Virus record (IMG/VR): IMGVR_UViG_2767802758_000001
Location: 8,410-72,409 of that record
DNA: 64,000 bases
Reading direction: 5' to 3' (one strand)
Source: a virus
Lineage: Duplodnaviria; Caudoviricetes
Shown: positions 1 to 64,000 of the stretch, piece after piece
Numbering within the stretch: the stretch's first letter is position 1
Layout of the letters: each line of letters starts with the position of its first letter
Notes under the pieces: generated by a model
Seen by the model: the letters and a program-made list of their open reading frames with translations, nothing else
What the model was told of the DNA's origin: nothing
Databases searched by the model: none
Made by a program: the position numbers and the translations under genes

Positions 1-98
1 CCATCATCATGCCCATGGGAGAGTTAGCGGGCACCTGGTCTGCCGGCGCAGCCAGTTCGCGCTGGGGTGCTTCGATTATTTCTGTGCTCATGGTGTCC

Positions 99-1166
99 TC
101 AATATTGGATTCGGATAGCCGGAATCAGGCCCTTGGCGATCAGAATGACGGCCTGCTTAGCGCATGCGTCGGGCAAGCCGTTCTTAATGAATGCAGCCAG
201 GGCGGCGTTGTTAATGCTGGCCTTATGCGCTTTGTCCTCTTCGCGGCGGCGCTGCTCGGCTTCTTCGGCTGCCTTTTCGTCGGCCTGGCGCTTGATTTCG
301 GCCTGGCGGGCAGCTTCGGCGGCATCTTTTGCGCGTTGCTCTGCGGCCAGCTTTTCAGCTTCGGCCCGGGCCTCGGCCTGTTTTTGACGTTCGATGGCTT
401 CGGCTCGTTCTTGCTCAGCACGGTCGGCGGCTGCTTTTGCATCAGCTTCACGCTTTGCGGCAGCATCACGTTCAGCTTGGGCTTTGGCTTCCGCATCGGC
501 TCGGGCCTTTTCAGCGGCTTGGCGGGCAATCTCCGCCTCACGGTCTTTCTGCTCCTGCTCGGCCTGCTTGCGTCGTAGCTCAGCCAGTTCTGCCTGCTCA
601 GCTTCGTACTTCTGGCGTTCAGTCAGGGCTGCATTCAGGATTTCCAGCGCCTTGGCTTTGACCCGGTGGGCCTCGGCTTCAAACTCTTCCCAGGCCTCGC
701 CAATCACCGCAGATTCAACTGTTGCGATGCGCTGGCGCAGGGATTCAACATCAAGCCCACCGACTTCTCGGGCTTGATCAGCCATACTGTCCAGGTCGGC
801 ACGGTGGAGTGCTACCCGGCTGGCCTCTGCTTCTTCCCAGTCCGTGAGCGGCTTGCGGACTTCATCAGCCAGTGCGTCCAGTTCGTCACGCATGCGCTTG
901 CGTTCAGCGTCGATCAGCTTGGGGATTTCCTTGAGTCTGTCCACCTGCTCTTTGCCTAAGCCATCCAGAGCGGCTTTGATCTTGCGCACCTTGAATGCGC
1001 GGCTGGCGATTTCCTTTCGGCCCTTGTCGGTCTTCAGGTTCGGCGCATGCCCGGTGACTTCTTGTCGGATGCGCTCGATATACGGGTCCAGACCGTTTGG
1101 TGTTTGGTAAGTTTGCAGCGCCGTTTCTGCTGGCGGCAGTTCCGTCAGTTCTAAGACTTCGGTCAT
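99..1166 (-). CDS. Conserved phage coiled-coil protein of the early left operon
   Basis: Long ORF with GGAG RBS; N-terminal motif KGRKEIASRAFKVRKIK...RDELDALADEVRKPLTDWE; Ala/Glu/Arg-rich heptads. Confidence 0.75.
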   Translation of the reverse strand: MTEVLELTELPPAETALQTYQTPNGLDPYIERIRQEVTGHAPNLKTDKGRKEIASRAFKVRKIKAALDGLGKEQVDRLKEIPKLIDAERKRMRDELDALADEVRKPLTDWEEAEASRVALHRADLDSMADQAREVGGLDVESLRQRIATVESAVIGEAWEEFEAEAHRVKAKALEILNAALTERQKYEAEQAELAELRRKQAEQEQKDREAEIARQAAEKARADAEAKAQAERDAAAKREADAKAAADRAEQERAEAIERQKQAEARAEAEKLAAEQRAKDAAEAARQAEIKRQADEKAAEEAEQRRREEDKAHKASINNAALAAFIKNGLPDACAKQAVILIAKGLIPAIRIQY

Positions 1167-1167
1167 G

Positions 1168-1353
1168 TCATGCTCCAATCGCTCGGGCCGCCAGAGTCGG
1201 GCCGAAAAAAAGCAGTCCGCAGACTGCTATGGCAATGATTAGGGTGAGGGGCCAGCCCCAGGGCGGGGTGCTGCTGTTTGGTGCGTAGCATCCCTGGCCA
1301 TCAAACGGGTTACGGCGGCGAGTGCGGGGGAAGCCGGGGTTTTGGTCGGTCAT
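1168..1353 (-). CDS. Small phage membrane protein
   Basis: One hydrophobic helix (LTLIIAIAVCGLLFF); ATGA overlap with the upstream gene. Confidence 0.5.
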   Translation of the reverse strand: MTDQNPGFPRTRRRNPFDGQGCYAPNSSTPPWGWPLTLIIAIAVCGLLFFGPTLAARAIGA

Positions 1354-1784
1354 GTTGGTTCTCCCGATAGGGCGGCGTCCAAATCATCACGGGCTGCTTT
1401 TCTTCGTCCGTTGAGCCTCCCGAAATCCTCGGGCATGGACTGGTACTCGTTGTTATCTGCGGCGTCTTGAGCTTGTAGGTAGTCTTTGACTGCTTCGCGC
1501 AACTGCTCAATCTCAGCCTCCTGGGCGTCGCGTTCGCCTAACAGAGTGCGGATCGTTTCAGGATCGCAAGCGGCTATATATTCCGAGTTGGCGTTATTCT
1601 GGTGGCGTTGGCTTTCCCAGCCCGCTGGCGTCTTTGGTTGCCCTTGCACAAAGGTGGTGCATATTCCGCGTCCGCCGTCAGCTTGTCGGACAGTTCGGCT
1701 CGTGCCGCTTTCAATGTCCGCCTCCCATGGGCCAGACGTTGCTGCAACGACAGTCGCACGTAATTTCGCGTAGTTGTAGCTCAT
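1350..1784 (-). CDS. Ead/Ea22-like family protein
   Basis: Motifs ATSGPW and NANSEYIAACDPETIRTLL followed by coiled coil; GGAGG RBS. Confidence 0.7.
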   Translation of the reverse strand: MSYNYAKLRATVVAATSGPWEADIESGTSRTVRQADGGRGICTTFVQGQPKTPAGWESQRHQNNANSEYIAACDPETIRTLLGERDAQEAEIEQLREAVKDYLQAQDAADNNEYQSMPEDFGRLNGRRKAARDDLDAALSGEPT

Positions 1785-1875
1785 GGCTGCCTCCAAATAC
1801 TGATAACTGTCTCGGCTGCCAGCGCGATAAAGAAAGCGGCGCAGCTGAAAAAGCCGGAGAAAATGAAATACTTGA

Positions 1876-2235
1876 TCAACACGGCAGCGCCTCCAGTTCT
1901 TGCGCGGTCATTGCGTCGTGGCTGGCGTCGGCCCAGCTCAGGATCAGAGCGTTGATGTGGGCGTTCAGGCCGTCCGTGTAAACCGGGTCATTGGTGAGCA
2001 TGGCTTTCAGGAAAGGGCCGATTGCGCCCGACTTCTCGAAAGCAACAAGCTGGTCGCTCATTACTTCCAACAGATCGGCGCGGCTTTTGATGTTTGGCAG
2101 GTCAGGGCGGCCCCAAGACATCAGCACCGCCTGGGACTTGCCGATCAGGCAATCCTTGATCTGTTGTGCAATAACTTCGCGGCGGCGCTCCGCCAGCTCG
2201 TGCGCGTCTATCTCACGCATAGCAAAAGCGTTCAT
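1876..2235 (-). CDS. Hypothetical phage protein
   Basis: ORF co-oriented in the early operon; GGAG upstream. Confidence 0.6.
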   Translation of the reverse strand: MNAFAMREIDAHELAERRREVIAQQIKDCLIGKSQAVLMSWGRPDLPNIKSRADLLEVMSDQLVAFEKSGAIGPFLKAMLTNDPVYTDGLNAHINALILSWADASHDAMTAQELEALPC

Positions 2236-2520
2236 GTTTAGCTCCGGGGATTGCGCCGCGTCCGGCGCTATTGAAAGGGGAGAGGGTTAGCTTGTGGCCA
2301 CCACCTTCACGTCCGGTGCGCACCGGAGCGGTATTGGTGGAGTTCCAGAGTTCTATGCCCTCTGATAGCAGCCCTTGATCGGATAAAGCACCGTTTCATC
2401 GGACTTCACACGTATGGAGGGATTAGGGTTTGCTGCCGTCGCTAACACGGCTGCCAAGGGCTGCTATCGGAGGGCCCCTGTTTAAGGGGCTGCCTGGACC
2501 TCGCTACTGCTTGCCACGAG

Positions 2521-2859
2521 TCATGCAGGCGTTGAAAACTGAATGCCCTCTGGCTTGGGAGGGTGATACAGAAACTTGATGCTGTGTCCATGCCCCACAC
2601 TTTGAGTGATTTCTTGGGGCGCATAAGCCGTTTCATCTTTTGGCTCTGCGATGCCAGCATTGACAAGTTCGCAATGCACAAGATCAAGTAACTTGTCACG
2701 TTCCCAGCACTCGATAACCAGCTTGTCGCTAAGTGCCGCCTTGCGATTTGCAGACGCTTCCTGCTTTCGTGCTAAGTGGTAGTTTTCGCTGGCTTTATCG
2801 GCTCGTCTCTGTGCTGCATGCAGCTTTTTGACGGCCTCCAGCAGCTTGTCGTATCTCAT
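2521..2859 (-). CDS. Hypothetical phage protein
   Basis: ATGA overlap with upstream gene; helical charged sequence. Confidence 0.6.
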   Translation of the reverse strand: MRYDKLLEAVKKLHAAQRRADKASENYHLARKQEASANRKAALSDKLVIECWERDKLLDLVHCELVNAGIAEPKDETAYAPQEITQSVGHGHSIKFLYHPPKPEGIQFSTPA

Positions 2860-3374
2860 TTCTTGAGACGCTCCTGTTTGTCATGCTTGCCCGGAAAATC
2901 TGCGGGCCAGCGCATTGGTTTGTCCTGTTTTTCAGGCGCTGCTGTGGCTTTAGCCAACGCCGCTTGGGCAATTTCCACCGTCTGATCTGGGTCTGTGTTT
3001 CCTGCAGCGATGGTTTCTAGCGCGTCAAACATGAGGGGGCTGGCTGCGATCAGTCGGGCGTTGGCCTCGTAGTTCGGATGATCCAGTCCGGCCTCTGCAA
3101 CTACTGCGTCCCAGCCCAGGTCCTCTACAAAAGTCGTTCCTAGTTGAGACTCAGCGAAGATTTGGTGTCCCCCGAAGATATCGCCATCTTCGCGGCATAT
3201 CACCCAAGGCCCCGGCGTATGTTTGTGTTCCATGTCTACCTCTTGCTCGGCCAGGGCCGCCCGCGCTTCGACAAGCTCTGCCCATGCGAAGTTATTGCCC
3301 GTGGCGTCGGCATGTATTTCGACAATTGATACAAGTTCGCGCAGAGCGTCTTGCAGGCACTTGTTTTTCTGCAT
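2856..3374 (-). CDS. Phage protein with HTPGPW...ANARLIAA motif
   Basis: Motif pair common in temperate-phage early genes. Confidence 0.7.
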   Translation of the reverse strand: MQKNKCLQDALRELVSIVEIHADATGNNFAWAELVEARAALAEQEVDMEHKHTPGPWVICREDGDIFGGHQIFAESQLGTTFVEDLGWDAVVAEAGLDHPNYEANARLIAASPLMFDALETIAAGNTDPDQTVEIAQAALAKATAAPEKQDKPMRWPADFPGKHDKQERLKK

Positions 3375-3398
3375 GTATTTCTCCTGTTCGTCCGGCTA

Positions 3399-3701
3399 TC
3401 ACCACGCCTGTCCGTGAATAATTCGGCCAATGCTGGCTGGTGTTCGCTGTATCTGGGGCGGCGGCTGGTCTGCATTCAAAATATTCAGACTTCGATCGAA
3501 CTTGATGGGTTTGCCTGTTCGAGACTCGTACATACTGATCCAGGCCTCGCCGTATAGTGCAAGCTGTTCGATTTTTGACTCGATCACCACCCCTGAGTAA
3601 TTTGCACCCCAAACAGGGCCATCTCGTCCCTCAAACCTGCTGTGCAGATACCATTCGCGTAGAAATTCTCTGACGCAATCCGCGCTGGGTAGGTCTGCCA
3701 T
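3399..3701 (-). CDS. Hypothetical phage protein
   Basis: GGAG RBS; tightly packed in the operon. Confidence 0.65.
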   Translation of the reverse strand: MADLPSADCVREFLREWYLHSRFEGRDGPVWGANYSGVVIESKIEQLALYGEAWISMYESRTGKPIKFDRSLNILNADQPPPQIQRTPASIGRIIHGQAW

Positions 3702-3710
3702 ATCTATCTC

Positions 3711-3896
3711 CTAGGCGGTTTCTGTTAGCTCGTGGGCGGCTTCCTCTGGGGTGCAGCCATCTACCCAAAGGCTATGTGCCAGACCGTCGTCCTCCTGATT
3801 GCCCGCGATCTTGGACAGCTTTGTGAGCCATTTGTCGTACTCGCGCTCTTGGCGGGAGGTTGCGCTTTCTTCACAAGCAAAATTAACCATGTTCAT
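3711..3896 (-). CDS. Small hypothetical phage protein
   Basis: GGAG RBS; directly downstream of acb2. Confidence 0.6.
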   Translation of the reverse strand: MNMVNFACEESATSRQEREYDKWLTKLSKIAGNQEDDGLAHSLWVDGCTPEEAAHELTETA

Positions 3897-3970
3897 GTCT
3901 ATCTCCTATTTATCCGTCAGTACCCTGAGTCAAGGCACTGGTGGATAAGGCCCGCCAAGGGGCCGGGTAG

Positions 3971-4195
3971 TTAAAAGGTGGTTGGTTGGGCGATACCGCG
4001 AATGGCCCACATGAAGCCCTGTTGCAGGTTGGTTTTGCCCAGGGCAACCGCACGTTGGTCCAGAGACCCATCAGCCTGCAGCTTGTCCATCCAGGCGCCG
4101 ACCTTCTCGGCCAGTTCCTTGCCTTCGTTCATTGCAGCAATCTCGGACTCCGACAAATCGCGGTAGCCCTTGATGTGCTTGTGTTGGTTATCCAT
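3971..4195 (-). CDS. acb2: Anti-CBASS protein Acb2 (cyclic oligonucleotide sponge)
   Basis: [28 protein letters not shown]...[24 protein letters not shown] closely matches the Acb2 signature ([15 protein letters not shown]...IGKTxxQxGxMxxIRAIAQP); GAGG RBS. Confidence 0.9.
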
Positions 4196-4427
4196 ATTTC
4201 CTCGCTTCAGTAAGCACCACCATTGATGCTTACCAAAGCGGCCTAATACTAGGCTGCTTTTACGCTGCGCTCCTGGCTACTCCCAGCTGAGCTGGCTCCA
4301 GGTAGCGCAACGTTCTAAATCCCCACGTCACGGGTTGTCCGTCTCACTCTTTATCAGGGGGTGTGGGGATGCGCCCTGGGCCTAGCCGTGCGTGTTCGCA
4401 CCATTGGCCTATTTATCGCTTTGCTCG

Positions 4428-4440
4428 TTGTTAAAGATCA
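4428..4440 (-). promoter_or_regulatory. boxA-like antitermination element
   Basis: TGATCTTTAACAA on the minus strand, about 80 nt downstream of the OL operators. Confidence 0.5.
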
Positions 4441-4515
4441 TCCTGCTTCACCTCCGTTACTAGGCTGCCCTGAGGGCTAGGCTGTTCTGCGGTTGGTTAA
4501 GCGTTGGAATGGAGT

Positions 4516-4574
4516 GTAAGAGCGCTAACAGATATTGTCAAGCATGCTAACGCATCTATAGTAAGAATGCTTAC
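4516..4574. promoter_or_regulatory. OL: three 14-bp repressor operators (PL region)
   Basis: GTAAGAGCGCTAAC, TCAAGCATGCTAAC, GTAAGAATGCTTAC at 22-23 bp spacing; same pseudo-palindrome as in the cI-cro gap. Confidence 0.75.
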
Positions 4575-4584
4575 GCTGAGATTG

Positions 4585-4608
4585 AAAAAAAAGCCCGCAT
4601 TAGCGAGC
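4585..4608 (-). terminator. Intrinsic terminator after the LexA-controlled gene
   Basis: GCTCGC-TAAT-GCGGGC followed by U8 on the minus strand. Confidence 0.7.
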
Positions 4609-4630
4609 AGGGAAGTGTGGAGCAAGGTGC

Positions 4631-4852
4631 TCAGTCGATCGGAGTGCCGCTCTCAATGCCAAGAATTACGTCAATTAATGTGCGGCGAAGGCTGGTCATG
4701 ATGCGAAGCTTTGCATCGTCTTGTAGTGCTGGTGATAGCCAGGCGGCCTCCGCAGCGTCAATGACAGCACAGCTTTCTTCGAGCCTTTCTGCTGCAGCCC
4801 GCAGTAAAGCTGAAAGGTCGGCCGGCGGCTTGGTGTTCTGGTTACTCGTCAT
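4631..4852 (-). CDS. Small helical protein, LexA-controlled; candidate antirepressor
   Basis: 73-aa ORF between an SOS box and a terminator; function inferred from context. Confidence 0.55.
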   Translation of the reverse strand: MTSNQNTKPPADLSALLRAAAERLEESCAVIDAAEAAWLSPALQDDAKLRIMTSLRRTLIDVILGIESGTPID

Positions 4853-4955
4853 ATCGCAATGCTCTTCTCTTACAAGTGGGCGTTTTAGATACGCGCTCTG
4901 ATTCGTGGGAGCTACGTGGAGCGCATCAATATGGCGGGGCAGGGAGATAGTTATA

Positions 4956-4971
4956 CTGTATATCTATACAG
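4956..4971. promoter_or_regulatory. LexA (SOS) box
   Basis: CTGTATATCTATACAG fits CTGT-N8-ACAG and overlaps a leftward TTGACC...TATACA promoter. Confidence 0.85.
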
Positions 4972-5032
4972 TATTTTGGGTCAAGGTAATGTGGCTAACT
5001 GTGAGGCCTAGATAGGCTGGGTGGGAGCCGGG

Positions 5033-5193
5033 AAAAGAAAAACCCGCCGAAGCGGGTTGTCCAGGTAACAAAAAAGCCCCGGGAGGGGCTTTGTCGTATT
5101 GGTGCAGGCCACCGAGAAAACTGCAGGCCGTGCGGATTCCTGCAGGTTGATCGGCTATAGGCCAGGCAAAGAAAAGCCGCCCTGGTGGCGGCT
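5033..5193 (-). terminator. Three tandem intrinsic terminators
   Basis: AACCCGC-CGAA-GCGGGTT, AAAGCCCC-GGGA-GGGGCTTT and AGCCGCC-CTGGT-GGCGGCT, each preceded by an A-tract on +. Confidence 0.7.
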
Positions 5194-5225
5194 GTTAGAG
5201 CAAGATCAGGTTGCTTCGAGGGGTT

Positions 5226-5744
5226 TTAGTCATCAGACCAACAACCCCGTCGGACTTGAGTTTCTATAAACAGTAGCTCCATCTGATCACACAATTTGGA
5301 TGCTTTGAGCCATGCATTCAAAACCATTGGATCGTTTGCGGAGACGGGTATGCCGCTTGATGAAGAGCGAGACTCAAACTTTGGGTGGCCAGTTAATGCA
5401 TCTGCAAGTTCTGAGAACTTCCCCGTAAGAGTACTGTATCTCGAGTCCATTTTCTGTAAAGCTTGGAGTCGAAACTCTAATTTATCCAGTTGCTGTTTTA
5501 TTGAGATTTCTGCAATAGTGGCGTCGTTATTTGCTGTGGTGTTATCAATGGACGTAAAGTAACAAACACCGTCTTCCAATAGTTTATCAACCTTATTTCT
5601 ATATTCATCAACTAGGGCTCGGAGTTCTTTTCTGGATTCTCGTCGGTCGTTATCTCGAGATAAAAAGAACCATCCAACGATAAGAACTAAAGGGCCGAGC
5701 GTAGGAGCAACTACCTGCTTATAGATCGCTAAATTTTCAAGCAT
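5226..5744 (-). CDS. Hypothetical protein with N-terminal TM helix (gene 3 of low-GC cassette)
   Basis: TM segment LGPLVLIVGWFFL followed by a helical domain; AT-rich. Confidence 0.75.
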   Translation of the reverse strand: MLENLAIYKQVVAPTLGPLVLIVGWFFLSRDNDRRESRKELRALVDEYRNKVDKLLEDGVCYFTSIDNTTANNDATIAEISIKQQLDKLEFRLQALQKMDSRYSTLTGKFSELADALTGHPKFESRSSSSGIPVSANDPMVLNAWLKASKLCDQMELLFIETQVRRGCWSDD

Positions 5745-5759
5745 AGAGGTTAGATAAAA

Positions 5760-6077
5760 TTAATTATCGCTATGGGCATTTTCAATATAGCCCCAAACTC
5801 GTTCAACGTACGATTTTTTCTTTCCAATTACCGTTAGATGCTTGCGGAGTTCATTTTGTTGAAGTCCTGCGCGAACCAGCCCTCCAAAAGCTTCCTCAAG
5901 GAAAGACGAACCGAGTCCGAGAGTGCCATCGAGCACGACTGATACCCCCCCACCCTGCTTAAGGGCGGGCAGTAAAATCTCTTCGCGAAAACGCTCTCCT
6001 GACCAGGGGCCGTCGGACCTGTAGCGCCCTGCCGCAAACGGGGAAAAATCTTTAGCTATATTAATCATTTTGCTCAT
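5760..6077 (-). CDS. STAS-like domain protein (DUF4325-type)
   Basis: Motifs GRYRSDGPWSGERFRE and LDGTLGLGSSFLEEAFGGL. Confidence 0.85.
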   Translation of the reverse strand: MSKMINIAKDFSPFAAGRYRSDGPWSGERFREEILLPALKQGGGVSVVLDGTLGLGSSFLEEAFGGLVRAGLQQNELRKHLTVIGKKKSYVERVWGYIENAHSDN

Positions 6078-7170
6078 CTTTCAGCTCTCGAGCGCCGATT
6101 GTTTGTGTATCGAATGACCACTGTACTAGCGTACCCATAATGGATTGGGCATGGTCAAGAACCACTTCGATGCCTGTTCTTCCATTGTACGTGTACATGC
6201 CGCGGTCACTGAAAATTCTTAGAACACCAGAGTTGGCTGATTTGACCAGGTCCAGCATCTCATCCAATCCCTTTCCTCTGTTTCCTTTACCGGTTCTCGT
6301 CGCGCCAAGCTCCAGTGCAGCTTTGATGTATTTTGCGTCAAGATCTGAGCTGGCTCCTAACCGACTCAATATCGCGTCGATTGCGCGCTCTGACCAAGTG
6401 CCGCGCAACGGTAGCGTTCTACGAATTCCGACGCCCAAGTCACAAACTGATAGGTATAGGATACCTTCATCGCTGCATTCAGCAAACACCCACCAGCCTT
6501 GATTATCGCATTTTATTCCATCAGGGCGAGGCTTGATGTAGGCATGATGAACTGCATTGGTGATTGCCTCTTGCATGGCGCTTAACAGGTCGTAGGTTAG
6601 CTCTTCGCCTAGGCGATCTGTTAAGCGAGTTTGAAGGGCCTGTAAGCCGGTAAGGTCAACATTAGTCCCCGCGTGGAAGGTCCACTCCCTAACGCGGCGA
6701 TGCGATATGGCCAAGCGAGGGCTTACTCCCAGCAGTTTCAACAGTCCTATATGCTGGAAGAGTTGTTCAACCACTGGATCGCTGGGCCGATTGGCCTGGA
6801 AGTGGCACTCAGGGAACGTCTCTAGCAGCCTGTGAAGCTCTGCAACAAACAGCAGGGTTCCACAAGGATTAAGCCGTCTAATAGGGCTGAGGTCAATCGA
6901 AACTCTTTTTACTATCTTTGCTGCGCGCCTGACTTCGTTGAGAAATTTCAGCAAACGGCGTCGCCATTTCGGCACAATTAGAGTAAAAACCTGAGGCGCA
7001 GGAAGACGTATGTTTTTAATCTGCCCGAGTTTAGGTGCGTGCTGAGGAGAGGCGGCCCCCAGGAACTTTCTTCGTTCTAAGAGCAGCTGCTTCCTGGCTC
7101 TCGATCTCCGAGTCCGTGAGCGTCGAAGTTGAGCAAGCCTTGTTCGCTTTAAGGGGGATGTGTATTTCAT
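6061..7170 (-). CDS. GHKL/HATPase_c protein with N-terminal STAS-like region (RsbW-like kinase/ATPase)
   Basis: N-box EAITNAVHH, G1 CDLGVGI, G2 NRGKGL, G3 GTLV; overlaps the STAS gene. Confidence 0.85.
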   Translation of the reverse strand: MKYTSPLKRTRLAQLRRSRTRRSRARKQLLLERRKFLGAASPQHAPKLGQIKNIRLPAPQVFTLIVPKWRRRLLKFLNEVRRAAKIVKRVSIDLSPIRRLNPCGTLLFVAELHRLLETFPECHFQANRPSDPVVEQLFQHIGLLKLLGVSPRLAISHRRVREWTFHAGTNVDLTGLQALQTRLTDRLGEELTYDLLSAMQEAITNAVHHAYIKPRPDGIKCDNQGWWVFAECSDEGILYLSVCDLGVGIRRTLPLRGTWSERAIDAILSRLGASSDLDAKYIKAALELGATRTGKGNRGKGLDEMLDLVKSANSGVLRIFSDRGMYTYNGRTGIEVVLDHAQSIMGTLVQWSFDTQTIGARELKDEQND

Positions 7171-7398
7171 TTTTATCCGTTTACAGGCAGGCTAACTTTG
7201 AGATGTGGCACTACATCAAATGACCTGCATGCCTTAGGCTCGTTGTAATTTGCTAAGTCGAGTAGAAATTTTTCCAATCTTTCGCCTAATTGTTGTTGTT
7301 TGACTGATAAAAAATAAGGAGCCAAACGGCTCCTTGTCTCTTCCTGCTCAGTCCTTCTTACGTACAGCCTCCCTGGGCTGGGTCACGTTACCTGTCAT

Positions 7399-7785
7399 TC
7401 ACTTGCTCTCGTCTTTCTTCACGTCCAGGCCGAGCTGGGCTGCTGACAGGAGGATGGCGGTTTCAAGCTGCATACGCTCTCTGTCCGGATCTAACGCGCA
7501 AACCTTTTGATTATCGATAGAAGAGAAGGGCCAAGACTCCGCTGATACGCGGTCCTTAGCTTTCTCCGGGCCAACCCCTTTGGCTATCCATAGCGCGCTG
7601 TAGCCCGTCTCCCGCTCAAGATTAAGGGCAACTTCCACATCGCCAATAGTGTGGATGATTTTGCTTCCTTTCCCAGCCCACTGAGAAACGGCGGAACGAC
7701 TCACCCCAGCCGCCTTGGCCATCTGGGTGTCATTCCAGGCCATTACAGCCTTCAATTTTTCGATTCTGTCTTTTAGTTCGCTCAT
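7399..7785 (-). CDS. cI: CI-like repressor, HTH without S24 peptidase domain
   Basis: HTH TQMAKAAGVSRSAVSQW; divergent from cro; only 128 aa. Confidence 0.85.
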   Translation of the reverse strand: MSELKDRIEKLKAVMAWNDTQMAKAAGVSRSAVSQWAGKGSKIIHTIGDVEVALNLERETGYSALWIAKGVGPEKAKDRVSAESWPFSSIDNQKVCALDPDRERMQLETAILLSAAQLGLDVKKDESK

Positions 7786-7787
7786 AT

Positions 7788-7851
7788 GTAAGCGCAATTA
7801 CACTCTATTTTAAGAAAAGCGTGCTTGCAATGATTGCGTAAGCACGCTAAC
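7788..7851. promoter_or_regulatory. OR: three 14-bp operators (PR/PRM region)
   Basis: GTAAGCGCAATTAC, AAAAGCGTGCTTGC, GTAAGCACGCTAAC between cI and cro. Confidence 0.75.
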
Positions 7852-7859
7852 ATTTGCGC

Positions 7860-8066
7860 ATGAAGAAACAACATGCCATCCAGCTACTAGGCGGCTCTGT
7901 GAGTTCCGCCGCTTCTGCTATCGGGATCATGCCTCAGGCAGTTACCCAATGGCCGGAAGACCTGCCTCCGCGAATCGCAGATCGAGTAATCGCGGCAGTT
8001 GCCCGACAGAACCCAAAGCATTGGCCTACTGCCTGGAAGGCGATAAAGGAGAGCGCAAATGTGTGA
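7860..8066 (+). CDS. cro: Cro/CI-family transcriptional regulator
   Basis: MKKQHAIQLLGGSVSSAASAIGIMPQAVTQWP, typical Cro-like HTH. Confidence 0.85.
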   Translation: MKKQHAIQLLGGSVSSAASAIGIMPQAVTQWPEDLPPRIADRVIAAVARQNPKHWPTAWKAIKESANV

Positions 8067-8082
8067 TCCAGAAAAGCGGGAG

Positions 8083-8583
8083 CTATCCGAAAGCTCCGCG
8101 GGTTCTTCGCTGTGGTTTCGGGGGAAGAAATCGGTAAAGGGCTTTGCATGCACGACAACTGCCCAGGCCCTTATCGCCGCCTCCGAACTGGAGTATCGAT
8201 TTCACCGATCCGTTATCCATACAGTGGGGGCAAAGGTGGTGCATAGGCTCTCCGTTCTGGCACGACTCCTTAAGGCGAAGGGTGAAAACTCCCGGGTATT
8301 CCTCGACCAGTTCATAGCGCCCACGCTCAGCAATACGCTTTTCAAGCTCTCGAACTCTGTCGGTCAGGTCGTCATTGCTTCTCAACAAAGATCGCTCGCG
8401 CTCGGTGGACTCAAGGCTCTTGTTCTGCATGGCGATTACCTCTGCGCCGAGATGCATGAGCTGAATTTGAAGTTCATTGGTGGCCGCCGAGACCTTTGCT
8501 TCATCCAGCGTTTCCACAGCAGTTTTGTACGCGGATGCACTTTGGGTCACGGCGGAAAAGATACCCATTAAATCCATGGCCAA
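8083..8583 (-). CDS. Coiled-coil plus C-terminal zinc-ribbon protein (antisense moron)
   Basis: CPHC...CRAC pairs after a coiled coil; AGGA RBS. Confidence 0.7.
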   Translation of the reverse strand: MAMDLMGIFSAVTQSASAYKTAVETLDEAKVSAATNELQIQLMHLGAEVIAMQNKSLESTERERSLLRSNDDLTDRVRELEKRIAERGRYELVEEYPGVFTLRLKESCQNGEPMHHLCPHCMDNGSVKSILQFGGGDKGLGSCRACKALYRFLPPKPQRRTRGAFG

Positions 8584-8642
8584 TTCCTTTCAAAAAGTTT
8601 AGTTACTCGCATTTCTAAGCATAGCTGATTGGAGTTGGCCAC

Positions 8643-8807
8643 TTAATGCAGCTCATGAGCAGGGCATGCAGGCTCGCTTAGGTCTTGCATGTCGCGCTCA
8701 TCACACAGACGCACAAACAGTTGCATGACGGTTTGCTGCGTTGGTTCTTCAAAGGTACGCCGGGCGATGTCTTCAGCCTGGGTCAAGATTTTCTCGGTTT
8801 CGGTCAT
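8643..8807 (-). CDS. Small hypothetical protein
   Basis: AAGGAG RBS before ATG at 8807; MTETEKILTQAEDIARRTFEEPT. Confidence 0.6.
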   Translation of the reverse strand: MTETEKILTQAEDIARRTFEEPTQQTVMQLFVRLCDERDMQDLSEPACPAHELH

Positions 8808-8890
8808 TAAAACTCCTTGTTCAGTTTCACCAGTTTGATCGAACCCACTTTCAATAGCATTCAACTCTTTTTGCATAGGACTGACTCCCA

Positions 8891-9202
8891 ATGAATGCCA
8901 CCACAGCAGCACGGGTGGACAACCGCCCACAACGTCCAAGCATGGACCGCGCTTTCCGCCAGGCGCTGACAGATCCGTCCGTGAAGGCGAAAGCTAAAGA
9001 ATGCCTGGGCTGGGATGAAAGTCAGGTCAGTCGGTTTTTGTCAGGTCAGATGGGCCTAACAATCGACAAGATCGACCAAGCCATTGAGGTTTTGGGCATG
9101 GTTGTGACAACTCCGTCCTATATCGATTTTCTGGCTTATGGAGCGCGTATCGGTGCGAATTGCCACTGTGTGCGCCAAGGGCTGGGGGAGTGCGGCAGAT
9201 AG
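8891..9202 (+). CDS. CII-like transcriptional regulator
   Basis: HTH-like LGWDESQVSRFLSG; position after cro. Confidence 0.65.
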   Translation: MNATTAARVDNRPQRPSMDRAFRQALTDPSVKAKAKECLGWDESQVSRFLSGQMGLTIDKIDQAIEVLGMVVTTPSYIDFLAYGARIGANCHCVRQGLGECGR

Positions 9203-9204
9203 CC

Positions 9205-9615
9205 ATGAGTAAACAGACCTTCAATCTTGTGAGCCCGCAGGTGCGCCGCAATGCGGCCCATGCCATTGCGCACGCGCCTGACAACTATCGCGTGGAGATT
9301 CGTCCCCGTACTCGGTCGTTGGATCAAAACGCAATGATGTGGTCGATCCTGGCCGATCTGTCCAAGCAGGTTGATTGGATGGTCAATGGCGTGGCCACCA
9401 AGCTAGAAGCCGAAGAATGGAAGGATGTTCTATCGGCCAGCCTGAGCCAAGAGACGCGCATGTCCCAGGGTATCCGGGGCGGGATCGTGATGCTGGGCCA
9501 GCGCACCAGCAAGATGACGGTGCGCCAGATGTCCGAGCTAATCGAGTTGGCCCTGTCATTCGGTACTGAGAAGGGCGTTCGCTGGTCGCCTACGTCCTTG
9601 GGGAGCGGGTCATGA
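9205..9615 (+). CDS. ninB: NinB/Orf family recombination protein
   Basis: RSLDQNAMMW...TSKMTVRQMSELIE motifs. Confidence 0.85.
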   Translation: MSKQTFNLVSPQVRRNAAHAIAHAPDNYRVEIRPRTRSLDQNAMMWSILADLSKQVDWMVNGVATKLEAEEWKDVLSASLSQETRMSQGIRGGIVMLGQRTSKMTVRQMSELIELALSFGTEKGVRWSPTSLGSGS

Positions 9616-9743
9616 AGTACTGGCAAATGTGGCTGATCATTTTTTATGTGTGCATCGCACAACTGGCTAGTGACGATGGCTTGATAGGGATGGCCGTAGG
9701 TGCATTCCTGGCGGCTGTCGGTTTTGGGGTGGCACGACGATGA
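9612..9743 (+). CDS. Small membrane peptide (43 aa)
   Basis: ATGA overlaps on both sides; two hydrophobic stretches. Confidence 0.5.
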   Translation: MKYWQMWLIIFYVCIAQLASDDGLIGMAVGAFLAAVGFGVARR

Positions 9744-10195
9744 GAGCGTTCAACAGCACATTCAAAGCCCCGGCAAAGCCGATGCAGCGTAGCGCGTGGA
9801 AGCCAGCCAAGCCCAAGGCGATTAAGTCACGGGGCATGGAGGGCGCGGCAACCACGGCAGACCAGAAGCGATTCCACAGCATGATGGCCTCGCTCGGTTG
9901 CATCGCCTGCCATCTGGATAAGCGCTATCAGCCAGTCGTGAGCATCCACCATATCGATGGCCGCACCAAGCCGGATGCGCATTGGCTCGTTCTGCCTCTG
10001 TGCGCGGGCCACCACCAGGACGGAACAGGTGCGCCTGGACTGGTTGCCATCCATCCCTGGAAAAACAAGTTTGAGTCGATTTACAGCCCACAGCGCAATT
10101 TGCTGCGCCTGTGCATACAAACACTGCTGGACCGTGGCGCCGTTGTTCCTGATGGCGCGCTGAGGGCGGCAAACATACTACAGGGGGACGCATGA
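9740..10195 (+). CDS. Ref-family/HNH-like recombination enhancement nuclease
   Basis: GCIAC...IHHIDGR...LPLCAGHHQ. Confidence 0.8.
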   Translation: MRAFNSTFKAPAKPMQRSAWKPAKPKAIKSRGMEGAATTADQKRFHSMMASLGCIACHLDKRYQPVVSIHHIDGRTKPDAHWLVLPLCAGHHQDGTGAPGLVAIHPWKNKFESIYSPQRNLLRLCIQTLLDRGAVVPDGALRAANILQGDA

Positions 10196-11055
10196 AGCCC
10201 TTAGACACTATCAGGGCCATAGGCAGGCCAATCGCATACCACGCGGCTCTAGCCCGCCATGTCGGCGGTGTGGCTACGGCCATCTTCCTTGGCCAGCTGA
10301 TGTACTGGGACGAGCGATCTACGGACGAGCGCGGCGTCCATAAGGAGTCAAAGCAGTGGGAAGATGAGACGGGCCTTTCCTATCGGGAGCAGGCTACGGC
10401 ACGCAAGAAGCTACGCGATTTGGGGCTGCTTATTGAGACTCCTGAGCGTCTCAATCACCGCATCTACTACAAGCTGGATCGTGAGGCATTTAACGCATGG
10501 ATTGAGTCTGTTTCCAAGGACTCGGAACCTGAAAATGGCGAATTGCGGAATGCGCATTTCCCGAACGACGAAAACGCAATTGGGGAACAACACATTCCGC
10601 ATTTGGGGGATGACGCAAAACGCATTTCGTTAATAGAGAAGACTACTACAGAGATTACTACAGAGATTACAGAAACAAATATGTCCGGTTCTGCCGAACC
10701 GAACCGCCGTGTTCTGCCATCTGAAAAATTCCAGGAGTTCTGGCAGGCCTATCCAAGCACTGGGCGCAAGGTTGCCAAGGCGAAGTGCGCTCAGATCTGG
10801 AAAGCCCGAAAGCTGGACGAGGTTGCCGACGATATCTTGAGCCATCTGCTGGCCATCAAGACCACACCGCAATGGCTGGGAGGCTATGAGCCTGCGCCGT
10901 TGACGTACCTGAACCAACGCCGCTGGGAGGACGGTGTGCCAGTTAGCGCCCATGTCGCTTCCCGTTCGTCTGGTGGCTCGCTGTTTGAGCAAAACATGGC
11001 AGCCGCTGCGCATGCCAAGGCAATGATTTTTGGAGGTGGCAATGCAACAGGCTGA
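10192..11055 (+). CDS. Replication initiator (gpO-like)
   Basis: N-terminal wHTH, central iteron-coded linker, C-terminal FQEFWQAYP...YLNQRRWED. Confidence 0.8.
   Translation: MKPLDTIRAIGRPIAYHAALARHVGGVATAIFLGQLMYWDERSTDERGVHKESKQWEDETGLSYREQATARKKLRDLGLLIETPERLNHRIYYKLDREAFNAWIESVSKDSEPENGELRNAHFPNDENAIGEQHIPHLGDDAKRISLIEKTTTEITTEITETNMSGSAEPNRRVLPSEKFQEFWQAYPSTGRKVAKAKCAQIWKARKLDEVADDILSHLLAIKTTPQWLGGYEPAPLTYLNQRRWEDGVPVSAHVASRSSGGSLFEQNMAAAAHAKAMIFGGGNATG
10553..10680 (+). repeat. Iterons, likely replication origin of prophage 1
   Basis: CGCAWTT at 10553, 10575, 10598, 10621 (22-23 bp period) followed by tandem ACTACAGAGATT. Confidence 0.6.
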
Positions 11056-11698
11056 TTTTGAGCAGTTCTCCCAAATGCTGAATGCGGCTGCGGACCTTTA
11101 CGGGAAAACTATGTCCGGCATGGCGATTTCGTTGTGGTGGAATGCCCTGAGTCAGTATGACCTGAGTGCCGTGCGTGACGGCCTCAGTCGACACATGCAG
11201 AGTCCCGACTCAGGCCAGTTTATGCCTAAGCCAGCTGATGTGATTCGGATGATCGGAGGCACCACGCAGGACGGCGCGCTGCAGGCCTGGGCGAAGGTAA
11301 ATACGGCAGTGCGCAGTGTTGGCACTTACCAGACGGTGGCCTTTGATGATCCGATTATTCACGCCGTTGTGACGGATATGGGCGGGTGGGTAGCCTTGGG
11401 CACCAAGACCGAGCATGAGTGGCCGTTTGTTGCCAAGGAGTTCGAGAACCGCTATCGCGGCTATCGGAATCGTGGTGGGGCCGATGAATACCCACGCACG
11501 TTGATTGGAATTGCCGAAGCGCAGAACTCTCAGAACGGGCTCCGATCGCAGCCGCCTGTACTGATTGGTGATGCTGCCCGTGCAAAACAGGTGCTTCTGG
11601 GTGGTTCCGATAGTCCTCGCATTGGGTTTCAGCAGCTTGGTGAGCAGGAGTTGGGCGCTGTGATGATTGACGCTGAGCCTCGGAGGCTGCAGGCATGA
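11042..11698 (+). CDS. DUF6475-type replication-associated protein (gpP position)
   Basis: FMPKPADVI and FDDPIIHAVVTDMGGW motifs. Confidence 0.7.
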   Translation: MQQADFEQFSQMLNAAADLYGKTMSGMAISLWWNALSQYDLSAVRDGLSRHMQSPDSGQFMPKPADVIRMIGGTTQDGALQAWAKVNTAVRSVGTYQTVAFDDPIIHAVVTDMGGWVALGTKTEHEWPFVAKEFENRYRGYRNRGGADEYPRTLIGIAEAQNSQNGLRSQPPVLIGDAARAKQVLLGGSDSPRIGFQQLGEQELGAVMIDAEPRRLQA

Positions 11699-12030
11699 AG
11701 CGCAAGTACGGAAACCGCAAGACGATAATCGACGGCATTCAGTTTCCCAGCAAGCTGGAAGCCGCCCGCTACCAGCAACTGAAACTGCTGGAACGGGCAG
11801 GGCAGATCACCGACCTGGAGCTGCAGCCCCGTTTCGAGCTGATCCCCAAGCAGCGCCGAGATGATGGAAAGCCGGAAAGAGCGTGTGAGTACGTGGCCGA
11901 CTTCCAGTATACGGACACCGCCACTGGCCGGCTCGTGATTGAAGATGCAAAAGGCGTTCGCACTGATACTTACGTTATCAAGCGGAAATTGTTGCTCCAG
12001 GTCCACGGGATAACAGTACGGGAGGTTTGA
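11695..12030 (+). CDS. DUF1064 family PD-(D/E)xK endonuclease
   Basis: KYGNRK...DGIQFPSKLEA...YVADF...EDAKG. Confidence 0.85.
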   Translation: MKRKYGNRKTIIDGIQFPSKLEAARYQQLKLLERAGQITDLELQPRFELIPKQRRDDGKPERACEYVADFQYTDTATGRLVIEDAKGVRTDTYVIKRKLLLQVHGITVREV

Positions 12031-12031
12031 T

Positions 12032-12202
12032 ATGCCATACCCAAGCTGGATGTACCAAGACCCATCGAAGCATGTGGATTTTGTGCGCCGAAAGCGGCAA
12101 GAGCACCAGGAGCGGCAGCCCGAGGCAAAACGTGAACGGGCGCGGGAAGGGCTGAAAGCATTATTCGGGGAGGGCAGCCATGCAAAAACTGAGCGGCGAT
12201 GA
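12032..12202 (+). CDS. Small basic hypothetical protein
   Basis: GGAGG RBS; 56 aa MPYPSWMYQDPSKHVDF. Confidence 0.55.
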   Translation: MPYPSWMYQDPSKHVDFVRRKRQEHQERQPEAKRERAREGLKALFGEGSHAKTERR

Positions 12203-12539
12203 CTTGCTTTGGAATTGGGCCCGCTGGTGCTGGTCAGGCGAGACGGTCGGGAATATGGAGCGGTATGTGCCCTGGGAGGATGATTGCCGTCCGATCAACC
12301 AAGACCACGCCCAGGCTGTGGACGCTCTGTACCAACTCTTGCCTCGTTATCAGGCCATGGTGGTGCAGGCTGAGTACACCCGGAAGAACTCGCACTTTGG
12401 CAACCTGTCGGCATCAGAGCGCCTGGTGGTGGCTCGCCGGTGGATTCGCCAGATCACCGGAGCCATATTGCGGGACGAAGATTACAAGCGGCACCTGGAG
12501 GGATTCAGGGCCAAGGTAGAAAAGGAGGTGTTGCAATGA
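12180..12539 (+). CDS. Q-like late gene regulator
   Basis: LLWNWARW motif and position before the late operon; paralog at 44863. Confidence 0.6.
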   Translation: MQKLSGDDLLWNWARWCWSGETVGNMERYVPWEDDCRPINQDHAQAVDALYQLLPRYQAMVVQAEYTRKNSHFGNLSASERLVVARRWIRQITGAILRDEDYKRHLEGFRAKVEKEVLQ

Positions 12540-12844
12540 AGTATGCGTCGGAGGTGATTGATTTGCTGGCGGCGTATCCGAATCGGGCCTTCAAGATGAT
12601 TCAGATCGTGCGTCACGTGGCTGACGGCCATCCAGAAAGCCCCAAGGAATGGGAGCGTGTTCGCAAAGGGGTGCGCCGTGTCCTGGACAGCTTGGAAGAG
12701 AGCGGGCAGGTCAGTTCAAACCGGATCGGGGCAGCGAATGGTGGCTCCGCCCTCTACCAGTGGAAACCGGGACATGAACTTCTGGCAAACCGGGACAGAA
12801 ACCGGGACAATATCAGCAAGCACAACTGTGCCTGTAGGTTTTGA
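12536..12844 (+). CDS. Winged-HTH protein coupled to the Q-like gene
   Basis: ATGA overlap; MKYASEVIDLLAAYP; paralog at 45240. Confidence 0.65.
   Translation: MKYASEVIDLLAAYPNRAFKMIQIVRHVADGHPESPKEWERVRKGVRRVLDSLEESGQVSSNRIGAANGGSALYQWKPGHELLANRDRNRDNISKHNCACRF
12764..12809 (+). repeat. Three direct repeats AAACCGGGACA (candidate late-regulator site)
   Basis: Exact copies at 12764, 12787, 12799. Confidence 0.7.
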
Positions 12845-12848
12845 ACAG

Positions 12849-12879
12849 CCCCGCCCATCGAAAGATCGGCGGGTTTTTT
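12849..12879 (+). terminator. tR'-like terminator at the start of the late operon
   Basis: CCCGCC...GGCGGG followed by T6. Confidence 0.7.
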
Positions 12880-12944
12880 AGGGTAGTTGGTCCAACTGAC
12901 TGGCATCGGGCATACTGGGACTTCTCTTTAACCAGGAGCCTGAT

Positions 12945-13136
12945 ATGACAAGAAAGTTTGTGAGTATTGTTCCGCACCAAATGCCAGACGACCTTGGAAC
13001 GGTGCTTTATGCGGTAGCAGATGATGGAACTGCTTGGAGGGCCAAGCAGTATCCACGAGGAAGTTTACCGGATGAGCCTTGGGTCCAGATACCGGGCCTG
13101 CCTGAGGATGACGGGCTCTCCGGAACGTATATATAG
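12945..13136 (+). CDS. Small hypothetical protein
   Basis: AGGAG RBS; followed by a terminator. Confidence 0.6.
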   Translation: MTRKFVSIVPHQMPDDLGTVLYAVADDGTAWRAKQYPRGSLPDEPWVQIPGLPEDDGLSGTYI

Positions 13137-13181
13137 TCTGTCTGCTAGTTATGTCTCCGCCTCCGGGCGGTTTTTTTATGG

Positions 13182-13817
13182 ATGAAAGAAATGGCCCTGC
13201 CAGCGAGACCATGCCAGCCTGCTGATTTGGTTGGTGAGGAGGCACAGCTATTTCTTACGCTTCGGCCCGCGCCAGAGATCGGCGAATGGGTGCAGCGAAA
13301 TATTCTGGCCGATGATGGGCCTATCCATAACCCCGACCACTCCCACCTGATTGAGGCTGATCTGTGCTTCCTGTGGGCATCAACAGCTTTCACAAAGCAA
13401 GGGCGTACGGTCTTGGGCCAATGCGAGCAAGTGATGTTCCGCGCCGGGGGCTGGCAGAAAGCCCGTCAAGAGCAACAGATGCGTGAATGGTTCGGCTACG
13501 TGCCGCAGTTCATCATCACTCTAGCGGCCGATTACTGCTCTCAGTGCAGCGACGTCGAGTTCTGCGCACTGGTCGAGCATGAGTTGATGCACATCGGCCA
13601 GCAGATGGATGAGTTCGGCTCACCCAAGTTCGATAAAGAAGGATTCCCCAAGCTCTGCATGGTCGGTCACGACGTGGAAGAGTTCATCGGGGTGGTCCAG
13701 CGCTACGGCTCATCTCAAGATGTGCAACGGCTGATTGATGCAGCCAAGGCGGGCCCATCAGTGGCAAGAGCCAACATCGCACATGCATGCGGCACCTGTT
13801 TAAAGGTCGCTGCCTAA
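13182..13817 (+). CDS. Putative phage metallopeptidase
   Basis: HELMH zinc motif and GHDVEEF. Confidence 0.8.
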   Translation: MKEMALPARPCQPADLVGEEAQLFLTLRPAPEIGEWVQRNILADDGPIHNPDHSHLIEADLCFLWASTAFTKQGRTVLGQCEQVMFRAGGWQKARQEQQMREWFGYVPQFIITLAADYCSQCSDVEFCALVEHELMHIGQQMDEFGSPKFDKEGFPKLCMVGHDVEEFIGVVQRYGSSQDVQRLIDAAKAGPSVARANIAHACGTCLKVAA

Positions 13818-13847
13818 CATAGACACAAGCTAGACGGATTTCACATT

Positions 13848-14321
13848 ATGGCAAAGCTCAGTGAGGCCGCGCAGCGCTTCATTGTGCAAGCGCTTGCGTG
13901 CTACGACACGCCTACTCAAGTTGCAGAGGCGGTCAAGGAAGAATTTGGTATCGACGTTCCGCGCAACCAGGTGGGGCAGTATGACCCGACGAAGGTATCT
14001 GGCCGCCAGTTGTCGAAGAAGTGGAGCGACCTGTTCCACGACACGCGAGCGCAGTTTCGTAAGGAAGTGGCAGAGATCCCGATTGCTGATCAGGCTTTCC
14101 GCCTGCGCCAGCTTCACCGTATGGCGAACGAGGCGATGCGCCGTAAGAACATTGTCCTGGCCGCATCCCTAATGGAGCAAGCTGCCAAGGAAATGGGCGG
14201 CATGTTCACCAATAAGCGGGAGCTGAGCGGCCCAGGCGGGAAGCCCATGGAACATAGAACGGTGGTGGTCGATGAAAAATCAGTCGCTGCCGCCGTCTCA
14301 GCACTTGAAGATGAGTACTGA
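13848..14321 (+). CDS. terS: Terminase small subunit (DUF2280 type)
   Basis: FIVQALACYDTPTQVAEAVKEEFG motif. Confidence 0.85.
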   Translation: MAKLSEAAQRFIVQALACYDTPTQVAEAVKEEFGIDVPRNQVGQYDPTKVSGRQLSKKWSDLFHDTRAQFRKEVAEIPIADQAFRLRQLHRMANEAMRRKNIVLAASLMEQAAKEMGGMFTNKRELSGPGGKPMEHRTVVVDEKSVAAAVSALEDEY

Positions 14322-15798
14322 TGTTGATCCTGATGTCCTGCGCCAAGTAGCAAAGGTCCGCTGTCAGGACGAGGGGCTTTTCTTTGCCCGATACTTCTTT
14401 AAGCAGCGCACTGGTGGAAAGATGATCGTGGCCCCGCACCACAAGGTGATCCAGCAAACGCTTGATCGTGTGGTGGCTGGTGAGATTACACGCCTGATCA
14501 TCAATGTCCCCCCTGGGTACACCAAGACTGAGCTGGCCACGATCAATATGATCGGGCGCGGCCTGGCGCTGAACAATCGCGCCCGGTTCATGCACCTGTC
14601 GTACTCGCACAATCTGGCGCTGCTGAACTCAAGTACGGTGCGGGGCATTGTTAAGTCTCAGGCTTATCAAAGCATGTGGCCCATGGTGCTGCGCGACGAT
14701 GCGGACAGCAAGGGTATGTGGTGGACCGAGCATGGTGGTGGTGTGTATGCGTCGTCCGCTGCTGGTCAGGTCACTGGCTTTCGCGCTGGGCATATGGAGC
14801 CAGGCTGGCAAGGGGCGCTGATCATTGACGATCCGGTCAAGCCTGATGATGCATACAGCGATACGGTGCGCGGCGGCATTAACGACCGATTCAATGAAAC
14901 GATTAAATCCCGGCTGGCGATTGAAACCACGCCGATGATCGTGATCATGCAGCGGATTCACTACCAGGACCTGAGCGGCTATTTGCTGCGTGGCGGGTCC
15001 GGGGAAAAGTGGCACCACCTGAATCTGCCGGTGATCATTGACAACAGCCTGCCTTATCCGGAAGAGAACACGCACGGCATCCCGATTGACCATGGCCTTC
15101 CTGATGGGTGGCTCTGGCCTTTCAAGCACAACGAATCACACCGGACTGCGCTGTTTTCTCACCGGCGAACTGCAGAGGCGCAGTATATGCAGCGCCCACG
15201 GCGATTCAATGCCGAGGGGGCGCTGTGGACTGAGGCGCTGATTACAGCCGCTCATGCTTTGCAGATCAGGCATGAGCTCGTACGCACGGTGGTGGCGGTT
15301 GACCCGGCCACGACTGCAAGCGACGAAAGCGACGAGACCGGCATTGTGGTGGCCAGCTCCTACGGATCAGGCGACAACCGCCAGTATTCGGTAGATGGTG
15401 ACTACAGCGGCAAGTACAGCCCGAACGGCTGGGCGCAGAAGGCCATCGGTGCATACGAGCAGCACAATGCCGACGCTATCGTCATCGAGACGAACCAGGG
15501 CGGCGATATGGCTGAGTCCACGCTGCGCAATGCTGGATTCAAGGGCCGCATCGTGCGTGTCCATGCCAGCAAAGGCAAGTTCGCCCGAGCTGAGCCTATC
15601 TCAGCACTCTACGAGCAGGGCCGGGTGGCGCATAAAGGCGCTCTGTACCTACTCGAAAACCAACTTATGGAATATGTGCCAGCAACGGCCAAGAAATCGC
15701 CCGACCGGCTCGATGCCATGGTCTGGGCGCTGACTGAGCTGGGCGGCACACAAGCCGTGGGCCTGATGATTCCAAAGCGCCTACTTCAAGGCAGATAA
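14311..15798 (+). CDS. terL: Terminase large subunit
   Basis: Walker A variant PPGYTKT, Walker B LIIDD, RNase H-like VAVDPA...DRLDA. Confidence 0.95.
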   Translation: MSTDVDPDVLRQVAKVRCQDEGLFFARYFFKQRTGGKMIVAPHHKVIQQTLDRVVAGEITRLIINVPPGYTKTELATINMIGRGLALNNRARFMHLSYSHNLALLNSSTVRGIVKSQAYQSMWPMVLRDDADSKGMWWTEHGGGVYASSAAGQVTGFRAGHMEPGWQGALIIDDPVKPDDAYSDTVRGGINDRFNETIKSRLAIETTPMIVIMQRIHYQDLSGYLLRGGSGEKWHHLNLPVIIDNSLPYPEENTHGIPIDHGLPDGWLWPFKHNESHRTALFSHRRTAEAQYMQRPRRFNAEGALWTEALITAAHALQIRHELVRTVVAVDPATTASDESDETGIVVASSYGSGDNRQYSVDGDYSGKYSPNGWAQKAIGAYEQHNADAIVIETNQGGDMAESTLRNAGFKGRIVRVHASKGKFARAEPISALYEQGRVAHKGALYLLENQLMEYVPATAKKSPDRLDAMVWALTELGGTQAVGLMIPKRLLQGR

Positions 15799-16023
15799 AT
15801 GGCAATTTTCAATGTTTCAGCGCGAGACGGCAGCGTTTCGCTGGTTATCCGTGCGCGCTGCATGTCCTGTGCGCGGCAATTGGCGGCTGATCGGTCGCCT
15901 GTGCATGAAAAGCGCTTGTGGCGCGATCCTGATCTTTCCAGCGTCGAGCTGGTCGGCCATCCGGAGCGCCTGGGCTATTTCAGCGAAGGCATGAACGGGA
16001 TACTTAAGCGGATTACGACATGA
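15799..16023 (+). CDS. Small hypothetical protein with CxxC
   Basis: Abuts terL stop; ATGA overlap with portal. Confidence 0.55.
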   Translation: MAIFNVSARDGSVSLVIRARCMSCARQLAADRSPVHEKRLWRDPDLSSVELVGHPERLGYFSEGMNGILKRITT

Positions 16024-17390
16024 CGGCAAGCAATCTACAACTGGCGGTGAATCATGCCATGCATGACGCCGCGTTGGCGCGTGCCCGTATGAATCTGCTT
16101 AATCCCTTAGGCATGGGGCTGGACGATAAGCGGGCTGCTGCCTGGTGCGAGTACGGCTTTAAGCAAAACCTGGACTTTCACGACTTTTATAAGCTGTATC
16201 GCCGCAACGGGCTGGCCAGTGGTGCCGTAGAGAAGTTGGCCGGGACTTGTTGGAAAACAAACCCTTGGGTAATTGAGGGTGACGAAGAGGATGAGTCGCG
16301 CAAAGAGACGGACTGGGAAAAGAAAACAACGCGAGTTCTGACGGCCCGGTTGTGGCGTCGTTTTCGTGAAGCCGATGCCAGACGCCTAGTTGGCCGTTAC
16401 TCCGGTCTTGTTTTGCGAGTCAAGGACAGCGGCAAATGGCATGAGCCAGTCAAGGGCGGCTCCAAGGCCCTTGTCGATGTGGTGCCGGTGTGGGCTGCAA
16501 CGCTACGGGTATCAGAGTGGGATACCGATCTGTCATCAGAGAATTACGGCAAGCCCAAGTTCTGGAGCTATGTAGAGCAGAGCACAAACGGGCAGCCTGG
16601 GCGAAACATCAAGATTCACCCTGACCGCGTGTTCATCTTGGGCGATTACGCAGGTGACGCCATCGGTTTTCTTGAGCCCGTCTATAACAACTTTGTGTCG
16701 CTGGAAAAGGTGGAGGGCGGCTCGGGTGAGTCGTTCTTAAAGAATGCAGCCCGCCAGCTCAACATCAATTTCGATAAAGAGATCGGCTTCGACAATCTCG
16801 CCTCGATGTACGGCGTATCCGTCGATCAGCTGCAAGAGCGATTCAACGAAGCTGCGAAAGAGGTCAACCGTGGCAATGACGTACTCCTGACCACGCAGGG
16901 GGCAGCGGTCACACCATTGGTCTCAGCAGTTCCAGACCCCGGGCCAACCTACAACATCAACCTGCAGACCATTTCTGCTGGCCTGGACATTCCAAGCCGT
17001 GTTCTGGTGGGTAATCAGCAAGGTGAGAGGGCCAGCAGCGAGGACTTGAAATTTTTCTACTCACGCTGCCAGTCGCGCCGCATGGATCTGTCTTTTGAGA
17101 TCGAGGATTTGGTTGACCACTTGGTGCGCATTGGCGTGCTTGATGCCACGGGCGAAAAGACGGTGATGTGGGATGACCTCACGGAGCAGACCTTTGCCGA
17201 GCGGCTGGATAACGCCGCCAAAATGAGCACGATCAACCAGACCGCTTTGGCGACGGGTGAGGAAGTGTTCAGCAACGACGAGATACGGGTTGCTGGTGGC
17301 TTTGACCCTAAAGACAGCGAGCCGTTAGATGAAGGCGACGATAAGGACGAGGATGACGGCGAAACCGAAACCCGCGATCCTTCCCCGTGA
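16020..17390 (+). CDS. Portal protein (DUF1073 type)
   Basis: Position after terL; LYRRNGLASGAVEK and IHPDRV motifs. Confidence 0.85.
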   Translation: MTASNLQLAVNHAMHDAALARARMNLLNPLGMGLDDKRAAAWCEYGFKQNLDFHDFYKLYRRNGLASGAVEKLAGTCWKTNPWVIEGDEEDESRKETDWEKKTTRVLTARLWRRFREADARRLVGRYSGLVLRVKDSGKWHEPVKGGSKALVDVVPVWAATLRVSEWDTDLSSENYGKPKFWSYVEQSTNGQPGRNIKIHPDRVFILGDYAGDAIGFLEPVYNNFVSLEKVEGGSGESFLKNAARQLNINFDKEIGFDNLASMYGVSVDQLQERFNEAAKEVNRGNDVLLTTQGAAVTPLVSAVPDPGPTYNINLQTISAGLDIPSRVLVGNQQGERASSEDLKFFYSRCQSRRMDLSFEIEDLVDHLVRIGVLDATGEKTVMWDDLTEQTFAERLDNAAKMSTINQTALATGEEVFSNDEIRVAGGFDPKDSEPLDEGDDKDEDDGETETRDPSP

Positions 17391-18282
17391 TCTGCGCGAC
17401 CCGACTGGCGTAGATATGCTGGAACGACGCGCAATGCGTGACTTCAATGTGCGCATCAAGAAGGTAGCCCAGGCTTACCGTGCAGCGCTAGACGAGATAC
17501 CTGTAGAGCCAGTGGTTAACCGGCGCTACCAGTTCCGACTCGACACGTATTTGCTGCGCACCTTGCTGGCCAGGCTGGATGCCATCGTTGCTGAGATCCT
17601 ACTGGAAGGGGGCGATGAGAATATCTGGCTCTTTGACCGGTACGTGGAAGTAGCCGCTACACGCGGCACGGCCCAGGTGTTTGCCAATCTGTCTCAGCAG
17701 TCCGCAGCGTACAGGGGCGGGCGCATCTCATTGCAGGAGATTTTGCGCAGTGAGCCACATCGCCGCCGCATGGCTTTACTCAGCGCTCGGGTAGCGGAAG
17801 AAATGAAGGGCGTTGTCGGCGATGTGAAGTCGAACATGACTCGGGTGTTGACTGAGGGGATAGGGCGCGGCCTGAATCCCCGAGAGGTAGCGAAGAACCT
17901 GACCACCCAGGCCGGTATCGAGACACGGCGGGCGCATCGGGTTGCACGCACTGAAATCACCACAGCGCTCAGGCGTGCCAAGTGGGACGAGGCCAGCGAT
18001 GCCGAGCAGGACTACGGCCTGCAGACCAAAGAGCTGCATCTGTCTGCCCTGAGCCCCACAACGCGAGCCACCCATGCTGCCCGGCACGGAAAGCTATTCA
18101 CGCGGGACCAGGTGCAGGACTGGTGGGCAGAGCCAGGGCAAGCAATTAACTGCAAGTGCACGACGGTGAGCGTGATGGTCGATGACGATGGCCAGCCTGT
18201 GGTGCCGTCAATCATCCAGCGTGCGAAGCAAGCAAAAACCAATATGGAGAAACGAGGCTATGCCTGGTCAGACACAGAATAG
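17353..18282 (+). CDS. Head morphogenesis protein (SPP1 gp7/Mu gpF-like)
   Basis: RVARTEITTA...HAARHG...INCKC. Confidence 0.85.
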   Translation: MTAKPKPAILPRDLRDPTGVDMLERRAMRDFNVRIKKVAQAYRAALDEIPVEPVVNRRYQFRLDTYLLRTLLARLDAIVAEILLEGGDENIWLFDRYVEVAATRGTAQVFANLSQQSAAYRGGRISLQEILRSEPHRRRMALLSARVAEEMKGVVGDVKSNMTRVLTEGIGRGLNPREVAKNLTTQAGIETRRAHRVARTEITTALRRAKWDEASDAEQDYGLQTKELHLSALSPTTRATHAARHGKLFTRDQVQDWWAEPGQAINCKCTTVSVMVDDDGQPVVPSIIQRAKQAKTNMEKRGYAWSDTE

Positions 18283-18364
18283 CGGGACCAGCCGTAAACG
18301 AAAGTTCGTTTTGGCTGTTAATAGCGGGCTTGTGGCTGTTGCGGCTGCTAGCGGCGTCAAGGCT

Positions 18365-19654
18365 GTGCCTATTCAGGTCAATGTCACGACGCAAGTAAAT
18401 AGCCAGCAGATTCGCAAGGTGATCCATAACGGGCGCGAGCACTGGGTTCTGCCCAGCTACACGCTGCCTGCCAACGTGGTTATGAACGGCGGCTTGTACC
18501 CGGCCAGTGAGATTGATGCCCACTATCAGGGCCTGGAAGGAACGCTGGCACCGTTGGGCCATCCTCAGGTAGATGGTCAGTTCGTGTCGGCGTTCAGCCC
18601 CGAGGGCATCAACGTGGGCCATGTGGGCGCGTTCAACCGCAATGTGAAGAAATCCGGCAACCGTGTCTATCTTGAGAAGTGGGTGGACGTAGAGGTTGCG
18701 CAGCGCACCGAGGAAGGCCGAGCTTTGCTTGAGCGCGTGGAAGCCCTGGAGCGCGGCGATGATGTGCCGCCAATCCACACCAGCGTGGCAGTGTTTCTTG
18801 ATCGCCTGGAAGCGAACGAAGAGCAGAAAGCGGCCGGCGCGGAGTGGGTTGCCAAGATCAAGAGCATGGACCACGACGCCATCCTCATGGATGAGGTGGG
18901 GGCGGCTACGCCAGAGCAGGGCGTTGGCCTCATGGTCAATGCTGACCAGGCCAAGCCCTTGCAGGCCAATTCTGGCGCGTTGGTGGGCGAGTCCTTCCGG
19001 GAGCGCGAGCAACGTCTGGACCGAGCAGCCAAAGAGCGCTTCGCTCAAGGCGCTGATGAATATGCCTGGGTGGCCGACTTCACGGACAGCCAAGCCATCA
19101 TCGTGCGAAACGGCGGAGCCGCTGAGGTTTACGGATACAAGACCGAGGCCGGGAAGATCGTCTTTGACGACACCGGCGCGGCTGTCGTGCGCCAAGAGTC
19201 CTGGGTGGCAGTGGTTGCCAACAGCATCAAGAAAGGCGCACAGAAGATTTTTACCCCGCAGGCCCGGCCTGCAGTCAACAACAAGGAGGGCGAAATGCCT
19301 CTGACTCCCGAAGAAAAGGCCGAGCTGACCAGCGATATCAGTAAAGCCGTAACTGCCAATATTGGCCAAGCCGTGGCCGACGCCATCAAGCCGGTCTCCG
19401 ATGCCGTGACGGCACTGCAGGCCAATCATCAAGCGTTGTCCGACACGCTGACCGCAAACGCCAAGGCCGAAGAAGCCGACAAGCGTAAGGCCGTGGCTGC
19501 CGTGCATGGCGATATTGTGGCCAATGCGCTGTCCGGTGAGGCCCTGGATGCCATGCACAAGTCCCTGGGCACCGCTGCACCGCTGGGTGCCGGTCATATC
19601 GAAACCAACGGCAACGCACTGACCGCTGATGTCACTGCGCTGCCCAAGGAGTAA
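18365..19654 (+). CDS. Prohead protease/scaffold protein
   Basis: VVMNGGLYP, LAPLGHP, DHDAIL motifs; Ala-rich helical C-terminus; GTG start inferred. Confidence 0.75.
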   Translation: MPIQVNVTTQVNSQQIRKVIHNGREHWVLPSYTLPANVVMNGGLYPASEIDAHYQGLEGTLAPLGHPQVDGQFVSAFSPEGINVGHVGAFNRNVKKSGNRVYLEKWVDVEVAQRTEEGRALLERVEALERGDDVPPIHTSVAVFLDRLEANEEQKAAGAEWVAKIKSMDHDAILMDEVGAATPEQGVGLMVNADQAKPLQANSGALVGESFREREQRLDRAAKERFAQGADEYAWVADFTDSQAIIVRNGGAAEVYGYKTEAGKIVFDDTGAAVVRQESWVAVVANSIKKGAQKIFTPQARPAVNNKEGEMPLTPEEKAELTSDISKAVTANIGQAVADAIKPVSDAVTALQANHQALSDTLTANAKAEEADKRKAVAAVHGDIVANALSGEALDAMHKSLGTAAPLGAGHIETNGNALTADVTALPKE

Positions 19655-19657
19655 GAC

Positions 19658-20101
19658 ATGAGCCGATACCGCCGTGTGAATATCGATGGCAAGTCCATCA
19701 CTGAAACCCGTGTGGCCGCCGCTGCGCTGCTGCCTGGCACGTTCGCCGTCATTGACGCCAATGACAAGTTCGCCCAGGCCGCTGCTGCGGTCGGTCGCGT
19801 TTACGTCGTCAACTGCGCCTATCACCAAGGTCTGAGCATCCGCGATGCGGTCCCAGCTGGTGATTCCGCCGTCGGCGATTACGTCGAAGAAGGACGTGAG
19901 CTGGCCGTCCTGTGTCCTGCTGGTGCGTACAAAAAGGATTCGCCCATCAAGATCGGTGCGAATGGACAAGGCGCTTTGGCTACCGACGACACCGACACTG
20001 TGATTGGCTACAGCCAAGACGAGGTGACGCTGACCGCCGCTGACTTCATCCGCGTGCGCATGCGTGTCGGCACTGTGGCTGCTGCGACCACTGAGCCCTA
20101 A
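19658..20101 (+). CDS. Head decoration protein
   Basis: Position between scaffold and capsid; beta-rich 147 aa. Confidence 0.7.
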   Translation: MSRYRRVNIDGKSITETRVAAAALLPGTFAVIDANDKFAQAAAAVGRVYVVNCAYHQGLSIRDAVPAGDSAVGDYVEEGRELAVLCPAGAYKKDSPIKIGANGQGALATDDTDTVIGYSQDEVTLTAADFIRVRMRVGTVAAATTEP

Positions 20102-20113
20102 CAGGAGAAACAC

Positions 20114-21205
20114 ATGTTTTTTACCCAATCGGCTATTGCCGCGCACCCTCGATTGATGGGGCACCTCCAGGCGTTGCAAGCCAATCGCAACATCTGGAAC
20201 AACCAGGATGCGGCCTTGCTGGCAGCAAACCGTGCCGTGATGACGCCGGAAATGCTGCAGGCCAACGCGCTTGCAGGTCTGGGCCGCGAGTTCTGGCAGG
20301 AGGTCGATCGCCAGATCGTGCAGTACCGCGATCAAGAAACTGGCATGGAGATCGTCAATGACCTACTGGCCGTGCAGACGGTGCTGGATATTGGTAAGAC
20401 GGTGAAGTCGTACAACATCGCTGGCGATATCGCTGACGATGTGTCGATCAGCATTGACGGCCAGGCGCCGTACTCGTTCGATCACACCGAATACGACAAC
20501 GACGGCGACCCGGTGCCAATCTTCACGGCAGGTTACGGCGTGAACTGGCGCCATGATGCTGGCCTGCGTACCGTTGGCATCGACCTAGTGCTGGATTCCC
20601 AAGCCGCCAAATTGCGTAAGTTCTACAAGAGCATTGTCAGCTATGTGCTGAGCGGCTCCGAGCGAATCCGCGTTGACGGCAAGCCCGGTCAGGGCCTGAA
20701 GAACCACCGCAACACCATCAAGCTGAACCTGGGCAGCGGTGCCGGTGGCGCGAATATCGACCTGACTACGGCTACGCCGCAGCAGATCATCGAGTTCTTC
20801 ACCAAGGGCGCATTTGCTCAAGCAGCGCGCAACAACAAGGTCGAGGCCTACGATGTGTTGTGGGTATCGCCCGAGATCTGGGGCAACCTGTCTCAGCCGT
20901 ACCTGATTCAGCTGGGTACTGGTGGCGGTACTGTTGCTGGCTCCGTGCTGGATGCAGTCAAGAGCTTCATCCCAGCTCGGTCTATCCGCCAGACGTTTGC
21001 TCTGAAAGGCAACGAGCTCATTGCTTACCAGCGCCGCCAAGATGTGGTTTCCCCTCTGGTCGGCATGGCAGTTGGCACAGTGCCGCTGCTGCGTCTGCGC
21101 CCGCAGGACAACCACAACTTCCAGATCATGTCGGCCATGGGCTTGCAGATCAAGCGTGACGGCGACGGCAAGTCCGGCGTGCTGTACGGCGCAGACCTGA
21201 GCTAA
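20114..21205 (+). CDS. Major capsid protein
   Basis: 363 aa, AGGAG RBS, canonical position. Confidence 0.85.
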   Translation: MFFTQSAIAAHPRLMGHLQALQANRNIWNNQDAALLAANRAVMTPEMLQANALAGLGREFWQEVDRQIVQYRDQETGMEIVNDLLAVQTVLDIGKTVKSYNIAGDIADDVSISIDGQAPYSFDHTEYDNDGDPVPIFTAGYGVNWRHDAGLRTVGIDLVLDSQAAKLRKFYKSIVSYVLSGSERIRVDGKPGQGLKNHRNTIKLNLGSGAGGANIDLTTATPQQIIEFFTKGAFAQAARNNKVEAYDVLWVSPEIWGNLSQPYLIQLGTGGGTVAGSVLDAVKSFIPARSIRQTFALKGNELIAYQRRQDVVSPLVGMAVGTVPLLRLRPQDNHNFQIMSAMGLQIKRDGDGKSGVLYGADLS

Positions 21206-21215
21206 GGAGGCTGGA

Positions 21216-21584
21216 ATGGCGAAATATCAAGTCGTTCGTGCTTGGCACGGGGTAGCCGTTGGCCAGGTAGTGGAGATGGAGAAAGTGCATCCATCTCTCA
21301 AGGCCAACGTCATCCCGTTGACTCAAGCTGCTCCTGTCTCCGACGAGGCCGGTGATCTACTGAAACAGGCCAAGGCGGAAATTGATGCGATGCGCGAACG
21401 CGCCCAAGCCGAGCTGGCGCAACGCGTGGAAGAAGCCAAGCAGGAGACTCAGGCCGAGGCGGACCGCATTATCAGTGAAGCAACAGCCGAAGCTGAGCGT
21501 ATCAAGCAAGACGCACAGCAGAAGGCCGGGGAGCTGACGCCAGCAACGCCAGATGCGGGCAGTAAGCAGACGAAAGCCAAGTAA
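21216..21584 (+). CDS. Head-associated hypothetical protein
   Basis: GGAGG RBS; MAKYQVVRAWHG followed by coiled coil. Confidence 0.7.
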   Translation: MAKYQVVRAWHGVAVGQVVEMEKVHPSLKANVIPLTQAAPVSDEAGDLLKQAKAEIDAMRERAQAELAQRVEEAKQETQAEADRIISEATAEAERIKQDAQQKAGELTPATPDAGSKQTKAK

Positions 21585-21703
21585 CCGCCATCCAGGCGGT
21601 TTTTATTGCCCGCTGGCTTTTTTGCTGGCGGGCAGTTAGTTAGAGTGCGCAGCCAATAAGGGGTAGTATGCATTTTCAATACTAAACCTTAGGGGAGGTC
21701 CAC

Positions 21704-22195
21704 ATGAGTGCAGTAGAAAATCAAAAAACGGCTGTTTTGAGTGGCTGCAATTTATATCGTTACGAACTTATTCGAGGCGATCTATCAGATCCTCTAGTTT
21801 TTATCATGCTTAACCCAAGCACAGCAGATGCTGATGTAGACGACGATACTATCGAGTCATGTTTGCGTTTCGTTAAGGCGAATGGCAAGACGGGTCTAGT
21901 CGTTTATAACTTGTACGCGCTTCGCAGTACGAGCCCTAAGGGCTTGTGGACCAGCGAAGACCCTGTCGGTGTGGAGAATGATAAACATCTTAGCGAGGCT
22001 GCTAAGAATTATAAAAATATCGTTTGCGCTTGGGGCGTTAATGCACGAGATGATAGGGTCCAAGAAGTGGTGAGTCTTCTGAAGTCTAATGGTGCAAATT
22101 TACTTTGCATTGGGAAAAATAAGCATGGATCGCCCATGCATCCTCTTTACAAGAAAGCAAAGCCGCTGGAAATGGCATGGGATGTAGATTCGTAA
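21704..22195 (+). CDS. DUF1643 family protein (moron)
   Basis: FIMLNPSTAD, NLYALRST, VCAWG, HPLY motifs; lower GC; terminators on both sides. Confidence 0.85.
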   Translation: MSAVENQKTAVLSGCNLYRYELIRGDLSDPLVFIMLNPSTADADVDDDTIESCLRFVKANGKTGLVVYNLYALRSTSPKGLWTSEDPVGVENDKHLSEAAKNYKNIVCAWGVNARDDRVQEVVSLLKSNGANLLCIGKNKHGSPMHPLYKKAKPLEMAWDVDS

Positions 22196-22242
22196 ATAAG
22201 AAACTATGAAACAAACAGAACCGCCGATAGGCGGTTTTTTTA

Positions 22243-22656
22243 ATGAGGCATCCAATGCTGAGCGAAGATCAGGCTAGGCAATACCTAAAAACACAGGGCG
22301 TCAACAATGTGCCTGATTTCATCTTGGCCGCCTGGATTGAACTGGTAAACAGCGTTCAAGGGTGCCTGGACGAGCATTACACGCCAGCGGTAGCGCTGCT
22401 GATCCAGTCCTATCTGTTGGCCCTCATGGCTTACGGGCAGGGTGATAAGTACATCAGCAGCCAAACTGCACCGAGCGGTGCGTCCCGCTCCTTCCGATAC
22501 CAAGGTTTTGCCGATCGGTGGCGCGGGATGCTTGGGTTACTGCGTGGCCTGGACAAGCATGGGTGCGCCACAGGACTGATTCCTCCTGACCCGACAGTCC
22601 AGGCCCATGGCGGCTTGTGGATCGCCAAAGGGAATTGCTATTCCGGGGGGCGCTAA
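22243..22656 (+). CDS. Head-tail adaptor
   Basis: YISSQTAPSGASRSFRY motif; position. Confidence 0.7.
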   Translation: MRHPMLSEDQARQYLKTQGVNNVPDFILAAWIELVNSVQGCLDEHYTPAVALLIQSYLLALMAYGQGDKYISSQTAPSGASRSFRYQGFADRWRGMLGLLRGLDKHGCATGLIPPDPTVQAHGGLWIAKGNCYSGGR

Positions 22657-22973
22657 TGAGCGAAACAGCCAATTGGAGCTACACCAACACCGCCACTGTC
22701 AAGCCATATGTAGGAATGGATGACTGGGGTGGAAGCGTTTTTGGCGAACCGTTCGAGATCGCCTGCACCTGGGCGGCCAAATCGGAACAAATGCGTGATT
22801 CGTTGGGCGCGGAGTTTGTTACGCGCAATCAGATTTACACCGAGGATCACCGACCCCGTTACTTGGATCTGATCTTGCTCAATGGCTCAACTGACTGGCA
22901 GGAAATCCGGGCCGTGACCGGCTGGGATATGTCCTTCTTCGATGAAGAGCCTGACTTTCTACTGGTGACCTGA
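22656..22973 (+). CDS. Head closure protein
   Basis: MSETANWSYTNTATV; position. Confidence 0.65.
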   Translation: MSETANWSYTNTATVKPYVGMDDWGGSVFGEPFEIACTWAAKSEQMRDSLGAEFVTRNQIYTEDHRPRYLDLILLNGSTDWQEIRAVTGWDMSFFDEEPDFLLVT

Positions 22974-23392
22974 TGGCGGTCCGAGGAATCAAGCAGGTTA
23001 AGAACAACATGCGCAAGCTCCAGGCCGAGATCCAAGGGCGCAGGACAGAGGCTGCCGTGTACGCGGTCCTGTCCCAAGGGGGCGCGGCTGCCGCCACGAT
23101 GACGCCGGTGGATACCAGCACGTTGATCAACAGTCATTTCGTGGAAATCAAAGCTGACGGCGACAAGGTGACAGGCCGAAACGGCTACAGCGCCGAGTAT
23201 GCCGCTGCTGTTCATTCTGCGCCTGGTGTGCTCAAAGGCCAAGACCGGCCCGACCGAGAAGGGAAAAGCCAGGGCCAGTACTGGGACCCGAATGGCGAAC
23301 CTCACTTCTTGACGGCGGGCTTCGACCAGATCGCCGCAGACGTGCCGCGCATTTTAAGGAACGCATACCGTGCTTTTGATCGACGTTCGTAA
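22973..23392 (+). CDS. HK97 gp10-like tail completion protein
   Basis: TPVDTSTLINS...YAAAVH...FLTAGF. Confidence 0.75.
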   Translation: MAVRGIKQVKNNMRKLQAEIQGRRTEAAVYAVLSQGGAAAATMTPVDTSTLINSHFVEIKADGDKVTGRNGYSAEYAAAVHSAPGVLKGQDRPDREGKSQGQYWDPNGEPHFLTAGFDQIAADVPRILRNAYRAFDRRS

Positions 23393-23744
23393 CTGGGTGG
23401 TAGCGGCTCTGCCGGCAGATTACTTGGCGATGTTCTCCTGGGTGGAGTCATCCAGGCCCGAGGATGCCGCCAGCCGCTACTGCATCGTCCAGCAAACAGG
23501 CGGAGCTGGGCCCGTCGTTGAAACCCGCTATCCACGCTTTCGTGTGGTGGTCCTGGGTAAGCGCAATGAGCGTAGCGATGCCCAGAAGATCATGGAAGAC
23601 ATCGATGCACTGCTTCAGACGGCTATGGGCGATGCCGTGCCATGCGGTGCCGCCAGTATCCGAGCAATTACCGAGCCAGTCGGCCCGGGGTTCACCACAG
23701 AAAACCGGGCTTGGGCTCAGGTTGATTTTGAGATCATTATTTAG
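23370..23744 (+). CDS. Tail terminator
   Basis: Position before major tail protein; ENRAWAQVDFEII. Confidence 0.7.
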   Translation: MLLIDVRNWVVAALPADYLAMFSWVESSRPEDAASRYCIVQQTGGAGPVVETRYPRFRVVVLGKRNERSDAQKIMEDIDALLQTAMGDAVPCGAASIRAITEPVGPGFTTENRAWAQVDFEIII

Positions 23745-23753
23745 GAGGGCCAG

Positions 23754-24497
23754 ATGGCTACCTGCAAGAATCAGAAATTTGTCGGCCGCACGGCTATTTT
23801 GGAATATGCCATTGGTTGTGGCGACCAGATGCCCGCAGCGGCAGACTGGAAGCGCCTGGGTGCCATGCGCGCCAAAGAGCTGACTATCGAATGGGAAACC
23901 ACCGATGCGACGGCGGATGACTCCATTGGCGCGCTGCGCGAGAACCTGGCCACGTTCCAGACTTTGAGCGTATCTGGCGACGGTGTACTGAAAGTGTCTG
24001 GCACTGGCGCTGCTGCGTTGATCGCGCTGACCAAGCACGTCATCAAGCCAGAGGCGACTGGCGGCGAGCCAGTGGCTTGGATTCGTCTGACGTTCCCTGA
24101 TCTGACGTTTACCTTCTTTGCCATCGTGACGAATATGTCACGCTCTGCACCATACGACGATGTGGCTACTTACTCGTTTGAAGCCAGCGCTACCGCCAGT
24201 GACTTTGGCTTGATCGCAGAAGATACGCCAGATCCTGATGCTCCAGCCGTGGACACGGTGGCAGTTACTCCGGCTACCGCCAGTATTGCCGAAGGCGCTA
24301 CTCGTCAGTTGGCCGCTGCGATCACGCCCACCGGCGCGGCCCAAGGTGTAATTTGGTCGTCCTCGGATACTGAGACAGCAACCGTCTCCCAGGCAGGACT
24401 GGTCACTGCCGTTGCAGCCGGTACCGCCACTATCACAGCAACCAGCACGGCAGACTCGGCTAAGAAGGGAGAGTGCGCCGTTACGGTGACCGCATGA
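23754..24497 (+). CDS. Major tail protein with C-terminal Ig-like (Big_2) domain
   Basis: VTPATASI...WSSSDTETATVSQAGLVTAVAAGTATIT. Confidence 0.9.
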   Translation: MATCKNQKFVGRTAILEYAIGCGDQMPAAADWKRLGAMRAKELTIEWETTDATADDSIGALRENLATFQTLSVSGDGVLKVSGTGAAALIALTKHVIKPEATGGEPVAWIRLTFPDLTFTFFAIVTNMSRSAPYDDVATYSFEASATASDFGLIAEDTPDPDAPAVDTVAVTPATASIAEGATRQLAAAITPTGAAQGVIWSSSDTETATVSQAGLVTAVAAGTATITATSTADSAKKGECAVTVTA

Positions 24498-25090
24498 TGA
24501 TCCTTACGGATGTCGGTGAGGTCGGCGTCCACGTAGGCGAGCGGGTGCATATCCTGCGCCCGTCGCTCTACGCGATGTCACAACTCGGTGAGCCACGGGA
24601 GATTGTGGAGTTGTTTGCCGCAGTGATGGGCGAGGCCCCAAGTTTGGTGGATGCGCTGGCAGTCGTACTGGCCTGCTCGGATGAGGATTTGTCCGATCTC
24701 TTTGGCTGCGTGTTGGCCGAAGGCGAAAAACTGACTTACGAGCCAGGGCATGTCGAGGCAGAGGCCGTTGTGTTGCTTGCCCGCTGCCTGCTTAAGCATG
24801 GCATTACCGGATCGTTGCCCGAATTGCCCCGGCCAGCAGACCAGGAGCCGGAGTACGTGCAGGAGTTCGACGCCCGTGCTCATGTGTCCATGGCAATGGC
24901 GCATCTTGGGGTTTCTGAACGGGACGCCTGGCAGATGACCATGACCGGCCTAGTAGGGGCGCTGCGCGCCAAGTTCCCACCATCGCAGAATGATTCGCCT
25001 GGTGCAAAAGCTCCTAGCAAGGCCGAAATGGAAGAGGCGCTGGCTTGGCATGATCGTGTGTTACTTAGGCAGAGCAGTAGGCATAACTAG
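24494..25090 (+). CDS. Tail assembly chaperone (DUF6246-like)
   Basis: Position after tail tube; AMAHLGVSERDAWQMTMT. Confidence 0.7.
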   Translation: MMILTDVGEVGVHVGERVHILRPSLYAMSQLGEPREIVELFAAVMGEAPSLVDALAVVLACSDEDLSDLFGCVLAEGEKLTYEPGHVEAEAVVLLARCLLKHGITGSLPELPRPADQEPEYVQEFDARAHVSMAMAHLGVSERDAWQMTMTGLVGALRAKFPPSQNDSPGAKAPSKAEMEEALAWHDRVLLRQSSRHN

Positions 25091-25133
25091 CTTGTGTCAG
25101 GCACAATCATCGACGCCACAGGAGACAGGTCAA

Positions 25134-25733
25134 ATGAAAGATAAAGAATATTTTGATTGGGTTGAAAATGCCGCTGTTGAAAACTTCAAGGCTAAACACC
25201 ATTCCGCAGATATCTTGGCCAAAGAAGCGGCGTTAACTTTGACTGTGCTATTGGCCGCCATGGGTGCTGGGACGGCATATGCAATCAAAGCGATTACGGG
25301 GGAATCGCCCGGTTCAATAGAGTATGGGGCTGTGGGGTTTATTGTTTATCTGATGGCGCTATCTTTCTGGCTGGTAGTAGGTTGTATGAAAATGCAGCCA
25401 ATTTATCCGGTATTTAATGAGCCCAAAAACCTACTGAATGACGCATATGACTTTAGTGCTATTCGTAGGTTTGAGCTGGAAAATATGCAGATGGGAATCG
25501 ATGAGGCCAATGCCCGCAACGGGAAAGTTGCCGCCAGACTAAATCGTATACGCCTGGCGGCAATTGCGAGTCCCCTTATTTTTTTACTGGCGGCTGCGGT
25601 GCACTTGGTGGCCGTACAGGAGTCGGAGCCCGGTCTTTCGTCGGTGTCTGAGTATTCGGCGCCGGGGATCGGTAGCCCGGAGTTGGACGAGGTATGGGGT
25701 TGTCTGCCATTGATGCGTTCCTTTGAGTGTTAA
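25134..25733 (+). CDS. Multi-pass membrane protein (moron)
   Basis: AGGAG RBS; three hydrophobic helices; lower GC. Confidence 0.7.
   Translation: MKDKEYFDWVENAAVENFKAKHHSADILAKEAALTLTVLLAAMGAGTAYAIKAITGESPGSIEYGAVGFIVYLMALSFWLVVGCMKMQPIYPVFNEPKNLLNDAYDFSAIRRFELENMQMGIDEANARNGKVAARLNRIRLAAIASPLIFLLAAAVHLVAVQESEPGLSSVSEYSAPGIGSPELDEVWGCLPLMRSFEC
25576..25710 (-). CDS. Pro-rich 44-aa peptide nested antisense in the moron 3' end
   Basis: AAGGA RBS 8 nt before ATG; MADNPIPRPTPGYRSPAP...PQPPVKK. Confidence 0.5.
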   Translation of the reverse strand: MADNPIPRPTPGYRSPAPNTQTPTKDRAPTPVRPPSAPQPPVKK

Positions 25734-25957
25734 TTAGAGAGTATCGAGGGCAAGTATTTATGCTGAGAACATGAATAATGTTGGCTGCCCATTTGTCTGG
25801 CATGTATCTACCTATATTTTTAGATAGTATTGCTTTGTAACATGATCTCGAAAAGTATTGGCCTGGTCGGATTCTCGCTATCAAGGCTTAGCTCCGCCTA
25901 GCGTGGGCTTGCTACGTTGGGTAATATCTTCTTATTCATTTAGATTGGAGAGGGGAG

Positions 25958-26482
25958 ATGAAAGTACTAGCAGGAGCCCTATTGCTATCGGCCACATTTC
26001 TTGCTGGCTGTGCCACGACATCAGGTTTAGAGCCTACAGTAAGTAAGAGCGGTTTTGATGGCGCCACTGTTGTGAACATCGTTCCACATGGGAACACGTG
26101 CGCGGAGCACTGTACTCAGATCGGAGCGCAATGGAATTCTCAATCGCCGACTAAGGCCATTCTGACCATTGGCGTGCTGGGTTATACCGGTTTCAGAAAC
26201 ATTGAAAAGGTTGAGCTGCGGATAGGCAAGGATGTTCGTGTTCTTGAGCCCAATCCAGGCCTCACGCGCCACGTGAAAGAGCAGTACATGACTTTCTACG
26301 AGTCAAAAAAAGACTACACCGTCAATCTCGACTTGGTTCGCAACATCATTGCTTCTAATGATGTTTGGCTGCGAATTAGCACCAATGATGGCGTGATAGA
26401 AGATGCCATTGTTTCTGGGGCGCAAGATAGTAAGGGTTTTAATGCCTTGAAGCGTTTTATCGCTGAGGTCGATTCTCACTAA
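25958..26482 (+). CDS. Lipoprotein moron (candidate superinfection exclusion)
   Basis: Lipobox LAGC; GAGGGGAG RBS; terminator at 26502-26523. Confidence 0.8.
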   Translation: MKVLAGALLLSATFLAGCATTSGLEPTVSKSGFDGATVVNIVPHGNTCAEHCTQIGAQWNSQSPTKAILTIGVLGYTGFRNIEKVELRIGKDVRVLEPNPGLTRHVKEQYMTFYESKKDYTVNLDLVRNIIASNDVWLRISTNDGVIEDAIVSGAQDSKGFNALKRFIAEVDSH

Positions 26483-26536
26483 TCAACTGTATGTTTTATA
26501 TACCCGCTTCGGCGGGTTTTTTTATGGGCGAAAGAA

Positions 26537-29482
26537 ATGGCTGAGAGTGTCGGGGCAATCTACTATACGGTCGAGGCAGAAACGGCCAAGCTGATTAGTG
26601 ATCTGGAAAACGCTAATAAGCGCCTCGAAATGCTTGAATCAGGCTTCAACAAAACAGATGCGTCCGCAAGAAAAGCGGATATGCAGCTAACCAAGACCGC
26701 CGCAGCCGTGAGAAACCTTGGAAACGAAGGGGCGGGGGCGGAGAGAAAGATTGGTGGCTTGGTGAAGATGTTGGGCGGCCTCATCGCTGTGCAGAGCATT
26801 GGCGGAATCATCAGCCTAGCAGAAGGCTACAACGAGATGGCCGAACGCATTCGGATGGCTACTGGCAGCGTCGAGGAATATGAGATGGCCCAGGCTCGGC
26901 TGCTGGCTGGCGCAAACCGAACCTACCGAAGCCTGGAAGAAGCGCAGGAATTGTTTATCAGAACTGCAGACTCCTTGCGCGAAATGGGCTATAGCACAGA
27001 GCAGTCTCTCGATGTTACTGATAGCTTGAGCTTGGCCTTTGTTAAGAGCGCAACCAGCGCTGATCGCGCCAAGATAGCAATGGGGGCGTTCTCACGGTCC
27101 TTGTCAAAGGGGCGGGTTGATTCTGATGCCTGGGAGATGATGCTTATCAGTATTCCTACGTTGGCTGACGACATGAGCGCCGCCCTAGGAAAGTCGGCGC
27201 AAGAAGTGCGAAAACTGGGAGCTGAAGGCAAGTTGACAACCAAGGAGCTTACGGAAGGGTTGCTGGGCTCATTGGAGAAAAATGGCGAAGCGGCCGATAA
27301 CATGGCCACCACCGTGGCCGATGCGTTTACCAATCTGCGCAATTCCCTTGCCGTCTATGTGGGCGAGGCTAACCGGGCCAGCGGCTCGACACAGCTTATA
27401 TCCAGCGCAATCGTTTCCCTAGGCGAAAACATCGACCTGGTGGTCAAGTCGCTCATGCTGCTGGGCGCGGGTGCATTGGCTAAATACATTGCATCCCAAG
27501 GCTTGGCCACCATAGCCAGCCTTAAACAGGCATTGGCAGCACGACAAGAGGCCGCCACGGCATTGCAAGCCGCCCAGGCACGGAATGCGGCTGCCGTTGC
27601 GGCACTGGCCCACGCACGCGCTAATATTGGACTCACGACAAGCACCACAGCACTTGCGGCAGCAGAGAAAGCGGCTACAGTAGCGGCCGCTGGCTTGGCC
27701 ACAGCGCAACGGGCGGCCAGTGCCGCTAGCGTCGGTATGTTGGGTATCTTGGGCGGCCCGGCTGGAGTTATTGCAATAGCGGCCAGTGTGGCCGCTGGCT
27801 TTCTTTTGATGGGCGATAACGCGGACAAGGCGGTCAAAGATATTGACGAATTGACTGGATCGCTTGATGGTCTTCATCAAAAACAGCTTGAACTGAGAAA
27901 GCTTGACCTAGAAGAAGCCATAAGGAAAAACGGGGAGGCGCTTGAAGAAACGTCAGTGAGTGTTAATGCTCTGCGCAAGGATTACGAGGATCTGCACGCA
28001 CAGCTTGGGCGTGGCGTTTCTGACGATGATCTGAAGAACCTCACGCACACCATTACCGAGCAGGAGGTGGAGTTAACTAAGCTGGCCGACAAGCATTCAC
28101 GACTTGAAACGGCGCTACTCAACGTGAATTCAGCGCTGCAGCAGGCCGCGGCCTCACAGCGAAGCCTGAATCAAGCGATGGATGACAGCCCCACGGACGA
28201 CTATTTAAAGCGCTTGGTGGACCGAAAACACGCCCTTATTGATGGGAACAGCGCCACCAAGCAGGCAGAGCGTTATATCAAAACCCTGAACAACGTCACG
28301 CCGGAGCGAATAGAGCAGATCCGAAAGGAAGCAGCGGAAATTGACCGGCTTGCGGCAGCACAGCGAAAAAGCACCCAAAGCCGTGGGGCTGGTAAAAAGG
28401 CCGAAACAGAGGCTGAGCGCTCTTACAAGCAAAACTCTGAAAGCTTGCGCAAGATGGCTGAATCTTTCGCGCTGGCCCACTTAGAGGGGGAGCAACTCGC
28501 CGTAGTCCAGGCGCGACTATCTTTAAATGACTATGCCACTCCTGAGCAGATCGAGAGTGCTGAAAAACTAGCGGTAGCGTTGCATAAGGTCAACGAGGCT
28601 CAAAAACTTAAAACCAAAGTTGGTGATGATCCTCAAGCTTATATTCGTGGGACTGATGACCCGTTGTCAGGTGGAGCATTTGATGACCAAGTGGCGCGCT
28701 ATGACGCTGAGGCCATTAAAGAACAGGAACGGCATGAGGCTTCACTTAGTCGGCTACGGGAGGCAATGGAAGCGCAGAAGCTCACGCTGACAGAGTACTA
28801 CTCACAGTTTGAGGGCCTGACCGAAACTCACAACGCCCGTATGGGGCAGATAGATGCTGCTCGGCAATCGACGATGCTCAGTACTTACGGCTCTGCCTTC
28901 GACAGCATAGCTAGCTTGATTCGAAATTCCCAGGGTGAGCAGTCGGGAGCGTATAAGGCTATGTTCGCTGTGACGAAAGCATTTGCAATTGCTGATGCTG
29001 GGCTGAAGCTCAATATGGCGATTATGCAAGCTATGGCGGACCCCACCGCTTTGACGCCTATGCAGAAACTTGCAAATTACGCTGCGATTGCGTCGGCGGG
29101 TGCTGGGCTGCTGTCCAGTTTGTCATCCGCGTCGTTTGGCGGTCGCCAATACGGGGGTCCCGCACAGCCAGGCAAGATGTACCGCATCAACGAAAACGGG
29201 GCGCCAGAGGTGTTCAATGCGGCTAACGGTCAACAGTTCATGATGGCCAATAGCCGTGGGCAGGTGGTGAGCAATAAGGATGCGACTGGCGGTGTTGGCG
29301 GGCTTTCTGTGCAGATCCATAACTACGGCGGCGCTCAGATCGAGCAGCGCATGACTAAAGACGAGTTCATTATCGAAATTGATAAGCGCGTGCCTGGAAT
29401 TATGGCGGCCGAAGCCAAGAACAGTAACAGCCAGTTCCGGAAAAGCATGGGGCAATACACAGACGTGAGGCCAAGACGATGA
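26537..29482 (+). CDS. Tape measure protein
   Basis: 981 aa helical protein with tape-measure domain and C-terminal GRQYGG...YRINENG motif. Confidence 0.95.
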   Translation: MAESVGAIYYTVEAETAKLISDLENANKRLEMLESGFNKTDASARKADMQLTKTAAAVRNLGNEGAGAERKIGGLVKMLGGLIAVQSIGGIISLAEGYNEMAERIRMATGSVEEYEMAQARLLAGANRTYRSLEEAQELFIRTADSLREMGYSTEQSLDVTDSLSLAFVKSATSADRAKIAMGAFSRSLSKGRVDSDAWEMMLISIPTLADDMSAALGKSAQEVRKLGAEGKLTTKELTEGLLGSLEKNGEAADNMATTVADAFTNLRNSLAVYVGEANRASGSTQLISSAIVSLGENIDLVVKSLMLLGAGALAKYIASQGLATIASLKQALAARQEAATALQAAQARNAAAVAALAHARANIGLTTSTTALAAAEKAATVAAAGLATAQRAASAASVGMLGILGGPAGVIAIAASVAAGFLLMGDNADKAVKDIDELTGSLDGLHQKQLELRKLDLEEAIRKNGEALEETSVSVNALRKDYEDLHAQLGRGVSDDDLKNLTHTITEQEVELTKLADKHSRLETALLNVNSALQQAAASQRSLNQAMDDSPTDDYLKRLVDRKHALIDGNSATKQAERYIKTLNNVTPERIEQIRKEAAEIDRLAAAQRKSTQSRGAGKKAETEAERSYKQNSESLRKMAESFALAHLEGEQLAVVQARLSLNDYATPEQIESAEKLAVALHKVNEAQKLKTKVGDDPQAYIRGTDDPLSGGAFDDQVARYDAEAIKEQERHEASLSRLREAMEAQKLTLTEYYSQFEGLTETHNARMGQIDAARQSTMLSTYGSAFDSIASLIRNSQGEQSGAYKAMFAVTKAFAIADAGLKLNMAIMQAMADPTALTPMQKLANYAAIASAGAGLLSSLSSASFGGRQYGGPAQPGKMYRINENGAPEVFNAANGQQFMMANSRGQVVSNKDATGGVGGLSVQIHNYGGAQIEQRMTKDEFIIEIDKRVPGIMAAEAKNSNSQFRKSMGQYTDVRPRR

Positions 29483-29976
29483 ATGATGAGTGCCTGCTAC
29501 GGTTTCCGTTTTCGCCTTTGCAGGCGAGCTTGGCTGCTAAGTTTGGGTCCGGGGTTATATCGACTTCGGTTCCGGGCGGGCCAAGCCTTATGCGGCTGGA
29601 TACGACGGGGAATGTTCACACGGTTAGTGCTTCGTGGAACCTGCGCCCGGCTGACTACGACATGTTTATGGGATATGTGCGCAACTGGGAGCGGTCCGGA
29701 GGTGATCCGTTTCTGATCTCGCTACGCCTAGAGGGTTCAGAGTCTCAGGAGTACAGGGCCACTTTCATACCAGGATCGTTTTCCCGCCCGACACGAAGCG
29801 CCGGAGTGTTCACCGTGGAGGCCCAGATGGAGGTCCTGCCAAACTTCGTCTCCCCATGCAAAGACGAATGGGCCGCCAGAGCAATGATGGATGCGGTCTT
29901 TGGCGATGATGTCTGCGAGGCCATCGATATTCTGGACAAAGTGGTTAATGAGGATCTGGTCTATGTCAGAGCATGA
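29479..29976 (+). CDS. Distal tail protein
   Basis: ATGA overlap with the TMP gene; position. Confidence 0.7.
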   Translation: MNDECLLRFPFSPLQASLAAKFGSGVISTSVPGGPSLMRLDTTGNVHTVSASWNLRPADYDMFMGYVRNWERSGGDPFLISLRLEGSESQEYRATFIPGSFSRPTRSAGVFTVEAQMEVLPNFVSPCKDEWAARAMMDAVFGDDVCEAIDILDKVVNEDLVYVRA

Positions 29977-30469
29977 TTTTTTCTTTAAGGCGCGAAGATC
30001 GGTATCGCGCATCGAAGGCCTGGAGATAAGCCATCCGTCTTTCTCCAGGTCTTTTTTTTGGGTCCGCAACCCAAACCCCTGGATGAAGCGCCAGGCGCTG
30101 GGCCATGGGGGCGGGGTGGTGCAGGAATATGAGTATCTGCCGATGCGCCTGCAGCCCAAGGACACGCGAGGGGATCTGGACTTTGGTATGCGGGTGGATT
30201 TGGGCGACTTGGGCGAGATCATTCCAGGTGAGCTGCAGCGGGTGATTGACGATGGGACGAGCCATATCAAGCCGACGGTAATTTACCGGGCCTGGCGCTC
30301 TGACAAGCTCAGCGAGCCGATGATCGGGCCGATTGTGTTGCAAGCGGACGAGATCTCGCGCACGCGTGACGGATCGTCGTTTGAAGCGGTTGCTCCGTAT
30401 CTGAACTTGACTCGTACCGGTGAGGCGTACACGGTGGATCGGTTCTCGATGTTGCGAGGCTTTCTGTGA
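29963..30469 (+). CDS. Tail tip protein (DUF1833-like)
   Basis: LEISHPSFSRSFFWV...FEAVAPYLNL. Confidence 0.7.
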   Translation: MSEHDFFFKARRSVSRIEGLEISHPSFSRSFFWVRNPNPWMKRQALGHGGGVVQEYEYLPMRLQPKDTRGDLDFGMRVDLGDLGEIIPGELQRVIDDGTSHIKPTVIYRAWRSDKLSEPMIGPIVLQADEISRTRDGSSFEAVAPYLNLTRTGEAYTVDRFSMLRGFL

Positions 30470-30804
30470 GTATCGATGCGCTGCTGGACCAGGTCTATGA
30501 CCGAAAAACCAATAACTGCCTGCACTTTGCCGCTTCGGCCTGGCAGCACCTAACGGGCGACAGCCGTCTGCATAGCATCCGGGAAACCAATGTTCTGGGC
30601 GTGAAGTCGGTAATGCGGCAGTTCAAGAAGGTGGCCGGGCCCACAGTAGCGCCATCCGTGGTGCTGATGGAGTCGGCCAGCGGGGATGTGCACATTGGTG
30701 TTTGTATGCGCCGGCGTTTGCTGCACCTATGCGAACGCGGCGCTGAGTTTATGCCGTTCGAGTGCTACGCCGGGGTCTACCATGGGATGAGGTTTTATCA
30801 ATGA
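30466..30804 (+). CDS. NlpC/P60-like tail protein
   Basis: YDRKTNNCLHF...HIGV...LLH. Confidence 0.7.
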   Translation: MSIDALLDQVYDRKTNNCLHFAASAWQHLTGDSRLHSIRETNVLGVKSVMRQFKKVAGPTVAPSVVLMESASGDVHIGVCMRRRLLHLCERGAEFMPFECYAGVYHGMRFYQ

Positions 30805-33689
30805 TTGTCGTAAATATCGTTCGCAACGTGCTGGAGCCTGAGAGCATCACGCGCCATGAGACTGACGATCTGATTGCTCTGTTGCGCGCGGAGTTCGGTG
30901 ATCATGCGCCGGAGGGGGCGCGTCTCTATCACGAGCATGTCTCTGAGTACACCGATGTTACGCCGACCAGCAAAGAAGCCGAGGATGCGCTGCGTGATAT
31001 GCCAGGGCCGTTCTACCTGGTGCTGGAGCCACAAGGCCCAGAAGTCTGGATTCCACTGGCGATTGCGGCGGTTGTGTCTGTCGCCAGCATGCTGCTGTTC
31101 AGACCACAAATTCCGAATACAGCCCAGCGAAATATCGCATCGGAGTCGCCCAATAACGGGCTATCAGCTCGGGCGAACCGAGAACGGGTCAATGGCCGCA
31201 TTCCGGATATCTACGGGACGGTACGTAGCACGCCTGATTTGCTGGCTGTTCCGTACTCGGTTTTCGAGAACCACGTTGAGAAAGAAATCGCGTACATGTG
31301 CGTTGGCAGGGGCCAGTTTGAGATCCACGATGTGCGTGACGACACGACGCCGGCTGATGAGATTGCGGGAATGTCTGTCGAAGTCTACGGGCCCAACACT
31401 TCGCCTAATGGTGGGGTGCCACAGCTTCGTATTGGAAACGCCATCAACACGCCGGTGCTGGCGGTCAAGCGATCGAATAGCGTGAACGGTCAGGTGTTAC
31501 AGCCGCCCAACTCGTCCAGGCTGGTGTTCTCGCCCATGGTATTTGAGTCGCCCAATATCGTGCGTAGTACCAATCCAGATGTGGATTTCACGGAACTGTT
31601 TTTGACAGGCGACGTTATTGAGGTGACGAGGGCCGCTGTGACGGCAGGCGTATATCAGTATGTCGCTCCATTGGACTCAGTGGGGGCTGCGAGCGAAGGG
31701 TTTATGGAGGACTCGGTTGGCTACCTTACGCTTGAAGGTGATCAGTCCGAGAATTGGGAGGTCGGGCAAACAGTCACAATCACCAACGGTACATTTCATT
31801 GGATAGCGGTTACTGGCGGTGACGGCGGATACTTAGTAGACAAGTCTGCCAATATTAACGGCACATACGATATTTCAGGCGTCAGTATTGTCAGCAATAT
31901 GGGTGTGACTTCTACCGTTCTTAGTCTTGATATCTCTCAGAACTACTCGGCATGGCCGGGAGCGATTGGGACCGTTCACACCTATCCTACGGGTAATCCG
32001 ACGTTGACACGACCATCAGGGGAGGTGCTTTACGACCTGTCTGGTACGTACACAATCAACACCCTGACCAACAATGAGCTGTCGTTGTCAGACCCAGCTT
32101 CTGTCAATGCGGATTGGAATGTACTGGAGAGCGAGTACGGTGGTATATCACCGGAATTGATTGTGACCGTTCAGGCTCAGAAAGAGCGGTGGGTGGGCTG
32201 GATGACGGTAGAGTCAGCAACCCCGATCAGTCGTGCCGTGTGCAACATTATTGCCCTCAATGGCCTGTATGCGGACAACGGGCAACAGCAGTATCGCCGG
32301 GATGTGGCTGTGCGGCTGGAGGCGGTGCCGCTTGATGCGGCGGGCAATCCAACTGCCAGCGCCAGGGTGTTTGACGGCGTTGTTCAGGGCTCGGCTACAT
32401 CCCGCTCCACTCGGGCGGCCACGCTTAATGTTGATCTTGGGATGGAGTCGCTCAAGTGGCAGTTCCGCATGATTCGGACAAGTGACTCGGATACCAACTT
32501 CGAGGGGCAGGTGATTAACGAGGTGAAGTGGCGGGATCTCTATGCGGCTTCGCCGGTCAATCAACCGCATTTTGGCGATGTGACCACTGTTTTGGCGTCT
32601 ACATTTGCCACCGATGGGGCGCTGGCTGTTAAAGAGCGCAAGCTGAACCTGCTGGTAACGCGGCAGATCCCACTGAGAGAGGGGGCTGGCTTTACGTCTA
32701 CGCTTCACTCAACACGCAATGCCGCTGACATCCTTTGCGCAATTGCCCTGGACCCCAGAATTGGCAACAGAAGCATGGCCGAGATTGATGTGGAGGGGAT
32801 CTATGCCACAGCCGCTGAGATTGTCGATTACTTCGGCATTCCGGATGCGGCCGAGTTTTGCTACACGTTCGATAAGTCGGAAATGTCGTTTGAAGAGACG
32901 TTTCAGGCCGTGGCTAATGCGATCTTTTGCCAAGCGTACCGACAGGGAAGCCAGCTACGGCTGTTCTTTGAGCGTGAGACTGACGACAGCTCACTTCTGT
33001 TCAACCATCGGAATACGCTGCCGGGGTCTGAATCCCGGACGTTCTCATTTGGTCCGGCAGAAGGCTATGACGGCGTGGAGTACGAATACGTGTCGCCGGA
33101 TGATGATGCGGTGGTGACGATCTATCTTCCAGACCAAAGCGCGGTTAAGCCGCAGAAAATCGAGTCTGTCGGGGTGCGTAGCCATCGGCAAGGTGGTCTG
33201 CATGCCTGGCGGGCCTGGAACAAGATTCAGCACCAGCACACCACCATGGAGCGGGATTGCCTGAGCGAAGCCAGCATGCTGGTGCTTGGCCAGCGTATTC
33301 TTTGCTCGGACACGACCAAGGCCGGAGAGCAGGGCGGTTATGTGACCGCTGTGGATGGTTTGGCCGTTCGACTGTCTCAGCCGATGGACTGGAGCCAGCC
33401 TGGGCCGCATGTGATGTTCATCCAAAACTCGGATGGTCAGACAGAAGGCATTCCTATCAGTTCGGCTGATGAGGATTTTTGGGCTTTGCTTAGCAGGCCG
33501 CCAAGGGTGCCGATTGTGACCAGCAGCGCACAGCCAACTGGCTACATCATTGGCAGCGGTACAGAGCAGCGCCAGGCAGTTCCTTTTATCGTCACGGCAA
33601 AGAATCCGATTGATGGCTTTAACGTTCGTTTAAGCGCTGTGAACTACGACCGCCGGTATTACGCCAAAGACGGCATGTATCGACAGTAG
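30801..33689 (+). CDS. Central tail/host specificity protein (gpJ-like)
   Basis: RIPDIYGTVRSTPDL, RNAADIL, NAIFC motifs. Confidence 0.85.
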   Translation: MIVVNIVRNVLEPESITRHETDDLIALLRAEFGDHAPEGARLYHEHVSEYTDVTPTSKEAEDALRDMPGPFYLVLEPQGPEVWIPLAIAAVVSVASMLLFRPQIPNTAQRNIASESPNNGLSARANRERVNGRIPDIYGTVRSTPDLLAVPYSVFENHVEKEIAYMCVGRGQFEIHDVRDDTTPADEIAGMSVEVYGPNTSPNGGVPQLRIGNAINTPVLAVKRSNSVNGQVLQPPNSSRLVFSPMVFESPNIVRSTNPDVDFTELFLTGDVIEVTRAAVTAGVYQYVAPLDSVGAASEGFMEDSVGYLTLEGDQSENWEVGQTVTITNGTFHWIAVTGGDGGYLVDKSANINGTYDISGVSIVSNMGVTSTVLSLDISQNYSAWPGAIGTVHTYPTGNPTLTRPSGEVLYDLSGTYTINTLTNNELSLSDPASVNADWNVLESEYGGISPELIVTVQAQKERWVGWMTVESATPISRAVCNIIALNGLYADNGQQQYRRDVAVRLEAVPLDAAGNPTASARVFDGVVQGSATSRSTRAATLNVDLGMESLKWQFRMIRTSDSDTNFEGQVINEVKWRDLYAASPVNQPHFGDVTTVLASTFATDGALAVKERKLNLLVTRQIPLREGAGFTSTLHSTRNAADILCAIALDPRIGNRSMAEIDVEGIYATAAEIVDYFGIPDAAEFCYTFDKSEMSFEETFQAVANAIFCQAYRQGSQLRLFFERETDDSSLLFNHRNTLPGSESRTFSFGPAEGYDGVEYEYVSPDDDAVVTIYLPDQSAVKPQKIESVGVRSHRQGGLHAWRAWNKIQHQHTTMERDCLSEASMLVLGQRILCSDTTKAGEQGGYVTAVDGLAVRLSQPMDWSQPGPHVMFIQNSDGQTEGIPISSADEDFWALLSRPPRVPIVTSSAQPTGYIIGSGTEQRQAVPFIVTAKNPIDGFNVRLSAVNYDRRYYAKDGMYRQ

Positions 33690-33750
33690 CAACTAGAGTA
33701 CTAACACCACCTAACCCGCCTCACGGCGGGTTTTTTTATGGGTAAACGAG

Positions 33751-35676
33751 ATGGCAGAAAAATGCTTTCCGACACTGCAGGAACTGCGAGGCTTCGGCGT
33801 TGATGGTGATATTTGGCGGAAATTCATCAATGGGGAGATTGATGAGGTCAACCTGAACCGGAACGGGGTTGATGTTGAGACTCTGCTGACCTGGAAAGAG
33901 CGGGTCATGGAGATGGCGCAGCAGGCTGCCAATCTGCAGACGTACTTAACAAAATCGGATGCGAATGCTGCTCAGCCCCAGCCTAAAGGCACTACAGCTC
34001 AAGTCACAAACGACCCAGATCCAGCCAATAACGGCTACTGGGTATCAGATGGGTCACAGTGGGTCTGGTCTGGAGTGCAGTCAGCAAGCAGATCATCTGT
34101 AGACGAGATCGAGCGCAACACTTCGGTTCGTGACTCGCAGATGTACATCAATATCGCTTCGGCATCAAAGTCTGCATCAGGTTATTACGCTAATTTAGGT
34201 CAACAACGCATCATCGCTAACGCATCTACTGCGATGACTATGATTCCTGTGGTTCCTGGGCATCGATACCGGGTTCGTGCTGTATCTGTTAATGGCGAGG
34301 TGGGAAATAAAGCAACGCTCGTGGGATTGGTTTTGGCTGATAGCCAAATCTACCCTCGTGGCGCAATTGCTGGTACAGATTGGTTAGAGGGTGATGGGGT
34401 AGACGATTATTATGTGGATATCCCTGATATTAGCCAAGCACGGTTTTTGGCACTAAATACCCAAGTCGCGGGCAGGGACTACACAGGCAGGGTCGAGGTA
34501 TACGATATATCACATGACGTCATCGACGCTGGTAGCGCATCAGTAAAATTTCTGGGCGCAGCTGGTGTTAGCGACTTCAGGTCTGATCCCGTGAACTATG
34601 CTGAGGCCGGAATCTTCCTGGGTGGAAAATATGTCAGCCTTAGCTCATCTTCTCCAAACTATGGAAAATTGCTTACTGCGGCCGGAACAGGGGCGGTTAT
34701 GTTCCCTGTTACTCCAGGTGAGTCATATCAAGTTACAGCGTCCTCATTCCCGTCAAATTTGTTCGCTATTGCATTTAAGCCGAACGCTAATGCCCGCTCT
34801 GCAGATACGGTCAGAAGTCCCGGTATATACACCGGGTCAGGTGCGTCCAGGCAGTTTACTGTTCCCGATGATGAGTCTATTCGTTTTGCTATTGTCAATG
34901 CTGTAAACGATGTGGAATCCTGGGATATTCGGCCAGGTTTAGTGATTGAGTCAATTACCGATTCCGTGTCTTTTTTTGGTGGGAAAAAATTGGCGGACGC
35001 CGTCTACGCGCAAGAAAGCGTCTTGACGTTTCCGGCGCGGGCGCGGGGGAAACTGTGGGTGGCAGTCGGGGACAGTATTACGGAAAAAAACTTTCGGACA
35101 AATAAAAACTATCACGATTACATCGCTGAGGCGTTCAGCGGCTTAGTAGTCGAAAACCGGGGCATCAGCGGTAGCGGGTTCTATGATCGTTACTCTGTAG
35201 CGGATGTAATTACGTCAACGCCTGATCTGATCACGGTGTTTCTGGGAACCAACGATTGGGGCGGTGTGCGCGAGGCATCGTCTATGCCTCTCGGTGTGTT
35301 TGGCGATGTAGGAACCGAAACAGTAGCCGGGTGTATCAATCAACTGCTGACATCGTTGGTCGCGAAATTCCCTGGGGTACCTATTGGAGTGGCGACGCCA
35401 CTACCAAGGCTCACTAGCTGGGGCGATCCTGGAGCGGTGAACTCGCGTGGGTACACGCTGCACCAGCTTTCAATGCTCATCATCAGGTATGCGCGGCACC
35501 TGTCATTGCCTGTCATTGACCTGTATTCGACGTCTGGCCTGCCTGTTTATGACCCGGCAGGCAACGCCCTATTTTTTACAGCGCCTGGGCAGACAGAGCC
35601 TGACGGGCTGCATCCAAACGATGCGGGTCATCGAGTGATTGCAAGGAAATTTGCGGCTCTATTGTCAGATATGTAA
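33751..35676 (+). CDS. Tailspike with C-terminal SGNH/GDSL esterase
   Basis: GDSITE, GISGSG, LGTND, DGLHPN blocks; particle-anchor N-terminus. Confidence 0.85.
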   Translation: MAEKCFPTLQELRGFGVDGDIWRKFINGEIDEVNLNRNGVDVETLLTWKERVMEMAQQAANLQTYLTKSDANAAQPQPKGTTAQVTNDPDPANNGYWVSDGSQWVWSGVQSASRSSVDEIERNTSVRDSQMYINIASASKSASGYYANLGQQRIIANASTAMTMIPVVPGHRYRVRAVSVNGEVGNKATLVGLVLADSQIYPRGAIAGTDWLEGDGVDDYYVDIPDISQARFLALNTQVAGRDYTGRVEVYDISHDVIDAGSASVKFLGAAGVSDFRSDPVNYAEAGIFLGGKYVSLSSSSPNYGKLLTAAGTGAVMFPVTPGESYQVTASSFPSNLFAIAFKPNANARSADTVRSPGIYTGSGASRQFTVPDDESIRFAIVNAVNDVESWDIRPGLVIESITDSVSFFGGKKLADAVYAQESVLTFPARARGKLWVAVGDSITEKNFRTNKNYHDYIAEAFSGLVVENRGISGSGFYDRYSVADVITSTPDLITVFLGTNDWGGVREASSMPLGVFGDVGTETVAGCINQLLTSLVAKFPGVPIGVATPLPRLTSWGDPGAVNSRGYTLHQLSMLIIRYARHLSLPVIDLYSTSGLPVYDPAGNALFFTAPGQTEPDGLHPNDAGHRVIARKFAALLSDM

Positions 35677-35784
35677 CGCTGTAAAAAAATGATGCCCGGT
35701 TAAGCCGGCTTTTTTTACGTCTGCTGCTTTGGCGGCGCTTCACGGGAGACAGCCATGCCGACCGTAAACAAGGGGAAGAAATCA

Positions 35785-36009
35785 ATGTTGCACAATGACG
35801 CCGCTCATTTGCCCATAAGCACTGGCTCGGCACTGCTTATTTATGGATGGACGATGCAGGATTTTGTGCTGACGCTCTGGGCAGCCTATGTAGTGATTTT
35901 GATTGTGACTAAGCTGCCCGATTTCTTGCGTGCGGCAGCCCGTTTGGTTGGTGGCCTGCAGCGTGCCTGGGGGAATTTCAAGGAGTGGAAGCGTGGATCT
36001 AAAAACTAA
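35785..36009 (+). CDS. Holin
   Basis: Hydrophobic core, basic C-terminus, overlaps the endolysin gene. Confidence 0.7.
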   Translation: MLHNDAAHLPISTGSALLIYGWTMQDFVLTLWAAYVVILIVTKLPDFLRAAARLVGGLQRAWGNFKEWKRGSKN

Positions 36010-36451
36010 GGTCGGTACTGGGATAGTTGCGGCTGCGATTGGTCTGGTTGCCGCTTGGGAAGGCCGTTCACTGGTTGCCTATGTGGACCCGGTGGGCATC
36101 CCGACTATTTGCGACGGCTATACCCATGGCGTGAAACTGGGTGATGTGGCCACGCCTGAGCGGTGCGATGCCTTGACTGAGCAGGAGGTGCGCAGGGCGC
36201 TGGCGGTTGTGGATGGCTCGACGCCTGGCCAACTGCCCGACGGCGTACGCGTGGCGCTGGCCAGCTTCGTCTACAACGTGGGGCCTGGCGCTTACGGTGG
36301 GTCCACGCTGTTGCGCAAGCTGCGGGCTGGCGATCTGACTGGGGCCTGCAACCAACTCCCGCGCTGGGTGTATGCCGGTGGCAAGAAGCTGCGTGGCCTG
36401 GAGTTACGCCGAGAGGCCGAGAGAAAGATATGTCTATCCGGTCTGCAATAA
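35993..36451 (+). CDS. Endolysin (GH24 lysozyme, SAR-like N-terminus)
   Basis: WEGRSLVAYVDPVGIPTICDG catalytic E-D-T motif. Confidence 0.95.
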   Translation: MDLKTKVGTGIVAAAIGLVAAWEGRSLVAYVDPVGIPTICDGYTHGVKLGDVATPERCDALTEQEVRRALAVVDGSTPGQLPDGVRVALASFVYNVGPGAYGGSTLLRKLRAGDLTGACNQLPRWVYAGGKKLRGLELRREAERKICLSGLQ

Positions 36452-36912
36452 CGGGGGCTGCTGTACTGGCAGCCCTTTTTCTTGGCCTGCAGATGTACGG
36501 TGCTTCCCAGCACAAGAAGGGCTATGACAAAGCCCAGGCCGAATACATGATCGCTGTTGCGCATGCAGAGGGCAGGGCACGGCAGATCGAACACGAGTTA
36601 ACCGAAGAAATGGAGGCCAGGGACCGTGACACCCAGGAAAAACTTGCACAGATTGCTACTGCTGAGCGCCGCGCTGCTGATGAGCGGGTGCGCCAGTCAG
36701 CCCAAGAATACGCAGCCCGCTATCGTCGGGATACCGAGATTGCCAGCGCTGCCGCAGAGCGCCAAGCAGCCGACACCGCCATCCGAATGTTTGCCGAGCT
36801 GCTTGGCGGGCTTGATGAGGCTGCGGAAGCCTATGCTGCAGAGGCTGACCGCCGCAGAGTAGCTGGCTTGGCGTGTGAGTCAGTGTACTCAAATGCCCTT
36901 ACGGTAAAATAG
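36430..36912 (+). CDS. rz: i-spanin (Rz)
   Basis: N-terminal TM plus coiled coil; GLACES near C-terminus. Confidence 0.8.
   Translation: MSIRSAITGAAVLAALFLGLQMYGASQHKKGYDKAQAEYMIAVAHAEGRARQIEHELTEEMEARDRDTQEKLAQIATAERRAADERVRQSAQEYAARYRRDTEIASAAAERQAADTAIRMFAELLGGLDEAAEAYAAEADRRRVAGLACESVYSNALTVK
36626..36862 (+). CDS. rz1: o-spanin (Rz1), embedded in Rz
   Basis: Lipobox MSGC; Pro-rich; alternate frame inside Rz. Confidence 0.8.
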   Translation: MTPRKNLHRLLLLSAALLMSGCASQPKNTQPAIVGIPRLPALPQSAKQPTPPSECLPSCLAGLMRLRKPMLQRLTAAE

Positions 36913-36937
36913 AGGAGAGCTAGAAGGGGATAAAAAG

Positions 36938-37558
36938 CTAGCTTTTGGTTATGGGAGAGGTAGATTTCTTATGTCTATTTCGCAGGACAGTTAAATCAGA
37001 ATATATATTTTTTAATTTTTGGGCCTGCTCCTCACCGTCTATCATAGGTGGCATATCCACGTATTTTCGAAGTTGTGTTAATAGCTTAGTGGCCTCCAGA
37101 CCTAGTTTGGTATATGCATATCTTCTCGCTAGAAAATATTTTTTATGATCTGGTGGGTCATAAAATCCCTCGAAATCACCATCCAAGTATGCTTCGATCT
37201 TACCCTTTGCTTGAGCTAGCATCATAATATTGAACATCAAATTTTTTGGAATAGATTGCCATTCAACCTCAAAACCTAGAGGATTGAATTCTGGCGGGGC
37301 TATTGTTGTCTGATGGTGGCCATTGCTGCCTGCTGGTCTGCCGCGCTCTGTTCCATCGTCATAGGCAATGTCCAAGCAGCGCCCGATAAAAATATCAAGC
37401 TGAGGGGCGACAATGAGCGCTAAGTATGTTGCCTTTTCTTTCCGGCTAACGAGCTTGGTCAGCCAAGCCTGCATCACTCCAATTACGCTACCGATAGCCA
37501 CCCCTAAAATACCGGCTACGCCTGTAATGATCGCTGTAACATTTTGGTCATTTATCAT
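36938..37558 (-). CDS. Hypothetical protein with N-terminal TM helix
   Basis: IITGVAGILGVAIGSVIGV; AT-rich. Confidence 0.75.
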   Translation of the reverse strand: MINDQNVTAIITGVAGILGVAIGSVIGVMQAWLTKLVSRKEKATYLALIVAPQLDIFIGRCLDIAYDDGTERGRPAGSNGHHQTTIAPPEFNPLGFEVEWQSIPKNLMFNIMMLAQAKGKIEAYLDGDFEGFYDPPDHKKYFLARRYAYTKLGLEATKLLTQLRKYVDMPPMIDGEEQAQKLKNIYSDLTVLRNRHKKSTSPITKS

Positions 37559-37752
37559 AAGTTTATAAAACCATTTGCTTTCAGTTCATGATGGTCAGCG
37601 TCACTTATCCATGGTTGTATTTCCAGCATGATTTCCAGTGGCGCTCTGATGCTGAGATAGAGGCGACGCCGATTCGAGTACTGCGGTATGTTGAAACGGA
37701 GGCCGAGACCTGGGGACGGCTGTGTCGAATTGAGCGCTGATCCTTTAATCAC

Positions 37753-38187
37753 TTATCCAATATTGAATGTCGGTGGTCGATTGTTTTTGCTCACATAGTC
37801 CCAAATTAAAGCCCGTTCAACAAACTTGATGTACGCGTGATTCTGATGGGCGTTATCCAAGTTGACGGGCAGAATGGACACCCATAGATTTTTGGCTTCG
37901 AGGATTGAGGGAAATGACTTGCGAAAACTGACCCCGCCTGAGTGACCGAGGCGGTCGCTCGTACATGACCGCTCAAAGGACGACAGTCTTTTGAGTAAAG
38001 TTTGTCTTGTGGTCTCTCCAATGTAAATTAGCGAGTCTTGGTTTTCCCTGTAGAGCGCGGGTTGATCTTCACTGAGTGCCAACAGGTAAACCCCAGGAGT
38101 TCTAATCCCTTGCATGGCTCGTCGTTCGTGCAGCAGAACCCAGCCGGAAAACTGACTCTTAATTTCGTCAATGGGAATATGGGGCAT
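37753..38187 (-). CDS. GIY-YIG family nuclease
   Basis: PGVY...IYIGET...LLKRL...VERALI...PTFN. Confidence 0.75.
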   Translation of the reverse strand: MPHIPIDEIKSQFSGWVLLHERRAMQGIRTPGVYLLALSEDQPALYRENQDSLIYIGETTRQTLLKRLSSFERSCTSDRLGHSGGVSFRKSFPSILEAKNLWVSILPVNLDNAHQNHAYIKFVERALIWDYVSKNNRPPTFNIG

Positions 38188-38209
38188 GCGTAGGTCAGCC
38201 GCTTGATTG

Positions 38210-38881
38210 TTAAATTGAAGTTGGGTGATCGGTATTTGGTGCTTGATATTTCACATTGCTCATCTGCCGCGTCACAGGGTGCCACAGGAAAGCGGTCTCA
38301 GGCCGCGCAGTGCTCAACAATTCCAGCGCCGATTCGACGTTGGTGTCTGGCGAAGTCCATTCGCGAGCAGCATCAAATGACAGAACAACAGGTCTGCGGT
38401 CGTGAATATCCACCATGCCGCCCGCGCTGGCATCGGTCACAATAGCAAATCCGTGCTCAACATTATCGTCTTTACCTGGCTGCCAGGCCGTGATCGCGGC
38501 CATGAAGAGAGGGGCACCATCTTTACCATGGATGAACCAGGGCTGCTTATCGCCAGTTTCACCTGTCCACTCAAACCACCCATCAGCCGGTACAAGCACA
38601 CGTTTGCCGAGTAGAGCCCGCCACATGGGGGACTTCTTCAAGATTGTGTCCAGGCGGGCGTTGATGACTGGTGGCCGCTTATACCATTCAGGCTTGTAGC
38701 CCCAGAACAAGCGGTCGATTTGATCGCTGCCATCACCAAGCTGGTGGAGGACGATGGGGCGTGTACCAGGCGGCACGTTGTACTTAAGCCCATCTGTCAG
38801 CTTGCCAAGGTCATGCGGGTTCCAGTTCATTGACTCTATATAGTCCACTGGTTCGCGGGCCTGTCTAATTCGTCCACACAT
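38210..38881 (-). CDS. SOS response-associated peptidase (SRAP/YedK, abasic-site protector)
   Basis: Starts MCGR; YNVPP, INARLDT, ADGWFEW, IHDRRP. Confidence 0.95.
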   Translation of the reverse strand: MCGRIRQAREPVDYIESMNWNPHDLGKLTDGLKYNVPPGTRPIVLHQLGDGSDQIDRLFWGYKPEWYKRPPVINARLDTILKKSPMWRALLGKRVLVPADGWFEWTGETGDKQPWFIHGKDGAPLFMAAITAWQPGKDDNVEHGFAIVTDASAGGMVDIHDRRPVVLSFDAAREWTSPDTNVESALELLSTARPETAFLWHPVTRQMSNVKYQAPNTDHPTSI

Positions 38882-38892
38882 GCATGTCTCCA

Positions 38893-39225
38893 TCAAGGTT
38901 TGGTTGCTGGATCTTGCTTGTAGCGCTTTAAGTAGTATGCCATGTCGCCGTCCCGGCCTTGGGTGCGATGAGGGAAGTTGAGCCGGTCTCGATGTTCCGA
39001 TGCACGCATGTACCCCTGAACGGCATTCTCCATTTTGAGTGCTTCAAAGAGCGGGTTTAGCCGGTGCCTGTTCTCGCCCAATCCATTCAAAGGCATGGTG
39101 CCAAGGATAGAGTAGGTAAGTACGGCCAGCTCGCGTAGGCGTTTTACCTCGCGCAACAGGTTCATCACGTCCTGATTGCGCCGGTTGCCTTCTTGGATGG
39201 CTTTCAGTTCGCGGTAGGTAAGCAT
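38893..39225 (-). CDS. LexA-controlled hypothetical protein
   Basis: SOS box 10 bp upstream of the start; MLTYRELKAIQEGNRRNQDVMNLLREV. Confidence 0.7.
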   Translation of the reverse strand: MLTYRELKAIQEGNRRNQDVMNLLREVKRLRELAVLTYSILGTMPLNGLGENRHRLNPLFEALKMENAVQGYMRASEHRDRLNFPHRTQGRDGDMAYYLKRYKQDPATKP

Positions 39226-39234
39226 GGCAAATTA

Positions 39235-39250
39235 CTGTATAAAAAAACAG
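39235..39250. promoter_or_regulatory. LexA (SOS) box
   Basis: CTGTATAAAAAAACAG flanked by palindromic AATTA/TAATT. Confidence 0.85.
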
Positions 39251-39296
39251 TAATTTAGCACTTAACCGCTTGACAAGTGTTACAGCCCATAGACGC

Positions 39297-39320
39297 AAAA
39301 AAGCCCGCTCTATGGCGGGC
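39297..39320 (-). terminator. Integrase terminator
   Basis: GCCCGC-stem hairpin with U6 on the minus strand. Confidence 0.7.
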
Positions 39321-39325
39321 CTTCT

Positions 39326-40309
39326 TCAATCCAGTTTTGCTGCGATGTCTGTTGGTGATTGGCGATAGTAGATCATCAGGCTGCGCGGGTCGCGGTGGCC
39401 GACCATGCGAGCCAACTCTAAAATGTCGAGCTTCTTTGAAAGTCTAGTAATAGCGGTAGCCCTTGCGTCATGGAAGGTCGGGCCAGAAATGCCGGCCAAA
39501 TCACGCCCGGAACGATAATAGACATCAAGTAGGGCTGATGTCAGATCAAACACTTTTTCGTCGTGCACACCCTCCATTGCTTTGAGCAATTCGATTGCTC
39601 GACGCGATAAAGGCACATACCGATCGTCACTGTTTTTGGTGCTGGCCAGATAGGCGGTGCGCTTCTCATAGCTGATGCAGTTCCAGGTCAAGCTGATAAT
39701 CTCACCTGCGCGCATTGCTGTTTCGAGCGATAGCAAAAGTGCCACTGCAGCTTGCTGCCGTCGACTGGCTGGTCTGCCACCGGAATACCCGAGCGCATCG
39801 ACAATTCGTTCTACTTCTCCTTCCTCGAAAATCACCGTGCGCGGTTTGCTTGCTGCTGGCTTGGTCACCTCTGGCCAAGGGTCATGATCAACATAGCCCC
39901 ATTCGCCCTTTTTTGCTTGCTTCCAAATGGCACGCAGCGATCCGATCTCACGCAGAACTGAGGCTGGTTTCACTGACTCTAGACGCCGGTCCCGCCAGGC
40001 AGCAAGGTCCGGTGCGCCGATGTCTTGCATAATGAGCTTTGCAATGTCGTCGCGTTGAATGGCTTTCAGCCTGAGTATTTCCTTGTCTCCACTGGCCTTG
40101 GTGGGGCTCACTTGAGTGATGTATCTTTCCAACACATCGTGCAATGTCCAGCGGATAACCTTGCCGGCTCGCATGGCTGTAATTTCGGCCTCACGCTTGG
40201 ATGCCCATTCTTGGGCTTCTCTTTTGGTGGGGAAGGTCGCGCTTTCTCTGAGCCCTTTTTTAACGATCTCAGCGCGCCACCCGTTGCCGCTCTTTCTAAA
40301 CGAAGCCAT
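39326..40309 (-). CDS. int: Tyrosine integrase with arm-binding N-terminus
   Basis: AMRAGE, TKN, FHDARAT, GHRD, IYY catalytic motifs. Confidence 0.95.
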   Translation of the reverse strand: MASFRKSGNGWRAEIVKKGLRESATFPTKREAQEWASKREAEITAMRAGKVIRWTLHDVLERYITQVSPTKASGDKEILRLKAIQRDDIAKLIMQDIGAPDLAAWRDRRLESVKPASVLREIGSLRAIWKQAKKGEWGYVDHDPWPEVTKPAASKPRTVIFEEGEVERIVDALGYSGGRPASRRQQAAVALLLSLETAMRAGEIISLTWNCISYEKRTAYLASTKNSDDRYVPLSRRAIELLKAMEGVHDEKVFDLTSALLDVYYRSGRDLAGISGPTFHDARATAITRLSKKLDILELARMVGHRDPRSLMIYYRQSPTDIAAKLD

Positions 40310-40440
40310 TTGCGTAATCCCCTGCGTAATATTTGCGTAGAGAGATTAACAAATTTGCGTAAACTTGTTTGCTTTGGTTTGTTTTGGAGTGCCTGCAGGC
40401 ACCGCTTACGCCCTATGATTGTTTGCGTATGTTTGCGTAA
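40309..40440. repeat. TGCGTA(A) repeats, probable integrase arm-type sites
   Basis: Six direct copies (40309, 40322, 40332, 40354, 40422, 40432) and one inverted (about 40405) between int and the tRNA. Confidence 0.7.
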
Positions 40441-40465
40441 GCTGGTGCATGCAGTGAGTATGAGG

Positions 40466-40544
<79 letters not shown>

Positions 40545-40709
40545 AACAAGTCCGCAATTATTACATAAAGTCCGTGTTTATGCCTAGCGAAGCTGCGCGC
40601 AACGCAAGAGATGGGGGCGTCTGGGAAGCCAACCGTATTTGCTCGCGATTGGTAGCACCTTGTTGTTTATCCTTGGAGGACAATGGGTGCGTCTGAAATC
40701 CAGAGAATA

Positions 40710-40868
40710 ATGATGAAAACACTGTTTTTAGCCCTGACCCTGACATCCATTCTTTCTGCCTGTGCTGTTCATACCCCCAGAGGTTCTGTCATTGTGGATC
40801 CAGATGGGCACGGCGGATATGGTCAGCGCCACTGTCCACCCGGCCAGGCGAAAAAAGGCAATTGCTAA
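40710..40868 (+). CDS. Small lipoprotein with CPPGQAKKGNC motif
   Basis: Lipobox LSAC and conserved C-terminal motif. Confidence 0.75.
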   Translation: MMKTLFLALTLTSILSACAVHTPRGSVIVDPDGHGGYGQRHCPPGQAKKGNC

Positions 40869-40890
40869 GCAAGCACTTCAGTCGGCATTT

Positions 40891-41211
40891 TTATTTGCGT
40901 TGATAGCGCTTGCTACCTGTGCTGGTTTCGCAATAGCGGCCCCCACGCGGGCCCGTGCAATAGGTGCCACTGGCACATGTGCAAGCGCTGTTTGACAGCA
41001 GCGTTTGTGGAGCCGATGGCGAACTTCGTCCTGTTGTACCGATGTACGCGGGGCAAGATCGTTTACTGCCGCTGGCAGAACCATCACGGCATACAAAAAC
41101 CTCCCCCTCGCAATGGGAGATACCGCCTTTTTTGCCTGAACAGGGGGTATTTCGTGCCTGTGTATCGAGAGGTAGCAGTGCCATGATCAGGCACAGGAAC
41201 AAGCATTTCAT
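40891..41211 (-). CDS. Secreted Cys-rich protein (YdcA-like)
   Basis: Signal peptide; NTPCSGKKGGISHC and CTGPRGGRYC. Confidence 0.75.
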   Translation of the reverse strand: MKCLFLCLIMALLPLDTQARNTPCSGKKGGISHCEGEVFVCRDGSASGSKRSCPAYIGTTGRSSPSAPQTLLSNSACTCASGTYCTGPRGGRYCETSTGSKRYQRK

Positions 41212-41330
41212 TTTTGTCTCACGCGCCAGGGACGAGCTTGAACCCCCGATGGTTTTGCCATAGAAAGAGCGTTGAAAATACATTTCTTTTTGTGCTCTGC
41301 TGTAATAGCTATTTTATTTTGGATGATGTC

Positions 41331-41597
41331 ATGCGAATCGTAATGCTTTTCCCCGCTTTATTATTAGCCGCTTGTCAAACGATGGCGCCCACCGAGGCAG
41401 TTGGCAGCCAAGCATGGTTGGAACAGGTGGATCGCCAATTGGCTGTTTCAGATGGCCAAGGCCATGGTCCTGATTATGGCTCGCAGGAGTGGTGCAACGT
41501 GGTCCATTTTCGTTTGTACGGGAAAGCTTCTGTAGAGCCCGTACCTTGCGACCAGGCCTGGATGGAGAAGGTCAATCAGGAAATGAAAAAGCGTTAG
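41331..41597 (+). CDS. Small lipoprotein
   Basis: Lipobox LAAC; DGQGHGPDYGSQEWC. Confidence 0.7.
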   Translation: MRIVMLFPALLLAACQTMAPTEAVGSQAWLEQVDRQLAVSDGQGHGPDYGSQEWCNVVHFRLYGKASVEPVPCDQAWMEKVNQEMKKR

Positions 41598-41633
41598 GCC
41601 GCGCCACGCCGGGTAGGCCGCGCAGTCAGTGGC

Positions 41634-42323
41634 TTATGACCGGCGATAGTATTTCCGGTGTTCCACCATGGTGCCGATAATTTCAATGGCATGCTGGTCG
41701 CTGCGAATGGACGGGTAGTCTTCGTTCAGCGGCACCAGTTCAAAGATTTCTTGCCCGCCTTCATCAATGCACAGGAGGCGGTATTTCTTGAAAGTGGCTT
41801 CTTCTTCACTATTTTTGGCGACGACATAATCACCGGGGCGGGGCGTGAGCTCGCAATCAACAATAATTCGGTCGCCTTCCTTGAAGTCCGGCAACATGGA
41901 GTCGCCCTTGATCTGCAGAGCAAAAGAGCGCTCGGACAGGCACAGATCTGTCAGCAGATACTCTACCTCTTCAAACGTGAAGTTCTGGCCCGGGTCTCGA
42001 AAGACACCTGCCTGCACATAGTTGAGCAGGGGAATGCGCCGCTCGCCCATCATGGCGTTTTGCACGTTGGAGTCAAAATCACGCTTGGCACCATAGCCAT
42101 AGCCTTGTTGATCCAGGCTATGTGCTTCCAGACCCACTTCTTTTTCTATGGCGCGCGCCACTCGTTCGCCAATGCTGCGCCCGCCGTTGTAGGTGGATGA
42201 CAGGTACTGGGCCAACTGCGCCCGTGTGCGCCCAATAGAGCGCGCAAAGTCAGCCGCGTTGCCGTGAGCGCGGTCTTCAATTAGGCGTTGCAGGTTTCTG
42301 CGGCGAATCGAGTAAATATCCAT
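41634..42323 (-). CDS. cI: CI repressor with S24 autopeptidase (RecA-cleavable)
   Basis: N-terminal HTH; VQAG cleavage site; KGDSM (Ser) and ATFKKY (Lys). Confidence 0.95.
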   Translation of the reverse strand: MDIYSIRRRNLQRLIEDRAHGNAADFARSIGRTRAQLAQYLSSTYNGGRSIGERVARAIEKEVGLEAHSLDQQGYGYGAKRDFDSNVQNAMMGERRIPLLNYVQAGVFRDPGQNFTFEEVEYLLTDLCLSERSFALQIKGDSMLPDFKEGDRIIVDCELTPRPGDYVVAKNSEEEATFKKYRLLCIDEGGQEIFELVPLNEDYPSIRSDQHAIEIIGTMVEHRKYYRRS

Positions 42324-42347
42324 ATTCAACATTAAAACAAGAAAAAA

Positions 42348-42385
42348 CTAAACATTGGTTTAGATATTTCTTTTCTTTACGTTTA
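42348..42385. promoter_or_regulatory. Operator region of element 2
   Basis: Palindrome CTAAAC-ATTG-GTTTAG and near-palindrome TTCTTTACGTTTAGAA; TTAGATATTTCT recurs inverted at 42586-42597. Confidence 0.55.
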
Positions 42386-42405
42386 GAACTATCTATACTC
42401 AACAC

Positions 42406-42597
42406 ATGAACGCTAAACACATCATCGAAGAAATGGGCGGTCGCCGAGCCGTACTGCGTATCACAGGCTTGAGCAAAGGCCGCATATCTCAATGGGAGAA
42501 GGCCGGTGTCATTCCTCGCGTTTGGCAACTGGTGTTCCATCACATGAACCCGGTGGTGCCTGCCCCAGCACCCAAAGAAAGTTCTAGAAATATCTAA
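42406..42597 (+). CDS. cro: Cro-like protein
   Basis: IIEEMGGRRAVLRITGLSKGRISQWEKAGVIP. Confidence 0.85.
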   Translation: MNAKHIIEEMGGRRAVLRITGLSKGRISQWEKAGVIPRVWQLVFHHMNPVVPAPAPKESSRNI

Positions 42598-43033
42598 GCA
42601 TTCAAGATGGGGTTGGCTTGTAAGCCGAACCTGACAGATCGGCTGTGTCATGGGGTGACACAGTTCTTGTGCCCTTGGGGCATTGCCTATTAATCGGATG
42701 TTCTTGGCCTGTTGGGGTCAGGGGTCCTGCTGCGCGCCACATGTTTGCAAACAGATCTCAGGCGTGTGGCATTTCATTCCGGGATGCCATGAAAAAACAT
42801 ATTGAAAGCCACTGGCCGCAGGCGATGGGGTCGCCGCCCAAGCAGCTTGTGTCAGAACCAATCGCTGTACAGCCTTTGCCGTTGCTCAGGCAGGTCGTGC
42901 CGAAGGGCCAAGCCCTTGTCCGACTGGTTTATCGCCCGGGTATGCCGTCTTGTCACCCAGCCCGACAGAAACTGGGAGTGCAGCCTGTGTGGGCTTGGGC
43001 ACAGCAGAACGTAAAACAGGATGGAGCGTGCCG

Positions 43034-43831
43034 ATGAGCAATATGCCGTGGTTTCGTGCCTACACCGAGATGGTGGATGACGAGAAGTTGCGTCTACTGG
43101 CTTTTGAGGACAGATGGCACTACGTCGCCTTGCTGTGTCTGAAGGGGCAGGGCGTGCTCGACAGTGGGGACACCCTGATGCTGCGCAAGGTGGCCGTCAA
43201 GCTGGGTCTGGACCTGCGCACCTTGGATGATGTCGTGCGTCGTTTAAGCGAAGTGGGCTTGATCGACCCAGAGACTTTGCAGCCCTTGGCGTGGGACAAG
43301 CGTCAGATGAAATCTGACAGCAGCGCAGAGCGCGTGGCGCGCTTTCGGGCCAGAAAAAAGCAGGAACAAGACGGTAAGGAGGGCAGTAGCGCGCCCGTAA
43401 CGTTACCGAAACGGCCAAGTAACGCGCTAGATAAAGAGACAGATAAAGAAGGAGAGACAGATACAGAAAAAGATAAAGAAAAAACAAATGCGCGGCGCAA
43501 GGCTCCGGCGCTGGAGTTCTCTGCCTGGCCTGCTGAGCCCAGTGCAGAAGTGGTCGCGGATTATCTGCGCCATCGTCGCGAGATCAAAGCTCCCTTGACG
43601 CAAACCGCCTTGAATCGCCTGGGCGCCGAGGCCCACCGGGCGTTGGAGATGGGTTACAGCGTCGATGACTTTCTGGCCGAGTGCATGTTGCGTGGCTGGC
43701 GTGGGGGCAAGGCTAGTTGGCTGGAAGGGCGTAATGAGTCCCGTGCAGGGCAAGCATCGGGTTTTGACCCCCTGGCCTATGTGAACCGTCATCGGCAACG
43801 CGAGGAGATAGACGATGTCATCGATGTCTGA
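43034..43831 (+). CDS. Replication initiator (O-like, DnaT-like C-terminus)
   Basis: MPWFRAYTEMVDDEKL N-terminus, charged repeat linker, CMLRGWRG. Confidence 0.85.
   Translation: MSNMPWFRAYTEMVDDEKLRLLAFEDRWHYVALLCLKGQGVLDSGDTLMLRKVAVKLGLDLRTLDDVVRRLSEVGLIDPETLQPLAWDKRQMKSDSSAERVARFRARKKQEQDGKEGSSAPVTLPKRPSNALDKETDKEGETDTEKDKEKTNARRKAPALEFSAWPAEPSAEVVADYLRHRREIKAPLTQTALNRLGAEAHRALEMGYSVDDFLAECMLRGWRGGKASWLEGRNESRAGQASGFDPLAYVNRHRQREEIDDVIDV
43397..43487 (+). repeat. Origin-like repeats inside the element 2 initiator
   Basis: GTAACGTTAC palindrome, second GTAACG, and three AGATAAAGA copies in a purine-rich tract. Confidence 0.55.
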
Positions 43832-44522
43832 TTTTTCTAACCCCTGGCTGCTGCGTCACACCAAGCTGGAAGGCATCAGCCTGATGGACCATTTGTACAA
43901 CCGGCTCAATGGCATTTATCCCAACAAATTCCGCTCCAACTTCCGCGACAAGCAAGCCATTGAAGACTGGAAGCAAGCCTGGGCCGAGGCCTTTGATGAA
44001 GAGGGCGTCTCGCCCACGGATGTGGCACTGGGCATCAAGAATTGTCGCCGCATGTTCGATTGGCCACCCAGCTTGCCGGAGTTCTTGCGGGCCTGCCGTC
44101 CTCAACTGGAACCAGAGACTGCCTTTTTTCAGGCCGTGCGTGGCATGCAGGCACGGGTGCGAGGAGAAATGGGCGAGTGGTCGCACCCGGCGATCTATTA
44201 CGCGGCAATCAGTATCGGGCAGTTTGATTTGCTGAATCAGGCTTACACGCAGCTGGAGCAGCGTTGGCACAAAGTTCTGGGCGATCAACTGGCCAAAGGG
44301 CAATGGCCAGAAATCCCGCCGCCCCGATTGGCTTTGTCTTCACCACAAGACAGAGAGCAAGGCCGTCGGGAAGGACAGCGACGCGTACGCGATCTGGCCC
44401 AGGTTATTTCAGGCGACAACAACAAGGACCCGCGAGTCTGGGCGAACCGGATCTTGGCGCACCCCCAAGAGCGTTCTCTGGCGGTGCTGAAAATGGCTAA
44501 AGCCGCCTTGGGCAAGGAGTGA
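43815..44522 (+). CDS. Replication protein P-like (helicase loader)
   Basis: WKQAWAEAF...WPPSLPEFLRACRP; WSHPAIY. Confidence 0.8.
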   Translation: MSSMSDFSNPWLLRHTKLEGISLMDHLYNRLNGIYPNKFRSNFRDKQAIEDWKQAWAEAFDEEGVSPTDVALGIKNCRRMFDWPPSLPEFLRACRPQLEPETAFFQAVRGMQARVRGEMGEWSHPAIYYAAISIGQFDLLNQAYTQLEQRWHKVLGDQLAKGQWPEIPPPRLALSSPQDREQGRREGQRRVRDLAQVISGDNNKDPRVWANRILAHPQERSLAVLKMAKAALGKE

Positions 44523-44525
44523 GTT

Positions 44526-44849
44526 ATGGATCTGACAACACCGCTTCATCAAAAAGTGCGTAGGCCTATCACCGGAACACCGGCCCATCGCTACAAGGAG
44601 CTACGGGTTTTGCAGCAGCGCGGACAGATCAGGCAATTGGTACAGCAACCATCCTGGAGCCTGGTGCCCCGGTTTTTCAGCCACCTGATGCCTGCCAGCA
44701 GGATTTGCTACATCGCGGACTTTGCCTACACGGATAGCAGGAGCGGCCGTCGCATTGTGGAGGTAGGCCGCCATACACACAGTCTGTTTCAAGGTATCAA
44801 ACGTGTCTTGCTGACCTGGATGCACGGCATCACCGTCCAGCGTGCCTGA
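44526..44849 (+). CDS. Degenerate DUF1064 homolog, catalytic motif lost
   Basis: Aligns to 11695-12030 (YIADFAYTD, HGITV) but EDAKG is replaced by EVGRH. Confidence 0.7.
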   Translation: MDLTTPLHQKVRRPITGTPAHRYKELRVLQQRGQIRQLVQQPSWSLVPRFFSHLMPASRICYIADFAYTDSRSGRRIVEVGRHTHSLFQGIKRVLLTWMHGITVQRA

Positions 44850-44862
44850 AGGAGGAGTACAC

Positions 44863-45243
44863 ATGACAATCAAAGCAGAAAACAAACAGGGCCTAAGCGG
44901 CGATGATCTGCTCTGGAACTGGGCCCGCTGGTGCTGGTCCGGGCAGACAGTGGGCAATATGGAGCGCTACGTTCCCTGGCAAGAGGACTTTCGGCCCATA
45001 CACCAGGACCATGCTCTGGCGGTGGATGCCTTGTACCAGCGCCTGCCGCACTATCAAGCCATGGTCATACAGGCCGAGTACCCACGCAAGAATGCCCAGT
45101 ACGGCCATCTGACCGCCAGCGAACGTCAGGCCACAGCCCGTTTGTGGATCAAAAAGGTGACTGGTGCGGTCCTTCGGGATGAAGACTACCGCCGCCATTT
45201 GATGGATTTCAGAATCACAGTCGAGAAGGAGATTTTGCGGTGA
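44863..45243 (+). CDS. Q-like late gene regulator
   Basis: Close paralog of 12180-12539; GGAGGAG RBS. Confidence 0.65.
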   Translation: MTIKAENKQGLSGDDLLWNWARWCWSGQTVGNMERYVPWQEDFRPIHQDHALAVDALYQRLPHYQAMVIQAEYPRKNAQYGHLTASERQATARLWIKKVTGAVLRDEDYRRHLMDFRITVEKEILR

Positions 45244-45488
45244 AGTATGCAGCCGAAGTCATAGACCTGTTAGCGGCCTATCCGGGACGAGAGTTCCGCA
45301 TGATTCAGATTGTGCGGCATGTCAGCAAAGGCATGGATCTGTCCACTGCACAACGCAACGCCATGCGCGAAGGCGTCAAGCGCGTGCTGGTGCAACTGCA
45401 GGATTCAGGCCAGGTGGACAAGATCAAAGAGGGCGAAACCTCTGCCTTTTACGCGTGGCGTTGCAGTCTGCAACATGGCCCGCTATGA
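45240..45488 (+). CDS. Winged-HTH protein
   Basis: Paralog of 12536-12844 (MKYAAEVIDLLAAYP). Confidence 0.7.
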   Translation: MKYAAEVIDLLAAYPGREFRMIQIVRHVSKGMDLSTAQRNAMREGVKRVLVQLQDSGQVDKIKEGETSAFYAWRCSLQHGPL

Positions 45489-45546
45489 ATCTGCAAGCAC
45501 AATTGCAATAATGGGCGTGCAAAGTTGCGTCCAATGCAAACGAAAC

Positions 45547-45580
45547 AACCCCGAGCAAGAAATTGCGGCGGGGTTTTTTT
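45547..45580 (+). terminator. tR'-like terminator before the tail operon
   Basis: AACCCCG...CGGGGTT followed by T run. Confidence 0.6.
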
Positions 45581-45658
45581 ATGCCTGGTCACAGCAACCT
45601 ATAGTCGTCGATTCGCCATCGGGAAGATGGCCAGGACCGTTCAGGAGAACTACACAAG

Positions 45659-46078
45659 ATGAACTTTGAACAGATCAGTAACGCCATTATTGATCGAATG
45701 GCGGCATTGACCGGGATTGCTCAGGAGTGCATCGAGTACCCCAATGCTCACGCGGCCTTTATCCCGCCGGATACGGGTGTCTGGTGCCGTTTGCTGATCA
45801 AGAATACCGACTCGGAAATGTCGGGCATGGGTGCGAAACCCTACACCCGCAAATCCGGCGAGATTCTGATCGAGTGCTTTGATCGTTTGGGTCAGGGGCG
45901 TCAGGAACTGGATCGCCTGAGCGATGCCCTGGATGAACACTTTTCCTTTTGGTCTGAGGGGGCGTTGGAATGCCTGGGCCTAAGCCATGTCGATGTAGCG
46001 GCGGATGACCCGCAAAAACGGCCACAACGAGAAGAGTTCTACCAGATCAACCTGACCGTCCCGTTCCGGGCTGGTTAA
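45659..46078 (+). CDS. Tail terminator-like protein
   Basis: IEYPNA...FIPPDTGVWCRL...YQINLTVPFRA; AGGAG RBS. Confidence 0.75.
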   Translation: MNFEQISNAIIDRMAALTGIAQECIEYPNAHAAFIPPDTGVWCRLLIKNTDSEMSGMGAKPYTRKSGEILIECFDRLGQGRQELDRLSDALDEHFSFWSEGALECLGLSHVDVAADDPQKRPQREEFYQINLTVPFRAG

Positions 46079-46146
46079 TTTTTTACCTGTTTTTTGTGCC
46101 GACCTCGCGTCGGTTTTTTTTTGCCTGCATACAGGAGAGATGCATT

Positions 46147-47070
46147 ATGAGTTCTGGCGCTAAAGTTACTAGCTACCTGGTTAAAGAAACCGTTCCCGGT
46201 GTGACTCCCGGTTCGGGCTGGCAGACGCTGCGCGTCACCGGCAACACACTGACTCCTACCCTGAACAAAGAGGAGTCCGAAGAAATCACCGATTCGCGCA
46301 TTGGTCAGGGTTCGATCGTGACCAGTATTGATATTGGTGGTGACATCACGGGCGAACTGTCCTACGGCACTTTTGACGAGCTGCTGGCGGCCGCCTTCTA
46401 CGGCGAGTGGAAAGAAAACAAGCTGAGCGTGGGCGAGACCCGCAGCACCTTCAGCGTGGCCAAAGCCTATCGTGACGTGGATGTCTACGCTCTGTTCAAG
46501 GGTGCACATGTCAGCACCTTTGCTCTGGAAGTGCTCGAGGAAGGCAAAGCCACCGTGACCTTCACGATGTCTTGCCTGGATTACGAAGACAAGGAAACTC
46601 CCTTTGCCACCGATCCGGCTGAACCCAGCCAAACCCCTTTCATGTCCTCGATCAGCGTGGGCGATGTGAAGGCCAATGGTGTGTCTCTGGCTGGCCAGGC
46701 TTGCGTGTCGGGCCTGACCCTGAACATTGACAACCAACTGCAGACCCAACGCTGCTTTGGTGCCGAGCGTTTGGGCCCCGGCGCCCTGATCGAGACCGCA
46801 GCCGCCATCACCGGCACGGTGACTCTGGCTTGGTCTCAGAAGGCGTGGGAGCTGTGGAAGAATCAGTTCAAACGCACCCCGATCGCCATTTCCTTCCCGA
46901 TCACCGACACCCTGGGCAACAAATACGAGATCGATCTGCCCGCCATTGAAGTTGATGGTGATCTGCCTAACGGTGCCAAGGGCGACATTCTGAAAGTGGA
47001 GCTGAACTTCACCGTGGCCAAGCAAACCCCCGTGCTGACTCGTAGCCCAGTTGCTGCGCCTGCACCTTAA
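46147..47070 (+). CDS. Major tail tube protein (non-contractile)
   Basis: MSSGAKVTSYLVKETVPG...ESEEITDSR; AGGAGAG RBS. Confidence 0.85.
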   Translation: MSSGAKVTSYLVKETVPGVTPGSGWQTLRVTGNTLTPTLNKEESEEITDSRIGQGSIVTSIDIGGDITGELSYGTFDELLAAAFYGEWKENKLSVGETRSTFSVAKAYRDVDVYALFKGAHVSTFALEVLEEGKATVTFTMSCLDYEDKETPFATDPAEPSQTPFMSSISVGDVKANGVSLAGQACVSGLTLNIDNQLQTQRCFGAERLGPGALIETAAAITGTVTLAWSQKAWELWKNQFKRTPIAISFPITDTLGNKYEIDLPAIEVDGDLPNGAKGDILKVELNFTVAKQTPVLTRSPVAAPAP

Positions 47071-47081
47071 GGAGCGATGGC

Positions 47082-47555
47082 ATGGCTTTGAAGATTAATC
47101 GCCTGGAATCGGTTCTGAGTCAGGAGCGGTGGGAGGATTACACCGATGACGTGTCCTTCAAACTGACCCGACTGGATACCGAGGCCTATCAAATTGCTCT
47201 GGAGCGAGTGCGACGTTTGATTGCCCGTGAAGATGCGGGCCAATCCCTGAGTTCCATTCAGGTGTCCGAGAGTGATGTCCGTGAGCATGACATTCAATGT
47301 CAATTGCTGGGTCGTTACATTATTCGGGATTGGAAAGGTCAGATTCAGGACGAGACCGGTCGTCAGGTTCCTTATTCGCCAGAGAATGCGGCGGCTTTGC
47401 TGTCTGGCGATAGCGATCTTTTTACCTGGGTTCTGTTGCACGCGGCTCAGTTGGCTAAAGAGGCTCAAGAGGAGGTCAAGGAAACAGTGGAAAAGTCCTC
47501 GCCCGGTTCCAGTGGGAAAAAGAGTGGGCCGGGCCAAGCCAAAAGCGCAAGCTGA
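47082..47555 (+). CDS. Tail assembly chaperone (gpG-like)
   Basis: Position after tail tube; IIRDWKGQIQD. Confidence 0.8.
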   Translation: MALKINRLESVLSQERWEDYTDDVSFKLTRLDTEAYQIALERVRRLIAREDAGQSLSSIQVSESDVREHDIQCQLLGRYIIRDWKGQIQDETGRQVPYSPENAAALLSGDSDLFTWVLLHAAQLAKEAQEEVKETVEKSSPGSSGKKSGPGQAKSAS

Positions 47556-47806
47556 TCTATGCGGAGCTGGGGACAGCCGTGCCGCCAGAGGCTCCCTCTG
47601 ATCCGATTACTGACCACATCATCATGACTTATCACGCGGCCAGCCGTTGTCGATCTGTCGTGATGGGGATGAGTGGTGTCTTTCCCTTGCCATTGAGTAC
47701 GGCCGATATTTCGGCCGTGGTCGGTGCTTACGGGACACCCTTGTCTCGTGCCGAGCTGGATGCTGCGGTATTGGCGATTGATGGCATGGAGCGTCAGAAG
47801 TCCTAA
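47489..47806 (+). CDS. gpT-like -1 frameshift extension of the chaperone
   Basis: Open -1 frame from GGAAAAG (47489-47495) reads GKVLARFQWEKEWAG...PLPLSTADI. Confidence 0.65.
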   Translation, partial: GKVLARFQWEKEWAGPSQKRKLIYAELGTAVPPEAPSDPITDHIIMTYHAASRCRSVVMGMSGVFPLPLSTADISAVVGAYGTPLSRAELDAAVLAIDGMERQKS

Positions 47807-47997
47807 GTTTGGCTTGTTATCTGGGCAGTCGAGCGGCTTGTGTAAGGCTGCTCGACTGCCCGATGTTCTGTTCAGGCGATGAGGAGAACAAGAACGAGTG
47901 ATTGCTTCACATAGTTAGTGTTGATGGCCCCGCCTGGGTTGGCGGGGCCTTTTTGTAGGCGAGAGATGCAGCGCAGACAAGCCTATTTTCTATAGTC

Positions 47998-49827
47998 ATG
48001 GAACCCAAAAATATGAAACAGCAGATCGCGGATCTGGAAAAGGCAATGAAGGCGCTTGATAAAGCGGGCCTGCGTCTTTCAGTGACGACTGTCAAAGCTG
48101 GCAACGCACTTGCTGATGCAGGGAACCAGTTTGCCCTGGCTGGGAAAAAGGCCAAAGCCAGTGCGCAAGCTATTGATCAGTTTATTCAGGCTTTGGATAA
48201 GGCCCTGCCCAAACGCCCTGTGGCGTCTCAGCCACCCATTGTGGTGGTGAATACAGTTGCCCCCCCTGTAGCAGCTCTTAGCCGACCTGTGAATGCACCC
48301 TCTACGGCTCCTGCTCCTGCTCCAGCCAGCACAGCGCCCAAGAAGGCTTCTTCTGGCAGCTCCAGCAAGAGTGATGAGGACAAAGGATGGAATGCAGGTC
48401 GTAAGGCGGCGATTGCCAAATACATCGAGGCAGCCTCTGATATGGCGACTCCGATGGAAAGCATTATGACCAATGCCTTTAGCAATCTGGAAAAAGGCCT
48501 GTTTGACTTCGTCAAGACAGGCAAATTCAACTGGAATGCCTTACTGGTTGGTGTAGCGGATGAGGCGCTGCGCATGTTGATCAAGGCCGGTATTGGAGCC
48601 GTGCTGGAGACGATCAGCGGGCCGAAGAAAAAAGAAGATGATGCTGCCGCCAAAGCCACCAAAGCAGTTAGGGATAAAGCGGAGCAGATACCTGCTGCAG
48701 CAGCGCAGGACTGTGTGCCTTGTTGCTGCACCGGTGGCAATCCTCTTGCTCCGATGCCGGATCCAGGTACGAATTTGTATGGCTTGCGTTTACCTGGCCT
48801 GACCCGGTTTGCGAATCCGAATGAAGACATAAATGCCCCCATGTTCGGCACCCGCTTGCCGGGCTATGGCAGCTATCCAGCCATGCCAGGAACCCCGACT
48901 CCCGGGTTTGGTACGTATTCCAATATGTTTGGTTCGCGCCTGCCCGGGTTTGGGGCAGAACCTTTCTCTTTGGATGGGCATGTGCCTGGTTTTGGGGGGA
49001 TGGGTGGCCCCGGTCCGACCTACGGCGGAAGTGGCTCATTCTTTGGACCACAGCCGGGGGCTTTACTTGGAGGTGGTGGGTCTTCGGATGCTGCGGGTAC
49101 CTCTTTCTTTACCGATGAGCTGCGCAAGTTTTCGGAGACGGCAATTGATGTGTCCGCGCTGACGCAGCAAGTGTTTGAGACCGCTTTTGAGAATATTGAA
49201 CAAACCCTGTTCAATTTTGTGAAAACAGGTGAGCTGGATCTACGTGGCCTGTTTGTCGGGATTAGCGATGAGGTCTTGAAGATGTTGATCAAGATCGGTG
49301 TACGAATGGCGGTCAATGCGATGTTGGGTGAAACCATAGGTGCAACAACTACCGCGACCAGCACCGCTCAAGCCGCCACTATTGCGGGGGCTTGGAGTGC
49401 GCCAGCCAGTTTGGTTTCTTTGGCTACTCAAGGTGCTAATGCTGTCCCGGCATCTTTAGGAATAGCAAATACGTTTGCTTTGACGAATCTTATGGGTGTT
49501 GCTCATAAAGGTATCGATCGTGTGCCGTATGAGGGAACCTGGTTGCTGGATAAAGGTGAGCGTGTGTTGAGCGCCCGTCAGAACTCGGATCTGACGGATT
49601 ACCTGCAGGACGCCGGTAGTGACTCAGGACAGGCTGGGGCCCAAGGATTCCAGATTAATGTGGCAGTCAATATGTCGCAAGGCGATGGCCAGACGCAGGT
49701 GGATGGCGACGATATGCAGGGCCGGCAGTTGGGGACGCTGATTGCTGCTCAAGTGCAGCAGACTTTGTCGCGTGAAATGCGACAAGGCGGCTTGTTATGG
49801 AATCAACGCAATGGATATTCACGATGA
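47998..49827 (+). CDS. Short, remodelled tape measure protein
   Basis: Two lambda-type TMP C-terminal domains (FVKTG motif) and AHKGIDRVPYEGTWLLDKGERVL. Confidence 0.85.
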   Translation: MEPKNMKQQIADLEKAMKALDKAGLRLSVTTVKAGNALADAGNQFALAGKKAKASAQAIDQFIQALDKALPKRPVASQPPIVVVNTVAPPVAALSRPVNAPSTAPAPAPASTAPKKASSGSSSKSDEDKGWNAGRKAAIAKYIEAASDMATPMESIMTNAFSNLEKGLFDFVKTGKFNWNALLVGVADEALRMLIKAGIGAVLETISGPKKKEDDAAAKATKAVRDKAEQIPAAAAQDCVPCCCTGGNPLAPMPDPGTNLYGLRLPGLTRFANPNEDINAPMFGTRLPGYGSYPAMPGTPTPGFGTYSNMFGSRLPGFGAEPFSLDGHVPGFGGMGGPGPTYGGSGSFFGPQPGALLGGGGSSDAAGTSFFTDELRKFSETAIDVSALTQQVFETAFENIEQTLFNFVKTGELDLRGLFVGISDEVLKMLIKIGVRMAVNAMLGETIGATTTATSTAQAATIAGAWSAPASLVSLATQGANAVPASLGIANTFALTNLMGVAHKGIDRVPYEGTWLLDKGERVLSARQNSDLTDYLQDAGSDSGQAGAQGFQINVAVNMSQGDGQTQVDGDDMQGRQLGTLIAAQVQQTLSREMRQGGLLWNQRNGYSR

Positions 49828-50165
49828 TGGAAACATTTACTTGGCTGCCTGAGCAAAAGGCAATTTCTGAGGAGGTTCAGTACCGTGTGCTCTCCGCTCG
49901 TTTTGGCGACGGCTATGAGCAAAGCGCAGGTGCTGGTCTGAACCCGCGACGGTCTGGCTGGTCTTTGATGTTTGTTGGTACCGAGGAGAAGATGAAGCCT
50001 ATTCAGGAGTTCCTGGACCGCCATGGTGAGGGGCGCGCTTTTCTTTGGACTCCACCAGGTTGGAGTGAGGCTATGGTGGCGCAGTGTCGCGGTTATACCA
50101 AAAATCATAGAGGTGGCCCTGTTTGGCAACTGTCACTCAGTTTTGAACAAGGATTTCGACCATGA
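49824..50165 (+). CDS. Minor tail protein M (distal tail)
   Basis: RFGDGYEQ...GLNP...AFLWTPPG. Confidence 0.9.
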   Translation: MMETFTWLPEQKAISEEVQYRVLSARFGDGYEQSAGAGLNPRRSGWSLMFVGTEEKMKPIQEFLDRHGEGRAFLWTPPGWSEAMVAQCRGYTKNHRGGPVWQLSLSFEQGFRP

Positions 50166-50905
50166 GCATAACGGCAGATATTCAAAAACTGGAACCAGGT
50201 GCCATTGTTGAAGTGTTTGAGCTGGATGCGGAGGAAATCGGTGCTGGTACCTTACGTTTTCATGGCTATCCGCAAGAAACTCCGGTTTGGTGGCAGGGAG
50301 AGCGCTACGAGCCCTGGGCCATTCAAGCCAGCGGTTTTCAACGTACGGGAGAGGGGCGTCAGCCAACGCCCAGTATTCAGGTAGGCAATATTGGTGTGGA
50401 TGAGAATGGTAAGAAAATCCCGGGTGTGATTTCTGCTATGTGTCGCTTGTATGGTGACTTGGTCGGTACACGATTTATCCGCCACCGTACCCTGGTCAAG
50501 TATCTGGATGCGGCCAACTTCCCTGAAGGTAACCCGACCGCAGACCCGACCCAGGCGTTCCCGCTGGAGGTCTGGTTGATTGAGCAGCGTGTTGCCAGCA
50601 ATGCTCAGTTTGTGGAGTTTGAGCTATCCAGTCCTTTGGACTTTCAGGGGCAGCAATTGCCAGGGCGCCAAATCATGACGTATTGCTCCTGGACGCGTGT
50701 GGGCGGGTACCGTGGCCCGTATTGTGGCTATACCGGTTCGGCCATGTTCGACAAGAATGATCAACCCGTACAGGATCCGGCCCTGGATCGTTGCCCCGGT
50801 TTTGTACGCAGTTGCCAGTTGCGCTGGGCCAGTGTCCAGAATTGTCGGCCAGAGCAAGCCGAGATCTCTTTTGGTGGTGAACCCGCTGCTGACCGAGTGC
50901 GATAA
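50162..50905 (+). CDS. Minor tail protein L
   Basis: FELSSPLDFQGQQLPGRQI...C...YRGPYCGY...DRC...SCQLR Cys pattern. Confidence 0.9.
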   Translation: MSITADIQKLEPGAIVEVFELDAEEIGAGTLRFHGYPQETPVWWQGERYEPWAIQASGFQRTGEGRQPTPSIQVGNIGVDENGKKIPGVISAMCRLYGDLVGTRFIRHRTLVKYLDAANFPEGNPTADPTQAFPLEVWLIEQRVASNAQFVEFELSSPLDFQGQQLPGRQIMTYCSWTRVGGYRGPYCGYTGSAMFDKNDQPVQDPALDRCPGFVRSCQLRWASVQNCRPEQAEISFGGEPAADRVR

Positions 50906-51080
50906 GGATGAGCTTGGCCCGTCGTACTTGTCCTCTGTTAAGCAATAGTTGGCTGCTGGAGGGTGGGTACTGCGGGCTGACCTTCAACTGATAGACGAGC
51001 CAGGTTGTGGTGTTCGGGGTTTTTTGATTTTAGTAAAGCGTTGGACGACCGCCATGGGCGGTTTTTTTTATGGGTGTCGT

Positions 51081-51863
51081 ATGAATAAAAAAACCATAGA
51101 AGCGATTAATGCGCACGCCTTGGCCGAGTATCCACGCGAAGCAGTGGGCTTTGTGGTGGCCAAGGGGCGCAAGGAAATGTATGTGCCAGGAGTGAATGTG
51201 GCCGCTGAGCCTGAAGACTACTTCGCCACCCGTCCGCAAGACTGGGTACAGGCCCAGGAGCAGGGTGAGTTGATTGCCTTTGTGCATTCGCATCCGAACA
51301 TGCCCGCGGTGCCCAGTCAGGCTGATCGGGTGGCATGCGAGGCAATGGCCGAGCACGTCAAACCTCTGGAGTGGCTGATTGTGTCGGTGATGCCTGGCGA
51401 TGATGGTCCCCAGATTGAGGGCATGGAGTCTTTTTGTCCCGAGGGTTATCAGGCTCCCTTGATCGGCCGTCAGTTCTATCACGGTGTGCTCGATTGCTAC
51501 ACCTTGGTACAGGATTTTTATCACCGGGAAAGGGCAATCGCTCTGCCAGACTTTGAGCGTGAGGATGGCTGGTGGGAGGGTGGGGACGAGTTGTATTTGG
51601 ATAACTTTGCAAAAGCGGGTTTTGTTGAGATCGAAGACGGCCCTAAAACTGGCGATGTGATCTTGATGCAGCTGCGTAGTGAGCGGGTCAACCATGCAGG
51701 GATTTATCTCGGGGCTGAGCCCTTGGCAGAAGCTTCTTATCTGCATCCGGTACCCGATGCCATGTTGCACCATGCCTACGGCTACTTGTCAGAGCGCGTG
51801 CCTTACGGCGGTTATTGGGCGCAGATTACCCGCAAGATTATTCGACATAAGGAGTTGTTGTGA
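51081..51863 (+). CDS. Tail assembly protein K (JAB plus NlpC/P60)
   Basis: YPREAVG, VHSHP, DCYTL, NHAGIY. Confidence 0.9.
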   Translation: MNKKTIEAINAHALAEYPREAVGFVVAKGRKEMYVPGVNVAAEPEDYFATRPQDWVQAQEQGELIAFVHSHPNMPAVPSQADRVACEAMAEHVKPLEWLIVSVMPGDDGPQIEGMESFCPEGYQAPLIGRQFYHGVLDCYTLVQDFYHRERAIALPDFEREDGWWEGGDELYLDNFAKAGFVEIEDGPKTGDVILMQLRSERVNHAGIYLGAEPLAEASYLHPVPDAMLHHAYGYLSERVPYGGYWAQITRKIIRHKELL

Positions 51864-52465
51864 TGATGGCAGCATCAATGGATCAAGAACTGCGAACCAT
51901 ACGGCTGTATGGCAAGCTTGGCAGCCGTTTTGGACGGGTGCATCGTTTGGCCGTCAATTCCCTGGCCGAGGCCGTAAGGGCCTTGTGTGTGCTGTTGCCA
52001 GGATTTGAGCAGGAGTTGATGACTTCTTGTGAGCGGGGGGTCTCGTACGCCTGCTTTCTTTCCAAGATGAACATCAATGAAGAAGCGCTTCATGCCCCGG
52101 TGGGCCAGGATGAAATACGGATTGCCCCTGTCATGCAAGGCGCCAAGCGAGGGGGGCTATTTCAAACTATTTTGGGTGTAGGACTTTTTGTAGCAGGGTT
52201 TCTGATGCCAGCAAGCTGGGCAGTTTTGGGCAAGGGCTTGATGATTGCTGGCGCGGGGCTGGCCCTGGGAGGAGTGTTCCAAATGATTTCTCCTATGCAG
52301 CAAGGTCTGGGTATAGAAGACCGCCCAGAGAATAAGCCTTCCTACAACTTTAATGGACCAGTCAATACAACGGCTCAAGGTAATCCTATTCCGCTCGGTT
52401 ATGGACGAAAGTTTGTTGGTAGCGCTGTCGTGTCTGCCGGGATTTACTCAGAGGATCAGATGTGA
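51863..52465 (+). CDS. Tail assembly protein I
   Basis: IRLYGKLGSRFGR...NTTAQGNPIPLGYG. Confidence 0.9.
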   Translation: MMAASMDQELRTIRLYGKLGSRFGRVHRLAVNSLAEAVRALCVLLPGFEQELMTSCERGVSYACFLSKMNINEEALHAPVGQDEIRIAPVMQGAKRGGLFQTILGVGLFVAGFLMPASWAVLGKGLMIAGAGLALGGVFQMISPMQQGLGIEDRPENKPSYNFNGPVNTTAQGNPIPLGYGRKFVGSAVVSAGIYSEDQM

Positions 52466-55400
52466 TGCGACTTCCTGATTACAACATTGCGGCGCCTGAG
52501 GGCGCCGTTCCTGTTTCGGGTGGCTACAGCGTTAAAGGCCACAAGGGTGGTAAAGGAGGGGGAGGCTCCACACGAACACCGGTTGAAGATGCCGATAACC
52601 TGCATAGCATTGCTTATGCCTCTATTGTTGACCTGATCAGTGCGGGCCCAATTCATGGTTTTGCGCATGAAAATAGCCCGCTACGTTCTGTATACCTGGA
52701 TAACACGCCGATTCAAAATGAGGATGGCAGCTTGAATTTCCAGGATGTTCAAATGGAGTTTCGAGCTGGGACGCAAGACCAAAGCTATATACCTGGTTTT
52801 CCAGCCGCTGAGTCTGCTACGGCTGTGAATGTGGAGTTGCGTTCTGATCAGCCGTTTACACGCGCCATCCAGAATATTCATATTTCTGGTTTACGAGTGG
52901 GATTGTCGGTGCGTGGTCTCAAACAGCAATCCAAGAAAACAGGCGATATCACAGGGTATCGAGTTGAATATGTGATTGAGCTGTCTACAGACAATTCGGC
53001 TTTTGTTGAAGTGTTGCGGGCATCCTTTGATGGCAAGACTACTCAACAGTACTCGCGCAGCCATCGTATTGATTTACCCCGTGCAACGACAGGCTGGTCA
53101 GTCCGTGTGCGTCGGCTGACCTCTAATGCCAGTAACTCGACCATTAGCGATACGACTTATATAGACTCGATTACCGAGGTGACTGATGCCAAGCTTCGTC
53201 GCCCCATGTCAGCATGCATAGGTCTACGAGTTAATGCCAAGCAGTTTCAAAGTATTCCGTCTCGTGCATTTGATCTGTATCTGCGTGTTGTCCGTGTTCC
53301 TAGCAACTACGATGCCTGGACTCATACCTATAGTGGTAGCTGGGATGGTACGTTCAAAATGTCCTGGACGGACAATCCTGCCTGGGTTTTTTATGACCTG
53401 GCGACTAATGCATGCGACGGTTTAGGGCGCTTGTTGCCAGCCTCCTGGTTGGATAAATGGGCCTTGTATCAGATTGCTCAGTATTGTGATGAGCAAGTTC
53501 CCGATGGTAAAGGAGGTACTGAACCACGCTTCTCTTGCAACGTGTATTTGCAGGATAAGGCTGAGGCTTGGAGAGTGTTGCAGGATCTGGCCTCTGTTTT
53601 TCGAGGCATTGCCTATTATGCTCAGGGAACTGTGTTGGCCGTGGCTGACATGCCGCGCGATTCCGTATACACCTACTCCAATGCCAATGTTGTGGATGGC
53701 ATCTTTAATTATGCAGGGTCCAGTCTCGCAACCCGTTATACCGTTGCCCTTGTGTCCTGGAATGATGAAACGGACATGGGCAGAGCCAAGGTTGAAGTGC
53801 TTGAAGACCCTGACGGCATTGCACGTTACGGTGTTCGACAACTGGAGCTGACTGCTTTTGGGTGTACCTCCCAGGGGCAGGCACAGCGCATGGGGCGAAG
53901 TGCCTTGTTTACCTCCCGGATGGAAACTGAAACGGTTACTTTCGGCGTTGGTTTGTCAGGGACACTCGCACAGCCTGGGCAAATTATTGAGATTGCGGAT
54001 GCTCATTTGGCTGGGCGTCGTATTGGTGGTTTGGTACGGTCTGCCACAAAATCGGAAGTCGTGCTGGATGCCACAGTGAAGGTTGCTGCTGGAGATCGTC
54101 TGACTGTTGTGTTGCCAGATGGTGTGTCGCAGTCACGTCCCATTGTGATTTCCTCGCAAGAGGCTACTGAAACCCAAACTGTCCAAGTTGACCCGCCCTT
54201 TAGTCTGGAGCCAGAACCAGAAGCGGCATGGGCTATTAGTGCAGCCGATCTGTCGACCCAGAAGTATCGGGTTATCAGTGTTGCCGAAGACGGTGATCTT
54301 AAGTACACCATCCATGCTGTCCAGTATGTGGATGGAAAACATGCCGCGATCGACTATGAAACTCGTGTGGAAACTGCACCGGTTAGCGTTGTTCCGCCGC
54401 CTGTTCAGAGCATTCCGGGCAATGTTTCAATCACTTCGTATCATGTTATTGATCAGGGTCAGGCCCGACATAATGCGGTGATTTCCTGGGACGCTGTTCC
54501 TAATGCTGTTGCCTATGAAGTGCAGTGGCGTCGGGATAATTCCGAGTGGGTTGTTGTACCGCGTACAGGTTCCACCAGTGTTGAAATCCCTGGTATCTAT
54601 GCAGGTGCGTATCGTGCGCGTGTACGTGCAATTAACGTCCTGGATGTGTCCAGCCTGTGGGGCAATTCAGATCTGATAGAGCTGTCTGGCAAGCTGTTGG
54701 CGCCTTTGCCTGTAACAGATCTGAGGACTGGCTCCATTCCTTGGGGTATACAAGTTAAATGGAGTTTTCCGGCCGATCCGAACATCATTGAGCGCACCGA
54801 GATCAGGTATAGCTCGACACAAAGCTTTGTAGATTCGCTGAGCGCCGGTGGTTTTGCGTATCCGACAGACTCATTCGAGCAAACAGGTTTGGCGGTGACG
54901 GCGCAGCATTTCTTTTGGGCACGCCTGATCGACAAAAACGGTACTCAAGGACCGTGGTTCCCGGCAGAGTCAGAGCCTGGTATCCGGGGTGTGCCTTCTG
55001 TATTAGCCAGTGACTATAACGAGTTGATCACCCCGTCCATAGTTGAGGGCGGCCTGGGCGAGCTGCTGATGGGCGACATCCGCGATATCCCCAAAATCCG
55101 CGATTCCGTGGGAGATCTGACTCTTGAGCTCGGTGAACTGAATCAACGGGTTGATGAGGTCAATGGCCAAGTACAAGAGCTGCTTCTTGCTGATAAATGG
55201 GATTCGAAAAAAGCCTATGCAGCAGGTTCAGTTGTCTTTGCCAATGACAAGATGTACCGCGCTAAAAAGGCTGTACCGGCAGGCAAGAAGATAACGGATG
55301 CGGCGTATTGGGTGTTGATCGGAGACTTCGCCTCGATCACTGATGGTCTTGCTGCTCTGGCGGTCCAGTCGCAGGAGACGATCAGCCGGGTGGAGAGTGC

Positions 55401-57417
55401 AGAAGGCCGGATCCAGGTTAATGCTCAGCAGATCAATACGGTTGCAGGCCAGGTGGACGATCCGGCAACGGGCCTTGGTGCATTGGGTTCCTCCGTGCAA
55501 TCCATGCGTACCCAGGTCCAGCAGTTGGAGGGCGGCCTGCGCTCCTTGTCTGACTCCACCACGGCGCTATCTAGCAAGGTCGATGGTCTGGATGCAGCGC
55601 AGCGTGGTTTGGCAACGGCCGTTAATTCTTTGGGTACACGTGTGACGGCGGCCGAGGGCAAGCTTGATGCACAAGCAAGCAGCATCACGCAGTTGACGAC
55701 CAGCGTGAACAGCGCCGATGCCAAAGCCGTTGCGGCGCAAGATGCGGCAGCGGCTGCCGCCACTGCCGCTGGGGCGAAAGGGGAGGTGATCTTTGCAACA
55801 GCAGCTCCTCCGGCTGCCAAGCGCCTGGCTCAAAATCTTTGGATCGACACTAAAAACAATGCCAATACCCCCAAGCGCTGGAATGGCAGTGCCTGGGTGG
55901 CTGTAACGGATAAAGCAGTAACGGACGCGGCAGCCGCTGCGGTGGCTGCAAAAGCTGCAGCAGATGCGGCGCAAGCCACCGCGAATCAGAAAGCGGATGC
56001 CAGTGCGGTACAAGCCTTAAGCAATCGTGTCACGGCGACAGAGCAGGGTGTCAGTGCGCAGGCGCAGAGCATTACAAAGCTGGAGACTGGGCTTGATTCG
56101 TTGACAGCCCCCGCCGGCAACTTGCTGCTGGCGTCGAACGTTGAGCAAGTTCGCGCCACACCTATATATCTATTTGGACGTTACAACCTGACTGAGGACT
56201 TTGTTCCTGCCCAGGGCTATACCTTGGTGGTCTGCTATACACATAAGCCCGCAGAGGGTGATACGGAGTCGAGTATTGGTGTGTGGGCGGGGGGCAGTTC
56301 AAATCGGGTTGCTGAGCTGGAGCGCAATGTTGAACAGTCTGTTCAGGTTGTCAGGTTCACCAAGGCTGCTGCCAATGCATTGCCGCGCGAATTGCGGTTC
56401 TACTATGGGCCATTCCCGGGCAATCATGCCGGTCAGGCAACTATCCATTGGGCAGCTTTGTATCTTGGTGATGTTGTACCCACCATGCAATGGCAGCCTA
56501 ACCTAGCTGAGTTGCTAGAGGAAACTTCCGCCAATTCCTCGGCTATTCAAGGGCTGACTAGTACGGTCACACAACAAGGCAGCTCCATCTCTTCTCAAGG
56601 GCGTGATCTGACGGCTTTGCAAAATGCCGTCAATGATCCCAAGACAGGTTTGGCAGCGACAGCGGGGGCCTTGAAAGAGACCAACTCTCGGGTGACTAGC
56701 GTAGAGGGTCAGCAAGAAGCCTTGGCTACCAGTCAGCTGGTGCTGAATGCAGAAATCAAACGCCAACAGGCGGGTGAGGATGCTGACCTGGAACGAGTGC
56801 TCAATCAGTTTGATACTCAGAAAGAGCAAACCCAGATTCGTGCGTCTCTGGCTGAGTTCAAGAATGTACAGGCTGACGATAATCGTGCGCTGGCTGAGTC
56901 TATTGCGACCTTGGAAACAGGTATTGGCAGTAATTCTGCGGCGGTTGAACAGGTTGCTCGTTCTTTGACGGAGCTGGATGGCAAGATTGCTTCCAGCTGG
57001 GGAGTGAAGCTGCAGGCTAATCAAAGTGGCGTGAAGTATGTCTCCGGTGTTGGTTTGGATTTGACCAATGAATCTGGCGTCATGCAGTCGACCTTTGCTG
57101 TTTTGGCAGATCGTTTTGCCGTGATGCATGCGGCTAATGGAAATCCTACAACTGTGTTTTCTGTCCAGGGTGGAACCAGCATATTGAACTCAGCCATGAT
57201 CGGCAATGCATCGATCCAGGCAGCGAAATTTTCTGATTGGCTAGAGTCTGATGCTAGAGGGCTAGATGGTCTGCCGGTATTGAGGATTAACTTTAGAACC
57301 GGTGAGATTCTCATGAACTCGCCCACTGATGATGGAGGTCGCATGATGATTAATAACCAGCTCATTAGAGTGATTGATGCTAATGGCGTGCTACGAGTAC
57401 GGTTGGGTCTATGGTAG
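52465..57417 (+). CDS. Central tail fibre/host specificity protein J
   Basis: Lambda J-like N-terminus, FN3, CBM5/12-like repeat, coiled coils, DUF1983-like C-terminus. Confidence 0.95.
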   Translation: MRLPDYNIAAPEGAVPVSGGYSVKGHKGGKGGGGSTRTPVEDADNLHSIAYASIVDLISAGPIHGFAHENSPLRSVYLDNTPIQNEDGSLNFQDVQMEFRAGTQDQSYIPGFPAAESATAVNVELRSDQPFTRAIQNIHISGLRVGLSVRGLKQQSKKTGDITGYRVEYVIELSTDNSAFVEVLRASFDGKTTQQYSRSHRIDLPRATTGWSVRVRRLTSNASNSTISDTTYIDSITEVTDAKLRRPMSACIGLRVNAKQFQSIPSRAFDLYLRVVRVPSNYDAWTHTYSGSWDGTFKMSWTDNPAWVFYDLATNACDGLGRLLPASWLDKWALYQIAQYCDEQVPDGKGGTEPRFSCNVYLQDKAEAWRVLQDLASVFRGIAYYAQGTVLAVADMPRDSVYTYSNANVVDGIFNYAGSSLATRYTVALVSWNDETDMGRAKVEVLEDPDGIARYGVRQLELTAFGCTSQGQAQRMGRSALFTSRMETETVTFGVGLSGTLAQPGQIIEIADAHLAGRRIGGLVRSATKSEVVLDATVKVAAGDRLTVVLPDGVSQSRPIVISSQEATETQTVQVDPPFSLEPEPEAAWAISAADLSTQKYRVISVAEDGDLKYTIHAVQYVDGKHAAIDYETRVETAPVSVVPPPVQSIPGNVSITSYHVIDQGQARHNAVISWDAVPNAVAYEVQWRRDNSEWVVVPRTGSTSVEIPGIYAGAYRARVRAINVLDVSSLWGNSDLIELSGKLLAPLPVTDLRTGSIPWGIQVKWSFPADPNIIERTEIRYSSTQSFVDSLSAGGFAYPTDSFEQTGLAVTAQHFFWARLIDKNGTQGPWFPAESEPGIRGVPSVLASDYNELITPSIVEGGLGELLMGDIRDIPKIRDSVGDLTLELGELNQRVDEVNGQVQELLLADKWDSKKAYAAGSVVFANDKMYRAKKAVPAGKKITDAAYWVLIGDFASITDGLAALAVQSQETISRVESAEGRIQVNAQQINTVAGQVDDPATGLGALGSSVQSMRTQVQQLEGGLRSLSDSTTALSSKVDGLDAAQRGLATAVNSLGTRVTAAEGKLDAQASSITQLTTSVNSADAKAVAAQDAAAAAATAAGAKGEVIFATAAPPAAKRLAQNLWIDTKNNANTPKRWNGSAWVAVTDKAVTDAAAAAVAAKAAADAAQATANQKADASAVQALSNRVTATEQGVSAQAQSITKLETGLDSLTAPAGNLLLASNVEQVRATPIYLFGRYNLTEDFVPAQGYTLVVCYTHKPAEGDTESSIGVWAGGSSNRVAELERNVEQSVQVVRFTKAAANALPRELRFYYGPFPGNHAGQATIHWAALYLGDVVPTMQWQPNLAELLEETSANSSAIQGLTSTVTQQGSSISSQGRDLTALQNAVNDPKTGLAATAGALKETNSRVTSVEGQQEALATSQLVLNAEIKRQQAGEDADLERVLNQFDTQKEQTQIRASLAEFKNVQADDNRALAESIATLETGIGSNSAAVEQVARSLTELDGKIASSWGVKLQANQSGVKYVSGVGLDLTNESGVMQSTFAVLADRFAVMHAANGNPTTVFSVQGGTSILNSAMIGNASIQAAKFSDWLESDARGLDGLPVLRINFRTGEILMNSPTDDGGRMMINNQLIRVIDANGVLRVRLGLW

Positions 57418-57513
57418 AGATGTTGATAGCGGCGGGAGTGGCTGGGGTTAGTGTAGCTGGTATGACCTATTTCCTGGTCATGCCCCATAGGAACAATGGA
57501 CAAGGACTCAGAT

Positions 57514-57825
57514 ATGTCACAAGGTTTGCAGACGTTCGGGCCTGATGGCTCTATTGAGCTGGACTTGAGCACTCAGATGCTCATTCATCAAGGAACCTTT
57601 GTAAGTAACCAATCTGTGGGCTCCTTTAACGTACCGGCGTTTAGAGGAGGACGAGGCTTTGTCACAGCCATTATTACTAGCTCGGAGCCTTATTACAATT
57701 TCTTGGTTTACGTGGACATGGAGTTGGTGGTTACTAATTTGGGGTTTACTTGGCAGCATAAAGTTAGTGACCACATACAAGAGAATTACCCGAACACCTA
57801 TACATTTATCTACGGGACCTACTGA
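57514..57825 (+). CDS. Tail tip accessory protein
   Basis: MSQGLQTFGPDG motif typical of post-J genes; lower GC. Confidence 0.7.
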   Translation: MSQGLQTFGPDGSIELDLSTQMLIHQGTFVSNQSVGSFNVPAFRGGRGFVTAIITSSEPYYNFLVYVDMELVVTNLGFTWQHKVSDHIQENYPNTYTFIYGTY

Positions 57826-58508
57826 TGACAACGGCAGGTATTCAGGTTATCAGTGATCATGGTAGCCAACAGATCACCTCTGAGACGAGTAATCTTAAAC
57901 TCATTGGCCGTTTCTGGCCTCATGAGACTAAAGTATCTCCACATTGGGAAACAGCACCAGCACGGGAGTCGGTATACGAGAACAGAGTATCTTTCTTCTC
58001 TCCGTCTTACCAAGCACCCTTAGTTTTCTTCCCTAACGACCAAGGCCCTTGTTGGCTTTCTGGTATTACTGATGACGGTGGTGGTAATTTCACCGTTTAC
58101 TGGACGAGTCTGCGAATGGGTACCAGCGTAGTTACTTATGGTCCGTTTCACGGTAGTAGTGATCGGGGAATTTTGGAAGTGTATAAAAGCGATGGCTCCC
58201 TGGCTTTCTCTACAGGCAGCAAGTTCCTGAAAATTGAGAGCATTTTCGGGCCGCAGACGGAGATATCAACGTGGGTAGGGCTGGGGGCTAAGGCCGTGGC
58301 GGCGTCTACCTATCCTTCTAGTTTCTTTATCTTTCCATCTGAGCCTGCTTACTGGAACAGGTATATGGGTTGGGTGTTTATTGATAATGGGCAGTTGAAG
58401 ACAAAAGCCACAAATCTGCATTCTACGATTTCAGCTCCTATTCTCTCAGCCATGGGGCCTAACTTATCCCCACGCTACTACACAGTCATTGATATTTCAG
58501 GAATTTAA
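57825..58508 (+). CDS. Tail tip accessory protein
   Basis: AGIQVISDHG and internal GILEVYKSDGSLAFST repeat; stop/start overlap. Confidence 0.7.
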   Translation: MTTAGIQVISDHGSQQITSETSNLKLIGRFWPHETKVSPHWETAPARESVYENRVSFFSPSYQAPLVFFPNDQGPCWLSGITDDGGGNFTVYWTSLRMGTSVVTYGPFHGSSDRGILEVYKSDGSLAFSTGSKFLKIESIFGPQTEISTWVGLGAKAVAASTYPSSFFIFPSEPAYWNRYMGWVFIDNGQLKTKATNLHSTISAPILSAMGPNLSPRYYTVIDISGI

Positions 58509-58567
58509 GTGGTTCTATCAATGGAATATTTCTAGCCGCCTGAAGCGGCTTTTTTTATGGGTGTTTA

Positions 58568-58768
58568 ATGAGTATTCACAAATCCATCGCGCAGGTTTTC
58601 GAGAACAACATGGGTAATCGCCTCACGCCAGAGTTGGCTGGCGGCATGATTCGTAGCCTGATCGATATTCTCGCCACGGGTGTACAGCAGGCCGGCGATT
58701 CTCAGCAGCAGATCGAGGCGGCATCTGAGGCCCAGCTTCAGCAGGAGGGCGGCAATGGCGTGGTATGA
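58568..58768 (+). CDS. Small conserved protein preceding tail fibre
   Basis: NMGNRLTPELAGGMI motif. Confidence 0.65.
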   Translation: MSIHKSIAQVFENNMGNRLTPELAGGMIRSLIDILATGVQQAGDSQQQIEAASEAQLQQEGGNGVV

Positions 58769-60242
58769 CGCAGGGACAGTCAAGGTCACTGTAAACAGCG
58801 CAACAGTGACGGGTACCGGAACCAAGTGGTTGGCCGGTGCCCGGCAGGGTGAGGCCTTTGTCGCGCCTGATGGCCGATTGTATGAGGTGTTGAACATTGC
58901 CTCTGATACCTCCCTGACGCTGACGAAACCCTATCGCGGTGCGACGGCTACGAGCCAGCTTTATGCTTTGGCCCCCATGCAAGGGTATGTCAAGGAGCTG
59001 GCAGATCGTGCAGCAGAATTACTGCCTGCACTTTCGGACGTAGGGACAGCTGCTAAGGGGACTCTGACGACATCGACGATAGACCCTATTACAGGGCGCG
59101 TGATGCGAAATGCTGATTGGGGATTTGGGGGAGCGAATGGCGTAGCTGCAGATCAGAATATCTTGAATAACACGGTCAATGGTATTTATCGATCGGGTTC
59201 TTCGGATGAAGGCAAGCCGGACAGACATACTGGCGGGGCCTATTTCAAGATGGGTTGGGGCTCAACATATTATGGCTTGCTGTATAACTCACCAATCACT
59301 GACAAATGGCATGTCCGCACAGTCAATAATGGAGCGGCAAATAGCTGGAAAGAGTTGGTGACGGTGGGAGCATATGGCCTTGGGTCTACGGGTGCTGGTG
59401 ACGTGGCAAGTGGTGACGCCTTTCCAGGTGGAAGTCTAGATACAGCGAGCGTCGGGTCTGGCCTGTACTATGTTCCACCGGCAGAAGCTCAGGCAAGTGG
59501 TCTGCCAGACCGCGTGCTAAAGCAAGGTGTTGTTATGCACCGTCAGTCAGGTTCTGGTGGTGGGCAGATTTTCGTGTCGTTCAACGGAGATATGGTTGTC
59601 CGAGGTCGCCGCTCCAACGGCTATAACGGCTGGCGAGAAGTGCTGACTGCTGGGTTGTATGGATTCGGCGGTGCCCAAGCCGTTCCTGAGTCTTGGGATG
59701 CGCAAAGAACTGGCTGGTACTACAAATCCGGCGCTAAGCCGGCCTGGGGTGGTGGGGCGTTTTTCCTAGATCTGGCCTATAACACAACCTACGTTAATTC
59801 CGGCTTGCGGATTTCGACTGATCCGTATACAGACAATTTCTATATGAACGGTGCGGTGTCTGGACAGAAAACGTATCGGGACGCCTGCAAGCTGGTTCAT
59901 GACAAAAACATTGTAGGTGATGTGACTGTTGGGTCTGTCATAAGTCAGGGGTCTAACGTTTCTGGTCAATGGGTTAGATTCGCTGATGGCACTCAGATTT
60001 GCTACGGCAATCAAAATTTTCCCGGCAATGGATGGAATGCCAAGCCTTGGCATTATCCCTTGGCATTCATATCCAGACCTGTCGTTACTGTCAGTGGTGG
60101 AGGCGACAATGGCGGATTTGCGGCAGCGCCAATTTTGGAGATCCAAAATACAGGAGTGATCTTCAGAAAAGTGACCGGTTCAGTTGAGAACGATAACTGG
60201 GCCGACTTTTTTGTAATTGCTATTGGAAGATGGAAAGCATGA
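58755..60242 (+). CDS. Side tail fibre 1
   Basis: MAWYDAGTV anchor, GxxGLG fibre repeats, C-terminal SNxxGxWxRFADGTQIC domain. Confidence 0.9.
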   Translation: MAWYDAGTVKVTVNSATVTGTGTKWLAGARQGEAFVAPDGRLYEVLNIASDTSLTLTKPYRGATATSQLYALAPMQGYVKELADRAAELLPALSDVGTAAKGTLTTSTIDPITGRVMRNADWGFGGANGVAADQNILNNTVNGIYRSGSSDEGKPDRHTGGAYFKMGWGSTYYGLLYNSPITDKWHVRTVNNGAANSWKELVTVGAYGLGSTGAGDVASGDAFPGGSLDTASVGSGLYYVPPAEAQASGLPDRVLKQGVVMHRQSGSGGGQIFVSFNGDMVVRGRRSNGYNGWREVLTAGLYGFGGAQAVPESWDAQRTGWYYKSGAKPAWGGGAFFLDLAYNTTYVNSGLRISTDPYTDNFYMNGAVSGQKTYRDACKLVHDKNIVGDVTVGSVISQGSNVSGQWVRFADGTQICYGNQNFPGNGWNAKPWHYPLAFISRPVVTVSGGGDNGGFAAAPILEIQNTGVIFRKVTGSVENDNWADFFVIAIGRWKA

Positions 60243-60357
60243 CGTTTAAGGCTATGACAGTGGTGCCTAGTTCTAATAATTCCCGCACATGCGGGTTTTT
60301 TTTAGTGCTGATTGTTTGTAGCCAGGTGGCAAGCATACGATACATAGGAGGATAGCA

Positions 60358-61593
60358 ATGGCTTGGTATACCGCCGGAACCGTCAAGGTCGCCGCAAACA
60401 ATGCCACAGTGATCGGAACTGGGACAAAGTGGCTCTCTGGAGCGCGTCGGGGTGAGGCATTTGTGGCACCTGATGGGCAACTTTATGAAGTAAAGAACAT
60501 TGCGTCAGACACGTCGTTGACGCTGACGCAGGTTTATCGAGGTGCGTCTGCTAGTGGTCAAGCCTATGCTCTGGCCCCCATGCAGGGCTACGTCAAGGAG
60601 TTGGCAGATCGGGTCGCTTCGCTGCTTTTGCTTTCCCAAACTGAATGGGAGTGGGATTCGGTTTTAAAAAAGACGGATCTGCAAGCCGCACCTAACGATC
60701 CGACAACCTGGAAAATCCTGACCAATGGTCGAGCATTTGGCTTGGGCAGTTTTGGGGCCGCAAACTCTTATGACCAGTGGCCCTCCGAGTCGCTTGACGA
60801 TATGAATGTCCCGGCAGGGATGTATTACGTGAGCACTGCAATCACAAACAGGCCGACAACGGCACCTGGTGTTGTATGGCATCGCCAGACGGGTACGGTG
60901 GGTGCGCAGATTTATATGTCCTCAGATGGTGGTTTGGTTCACCGAGGACGCCGGTCCGGAGCATATCGAGCCTGGTTGACCACTTTGAATGTAGGCGAGT
61001 TTGGATTGGGCGGTGCTACTACTACGCCATCCAATGGCAGGGACAGTTCCAATCCATTCGGCTGGTACTACCAAACGCGGGCAGTAACCTGGGGCGGTGG
61101 TTCGTTCTTCCTTGATATGCCCTATGGCAGCAATATGAATGCGGGGCTGCGCCTTTCTACTGATCCTTATAGCGATAATTTTTATTTGAATGGTGGGGTC
61201 TCGGGCAAGAGGGAGTACCGCCCAGCCTGCAAGCTGGTTCATGACAAGAATATTGTGGGTGACGTCGCAAAGGGCTCCGTTGTGCAGTCGGGGTCAAACT
61301 CGAATGGCAATTGGATACGGCTTGCTAATGGCACTCAAATTTGTCGCGGGCAAGTCACTTTTAGCGGTAATAGCTGGAAGCCCACCAGTCCGGTGATCGC
61401 TTACCCCATGGCATTTAATGCACCCCCTACGACGGTGATCCAGCCCTTGTCTGATGGCTCTGGATACTATGCCGTTCCTCAAATGGGGATGGGGTCTGGG
61501 TCGGGGAGTTTCTTTATTCGCGACACCCGCGGCATTGTGGATACCGGCACGAGTGCCGCCGTTGATTATGTAGCAATTGGAGTATGGAAATAA
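60358..61593 (+). CDS. Side tail fibre 2 (paralog)
   Basis: MAWYTAGTV anchor and the same C-terminal domain type with divergent tip. Confidence 0.9.
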   Translation: MAWYTAGTVKVAANNATVIGTGTKWLSGARRGEAFVAPDGQLYEVKNIASDTSLTLTQVYRGASASGQAYALAPMQGYVKELADRVASLLLLSQTEWEWDSVLKKTDLQAAPNDPTTWKILTNGRAFGLGSFGAANSYDQWPSESLDDMNVPAGMYYVSTAITNRPTTAPGVVWHRQTGTVGAQIYMSSDGGLVHRGRRSGAYRAWLTTLNVGEFGLGGATTTPSNGRDSSNPFGWYYQTRAVTWGGGSFFLDMPYGSNMNAGLRLSTDPYSDNFYLNGGVSGKREYRPACKLVHDKNIVGDVAKGSVVQSGSNSNGNWIRLANGTQICRGQVTFSGNSWKPTSPVIAYPMAFNAPPTTVIQPLSDGSGYYAVPQMGMGSGSGSFFIRDTRGIVDTGTSAAVDYVAIGVWK

Positions 61594-62009
61594 TGAACAT
61601 CATCATCAAACTATGCCCACAGGTCCCTGTGGGTACGGCCCAAAAGCTTAATCTTGAGCGTTTGGGCACCATCCTGAAAATTAATGAGCAAGAGCTTGGC
61701 TTGTCTTTTCTGTCTCCTGGCGACGTCCTGCCAGCCGGCGCAATCGAGCATCCCTTGTTGAAGCAGGCCACGGTTACGCGTCATGCTGACAGCATCGAGA
61801 TTGATGGTCTGCTTTTTCATATCGCAGCGGATCAAACAGCTCCGGCAGCGTGTTTTCCTGAACCGGTCGTGATTAGTGAGGATGGTCTGGTTGTATTACC
61901 CGAACAGTGCCCACCGCCAGTACCTGCTCCAGAACTGCCGCCTGAAACTGATTTTGAGACACATCCTGAGTCTGACATGAAGGAGGAAATCGATGCAGAT
62001 CAACATTGA
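61593..62009 (+). CDS. Tail fibre-associated protein
   Basis: LSPGDVLPAGAI motif; TAATG overlap with fibre 2. Confidence 0.65.
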   Translation: MNIIIKLCPQVPVGTAQKLNLERLGTILKINEQELGLSFLSPGDVLPAGAIEHPLLKQATVTRHADSIEIDGLLFHIAADQTAPAACFPEPVVISEDGLVVLPEQCPPPVPAPELPPETDFETHPESDMKEEIDADQH

Positions 62010-62418
62010 TAGCCGCAAGGTCGTGACTGCAGCGGCTCAGCTGCAGATCTATAAGGAAAATAAGATGACAGCTTTATCGGCAGCTTGCCGGGCAGCTATC
62101 AAGGAGGGATTTGAGTCCACGGTCCTGGGGGAGCTGCACCGATATCCCAGCAATGAAACTGATCAACTGAACCTGGCCAGTAGCCTGGCTGATTCTTTGC
62201 TGCCTGGCCTTGCTGCTGATTGGTCCACACCGTTTTGGTGCGCGAACCAGGCCGACGATTGGGCTATGCGTATGCATACGGCGGAGCAGATTCAGCAGTT
62301 GGGGCGAGAGGCCAAGGCACGTATTGTGAGCCTGATGCAGCGCAATGCGCTGCTGGCCGAGCAAGTTCAGCAAGCAAGCAGTAAAGCCGAAGTGGATCAG
62401 TTTGAGTGGTCTGTGTAG
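61993..62418 (+). CDS. DUF4376-like tail fibre chaperone
   Basis: GFESTVLGELHRYPSNETDQLNL...HTAEQIQQLG. Confidence 0.7.
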   Translation: MQINIDSRKVVTAAAQLQIYKENKMTALSAACRAAIKEGFESTVLGELHRYPSNETDQLNLASSLADSLLPGLAADWSTPFWCANQADDWAMRMHTAEQIQQLGREAKARIVSLMQRNALLAEQVQQASSKAEVDQFEWSV

Positions 62419-62538
62419 TCCGCATCGCAGTTTCGTGAATGTTGTTGCCCCGGCCCGCTTGAGCGGGTTTTTTTATGTCTGCTGCATCCATAAAAAGGAT
62501 GCAGCAGACAGGGCAAGTTTGATTAAGGAGAAGGGCCC

Positions 62539-62763
62539 GTGCTGAATAACGACGCCGCTCACCTACCCATAAGCACCGGTTCGGCCCTGCTTATTTATGG
62601 TTGGACCATGCAGGATTTTGTGCTGACTTTATGGGCGGCTTATGTGGTGATTTTGATCGTGACCAAGCTGCCCGAGTTCATTCGGGCGGCTGCGCGGATT
62701 GTGGGTGGGGTGCGGCAGGCCTGGCGCCAGCTCAAGGAGTGGAAGCATGGATCTGAAGACTAA
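62539..62763 (+). CDS. Holin
   Basis: Near-identical paralog of 35785-36009. Confidence 0.7.
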   Translation: MLNNDAAHLPISTGSALLIYGWTMQDFVLTLWAAYVVILIVTKLPEFIRAAARIVGGVRQAWRQLKEWKHGSED

Positions 62764-63205
62764 GTGGGGGGCGGGGGTGATCTCGGCGGCGATTGCTTTG
62801 GTTGCCGCTTGGGAAGGGCGCTCTTTGATCGCCTATGTGGACCCGGTGGGCATCCCGACCATTTGCGACGGCTACACGCAAGGGGTCAAGCTGGGGGATG
62901 TGGCCAGCCCGGCACATTGTGACGCTTTGACCGAGCAGGAGGTGCGTCGTGCTTTGGCTGTGGTGGATCGCTCTGTGAGCTATCCCTTGCCCGACGAAGT
63001 CCGTGTGGCACTGAGCAGCTTTGTCTACAACGTGGGGGCCGGGGCGTTTGCCAATTCCACTTTGCTGCGCAAGCTACGGGTTCAGGATATAGCCGGAGCA
63101 TGTCGGGAGCTAGACCGTTGGGTTTATGCCGGTGGCCGCAAATTGCGGGGGCTGGAGCGGCGGCGTCAGGCAGAGAGGCAGCTATGTCTATCAAGTCTGC
63201 TTTAG
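62747..63205 (+). CDS. Endolysin (GH24)
   Basis: WEGRSLIAYVDPVGIPTICDG. Confidence 0.95.
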   Translation: MDLKTKWGAGVISAAIALVAAWEGRSLIAYVDPVGIPTICDGYTQGVKLGDVASPAHCDALTEQEVRRALAVVDRSVSYPLPDEVRVALSSFVYNVGAGAFANSTLLRKLRVQDIAGACRELDRWVYAGGRKLRGLERRRQAERQLCLSSLL

Positions 63206-63657
63206 CAGGGGCTGCTGTTCTGGCAGCCCTTTTTTTATGGGGGGCGCTGTATGGCCAGGGGCAGTATCGCAAGGGCTATGAGCTGGCTCGCGCAGAGACC
63301 AGGGCGGCGCAGTTGCAGGCGGAAGTCCGTGCGCGCCTGATAGAACAACGATTACAAAAGGAGGTGGAGGATGTTCGAGTTACGTATCAAACACAGTTGG
63401 ATGCGGCCCAGCGTGCTGCTGTGGCTGCTCGCGCCGATCTTGACGGCTTGCGCGGCAAGCTCGCCGCCGCCAATGATCGTGTCGCCGCTCAGGCTGCCCG
63501 AGCCGGACAAACGCTGGATGCAAACGCCCGAATTGCCAGCGAGCTGCGCCACGTGGTCGGCCTGTGCGCAGAACGATATACAGAAATGGCAAGCGTTGCT
63601 GACGGATACAGGAGCGCTTTAGGTGGTTTGCAGGGGTACGTATTTAATGTGCGGTAA
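63184..63657 (+). CDS. rz: i-spanin (Rz)
   Basis: N-terminal TM plus coiled coil. Confidence 0.8.
   Translation: MSIKSALAGAAVLAALFLWGALYGQGQYRKGYELARAETRAAQLQAEVRARLIEQRLQKEVEDVRVTYQTQLDAAQRAAVAARADLDGLRGKLAAANDRVAAQAARAGQTLDANARIASELRHVVGLCAERYTEMASVADGYRSALGGLQGYVFNVR
63401..63622 (+). CDS. rz1: o-spanin (Rz1), embedded in Rz
   Basis: Lipobox LTAC; Pro-rich; CATWSAC. Confidence 0.8.
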   Translation: MRPSVLLWLLAPILTACAASSPPPMIVSPLRLPEPDKRWMQTPELPASCATWSACAQNDIQKWQALLTDTGAL

Positions 63658-63676
63658 TGCTGGCTGTGTTTGATAG

Positions 63677-64000
63677 TTATCGGTTTGAGCGAAAGTATTG
63701 CCAAGCGATTGCTCCAGCACCTATTCCGATCAGGGATCCGATAAATGCTGCCTTAAGTCGACTTAACAATGCGTCCTCGTTAAGCATGTCGAGTGTGGGC
63801 ACTCTTTGCATAGGGTCATATCTAAACCAAGGCCACCAGTAGTAAATCAATATAGCCAAAAAAATGAGGGCAATGACGCCAAAAACGCGTCCGTCCCAGA
63901 GGAGCGTATCTCTCAGTCCATTGACGATCAGTGTGGTAAAGAAGAGCCAGAGAAAGGCATAAAAGCCTACATTTAGCATAAGTGCCCAAGAGCTAAGCAT
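63677..64000 (-). CDS. Membrane protein, 5' end possibly outside the window
   Basis: Three hydrophobic segments; convergent with the lysis cassette. Confidence 0.6.
   Translation of the reverse strand: MLSSWALMLNVGFYAFLWLFFTTLIVNGLRDTLLWDGRVFGVIALIFLAILIYYWWPWFRYDPMQRVPTLDMLNEDALLSRLKAAFIGSLIGIGAGAIAWQYFRSNR

What the first reader, a model, noticed from the sequence alone, without database searches (positions are those of the whole stretch)
5226..7170. GHKL kinase + STAS + membrane protein operon in the rexAB position: candidate antiphage system
Three lower-GC, overlapping or abutting genes sit directly downstream of cI, where lambda carries rexAB. Gene 1 has a STAS-like segment, a complete GHKL fold and a very Arg-rich N-terminus (RTRLAQLRRSRTRRSRARK). 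Gene 2 is a DUF4325-type STAS with the conserved SSFLEE serines as a possible phospho-site. Gene 3 is a TM-anchored helical protein and possible effector. This resembles an RsbW/RsbV partner switch with no sigma factor, possibly gating a toxic effector. I do not recognise it as a named defence system.
Basis: partly seen in the sequence, partly recalled or inferred. Interest (0 to 1): 0.8.

Follow-up and report, generated by a model that had tools for sequence, protein, structure and literature searches.

The report
Kinase-STAS switch with membrane protein
A prophage carries, just after its repressor gene, a conserved three-gene cassette (a serine-kinase-like sensor, its small STAS partner and a membrane-anchored helical protein) that looks like an untested, membrane-acting cousin of the VapKSC anti-phage switch published in 2026.

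Summary
Three minus-strand genes lie at 7170-6061 (K, 369 aa), 6077-5760 (S, 105 aa) and 5744-5226 (T, 172 aa).

- K has a basic N-terminal helix, a STAS-like domain and a SpoIIAB/RsbW-like GHKL domain with all ATP-binding motifs.
- S is a DUF4325 STAS protein with a conserved Ser57-Ser58.
- T is a single-pass membrane anchor on a four-helix bundle, with no known family.

The K-S-T order is kept in all 35 or so distinct loci I fetched. These come from prophages, plasmids, an inovirus and integrase islets across several phyla. No fourth gene is conserved.

The closest known system is VapKSC (Chambers et al., EMBO J 2026). There a STAS-GHKL kinase phosphorylates a DUF4325 antitoxin to free a PIN toxin. 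Here a membrane protein stands where the PIN toxin would be, and I found no paper describing that version.

Sister prophages with the same cI carry BstA-like, PD-Lambda-2_B and PDC-S42 genes in the same terminator-bounded slot, so the slot is a defence hotspot.

The function is inferred, not shown. My verdict is a new variant of a known kind. This scan has already noted the same cassette on other DNA (154 notes in at least 132 genomes), and its follow-ups reached the same reading.

The parts
6061..7170 (-). K: 369-aa kinase-like protein (basic N-terminal helix, STAS-like domain, GHKL domain)
   Evidence: ORF. Homologues of 343-378 aa match from about residue 1-10 onward. phrog_3364 E 3e-48. 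AF2 model pLDDT 85.6. NCBI's own call starts at TTG Leu73 (297 aa), but the conserved N-terminus (MK[KR]xS...) argues for the ATG at 7170.
7063..7170 (-). K residues 1-36: Arg/Lys-rich helix
   Evidence: 16 K/R and 1 D/E in the first 50 residues. Helix 6-36 in the model. The basic character is kept in K proteins of K-S-T loci from Burkholderiales to Leptospira, and is absent from the VapK-like protein of a vapKSC locus.
6721..7023 (-). K residues 50-150: STAS-like domain
   Evidence: VIA-align hits spanning model residues 50-150: 1sbo Z 8.0, 3ny7 Z 8.0, 4hyl Z 7.9, RsbS 6jhk Z 7.6, SpoIIAA 1tid_B Z 7.5.
6091..6699 (-). K residues 158-360: GHKL (Bergerat) ATP-binding domain of the anti-sigma Ser-kinase type. 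The N-box Asn205 codon is at 6556-6558.
   Evidence: SpoIIAB 1l0o_A Z 11.6, RsbW domain 3ke6 Z 9.6, RsbW 6m36 Z 9.4, SiaB Z 8.2. Foldseek gives GHKL hits. A profile search of PDB sequences hits SpoIIAB and RsbW at E 2e-3. E201, N205, H209, D244, G246, G299, G301, G346 and T347 stay invariant even when VapK-like and CapK-like proteins are added.
5760..6077 (-). S: 105-aa single-domain STAS protein (DUF4325). The Ser57-Ser58 codons are at 5904-5909.
   Evidence: PF14213 E 1.3e-12. It is the most conserved of the three proteins (31-74% identity). S58, F59, L60 and E62 are invariant and S57 is at least 90% conserved. By motif register, SSFL here lines up with SAFL/SPFF around VapS Ser48.
5226..5744 (-). 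T: 172-aa membrane-anchored four-helix-bundle protein. The TM segment is residues 11-29 (5658-5714).
   Evidence: Hydropathy, and +6 charge in the 15 residues after the TM against +1 before it, suggest a cytoplasmic C-terminal domain. Conserved RExRKExR and TGGxFES motifs appear in 33 homologues. AF2 pLDDT 91.8, helices 2-65, 69-99, 101-118 and 139-167. No Pfam, PHROG, NCBIfam or PADLOC family.
7316..7335 (-). Terminator-like hairpin between cI and K. It marks the upstream edge of the exchangeable slot.
   Evidence: The stretch 7308-7385 is 100% identical in sister prophage L083 and about 92-94% in the others, after which the sequences diverge. Contigs of three runs join 7308 to 5091 with 1094 other letters between.
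5175..5193 (-). Terminator-like hairpin after T, followed by two more at 5073-5092 and 5041-5058. It marks the downstream edge of the cassette.
   Evidence: Similarity to sister prophages resumes at about 5020-4985 and at 5091 in the run contigs.
7399..7797 (-). Context: cI-like repressor (132 aa, HTH only), divergent from a Cro-like gene at 7854-8066 (+)
   Evidence: Phage_CI_repr E 1e-3, phrog_4 and phrog_2328 (transcriptional repressor) E 2-3e-7, and P22_Cro E 4e-7 for the divergent gene.

Best explanation
K-S-T is a self-contained, mobile, kinase-gated toxin-antitoxin-like defence module. It is a membrane-effector counterpart of VapKSC.

Proposed mechanism (all steps inferred):
1. In the uninfected lysogen, the small STAS protein S holds the cytoplasmic four-helix bundle of the membrane-anchored protein T in an inactive state.
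2. K is a SpoIIAB-like serine kinase with its own STAS domain and an Arg-rich N-terminal helix. It is switched on by an infection cue, probably a nucleic acid.
3. Active K phosphorylates S at Ser57/Ser58 at the start of helix 2.
4. Phospho-S lets go of T. T then oligomerises or otherwise damages the inner membrane and stops the infected cell (abortive infection).

Shown here:
- the domain identities and intact catalytic motifs;
- the strict K-S-T linkage with no other conserved partner;
- homology of S, and more distantly of K, to the VapS and VapK families;
- location in a prophage slot that holds defence genes in sister phages.

Inferred only: K phosphorylating S, S binding T, T being toxic, the trigger, and any protection against phage.
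For: Shared parts with VapKSC:
- S and the S protein of a true vapKSC locus (L071) are both DUF4325 (E 1e-12 and 4e-15).
- The L071 protein matches PDB 9z7o_A 'Escherichia VapS' at E 2e-16. It is followed by a PIN gene.
- The K profile aligns to the L071 kinase with hhalign probability 87%, E 4e-6, over 196 columns. All GHKL invariants are shared.
- The published mechanism of VapKSC and CapKS is in PMC13373217.

Linkage: K, S and T occur in that order, overlapping or abutting, in every complete locus. The neighbours on both sides vary.

Family size: 1,349 clusters at 50% identity score E <= 1e-30.

Mobile contexts:
- right after the repressor in a Kerstersia prophage, where K overlaps the S24 repressor gene, in Marinobacter phage AS1 and in Francisella phage KIRK (PMC7924643);
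- in an inovirus;
- between serine recombinases near an MmeI-type restriction-modification gene, a helicase-like gene and a T5orf172 gene;
- on plasmids beside RelE/ParE, HEPN-MNT and MazEF pairs;
- on 14 IMG/VR viral contigs.

Slot: sister prophages with the same cI carry PDC-S42 (E 7e-92), BstA-like (3e-17), PD-Lambda-2_B (4.5e-45) and DUF3800/PDC-M04A genes there.

T topology places its bundle in the cytoplasm, within reach of S and K.
Against: - No experiment bears on any step.
- PADLOC v2 has no model for any of the three proteins.
- T's fold is a generic four-helix bundle. The best match, Z 13.6, is at the level the tool gives as background for helical bundles. Nothing marks T as a pore or a toxin.
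- In classical partner switches it is the kinase, not the STAS protein, that sequesters the output protein.
- The aromatic residue that stacks on ssDNA in CapK (W68) and VapK (F54) appears as Arg/Leu in this K clade in my alignment. The trigger may therefore differ.
- A DNA-damage-triggered killer inside an SOS-inducible prophage would work against the phage's own induction.
- Only a minority of K-S-T loci have a PADLOC-recognised defence gene within two genes on either side.
- Expression in the lysogen is not shown. A terminator-like hairpin lies upstream, and no strong sigma-70 match lies in 7171-7315.
Confidence: 0.55

Rival explanations
1. Classical partner switch with the kinase as the inhibitor. 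As with RsbW or SpoIIAB, K binds and silences T or another target. Unphosphorylated S displaces K when ATP falls or a cue blocks the kinase. T is released by loss, not gain, of phosphorylation.
For: K's GHKL domain is structurally closest to the anti-sigma kinases SpoIIAB, RsbW and UsfX, which sequester their targets. K has two extra modules, a basic helix and a STAS domain, that could hold a partner. An energy drop is a common result of phage infection (general knowledge).
Against: In the nearest characterised relatives, the STAS protein carries the output contact. VapS binds VapC and CapS binds DNA, and phosphorylation releases it (PMC13373217). No PP2C phosphatase, needed to reset a classical switch, is conserved beside the trio.
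Confidence: 0.2
2. An addiction or stress-response (tripartite toxin-antitoxin) module that stabilises mobile elements or responds to DNA damage, with no meaningful anti-phage role.
For: It is found on plasmids next to ordinary TA pairs, and in chromosomal sites with no obvious phage genes in the flanks fetched. The authors of the VapKSC paper themselves note that the line between immunity and general stress response is blurred.
Against: It occurs repeatedly at prophage accessory slots, including a slot that holds BstA-like and PD-Lambda-2-like genes in sister phages. VapKSC gave about 2 logs of protection against phage Bas42.
Confidence: 0.15
3. T is not a killer. It is a membrane-located sensor, or a superinfection-exclusion protein that blocks DNA entry, and K and S report or tune its state. 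Alternatively the trio modulates the prophage's own lysis-lysogeny decision.
For: T's bundle most resembles the four-helix-bundle sensor domains of chemoreceptors and histidine kinases, though not above background. It sits beside the immunity region in at least four temperate phages. In distant K-S pairs the third gene is replaced by non-homologous small membrane proteins.
Against: The cassette also occurs away from any phage, on plasmids and in an inovirus. This argues against a role tied to one phage's regulatory circuit. The charge distribution puts the bundle in the cytoplasm, not where incoming phage DNA or ligands first arrive.
Confidence: 0.1

Closest known systems
VapKSC (VapK STAS-GHKL kinase, VapS DUF4325 STAS antitoxin, VapC PIN toxin; Escherichia sp. 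E4736; Chambers et al., EMBO J 2026, PMC13373217; PDB 9Z7O)
   Same: - Three-gene operon in the order kinase, small STAS protein, effector.
- The kinase has STAS and GHKL domains with the N-box Asn.
- The small protein belongs to Pfam DUF4325, with a conserved Ser at the start of helix 2.
- The module is mobile and often lies near other defence or TA genes.
   Different: - The third gene is a membrane-anchored four-helix bundle instead of a PIN nuclease.
- K has an extra Arg/Lys-rich N-terminal helix that the VapK-like protein lacks.
- The ssDNA-stacking aromatic residue is not evident here.
- S lacks an obvious long C-terminal inhibitory tail.
- K is only distantly related (hhalign probability 87%).
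CapK-CapS transcriptional controllers of immune operons (same paper; PDB 9Z71-73)
   Same: A STAS-GHKL kinase paired with a STAS substrate that is phosphorylated on a conserved serine. Both are associated with mobile defence loci.
   Different: CapS carries a winged-helix DNA-binding domain and represses a downstream immune operon. S here is a bare 105-aa STAS protein, and no conserved operon follows T. CapK has an N-terminal HTH where K has a basic helix.
SpoIIAB-SpoIIAA and RsbW-RsbV partner-switching modules
   Same: These are the best structural matches for K's GHKL domain (Z 11.6 and 9.4). There is also a STAS partner with a Ser-Ser motif at the phospho-acceptor position.
   Different: No sigma factor and no PP2C phosphatase is linked to the trio. 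K carries its own STAS domain. The output is apparently a membrane protein.
Lambda RexAB
   Same: Accessory genes next to the repressor of a temperate phage. Both have a two-part logic of a cytoplasmic sensor plus a membrane protein.
   Different: There is no sequence or fold similarity. RexB has four TM segments and T has one. rexAB is co-transcribed with cI, whereas a terminator-like hairpin intervenes here.

Membership tests
VapKSC | Kinase with STAS plus GHKL domains and an intact N-box Asn | tested here: met
   Folds at 50-150 (STAS) and 158-360 (GHKL). E201 and N205 are invariant. hhalign to the kinase of vapKSC locus L071 gives probability 87%, E 4e-6.
VapKSC | Small single-domain STAS (DUF4325) protein with a conserved Ser/Thr at the start of helix 2 | tested here: met
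   PF14213 E 1.3e-12. The VapS orthologue in L071 is also PF14213 and matches 9z7o_A. S57 is at least 90% conserved and S58 is invariant. Which of the two is the acceptor is unresolved.
VapKSC | Third gene is a VapC-type PIN nuclease toxin | tested here: not met
   T has no PIN match in Pfam. Its model is a TM helix plus four-helix bundle. All K-S-T loci carry T-family or other small membrane proteins, not PIN.
VapKSC | Kinase activated by ssDNA through a conserved aromatic residue (VapK F54, CapK W68) | tested here: inconclusive
   In a MAFFT alignment the VapK-like 'NWFD' loop lines up with 'RRLNP' in this clade. That alignment is weak in this region.
VapKSC | STAS protein binds and neutralises the effector, and phosphorylation releases it | not testable with these tools
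   Needs co-expression, pull-down or multimer prediction.
VapKSC | Protects against phage infection | not testable with these tools
   Only contextual support is available: the defence-gene slot in sister prophages.
CapK-CapS regulators | CapS has a C-terminal winged-helix DNA-binding domain | tested here: not met
   S is 105 aa, and DUF4325 covers residues 26-88. No HTH family hit was found.
CapK-CapS regulators | The pair sits upstream of an immune operon that it regulates | tested here: not met
   Only T is conserved downstream. Genes beyond T differ from locus to locus.
RsbW/RsbV and SpoIIAB/SpoIIAA partner switch | GHKL Ser-kinase anti-sigma factor and STAS antagonist | tested here: met
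   Structural matches to SpoIIAB, RsbW and UsfX for K. S is a STAS family protein.
RsbW/RsbV and SpoIIAB/SpoIIAA partner switch | Cognate sigma factor, and usually a PP2C phosphatase, in the module | tested here: not met
   No sigma-factor or PP2C family appears in the top-25 tallies of the two genes on either side, across about 32 loci.
Lambda RexAB | Homology to RexA or RexB | tested here: not met
   No RexA or RexB family hit in Pfam, PHROGs or PADLOC for K, S or T. Only the position next to cI is alike.

The most novel reading that the evidence does not exclude
K-S-T is a widespread, so far unnamed anti-phage abortive-infection system. A serine kinase senses infection through a clade-specific Arg-rich nucleic-acid-binding helix, rather than the ssDNA groove of CapK/VapK. 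It phosphorylates a STAS antitoxin to unleash a single-pass membrane effector. That would make it a phosphorylation-gated functional analogue of RexAB, and would show that the K-S switch is a general adaptor for unrelated effectors.
Probability: 0.4. Interest if true: 0.7.

Novelty: new variant of a known kind. Interest (0 to 1): 0.6.

Why it matters
If confirmed, this would extend the newly described kinase/STAS (K-S) switch from a nuclease toxin and a transcription factor to a membrane effector. That would show the switch is a modular sensor that evolution couples to unrelated outputs.

The family is large: thousands of sequence clusters, spanning Pseudomonadota, Spirochaetota and Campylobacterota, on prophages, plasmids and inoviruses. 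It is absent from the 2023 PADLOC models, so current defence-system censuses probably miss it.

The system is small (about 2.2 kb) and easy to clone. It offers clear point mutants: the N-box Asn, the Ser-Ser motif, and deletion of the basic helix. It could also reveal a new infection cue.

Tried and rejected
- **PADLOC v2 on K, S and T:** only noise (E >= 0.01).
- **NCBIfam:** only sub-threshold SpoIIAB/RsbW hints.
- **Megablast of the region against GenBank phages:** nothing.
- **PDB sequence searches with S or its profile:** no CapS or VapS hit, only chance matches. The link to VapS rests on shared Pfam membership and the L071 bridge, not on a direct hit. hhalign of the S profile against the single L071 VapS-like sequence was also weak (E 0.026).
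- **Expression:**
  - The only RNA-library signal over the trio is one 550-nt contig from a tick metatranscriptome. It covers 5769-6219 at about 86% identity, with an 82-nt diverged stretch in the middle. This cannot show transcription or name a habitat, so I do not use it.
  - The other RNA-library contigs lack the trio altogether. They are informative only for the slot.
- **Promoter scan:** no sigma-70-like site in 7171-7315. How the trio is transcribed here is open.
- **Fold search for T:** many four-helix bundles at Z 10-13.6, which the tool states is background for helical proteins. Foldseek found nothing at E <= 1e-3. I therefore reject any specific reading, whether chemoreceptor sensor domain, talin or designed membrane-lytic bundle.
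- **ESM Atlas for T:** only unnamed clusters.
- **FliD_N, LmuB and LeoBC hits for T:** weak coiled-coil-type noise.
- **Idea that K-S regulates a downstream operon as CapKS does:** rejected, because nothing beyond T is conserved.
Full report
**1. What is there**

On the minus strand lie three tightly packed ORFs:
- K, 7170-6061, 369 aa
- S, 6077-5760, 105 aa
- T, 5744-5226, 172 aa

K and S overlap by 17 nt. S and T are 15 nt apart. GC falls to 0.42-0.52 over the trio, against 0.55-0.60 in the flanks.

Upstream is a 132-aa HTH-only cI-like repressor (7797-7399), divergent from a Cro-like gene at 7854-8066. A terminator-like hairpin (7335-7316) and about 145 nt separate cI from K. Three more hairpins follow T, at 5193-5175, 5092-5073 and 5058-5041. 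No sigma-70-like site was found just upstream of K.

**2. The three proteins**

K:
- Nineteen homologues match from about residue 1-10 onward and keep the basic N-terminus (MK[KR]xS...R..RL). The ATG at 7170 is therefore the likely start, rather than the TTG (Leu73) behind the 297-aa database call.
- The AF2 model (pLDDT 85.6) has a helix at 6-36, with 16 K/R and 1 acidic residue in the first 50 residues, followed by a disordered linker.
- It has a STAS fold at 50-150: TM1442 1sbo Z 8.0, YchM STAS Z 8.0, RsbS Z 7.6, SpoIIAA Z 7.5.
- It has a GHKL fold at 158-360: SpoIIAB 1l0o_A Z 11.6 with 135 residues aligned and 21% identity, RsbW Z 9.4-9.6, UsfX Z 8.9, SiaB Z 8.2 (Foldseek agrees).
- The N-box (E201, N205), G1 box (D244xGxG248), G2 box (R298-G-K-G-L302) and G346-T347 are invariant or nearly so.
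- Pfam sees only a sub-threshold HATPase_c_2 match. PHROGs places K in phrog_3364, function unknown (E 3e-48).

S:
- It is a DUF4325 'STAS-like' protein (E 1.3e-12) and the most conserved of the three (31-74% identity).
- The motif G-S57-S58-F-L-E-E-A-F has S58, F59, L60 and E62 invariant.

T:
- It has no family in Pfam, PHROGs, NCBIfam or PADLOC.
- It has one hydrophobic segment (residues 11-29) ending in G-W, followed by RDNDRRESRKELR. That is six positive charges within 15 residues after the segment, against one before it. By the positive-inside rule the C-terminal domain faces the cytoplasm; this is an inference.
- Thirty-three homologues share the RExRKExR and TGGxFES motifs.
- The AF2 model (pLDDT 91.8) is a long helix (2-65) that leaves the membrane and packs with three further helices into a four-helix bundle.
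- Fold searches return only generic bundles. The best, Z 13.6, is at the tool's stated background for helical proteins.

**3. The trio is a unit**

Profiles of K, S and T found all three, in that order and on one strand, in every locus not cut by a contig end. That is about 35 distinct loci besides the window. They comprise:
- 17 species-representative genomes, including Pseudomonas and relatives, Chitinibacter, Silvimonas, Janthinobacterium, Methylococcaceae and Hydrogenophilales;
- 14 IMG/VR viral contigs;
- metagenome contigs;
- a Vibrio plasmid.

The Acinetobacter and Leptospira plasmids carry K and S, but their third gene did not match the T profile; see below.

The genes on either side vary. 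They include integrases (5 loci), S24 repressors, resolvases, an inovirus replication gene and housekeeping genes. No fourth gene is conserved.

The K family is large: 4,448 clusters at 50% identity score E <= 1e-3, and 1,349 score E <= 1e-30.

In the most distant K-S pairs (Acinetobacter, Leptospira, Helicobacter) the third gene is no longer recognisably T. It still begins with one or two hydrophobic helices.

**4. Context**

The trio sits right after the repressor in several other temperate phages:
- a Kerstersia prophage, where K overlaps the stop of an S24 repressor gene and so is probably co-transcribed with it;
- Marinobacter phage AS1;
- Francisella phage KIRK, by that paper's gene table (PMC7924643).

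Elsewhere it lies:
- beside an integrase in Achromobacter;
- in an inovirus prophage;
- between serine recombinases near an MmeI-type restriction-modification gene, a helicase-like gene and a T5orf172 gene;
- on plasmids next to RelE/ParE, HEPN-MNT and MazEF pairs.

Among the two genes on either side of about 32 loci, PADLOC recognised a few defence components: mad2/3/8, AriA, PDC-S05/S06, capH, RmrA and a type I S subunit. That is a modest association.

**5. The slot in this phage lineage**

Contigs from three RNA-library runs of two organisms carry a sister prophage with the same cI-cro region. They join position 7308 to 5091 with 1,094 other letters in place of the 2,216-nt cassette.

Five IMG/VR sister prophages share cI (98% identity) or its C-terminal part, and the hairpin stretch 7308-7385. 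They then diverge into other low-GC cargo (GC 0.47-0.50 against 0.54-0.57 in the flanks). In four of the five, similarity to the window resumes near 5020-4985; L085 showed none within the stretch fetched. That cargo includes:
- PDC-S42 (E 7e-92);
- a KilA-N/BstA-like protein (E 3e-17), with a similar ORF seen in a second of the five (not scanned);
- PD-Lambda-2_B (E 4.5e-45);
- a DUF3800/PDC-M04A protein;
- an HSDR_N nuclease-like protein.

The position is therefore a terminator-bounded exchange slot in which relatives keep known or candidate defence genes. This is the strongest contextual argument that K-S-T is a defence cargo.

**6. Closest known system**

A full-text search led to Chambers et al., EMBO J 2026 (PMC13373217).
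- CapK (HTH-STAS-GHKL) is activated by ssDNA and phosphorylates CapS (STAS-wHTH) on a conserved serine, which de-represses an adjacent immune operon.
- The related vapKSC operon encodes VapK (STAS-GHKL), VapS (STAS antitoxin) and VapC (PIN toxin). It protected E. coli about 100-fold against phage Bas42.

I tested the link directly.
- Among 400 sampled Gammaproteobacteria, 59 have a DUF4325 match. This tally includes one unpublished genome, G041. No other claim rests on it.
- One of these loci, L071, encodes a 289-aa GHKL protein, a 123-aa DUF4325 protein and a PIN protein.
- Its DUF4325 protein matches PDB 9z7o_A 'Escherichia VapS' at E 2e-16. VapS is therefore a DUF4325 protein, like S. This agrees with an older note that one VapC group is 'transcriptionally coupled to DUF4325' (PMC5499597).
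- The K profile aligns to the L071 kinase with hhalign probability 87% (E 4e-6, 196 columns), and to a CapK-like 416-aa protein with probability 79%.
- By motif register, VapS Ser48 (FA-S-PFF; T-S-AFL in L071) corresponds to S57 of G-S-S-FL here. S58 is the invariant residue. Which one is the acceptor is open.

Differences from VapKSC:
- The effector is T, not a PIN nuclease.
- K carries an Arg-rich helix that the VapK-like protein lacks.
- The loop that holds the ssDNA-stacking aromatic residue in VapK/CapK reads R-R-L-N-P here, in a weak alignment.

The paper does not mention a membrane-protein version. Two further literature searches found none.

**7. Mechanism**

Best reading (0.55): S holds T's cytoplasmic bundle inactive. 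An infection cue activates K, K phosphorylates S, and T is freed to damage the inner membrane. Only the parts list, the linkage and the homology are shown. Every functional step is inferred by analogy with VapKSC.

Rivals:
- A classical partner switch in which K itself sequesters T (0.2).
- A stress or addiction module without an anti-phage role (0.15).
- T as a sensor, an exclusion protein, or a phage-regulatory element (0.1).

One point against a straight copy of the VapKSC trigger: a DNA-damage-activated killer would interfere with SOS induction of the prophage that carries it. The divergent N-terminus of K hints at a different cue.

**8. Verdict**

Relative to the literature this is a new variant of a known kind.

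Within this scan it is not new. A word search returned 154 earlier notes in at least 132 genomes describing the same cassette. The follow-ups shown reached the same VapKSC-relative reading. I reached it independently before opening those notes.

Noticed in passing
L082 5390-8270; L083 5399-10352; L084 5237-8783; L085 5238-10144; L086 5238-7498: Sister prophages with the same cI carry other low-GC cargo in the slot after cI. This includes PDC-S42, BstA-like KilA-N proteins, PD-Lambda-2_B, DUF3800/PDC-M04A, an HSDR_N nuclease-like protein, a P63C-domain protein, and unknown ORFs such as a 350-aa one in L086.
   Followed up: partly
L054 1456-2487 (-) and about 35 similar matches: The commonest DUF4325 architecture in the sampled Gammaproteobacteria appears to be a single protein of about 345 aa. 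In the one scanned (L054) the GHKL ATPase and DUF4325 are fused, possibly with an N-terminal HTH. This looks like a fused K-S form, as in phrog_5816. I know of no described function.
   Followed up: partly
L080 121-1794; L081 1435-3090: Larger K-like proteins (431 and 416 aa; the latter has STAS_2 plus HATPase_c) are paired with a DUF4325 protein. One pair lies next to an N6/N4 DNA methylase. These are further variants of the K-S pair whose third partner was not examined.
   Followed up: no
window 6955-7170: The database gene call for K starts at TTG (Leu73, 297 aa). It cuts off the conserved basic helix and the first STAS strand. Other gene callers give the 369-aa form.
   Followed up: yes
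window 5041-5193 and 4593-4611: A run of three terminator-like hairpins lies after T, and another lies after the 73-aa ORF at 4852-4631. The small ORF is thus insulated on both sides.
   Followed up: no
L049 2998-3720: A Vibrio vulnificus megaplasmid has a stand-alone DUF4325 gene with no K upstream. It is divergent from an ImmA/IrrE peptidase gene and followed by a small protein with an internal hydrophobic segment.
   Followed up: no
L031 140-847: In one Methylococcaceae MAG the K gene is split into two ORFs (103 and 130 aa). This is probably a frameshift or an assembly error. S and T are intact.
   Followed up: no

Follow-up and report, generated by a model that had tools for sequence, protein, structure and literature searches.

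A headless lambdoid element at a fixed site of Alcaligenes chromosomes, a candidate SOS-inducible F-type tailocin locus

The locus and its boundaries

The stretch of DNA analysed here (the window, 64,000 nucleotides of the virus record IMGVR_UViG_2767802758_000001) contains, at positions 41634-63657, a headless tail element of about 22 kb that lies on an Alcaligenes chromosome. Read from left to right, the element consists of a lambda-cI-type repressor, cro, the O/P replication genes, late regulators, a late control region, tail genes, fibres and lysis genes. The original prediction was built on the absence of terminase, portal, capsid and head-tail adaptors, and this stands, as PHROGs and Pfam matched no head, packaging or neck family within 41634-63657.

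To the left, and outside the element, is host backbone (40466-41597), recognised by its match to a genome in which the site is empty. It comprises a tRNA-Met gene (40466-40544, minus strand, ARAGORN), two small backbone genes (40561-40746 and 40891-41283, minus strand) and a small backbone ORF (41214-41597, plus strand). Positions 40466-41596 match the empty-site genome G159 at 86% nucleotide identity, with the match ending at 41596, and this tRNA-Met side of the backbone is found in all occupied genomes. A tyrosine integrase gene (39326-40309) is near the element, but on the other side of the tRNA-Met and of 1.1 kb of host backbone. Since this backbone is also carried by the empty-site genome, the integrase was ruled out as a gene of the element, within which there is none, as had been claimed. 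As for attachment sites, there is no direct repeat of at least 8 bp between the two element junctions and no second copy of the tRNA 3' end anywhere in the virus record.

The position of the locus is identical in CP021641.1, in A. phenolicus and in G160 (another Alcaligenes species): tRNA-Met and backbone, then the element, then AAA_18/META/DUF533/PBP. The site is empty in at least 7 of 14 Alcaligenes species genomes, where it spans 4.6-7 kb. In the window, the element is found beside a complete prophage (prophage 1) that has homologues of its late regulators, at 55-74% identity, and of its lysis genes. In A. phenolicus, the element has no prophage next to it, the tRNA-Met being bordered on its left directly by host genes.

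The early region and the late control socket

The repressor gene (41634-42332, minus strand; phrog_4; lambda cI 3bdn, E 1.3e-11) encodes a cI-type protein with an S24 autocleavage domain. When it is aligned with lambda cI, the Ala-Gly cleavage site (A108-G109), the catalytic serine (S145) and the lysine (K182/183) are all in register, so the autocleavage domain on which the predicted response to DNA damage depended is indeed kept. The repressor gene is followed by a divergent control region (42333-42405), in which inverted repeats form CTAAAC/GTTTAG palindromes that, judging from their sequence, are operator candidates. All the genes of the element from there on are on the plus strand. A small Cro-like DNA-binding protein (42406-42597; phrog_8008/409), 95-100% conserved among copies, precedes an O-like replication initiator (43034-43831; phrog_678) with direct repeats inside its gene at 43424-43480, a lambda P-like helicase loader (43815-44522; phrog_109, PF06992) and a DUF1064/resolvase-like (rusA-like) protein (44526-44849), which is assigned by family match and whose alleles are mosaic, with 69-98% identity among copies. 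Given the retention of cro, O, P and the resolvase-like gene, the element could be viewed as a defective prophage.

The early region ends with two candidate late regulators. The first is a protein of 126 amino acids (44863-45243; dN/dS 0.03) for which PHROGs and Pfam searches gave no family match. Its AF2 model (pLDDT 84.7) weakly resembles sigma region 4 (Z 6.4) and Q21/AlpA (Z 4.7) in VIA-align, and both Foldseek against the PDB at E <= 0.001 and a profile search against PDB sequences came back empty. From these weak structural matches, the protein is possibly a Q-like antiterminator; a homologue of it precedes the head genes in prophage 1. The second, of 82 amino acids (45240-45488; phrog_20616; dN/dS 0.04), is a candidate late activator with a 55% homologue in the equivalent position of prophage 1. 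It falls in unnamed clusters only in Atlas, plus a weak DsrD lead, and it would presumably bind DNA.

From the stop of this last early gene (45488), only 170 bp remain before the start of the tail terminator gene, so the late promoter region leads straight into the tail genes, just as had been described. This interval harbors a late control socket (45492-45586, plus strand), made of four TGCAA repeats (45492-45539), a cluster that is unique in the window, and then of a terminator hairpin with its T-run (about 45549-45586; -20.1 kcal/mol, z -2.8). Five more terminator-like hairpins are found inside the tail operon.

The tail, fibre and lysis genes

The operon opens with the tail terminator gene (45659-46078; phrog_179, E 1.5e-28) and the tail tube gene (46147-47070; Phage_tube_2, PF18906, E 2e-45), whose product has 8xan_B as its sole PDB sequence match at E <= 0.01. 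The assembly chaperone G (47082-47555) is overlapped in the -1 frame by the T part (47459-47806), phrog_313/phrog_1189 covering the pair. Within this overlap, the run GGGAAAAAG at 47514-47522 is a candidate frameshift site; there is no canonical X XXY YYZ slippery heptamer in frame for G/GT, only GGG AAA AAG. The tape measure protein (TMP, 47998-49827), identified by TMP PHROGs, is 609 aa long, and its best PDB match is the TMP of the F2 pyocin (25vf_5, 612 aa, E 2e-14). The tail tip genes M (49824-50165), L (50162-50905), K (51081-51863) and I (51878-52465) are covered by phrog_14, 18, 30 and 32, and they are followed by a J-like central fibre or hub of 1650 aa (52465-57417; phrog_31). L matches the F2-pyocin BHP (E 3e-69), M matches the F2-pyocin chain 25vf_6 (E 7.5e-15), and J matches the F2-pyocin fibre 25vf_A at E 6e-252, against 1e-124 for lambda J. 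By their PDB sequence matches, L, M, J and TMP are closer to the solved F2 pyocin than to lambda.

Two genes of 109 and 227 aa (57496-58508), with unnamed PHROGs only and no Pfam match, separate J from the fibres. The fibre region, covered by phrog_2712, 2398 and 1348, contains side fibre 1 (fib1, 58755-60242), side fibre 2 (fib2, 60358-61593) and two small fibre-associated genes (61593-62009 and 61993-62418). The side fibres are paralogous, with a common 5' repeat, and identity among copies is 64-99% for fib1 and 95-100% for fib2. The lysis cassette follows, with a putative holin of 74 aa (62539-62763), an endolysin (62747-63205) and an Rz-like spanin (63184-63657), the latter two through phrog_7/phrog_312 and PF00959/DUF2514. 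The holin, endolysin and spanins of the original prediction are therefore borne out by family for the endolysin and the Rz-like spanin, whereas the holin, for which PHROGs and Pfam gave no family match, is proposed by its position and hydrophobic sequence only. The true starts of the tube, K, O, endolysin and Rz genes are downstream of their longest-ORF starts. The PHROGs and Pfam assignments give the order that had been claimed, namely terminator, tube, G/GT, TMP, M, L, K, I, J, two fibres and lysis, and the non-contractile tail set is complete, with terminator, tube, chaperones, TMP, distal tail, hub, central and side fibres.

Distribution, headed relatives and selection

Fourteen IMG/VR contigs carry the headless junction, as do A. 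phenolicus DSM 16503 and G160, and head genes are never found at the junction across these. In all headless copies, the junction from the 82-aa gene to the terminator is 170 bp long and alike to within a few substitutions. The synteny check proposed with the prediction accordingly shows that at least three species-level lineages have the headless architecture, all at the same position in the chromosome. Relatives at 54-83% tube identity are all complete headed prophages with TerS-TerL-portal-scaffold-MCP-adaptors-Neck1 upstream, and searches of IMG/VR, of 185,579 species genomes and of INPHARED turned up no headed phage above 83% tube identity; close relatives carrying the element with head genes, which were the case to be feared for the prediction, were thus not encountered. 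Compared to the headed relatives, the tail terminator is unusually divergent (54%, versus 82% for the tube).

The ORFs, which had been said to be intact, contain no internal stop in 23 genes across 6-13 copies, for dS values among copies of 0.15-1.4. The dN/dS values, which come from pairwise comparisons that are not mutually independent, are 0.02-0.2 for nearly all of the 23 genes: 0.02 for the tube, 0.04 for L, 0.05 for K, 0.12 for TMP, 0.13 for J, 0.03 for cI, 0.065 and 0.045 for O and P, and 0.075 for the endolysin. This is the strong purifying selection that had been anticipated. Beside the junction, the tube and terminator genes have a dS of about 0.2 inside the headless clade, with a dN/dS of 0.02-0.12. 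Minimum identity among copies is 98% for the tube, versus 75% for I, 80% for J and 64% for fib1; G ranges from 72 to 99%, the TMP and tip modules differ between copies, and the tip module of G160 is wholly different. A decayed copy also exists, in G012, where a TAA stop interrupts the tube gene. Between the window genome and two other lineages, the dS of the element (0.23-0.47) is well below that of the host flanks (0.78-0.83), so the element was not inherited purely vertically, and part of the selective signal could come by recombination.

One chassis for two tail types

In other strains, the same regulatory and lysis chassis is found, but with a headless contractile (R-type) sheath, tube and baseplate cassette. 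The chassis proteins of this allele are 97-100% identical to those of the window, and the R-type allele is itself intact, with a dN/dS of 0.02-0.12. The socket is identical in the F and R alleles, which diverge immediately after the T-run of the terminator and rejoin at the holin gene, being shared from 62546 onward. The early region and the lysis cassette are a conserved chassis, into which tail cassettes of either type can be exchanged between the terminator and the holin gene.

We tentatively extend this to the early region, which might be a selected, exchangeable expression platform and not a leftover, an idea to which we give a real chance while leaning slightly against it. Such a platform would combine an SOS repressor, in-place amplification of the locus from an O/P origin, two late regulators, the promoter-terminator socket on the left and a holin-led lysis cassette on the right, between which flexible and contractile tail cassettes would recombine, so that one species would keep a killing-machine polymorphism at a single locus.

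Comparison with known systems

In architecture, the nearest precedent is rhizoviticin, from Allorhizobium vitis VAR03-1, an experimentally proven F-type tailocin that was read as an early stage of prophage-to-tailocin evolution (PMC10811719). Like the element, rhizoviticin is a headless prophage-like region of about 22 kb near a tRNA gene, with a LexA/cI-type repressor and no working integrase, and it still has early/replication genes ahead of its non-contractile tail module and lysis genes. The host of rhizoviticin belongs to the Alphaproteobacteria and that of the element to the Betaproteobacteria. Rhizoviticin has the remnant of an integrase and replication genes of the DnaA-HTH/DnaB type, whereas the element has no integrase trace and is of the lambda O/P type; the rhizoviticin particle is proven, whereas that of the Alcaligenes element is predicted; and an R-type allele on the same chassis, found for the element, is not reported for rhizoviticin in the available parts of that report (PMC10811719). 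As to novelty, our literature search found no tailocin of Alcaligenes, in line with the prediction, but the layout has rhizoviticin as a precedent.

The element also resembles the F2-type pyocin of P. aeruginosa (PMC13455828; PDB 25vf) in that the genes from tube to J are in lambda-like order, the fibre/chaperone sets are duplicated and a lysis cassette is linked to them. The differences are that the terminator protein is encoded elsewhere as alpD in the pyocin, whereas it is the first gene of the operon in the element, that the Phage_tube_2 protein of the element has no detectable match to the pyocin tube chain, and that its control is cI/cro-like, with replication genes present, unlike that of the pyocin. 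If one considers the narrow-sense F pyocin of P. aeruginosa, tip homology to PyoF5-F10 is present, and PrtR/PrtN control and a replication-gene-free cluster are absent. Pyocins are located between trpE and trpG under the control of PrtR/PrtN, and the classical pyocin loci are devoid of cro, O, P and the resolvase-like gene.

Homologous terminator-tube-G-T-TMP-M-L-K-I-J modules are carried by the temperate siphoviruses of the phiPSA1/MR15 type (Pseudomonas phages, tube 63%), and a homologous tail module by the headed Alcaligenaceae prophages L018 and L050-L055 (tube 54-83%). All have, just ahead of the terminator gene, those for TerS, TerL, portal, scaffold, capsid, adaptors and Neck1, of which the element has none. 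The element does not have the features of a functional temperate lambdoid prophage, as there is no head/packaging module, integrase or att site, nor those of a phage satellite (PICI, P4-like or capsid-forming PICI), as there is no integrase or att and as PHROGs and Pfam gave no terminase-like or packaging family.

Interpretation

In our opinion, the element probably descends from a lambdoid siphovirus and is fixed in the chromosome, having lost its head, packaging and neck genes, its integrase and its att sites, and it would now be an SOS-inducible F-type tailocin locus. Because selection has preserved it without damage in several lineages, the 22-kb locus is very probably a bacteria-killing tailocin, particles and killing being predicted from its sequence. 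It possesses the full non-contractile tail set, the absence of head genes, the linked lysis cassette, the fixed non-mobile locus and the selective maintenance after head loss that characterize an F-type tailocin, and the candidate put forward in the original prediction gains support from the fixed locus, the selection, the R-type allele and the F2-pyocin tip matches.

Upon DNA damage, RecA would trigger the self-cleavage of the cI-type repressor at Ala108-Gly109, the motifs for which are present. Rightward early transcription would then provide Cro, the O/P replication proteins and the 126-aa and 82-aa late regulators, and the locus may be amplified where it stands by O/P-driven firing of the origin, as suggested by genes that are intact under purifying selection. 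The anatomy of the region suggests that the late regulators would activate a promoter in the TGCAA-repeat region, with read-through of the hairpin at about 45549-45586 and of the five further ones. The products from terminator to J and the two side fibres would assemble into flexible headless tails, and the putative holin, the endolysin and the spanin would lyse the producer, allowing particle release. Given the F2-pyocin homology and the fibre diversification pattern, these particles may kill related Alcaligenes strains bearing the matching surface receptor.

Could the element simply be an inert, decaying prophage remnant? The one junction common to all headless copies indicates a single deletion event, which would have removed the head genes and left a remainder not yet degraded, and early phage genes do persist. 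However, the divergence among copies has left no stop in the 23 genes and a low dN/dS for nearly all of them, the element is found in lineages whose host-flank dS is 0.3-0.8, and a truly decayed relative, that of G012, has its tube stop; we thus strongly disfavour this explanation. The element could otherwise be a recombination reservoir or an immunity island, kept for repressor immunity or for its lysis genes, in which the constraint on the tail would reflect repeated replacement from functional phages. The mosaic modules (rusA-like, G, TMP and tip), the dS of the element below that of the host in the window lineage, and the regulator and lysis homologues of the adjoining prophage 1 would all fit. 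But the supposed donors, headed phages beyond 83% tube identity, are missing from the three collections searched, the tube and terminator genes diverged under constraint within the headless clade itself, and both tail types are headless, so we hold this explanation to be unlikely, if less so than the previous one.

Dependence on a helper would be another way to account for replication genes that are kept and selected: the tails would join the capsids of a co-resident phage, or a helper would package the element as a tail-encoding satellite, and the complete prophage next to it in the window, with its related late regulators, could be such a partner. Against this, the element occupies a fixed chromosomal site and has neither an integrase or excisionase nor an att repeat or any terminase-related gene, the A. 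phenolicus copy has no adjoining prophage, the neck and adaptor genes needed for head joining are all gone, and the tail terminator is the protein that diverged unusually from headed relatives. We consider helper dependence very improbable. A tailocin locus is the reading that we retain.

If active, the element would bring to the known F-type tailocins a betaproteobacterial one with tip proteins related to the solved F2 pyocin, and it would be, with rhizoviticin, a second, independent case of a tailocin retaining a phage early region. A natural series for the study of prophage domestication and specificity exchange is offered by the empty-site relatives and by the F-type and R-type alleles, which have one chassis in common. 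Alcaligenes faecalis is an occasional opportunist that is common in soil, wastewater and gut communities, and strain-specific killing particles could therefore become typing or biocontrol tools. What the population data add here is evidence of purifying selection on the replication and regulatory genes as well.

Gene content of the headless element

The comparative evidence gives good support to the reading of the headless lambdoid unit at 41634-63657 as a tailocin, as the original prediction had proposed. The element would thereby add to an already known kind of system, the F-type tailocin. Its notable features are the purifying selection on a kept replication and regulatory chassis and the exchange of flexible (F) and contractile (R) tail cassettes at defined boundaries. 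Bases 8410-72409 of a 72,409-bp IMG/VR provirus record were analysed, and their sequence matches the Alcaligenes chromosome CP021641.1 (GCA_002242175.1) between about 1.515 and 1.543 Mb.

Two phage-derived units are present in the window. Prophage 1 (about 6-40.3 kb) is complete: it has terminase, portal and capsid genes as well as a tail and lysis genes of its own, and it ends with five leftward genes and a tyrosine integrase (39326-40309). These five genes (36938-39225, minus strand) lie between the lysis genes and the integrase; one has a Pfam SRAP domain, and all five belong to the cargo of prophage 1 rather than to the element. Next comes a tRNA-Met gene (40466-40544, minus strand), which 1.05 kb of small genes separate from the element.

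In the element, PHROGs and Pfam bear out the predicted gene list. A cI-type S24 repressor (41634-42332, minus strand) is followed by the early genes, encoding a Cro-like protein, an O-like initiator, a lambda P-like loader, a DUF1064/resolvase-like protein and two small proteins of 126 and 82 aa, which are candidate late regulators. The late genes then encode the tail terminator (45659-46078), the tube (Phage_tube_2), G with an overlapping -1 frame (T), a tape measure protein (TMP) of 609 aa, M, L, K, I and a J of 1650 aa. After two unknown genes come two fibres, paralogous to each other and accompanied by two small accessory genes, then a putative holin (a 74-aa hydrophobic protein), a Phage_lysozyme endolysin and an Rz-like spanin ending at 63657. 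Across the whole element, these collections gave no match to head, packaging or neck families, so that the headless claim holds. The autocleavage domain attributed to the repressor is also recognizable, since its alignment with lambda cI spans the Ala-Gly cleavage site and the Ser/Lys dyad.

Chromosomal locus and boundaries

The predicted absence of an integrase is true of the element itself; an integrase gene does occur nearby, 1.3 kb left of the repressor. We rejected this gene as the element's own because in A. phenolicus DSM 16503 no integrase was found on either flank of the element. There, the left flank consists of tRNA-Met and then the host SnoaL-like, M48 peptidase, GNAT and DedA genes, while the right flank carries AAA_18, META/DUF4377, DUF533 and periplasmic binding protein genes, the same right-hand genes as in CP021641.1. 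The 3' side of tRNA-Met is a variable insertion point (hot spot), occupied by prophage 1 in the window, by a different integrase in record G005, by a different prophage in another Alcaligenes species (G160), and by nothing in A. phenolicus.

An empty-site genome (G159) matches window positions 40466-41596 and resumes in the AAA_18 gene, so the inserted DNA extends from about 41597 to just before AAA_18, and the predicted coordinates prove essentially exact. Neither att-like direct repeats at the element ends nor, in the record, the far att site of prophage 1 were found, and the element sequence contains no means of excision. Between the spanin and the host AAA_18 lies a gene of unknown function encoding 107 aa (63677-64000, minus strand, and beyond; L062:13320-14275), present in the window lineage and G160 and missing in A. 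phenolicus.

Recurrence of the headless state and selection on its genes

The original prediction had proposed to compare synteny and dN/dS across related genomes, and both comparisons are in its favor. Scanning IMG/VR with the tube protein returned 16 contigs at 98-99% tube identity; 14 extend upstream, and all 14 have an early-gene-to-terminator junction identical in kind, at the same locus. These proviruses are 20-29 kb long and 42-54% complete by CheckV. The headless state is thus not an accident of one genome, and the junction sequence, which is conserved apart from a few substitutions and one 3-4-nt indel, points to one ancestral deletion behind all of them. Of the 14 Alcaligenes species genomes, A. 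phenolicus and G160 have the F-type element at the locus, and at least seven have an empty interval of 4.6-7 kb between the M48 and DUF533 genes. Relatives at 54-83% tube identity, of which four are IMG/VR contigs and six are genomes at the family level, are without exception complete prophages in which TerS, TerL, portal, head-morphogenesis protein, scaffold, capsid, Ad1, Hc1 and Neck1 immediately precede the terminator gene. In the collections that were searched, tube identity to a headed phage did not go above 83%. A decayed fragment in genome G012 (L048/L049, G012:C11:324920-325595), with an in-frame TAA stop codon in the tube gene and no adjoining tail tip genes, serves well for comparison with the intact headless elements.

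No internal stop was found in 23 genes, each in 6-13 copies. For dN/dS (Nei-Gojobori method), mean pairwise dN was divided by mean pairwise dS after each gene had been trimmed to its called start. Because the copies were compared in non-independent pairs and show clear recombination, the figures describe the data and are no formal test; they indicate purifying selection: 0.02 for the tube, 0.04 for L, 0.05 for K, 0.12 for TMP, the tail terminator and I, 0.13 for J, 0.06-0.14 for the fibres and 0.075 for the endolysin. The same is seen in the chassis, with 0.03 for cI, 0.04 for Cro, 0.065 for O, 0.045 for P, and 0.03 and 0.04 for the 126-aa and 82-aa proteins. Mean dS across the element genes was 0.15-1.4. 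Higher ratios were confined to two genes: the resolvase-like one, whose alleles are mosaic, at 0.41, and Rz at 0.33, which probably carries an embedded second frame. Because the tube and terminator genes flank the deletion junction and the closest headed relatives found do not exceed 83% tube identity, their synonymous divergence would most simply have arisen after head loss.

Inheritance and diversification

Between A. phenolicus and G160, dS is 0.30 in the host flank, 0.31 in the early genes and 0.22 in terminator plus tube, which fits co-divergence of the element with its host. A purely vertical history is somewhat disfavored by the window lineage, for which the corresponding values are 0.83, 0.47 and 0.23 against A. 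phenolicus, and 0.78, 0.32 and 0.25 against G160. The element is here younger than the host flank, which implies exchange between lineages by homologous recombination, as described for other tailocin loci, for example in PMC13195805.

The structural core is nearly invariant (tube identity of at least 98% among copies) and the receptor-facing parts are variable, with minimum identities of 75% for I, 80% for J and 64% for fibre 1. Some contigs have a different G/T/TMP/M set, and in G160 the tip module is replaced, with a 1068-aa TMP and a 2318-aa J-like protein. Compared with the nearest headed relative, identity is 54% for the tail terminator protein and 82% for the tube, and the terminator is consistently about 15 points further from the outgroups than its counterpart in that relative. 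This may reflect either relaxed constraint on the surface that contacts the head or a mosaic origin.

A contractile tail on the same chassis

The R allele occupies the same locus in other Alcaligenes strains, namely in one genome (G007; L077:8212-19919 and L078:1-3200) and in four IMG/VR contigs (L079-L082), with the early region of the window. In L082, cI, O, P and the adjoining host-backbone gene are 100% identical to the window proteins, and the two late regulators 99%. The lysis cassette is also common to both alleles, and between the two lies a headless contractile-tail cassette of 12.5 kb, encoding a terminator-like protein, sheath, tube, chaperone, TMP, baseplate hub, wedge, J-like, I-like and fibre proteins. 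The F/R identity runs through the TGCAA repeats, hairpin and T-run upstream of the tail genes, stops directly after them, and resumes at the start of the putative holin gene. All five copies have intact R genes, for which dN/dS is 0.02-0.12, and relatives at 72-78% sheath identity are headed. It is difficult to see, other than through selection for particles made of tails alone, why two unrelated headless tail types should share a single regulatory and lysis frame. The R fibre is, in part, 62% identical to the F-type fibre 2. The G007 allele also has a 336-aa tyrosine recombinase (L078:907-1917, minus strand; Phage_integrase, E 2e-22), flanked by the tail fibre region and the holin gene, which could be a fibre-switching recombinase or a relic.

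Relation to known systems

We searched the element proteins by sequence against the PDB. The best matches of L, J and M were the F2-pyocin hub protein (E 3e-69; lambda L, 2e-33), the F2-pyocin fibre (6e-252; lambda J, 1e-124) and the pyocin distal tail protein (7.5e-15; lambda M, 6.3e-12). TMP matched the 612-aa pyocin TMP best (2e-14), and one other entry, 9occ_M (TMP gp18, 9.2e-07). At about 0.15 nm per residue, as in lambda, a TMP of 609 aa would give a tail of roughly 90 nm, close to the length of F2 pyocin. The sole match of the tube was 8xan_B, and the tail terminator had no match in this search. According to PMC13455828, the F2 pyocin cluster extends from the V homologue to the J homologue, and the gene for the pyocin terminator protein lies outside it; in the Alcaligenes element the terminator gene heads the operon. 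The closest architectural precedent is rhizoviticin, which its report (PMC10811719) presents as a 22.7-kb headless region adjoining a tRNA gene, with a LexA-like repressor and retained replication-type genes that are needed for expression. Rhizoviticin was shown experimentally to be an F-type tailocin, while the present element is known from its sequence. Full-text literature searches returned no paper on an Alcaligenes tailocin.

Control region and proposed mechanism

From the last early gene to the tail terminator gene there are 170 bp, which hold four TGCAA repeats, the sole such cluster within the 64-kb window, then a hairpin of -20 kcal/mol and a T-run. Five more terminator-like hairpins are found inside the late operon. 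The AF2 model of the 126-aa protein (pLDDT 84.7) shows weak similarity to sigma region 4, Q21 and AlpA.

The sequence contains complete tail and lysis sets, repressor cleavage motifs, repeats in the promoter region with a strong terminator behind them, additional terminators inside the operon, and intact O/P genes with internal repeats. In the mechanism that we propose, RecA-stimulated cleavage of the repressor would allow early transcription, the 82-aa and 126-aa proteins would provide late activation and antitermination, possibly together with replication in place, and particle assembly, lysis and killing would follow.

Prophage 1 has homologues of both late regulators (74% and 55% identical; 12180-12844), which directly precede its own repeat-plus-terminator unit (AAACCGGGACA three times, then a hairpin) and then its head genes. 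Cross-activation between prophage 1 and the element is conceivable. In both units, GC hairpins with T-runs also stand directly before start codons (hairpin-TTTTTTTATGG...ATG), a recurring terminator/start arrangement seen at 13157-13193, 22221-22257, 26503-26539, 33717-33753, 51049-51087, 58536-58574 and 62454-62492.

Follow-up and report, generated by a model that had tools for sequence, protein, structure and literature searches.

Tailocins are generally described as being without genes for nucleic-acid replication, a generalisation stated in a review (PMC12090994) and one on which an earlier, sequence-only reading of the DNA analysed here had relied. The closest precedent for an exception is rhizoviticin, the F-type tailocin of Allorhizobium vitis VAR03-1, in which deletion of the initiator-like, helicase and RuvC genes abolishes both tail-gene transcripts and killing (Ishii et al. 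2024, PMC10811719). Since this published tailocin, which the sequence-only reading had overlooked, both keeps and needs replication genes, the idea that we develop below is not wholly new. Phage origins are also known to fire within chromosomes. For example, ori-lambda fires in the chromosome of cells carrying a trapped lambda prophage, and this replication, termed escape replication or replicative killing, depends on P and DnaB (PMC3349717); escape replication produces tent-shaped sequencing coverage around Fels-1 (PMC8008629). Similarly, the gene transfer agent of Bartonella is associated with run-off replication from a phage-derived origin (Berglund et al. 2009, PMC2697382).

Here we describe a headless lambdoid tail element that lies in a 64-kb stretch of DNA (the window) and whose early module is present at the identical chromosomal site in 22 Alcaligenes records. 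Like rhizoviticin, it is a headless flexible-tail and lysis cluster beside a tRNA gene, with a LexA/cI-type repressor and an early region of analogous initiator-like, helicase-function and junction-nuclease-like genes. The proteins themselves differ, rhizoviticin having a DnaA-HTH-like initiator, a DnaB-like helicase, RuvC and a sigma factor, and the Alcaligenes element an O-like initiator, a lambda-P loader, a DUF1064 protein and a possible Q-like protein. Moreover, a remnant of an integrase persists in rhizoviticin, and that locus was taken for a transitional stage. The Alcaligenes element has no integrase, and, unlike that of rhizoviticin, its module diverges in step with the chromosome, evolves under housekeeping-like selection, contains a recognisable candidate origin and is common to F- and R-type tails. 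With trapped lambda the locus shares a predicted cI-controlled pR, O, P, a candidate origin within the initiator gene at the same offset, and the lack of excision. Those prophages, however, are laboratory mutants in which firing is lethal and maladaptive, whereas the Alcaligenes arrangement occurs naturally, is conserved and is tied to a tail and lysis operon in a cell that would be lysing anyway, and its O is not detectably related to that of lambda. The likeness to Bartonella consists of a phage-derived origin conserved in a host chromosome, in situ amplification of neighbouring DNA (predicted for Alcaligenes) and a domesticated phage-particle system; there the amplified DNA is cargo of head-containing particles, whereas the Alcaligenes element is headless and would presumably gain through gene dosage. 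Finally, the locus resembles the classical tailocins, such as the R- and F-type pyocins of Pseudomonas aeruginosa, which are SOS-inducible headless tails with a lysis cassette at a fixed site, and both systems hold R and F tail types under one regulatory frame. Classical tailocins use PrtN/PrtR-type regulators, in contrast to the full replicon and the lambdoid cI/cro and terminator layout of the Alcaligenes locus.

A headless tail element fixed beside tRNA-Met

Positions 42.3-45.5 kb of the window hold the early-right operon of the element, in the order cro-like gene, O-like initiator, lambda-P homologue, DUF1064 gene, possible Q-like gene and orf82, upstream of a terminator that is followed by the tail and lysis genes (Table 1). 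Sequence shared with five other Alcaligenes genomes starts exactly at 40466, the 3′ end of tRNA-Met, which is thus the junction between the element and a neighbouring prophage (prophage 1). The only PF00589 match in the 72-kb record lies at 39326-40309 of the window, and because Alcaligenes homology begins at the tRNA-Met 3′ end this integrase belongs to prophage 1. No serine recombinase was found in the 72-kb record, and in the three genomes having both ends a search for flanking direct repeats gave nothing longer than 12 bp. The claim of the sequence-only reading that the element has neither integrase nor att was therefore borne out, as were the distances by which it had placed the tRNA and the right end of prophage 1 only about 3 kb from the origin (origin at 43.4 kb, tRNA at 40.5 kb, prophage 1 integrase at 39.3-40.3 kb). 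The right border was judged in relatives only, and both window and record stop 343 bp past the spanin gene. Prophage 1 is a strain-specific insertion; in A. parafaecalis and A. phenolicus the element has no such neighbour.

Table 1. Features of the element, with coordinates in the window and the basis for each assignment
Feature	Position	Strand	Basis and remarks
tRNA-Met	40466..40544	-	ARAGORN and Rfam; left chromosomal edge of the element
cI/LexA-like repressor with S24 self-cleavage domain	41634..42332	-	PF00717, E 1.2e-19; phrog_4
16-bp palindrome CTAAAC-ATTG-GTTTAG, candidate operator	42348..42363		read from sequence; cI/cro divergent control region
cro-like small DNA-binding protein	42406..42597	+	phrog_8008, phrog_409, weak P22_Cro match
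Partly conserved non-coding leader, cro to O	42598..43033	+	three-frame translations in five genomes; homology breaks
O-like replication initiator, 265 aa	43034..43831	+	phrog_678 'replication initiation O-like', phrog_10469, phrog_3926
Candidate iterons, four G(T/A)A(A/G)CG boxes	43386..43424		starts 43386, 43397, 43408, 43419; exact 11-bp spacing
AT-rich GATAAAGA repeat tract, candidate unwinding region	43429..43483		TRF and repeat search; 55 bp, 67% A+T
Lambda-P homologue, predicted DnaB helicase loader, 235 aa	43815..44522	+	PF06992, phrog_109
DUF1064 protein	44526..44849	+	PF06356, 25.0 bits (cut-off 24.7); phrog_190, E 3.8e-13 (PHROG label Holliday-junction resolvase-like)
orf133/126, possible Q-like late regulator	44863..45243	+	Atlas feature match, antiterminator Q family, score 0.92
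orf82, small conserved protein	45240..45488	+	phrog_20616
Intrinsic terminator, hairpin and T-run	45547..45582	+	sequence and fold; between orf82 and the tail genes
Headless F-type tail module and lysis cassette	45659..63657	+	PHROGs

The tail module, which opens with the tail terminator 170 bp past orf82, encodes terminator, tube, G/T, TMP, M, L, K, I, J and fibres, and no matches to terminase, portal or capsid were found in any of the orthologous loci (22 records). The tail types found behind the early module are F-type, with two distal variants, and R-type. In three records cI, cro, O and P are 99-100% identical to the window, with R-type tails following in L074 and L087 and an F-type tail in L073, and homology with the R-type loci stops at the intrinsic terminator (end at 45583). 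The locus thus resembles a tailocin in having full tail and lysis genes, no head or packaging genes, a fixed site and conserved flanks, but departs from the review definition in carrying an O-like gene, a P homologue and a candidate origin. An O-like gene, together with a DUF6475 partner, is also retained in a second headless R-type element, which lies at a different locus in a different species.

Another reading is a mobile satellite, excised in trans by the integrase of prophage 1 or another, replicated as a circle and carried in helper-phage heads. In its favour, the element has its own replicon and adjoins a tRNA gene, and in this strain a complete, integrase-bearing prophage is 1.1 kb away. 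We nevertheless judge this reading very unlikely. The element sits on the 5′ side of the tRNA rather than at its 3′ end, flanking repeats were not found in the three genomes, packaging genes are absent, and the chromosomal position and the flank-like divergence hold for every genome, with or without prophage 1.

Early genes, O-like initiator and lambda-P homologue

The control region has the divergent cI/cro arrangement, with a repressor at dN/dS 0.02-0.04 and a cro-like protein that is 95-100% identical among relatives. Between cro and O, a 130-aa ORF (42645-43037) was rejected as a gene, since three-frame translations of five genomes contain no conserved ORF there; a longer O starting at 42950 was likewise rejected in favour of the ATG at 43034. 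In its AlphaFold model the O-like protein has a winged-helix N-domain (residues 5-113), a disordered linker (115-157, pLDDT <50) and a helical C-domain (~160-230). The N-domain matches generic winged-helix folds only, at Z scores of 6-7.4 that are within the common-fold range: primosomal DnaB (5wtn, Z 7.4), DnaD (2vn2, Z 6.1), an MDR initiator (4pta, Z 6.1) and ORC winged-helix domains. The assignment as an initiator is therefore based on PHROG labels, on the place of the gene and on the anatomy of the candidate origin. No sequence similarity to lambda O was detectable (hhalign with a 36-sequence profile, probability 0.07), and neither a Pfam family, including PF04492, nor an NCBIfam family was matched. 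In its layout the O-like gene nonetheless agrees with lambda O: a flexible linker connects two domains, and the DNA that codes for this linker contains the candidate origin. We thus class the protein as O-like by predicted role and layout, outside the lambda O family.

The P gene, whose first 17 nt are shared with the end of O, is by profile comparison a near full-length homologue of lambda P. While PF06992 (Phage_lambda_P) is matched at 32.1 bits (cut-off 26) over only profile positions 2-77 of 162, phrog_109 'P-like helicase loader' is matched at E 2.6e-34, and hhalign with a 13-sequence profile aligns 174 columns to residues 38-229 of the 233 of lambda P (88.9% probability, E 2.4e-6). Downstream, DUF1064 is under looser constraint (dN/dS 0.25-0.44). 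The next gene, orf133/126 (dN/dS 0.03-0.05), has no Pfam or PHROG match, and a homologue precedes the late genes of prophage 1; we note a Q-like late regulator as possible, as a lead only. The last gene, orf82, is 96-100% identical among relatives.

A candidate origin within the O-like gene

The sequence-only reading had pointed to origin-like repeats at 43397-43487, and a GATAAAGA array together with four boxes spaced 11 bp apart was indeed recovered, at 43386-43483. The box cluster is the densest for the G[TA]A[AG]CG motif in the 64-kb window, against a background of ~1 per kb, and it starts at nt 353 of O, as compared to nt 349 of lambda O for the lambda iterons. Together, boxes and AT-rich tract occupy O codons 118-150, inside the part that encodes the disordered linker. 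The copy number of the tract differs among strains, and the motif layout is the same in two complete phages, L041 and L043, at 63-73% identity in O.

To look for constraint on the DNA itself, we compared third codon positions across eight loci picked by protein homology, independently of the motif. Within 43386-43452, 18 of 22 third positions are invariant as compared to 83 of 234 elsewhere in O (p=3e-5), and within the interval named beforehand, 43397-43487, the figures are 20 of 24 against 81 of 232 (p=5e-6); the loci are phylogenetically non-independent, so that Fisher's test overstates the significance of both. The region thus shows what is expected of an iteron-type origin, namely several phased direct repeats, an AT-rich region next to them and DNA constraint beyond the protein code, although the conserved stretch could have another cis function.

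The replication proteins might also serve other ends, for example with P sequestering DnaB and thereby stopping host replication and strengthening the SOS signal, or O regulating late expression as a DNA-binding protein. Lambda P is known to bind and inhibit DnaB, and the N-domain of O is a generic winged helix. In addition, the rhizoviticin replication genes were scored via transcript levels and killing only, without DNA copy number (PMC10811719). Phased boxes and an AT-rich tract with conserved synonymous sites, however, make up the full anatomy of a lambda origin and suit an origin better than a simple operator, and O, P and the candidate origin are kept together in all loci. We therefore regard these other roles, as a replacement for replication, as unlikely.

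Conservation and selection across Alcaligenes

Both O and P are intact in the window, as the sequence-only reading had claimed, and frequent pseudogenisation in orthologous loci, which it had set out in advance as evidence against its proposal, was not what we found: P is full length in 22 of 22 records and O in 21 of 22. A search keyed on orf82 rather than on O/P returned the same 15 IMG/VR records, all 15 with O/P. At dS 0.3-0.8, O evolves at dN/dS 0.05-0.08 and P at 0.036-0.055, and omega for O+P (0.05-0.07) compares with 0.04-0.06 for flanking housekeeping genes. In the same genome pairs, dS of O+P against six flanking housekeeping genes is 0.06 vs 0.17, 0.76 vs 0.71 and 0.97 vs 0.90. The module is thus intact, under strong purifying selection and vertically inherited, with modular tail swapping.

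Exceptions exist. A metagenome copy (L060) is frameshifted, with a shortened O, and in one species (G207) a deletion starts at O codon 44 and extends over almost the whole spanin gene, so that the cell can do without the module. Both cases would fit a recently decayed prophage whose replication genes are yet to be lost, much as the rhizoviticin authors saw their locus as an early stage of domestication (PMC10811719). This neutral account is largely refuted by the selection analysis and is, in our view, extremely improbable: dN/dS stays at 0.04-0.08 at dS up to ~1, synonymous sites of the candidate origin are conserved, and the module is kept through three tail cassettes in 22 records.

A different account holds that O, P and the origin are not needed by the tails, sit between the repressor/Cro switch and the late regulators, both of which are required, and owe their good preservation to repeated replacement through recombination with circulating functional phages. 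Exchange of tail cassettes is clear, and related complete phages exist (L041 and L043 for O; G205, with related cI/cro). Divergence is also unequal among segments, with dS against one genome (G002) of 0.2-0.3 for tail genes and 0.46-0.62 for O/P, and DUF1064 is much more divergent than the adjoining genes. Such mosaic dS shows recombination, and part of the selection could therefore have acted in phages. We searched for a complete phage with O more than 73% identical and found none, whereas O is 82-100% identical in nucleotide sequence across the 22 headless loci. Furthermore, dS of O+P tracks that of flanking chromosomal genes pair by pair, no locus was found in which tails are kept but O/P lost, and a neutral 1.5-kb insert at dS 0.7-1.0 would be expected to carry stops or frameshifts in most lineages. 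Passive retention of this kind consequently seems unlikely. Taken together, retention, dN/dS, flank-like dS, origin constraint and tail swapping argue that the replicon is domesticated rather than decaying.

Proposed function

We therefore favour as probable that the module is a working, host-retained lambda-type replicon in a domesticated headless tail element, fixed beside tRNA-Met in the Alcaligenes faecalis group. On DNA damage the S24 repressor would be cleaved, and rightward transcription would yield Cro, the O-like initiator, the lambda-P-type loader, the DUF1064 nuclease-like protein and the late regulators. O would then bind the four phased boxes within its own gene, the neighbouring AT-rich tract would open, and P would deliver host DnaB. 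With integrase, excisionase, att sites and heads all missing from the element, replication would have to start in the chromosome, as escape or onion-skin replication. The template would thus be multiplied just before lysis, including the late tail-and-lysis operon 2-20 kb to the right and flanking DNA. We infer origin firing, amplification and a benefit to tail yield from lambda biology and rhizoviticin genetics. That an amplified flank is packaged by heads of an adjacent prophage, spreading the locus, we consider improbable, and lateral transduction by prophage 1 is pure speculation.

Retention of the replicon suggests that the cell may copy the locus in place, raising tail production. We give roughly even chances to the broader proposal that Alcaligenes tailocins are self-amplifying weapons, in which a selected replicon in a fixed control cassette over-replicates the tail and lysis operon while a cell bound to die is producing its tails, with R- and F-type cassettes interchangeable behind one late terminator. 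If this is true, the replication genes would have been kept as an adaptation and not as a leftover of a transitional stage, and the unexplained need of rhizoviticin for its replication genes would also be accounted for.

Gene content and boundaries of the element

The record is 72.4 kb long and was called a provirus by IMG/VR; the window covers its final 64 kb, and its relatives assign it to Alcaligenes. PHROG and Pfam scans gave the gene order of a tail and lysis cluster to the right of tRNA-Met, and found no terminase, portal or capsid gene in this element. Only one tyrosine recombinase is encoded in the record (39326-40309), on the far side of the tRNA from the element, and no serine recombinase. 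Homology to five other Alcaligenes genomes starts precisely at the 3′ end of the tRNA (40466), and therefore the integrase is assigned to the neighbouring complete prophage, prophage 1, a strain-specific insertion. A search of the 72-kb record for another prophage 1 att site repeating the tRNA 3′ end was negative, so the break in homology at 40466 is what sets the boundary of prophage 1. In three genomes with both ends of the element available, no att-like flanking repeats longer than 12 bp were found, and an Rfam scan of 40-48 kb matched the tRNA alone.

Features of the tail and lysis element and its left border, in window positions
Feature	Position	Strand	Remark
tRNA-Met	40466-40544	-	
Small conserved gene (PRK10040-like, phrog_6000)	40891-41283	-	between tRNA-Met and repressor; purifying selection, dN/dS ~0.11
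S24-type cI/LexA-like repressor	41634-42332	-	
cro-like gene	42406-42597		
Leader	42598-43033		436 bp, without conserved ORF
O-like initiator	43034-43831		
P-like loader	43815-44522		
DUF1064	44526-44849		
orf133/126	44863-45243		
orf82	45240-45488		
Hairpin and T-run	45547-45582		
Tail terminator, tube, G/T chaperones, tape measure, M, L, K, I, J, fibres	from 45659		
Holin-like genes, endolysin, spanin	up to 63657		

A 130-aa ORF (42645-43037) in a possible cII slot is not considered a gene, since none of the reading frames stays open across all relatives. The start of O is placed at the conserved ATG at 43034, in preference to a 293-aa ORF from 42950. The first ~210 nt after cro (42598-42810) are kept in all relatives, again with no frame open in all, and may be a nut- or terminator-like RNA element; the following ~200 nt are common to the window and one other species (G207) only. 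The late control region (45489-45658) contains repeated TGCAA/TTGCA motifs and then the strong hairpin with its T-run, a layout resembling lambda pR′/tR′. A scan for sigma-70 and terminator consensus did no better than on shuffled sequence and missed this hairpin. As a weak lead, orf133 might belong to the antiterminator Q family.

Replication proteins

P scores above the Pfam cut-off for Phage_lambda_P, and in a profile comparison 174 columns aligned with lambda P (probability 88.9%, E 2.4e-6). The initiator, by comparison, is O-like in role only: its PHROG matches are phrog_678 and DnaD-like/replisome-organiser groups, searches of Pfam and NCBIfam assigned it to no family, and no similarity to lambda O was seen. 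Its relatives, more than 1,100 in number, are unnamed and come chiefly from Betaproteobacteria. In an AlphaFold model of O, a confidently predicted N-domain resembling a winged helix is connected by a disordered linker (residues 115-157) to a helical C-domain. Foldseek of this model against the PDB returned nothing at E<=0.001, and a wide fold search gave generic winged-helix matches only, including primosome DnaB/DnaD and a plasmid initiator. Neither O nor orf133 matched any PDB entry by sequence, and NCBIfam gave nothing for P, DUF1064, orf133 or orf82.

A candidate origin inside the O-like gene

The sequence-only reading had proposed origin-like repeats at 43397-43487. These repeats are real, and can be refined to a set of boxes followed by an AT-rich tract. 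Four G(T/A)A(A/G)CG boxes, at 43386, 43397, 43408 and 43419, are spaced by exactly one helical turn and form the densest cluster of this motif anywhere in the window; they are followed by 55 bp of GATAAAGA repeats with 67% A+T. Both fall within the linker-coding DNA of O, and the boxes start at nt 353 of the gene, much as the iterons of ori-lambda start at nt 349 of lambda O. The same order, boxes and then GATAAAGA, is kept in complete phages whose O is 63-73% identical.

To assess constraint we used eight loci found by protein homology, independently of the motif, and left out 15 IMG/VR loci because the origin motif had selected them, so that the eight-locus figures are the unbiased ones. Third codon positions were invariant at 18/22 sites in 43386-43452 compared with 83/234 in the rest of O (p=3e-5), and at 20/24 compared with 81/232 for the interval 43397-43487 (p=5e-6), p-values that are indicative only since the compared sequences are related to one another.

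Orthologous loci in Alcaligenes

Protein homology identified the corresponding loci in three species. That of A. phenolicus has the F-type architecture of the window, and that of A. faecalis shares the control module and tube, followed by a different distal tail. A. parafaecalis carries the same control module (86-96% protein identity) directly followed by an R-type module of sheath, tube, tape measure and baseplate, with a lysis cassette as in the window. Logan and NCBI contigs added more F- and R-type examples with a shared chromosomal left flank. In a flank comparison covering the species-representative genomes and two of these contigs (L044 and L046), the genomes had the same left flank and tRNA-Met on one side and the same right flank on the other, and both contigs shared the left flank.

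IMG/VR contributed 15 further records. The identical set came back when orf82, a query that does not depend on O/P, was used instead, and O/P lies upstream in every one. In three of these (L073, L074 and L087) the cI, cro, O and P genes share 99-100% identity with those of the window. Behind these genes (window 41634-45488) L073 carries an F-type tail, and L074 and L087 (IMG/VR 3300045596_000295 and 2841105406_000002) an R-type (sheath) tail in its place, a difference implying that tail cassettes were swapped very recently downstream of the late terminator. Homology between F- and R-type loci stops at 45583, just past this terminator.

None of the 22 records contains head genes. P is full length in all of them and O in 21, the sole exception being a metagenome copy (L060, IMG/VR 3300006061_000014) in which O ends at residue 244. 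This is also the only copy with frameshifts in O, orf133 and orf82, and may reflect either decay of the locus or a misassembly of the metagenome. In G207 the locus is reduced to the repressor, codons 1-44 of O and the final 41 codons of the spanin gene; these three remnants abut one another at the chromosomal position that the locus has elsewhere (contig L037, ~10297-11249), a deletion scar that could serve as a natural null allele.

The R-type element of A. parafaecalis also contains an ORF resembling tyrosine recombinases, on the minus strand (L003/G001 concatenate 24249-25214), with the tail-fibre region on one side and the holin/endolysin genes on the other. It shares 26% identity with the integrase of prophage 1 and may encode an invertase for fibre switching or be what is left of an integrase. 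A similar match lies downstream of the R-type tail in another species (G005).

Selection and residence

The dN/dS (omega) of O was 0.05-0.08. For P it was 0.036-0.055, at dS 0.3-0.8, which is close to the values of the repressor and tail tube. For the same genome pairs, dS of O and P compared with six flanking housekeeping genes was 0.06 against 0.17, 0.76 against 0.71 and 0.97 against 0.90, with omega of 0.05-0.07 and 0.04-0.06, respectively. Together with the third-position results, these values indicate that the module has been a chromosomal resident ever since the lineages diverged and is maintained like a host gene. Selection, co-divergence and origin constraint speak against both a neutral remnant and a mobile satellite, and they weaken a reading in which replication genes hitch-hike and are renewed by recombination from phages. 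A rival of another kind is moonlighting, in which O or P would be kept for a non-replicative role.

Descent from a lambdoid prophage

In complete lambdoid phages with more distant O/P pairs, O, P, DUF1064 and two small genes are followed by terminase, portal and head genes. By this order, the headless element is a lambdoid prophage after loss of everything from the small terminase through the head-tail connectors, with the break just past the late terminator. Similarly, prophage 1 (10192-12844) has an O-like gene, DUF6475 in place of P, DUF1064, an orf133 homologue and a small ORF in the orf82 position, and then a metallopeptidase, a DUF2280 small terminase and the large terminase. The two are thus related, yet heteroimmune, lambdoid replicons ~33 kb from each other. 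A second headless R-type element occurs at a different locus in G005 (contig L054, 700-5500), with an O-like gene (phrog_678), a DUF6475/phrog_10105 partner, a cro-like gene and an adjacent 384-aa integrase; its replication type is that of prophage 1.

A possible function in place

Under an SOS-cleavable repressor, the element contains every cis and trans component of a lambda-type replicon, and no means of excision. Laboratory lambda prophages without excision undergo P/DnaB-dependent theta replication from ori-lambda in the chromosome (PMC3349717), and natural prophages amplify flanking DNA on both sides (PMC8008629). Given these precedents, we infer that the most likely function of the replicon would be to copy the late operon in place, shortly before lysis. 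The strongest outside support for in-place amplification comes from rhizoviticin, where deletion of an initiator-like, a helicase and a RuvC gene abolished tail-gene transcripts and killing, by a mechanism that was left open (PMC10811719). The further suggestion that such replication could feed lateral transduction by prophage 1 is speculation from geometry: prophage 1 has late genes that run toward the element and a terminase with a Terminase_6C domain.

Implications for tailocins

Tailocins are defined in reviews as lacking replication genes (PMC12090994), with rhizoviticin the published exception (PMC10811719), and are searched for as tail clusters without them; therefore prophage-finding tools label such loci proviruses, as happened with this record. 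Our literature searches on Alcaligenes tailocins and on in-situ replication of tailocins found nothing relevant. The comparisons presented here provide evidence for a replicon that would be a long-term, selected and modular part of such a locus, common to R- and F-type tails, and for a recognisable, constrained candidate origin in a tailocin-like locus, both of which appear to be new. The question can be put to a direct test in the Alcaligenes set, which comprises many strains, a natural deletion, and identical control modules that precede different tails. If the replicon is indeed adaptive in some tailocins, the criteria for tailocin discovery would need changing, the rhizoviticin result would gain a mechanism in gene dosage via in-place replication, and these loci would offer both a natural case of beneficial escape replication and a practical lever for higher tailocin yields.
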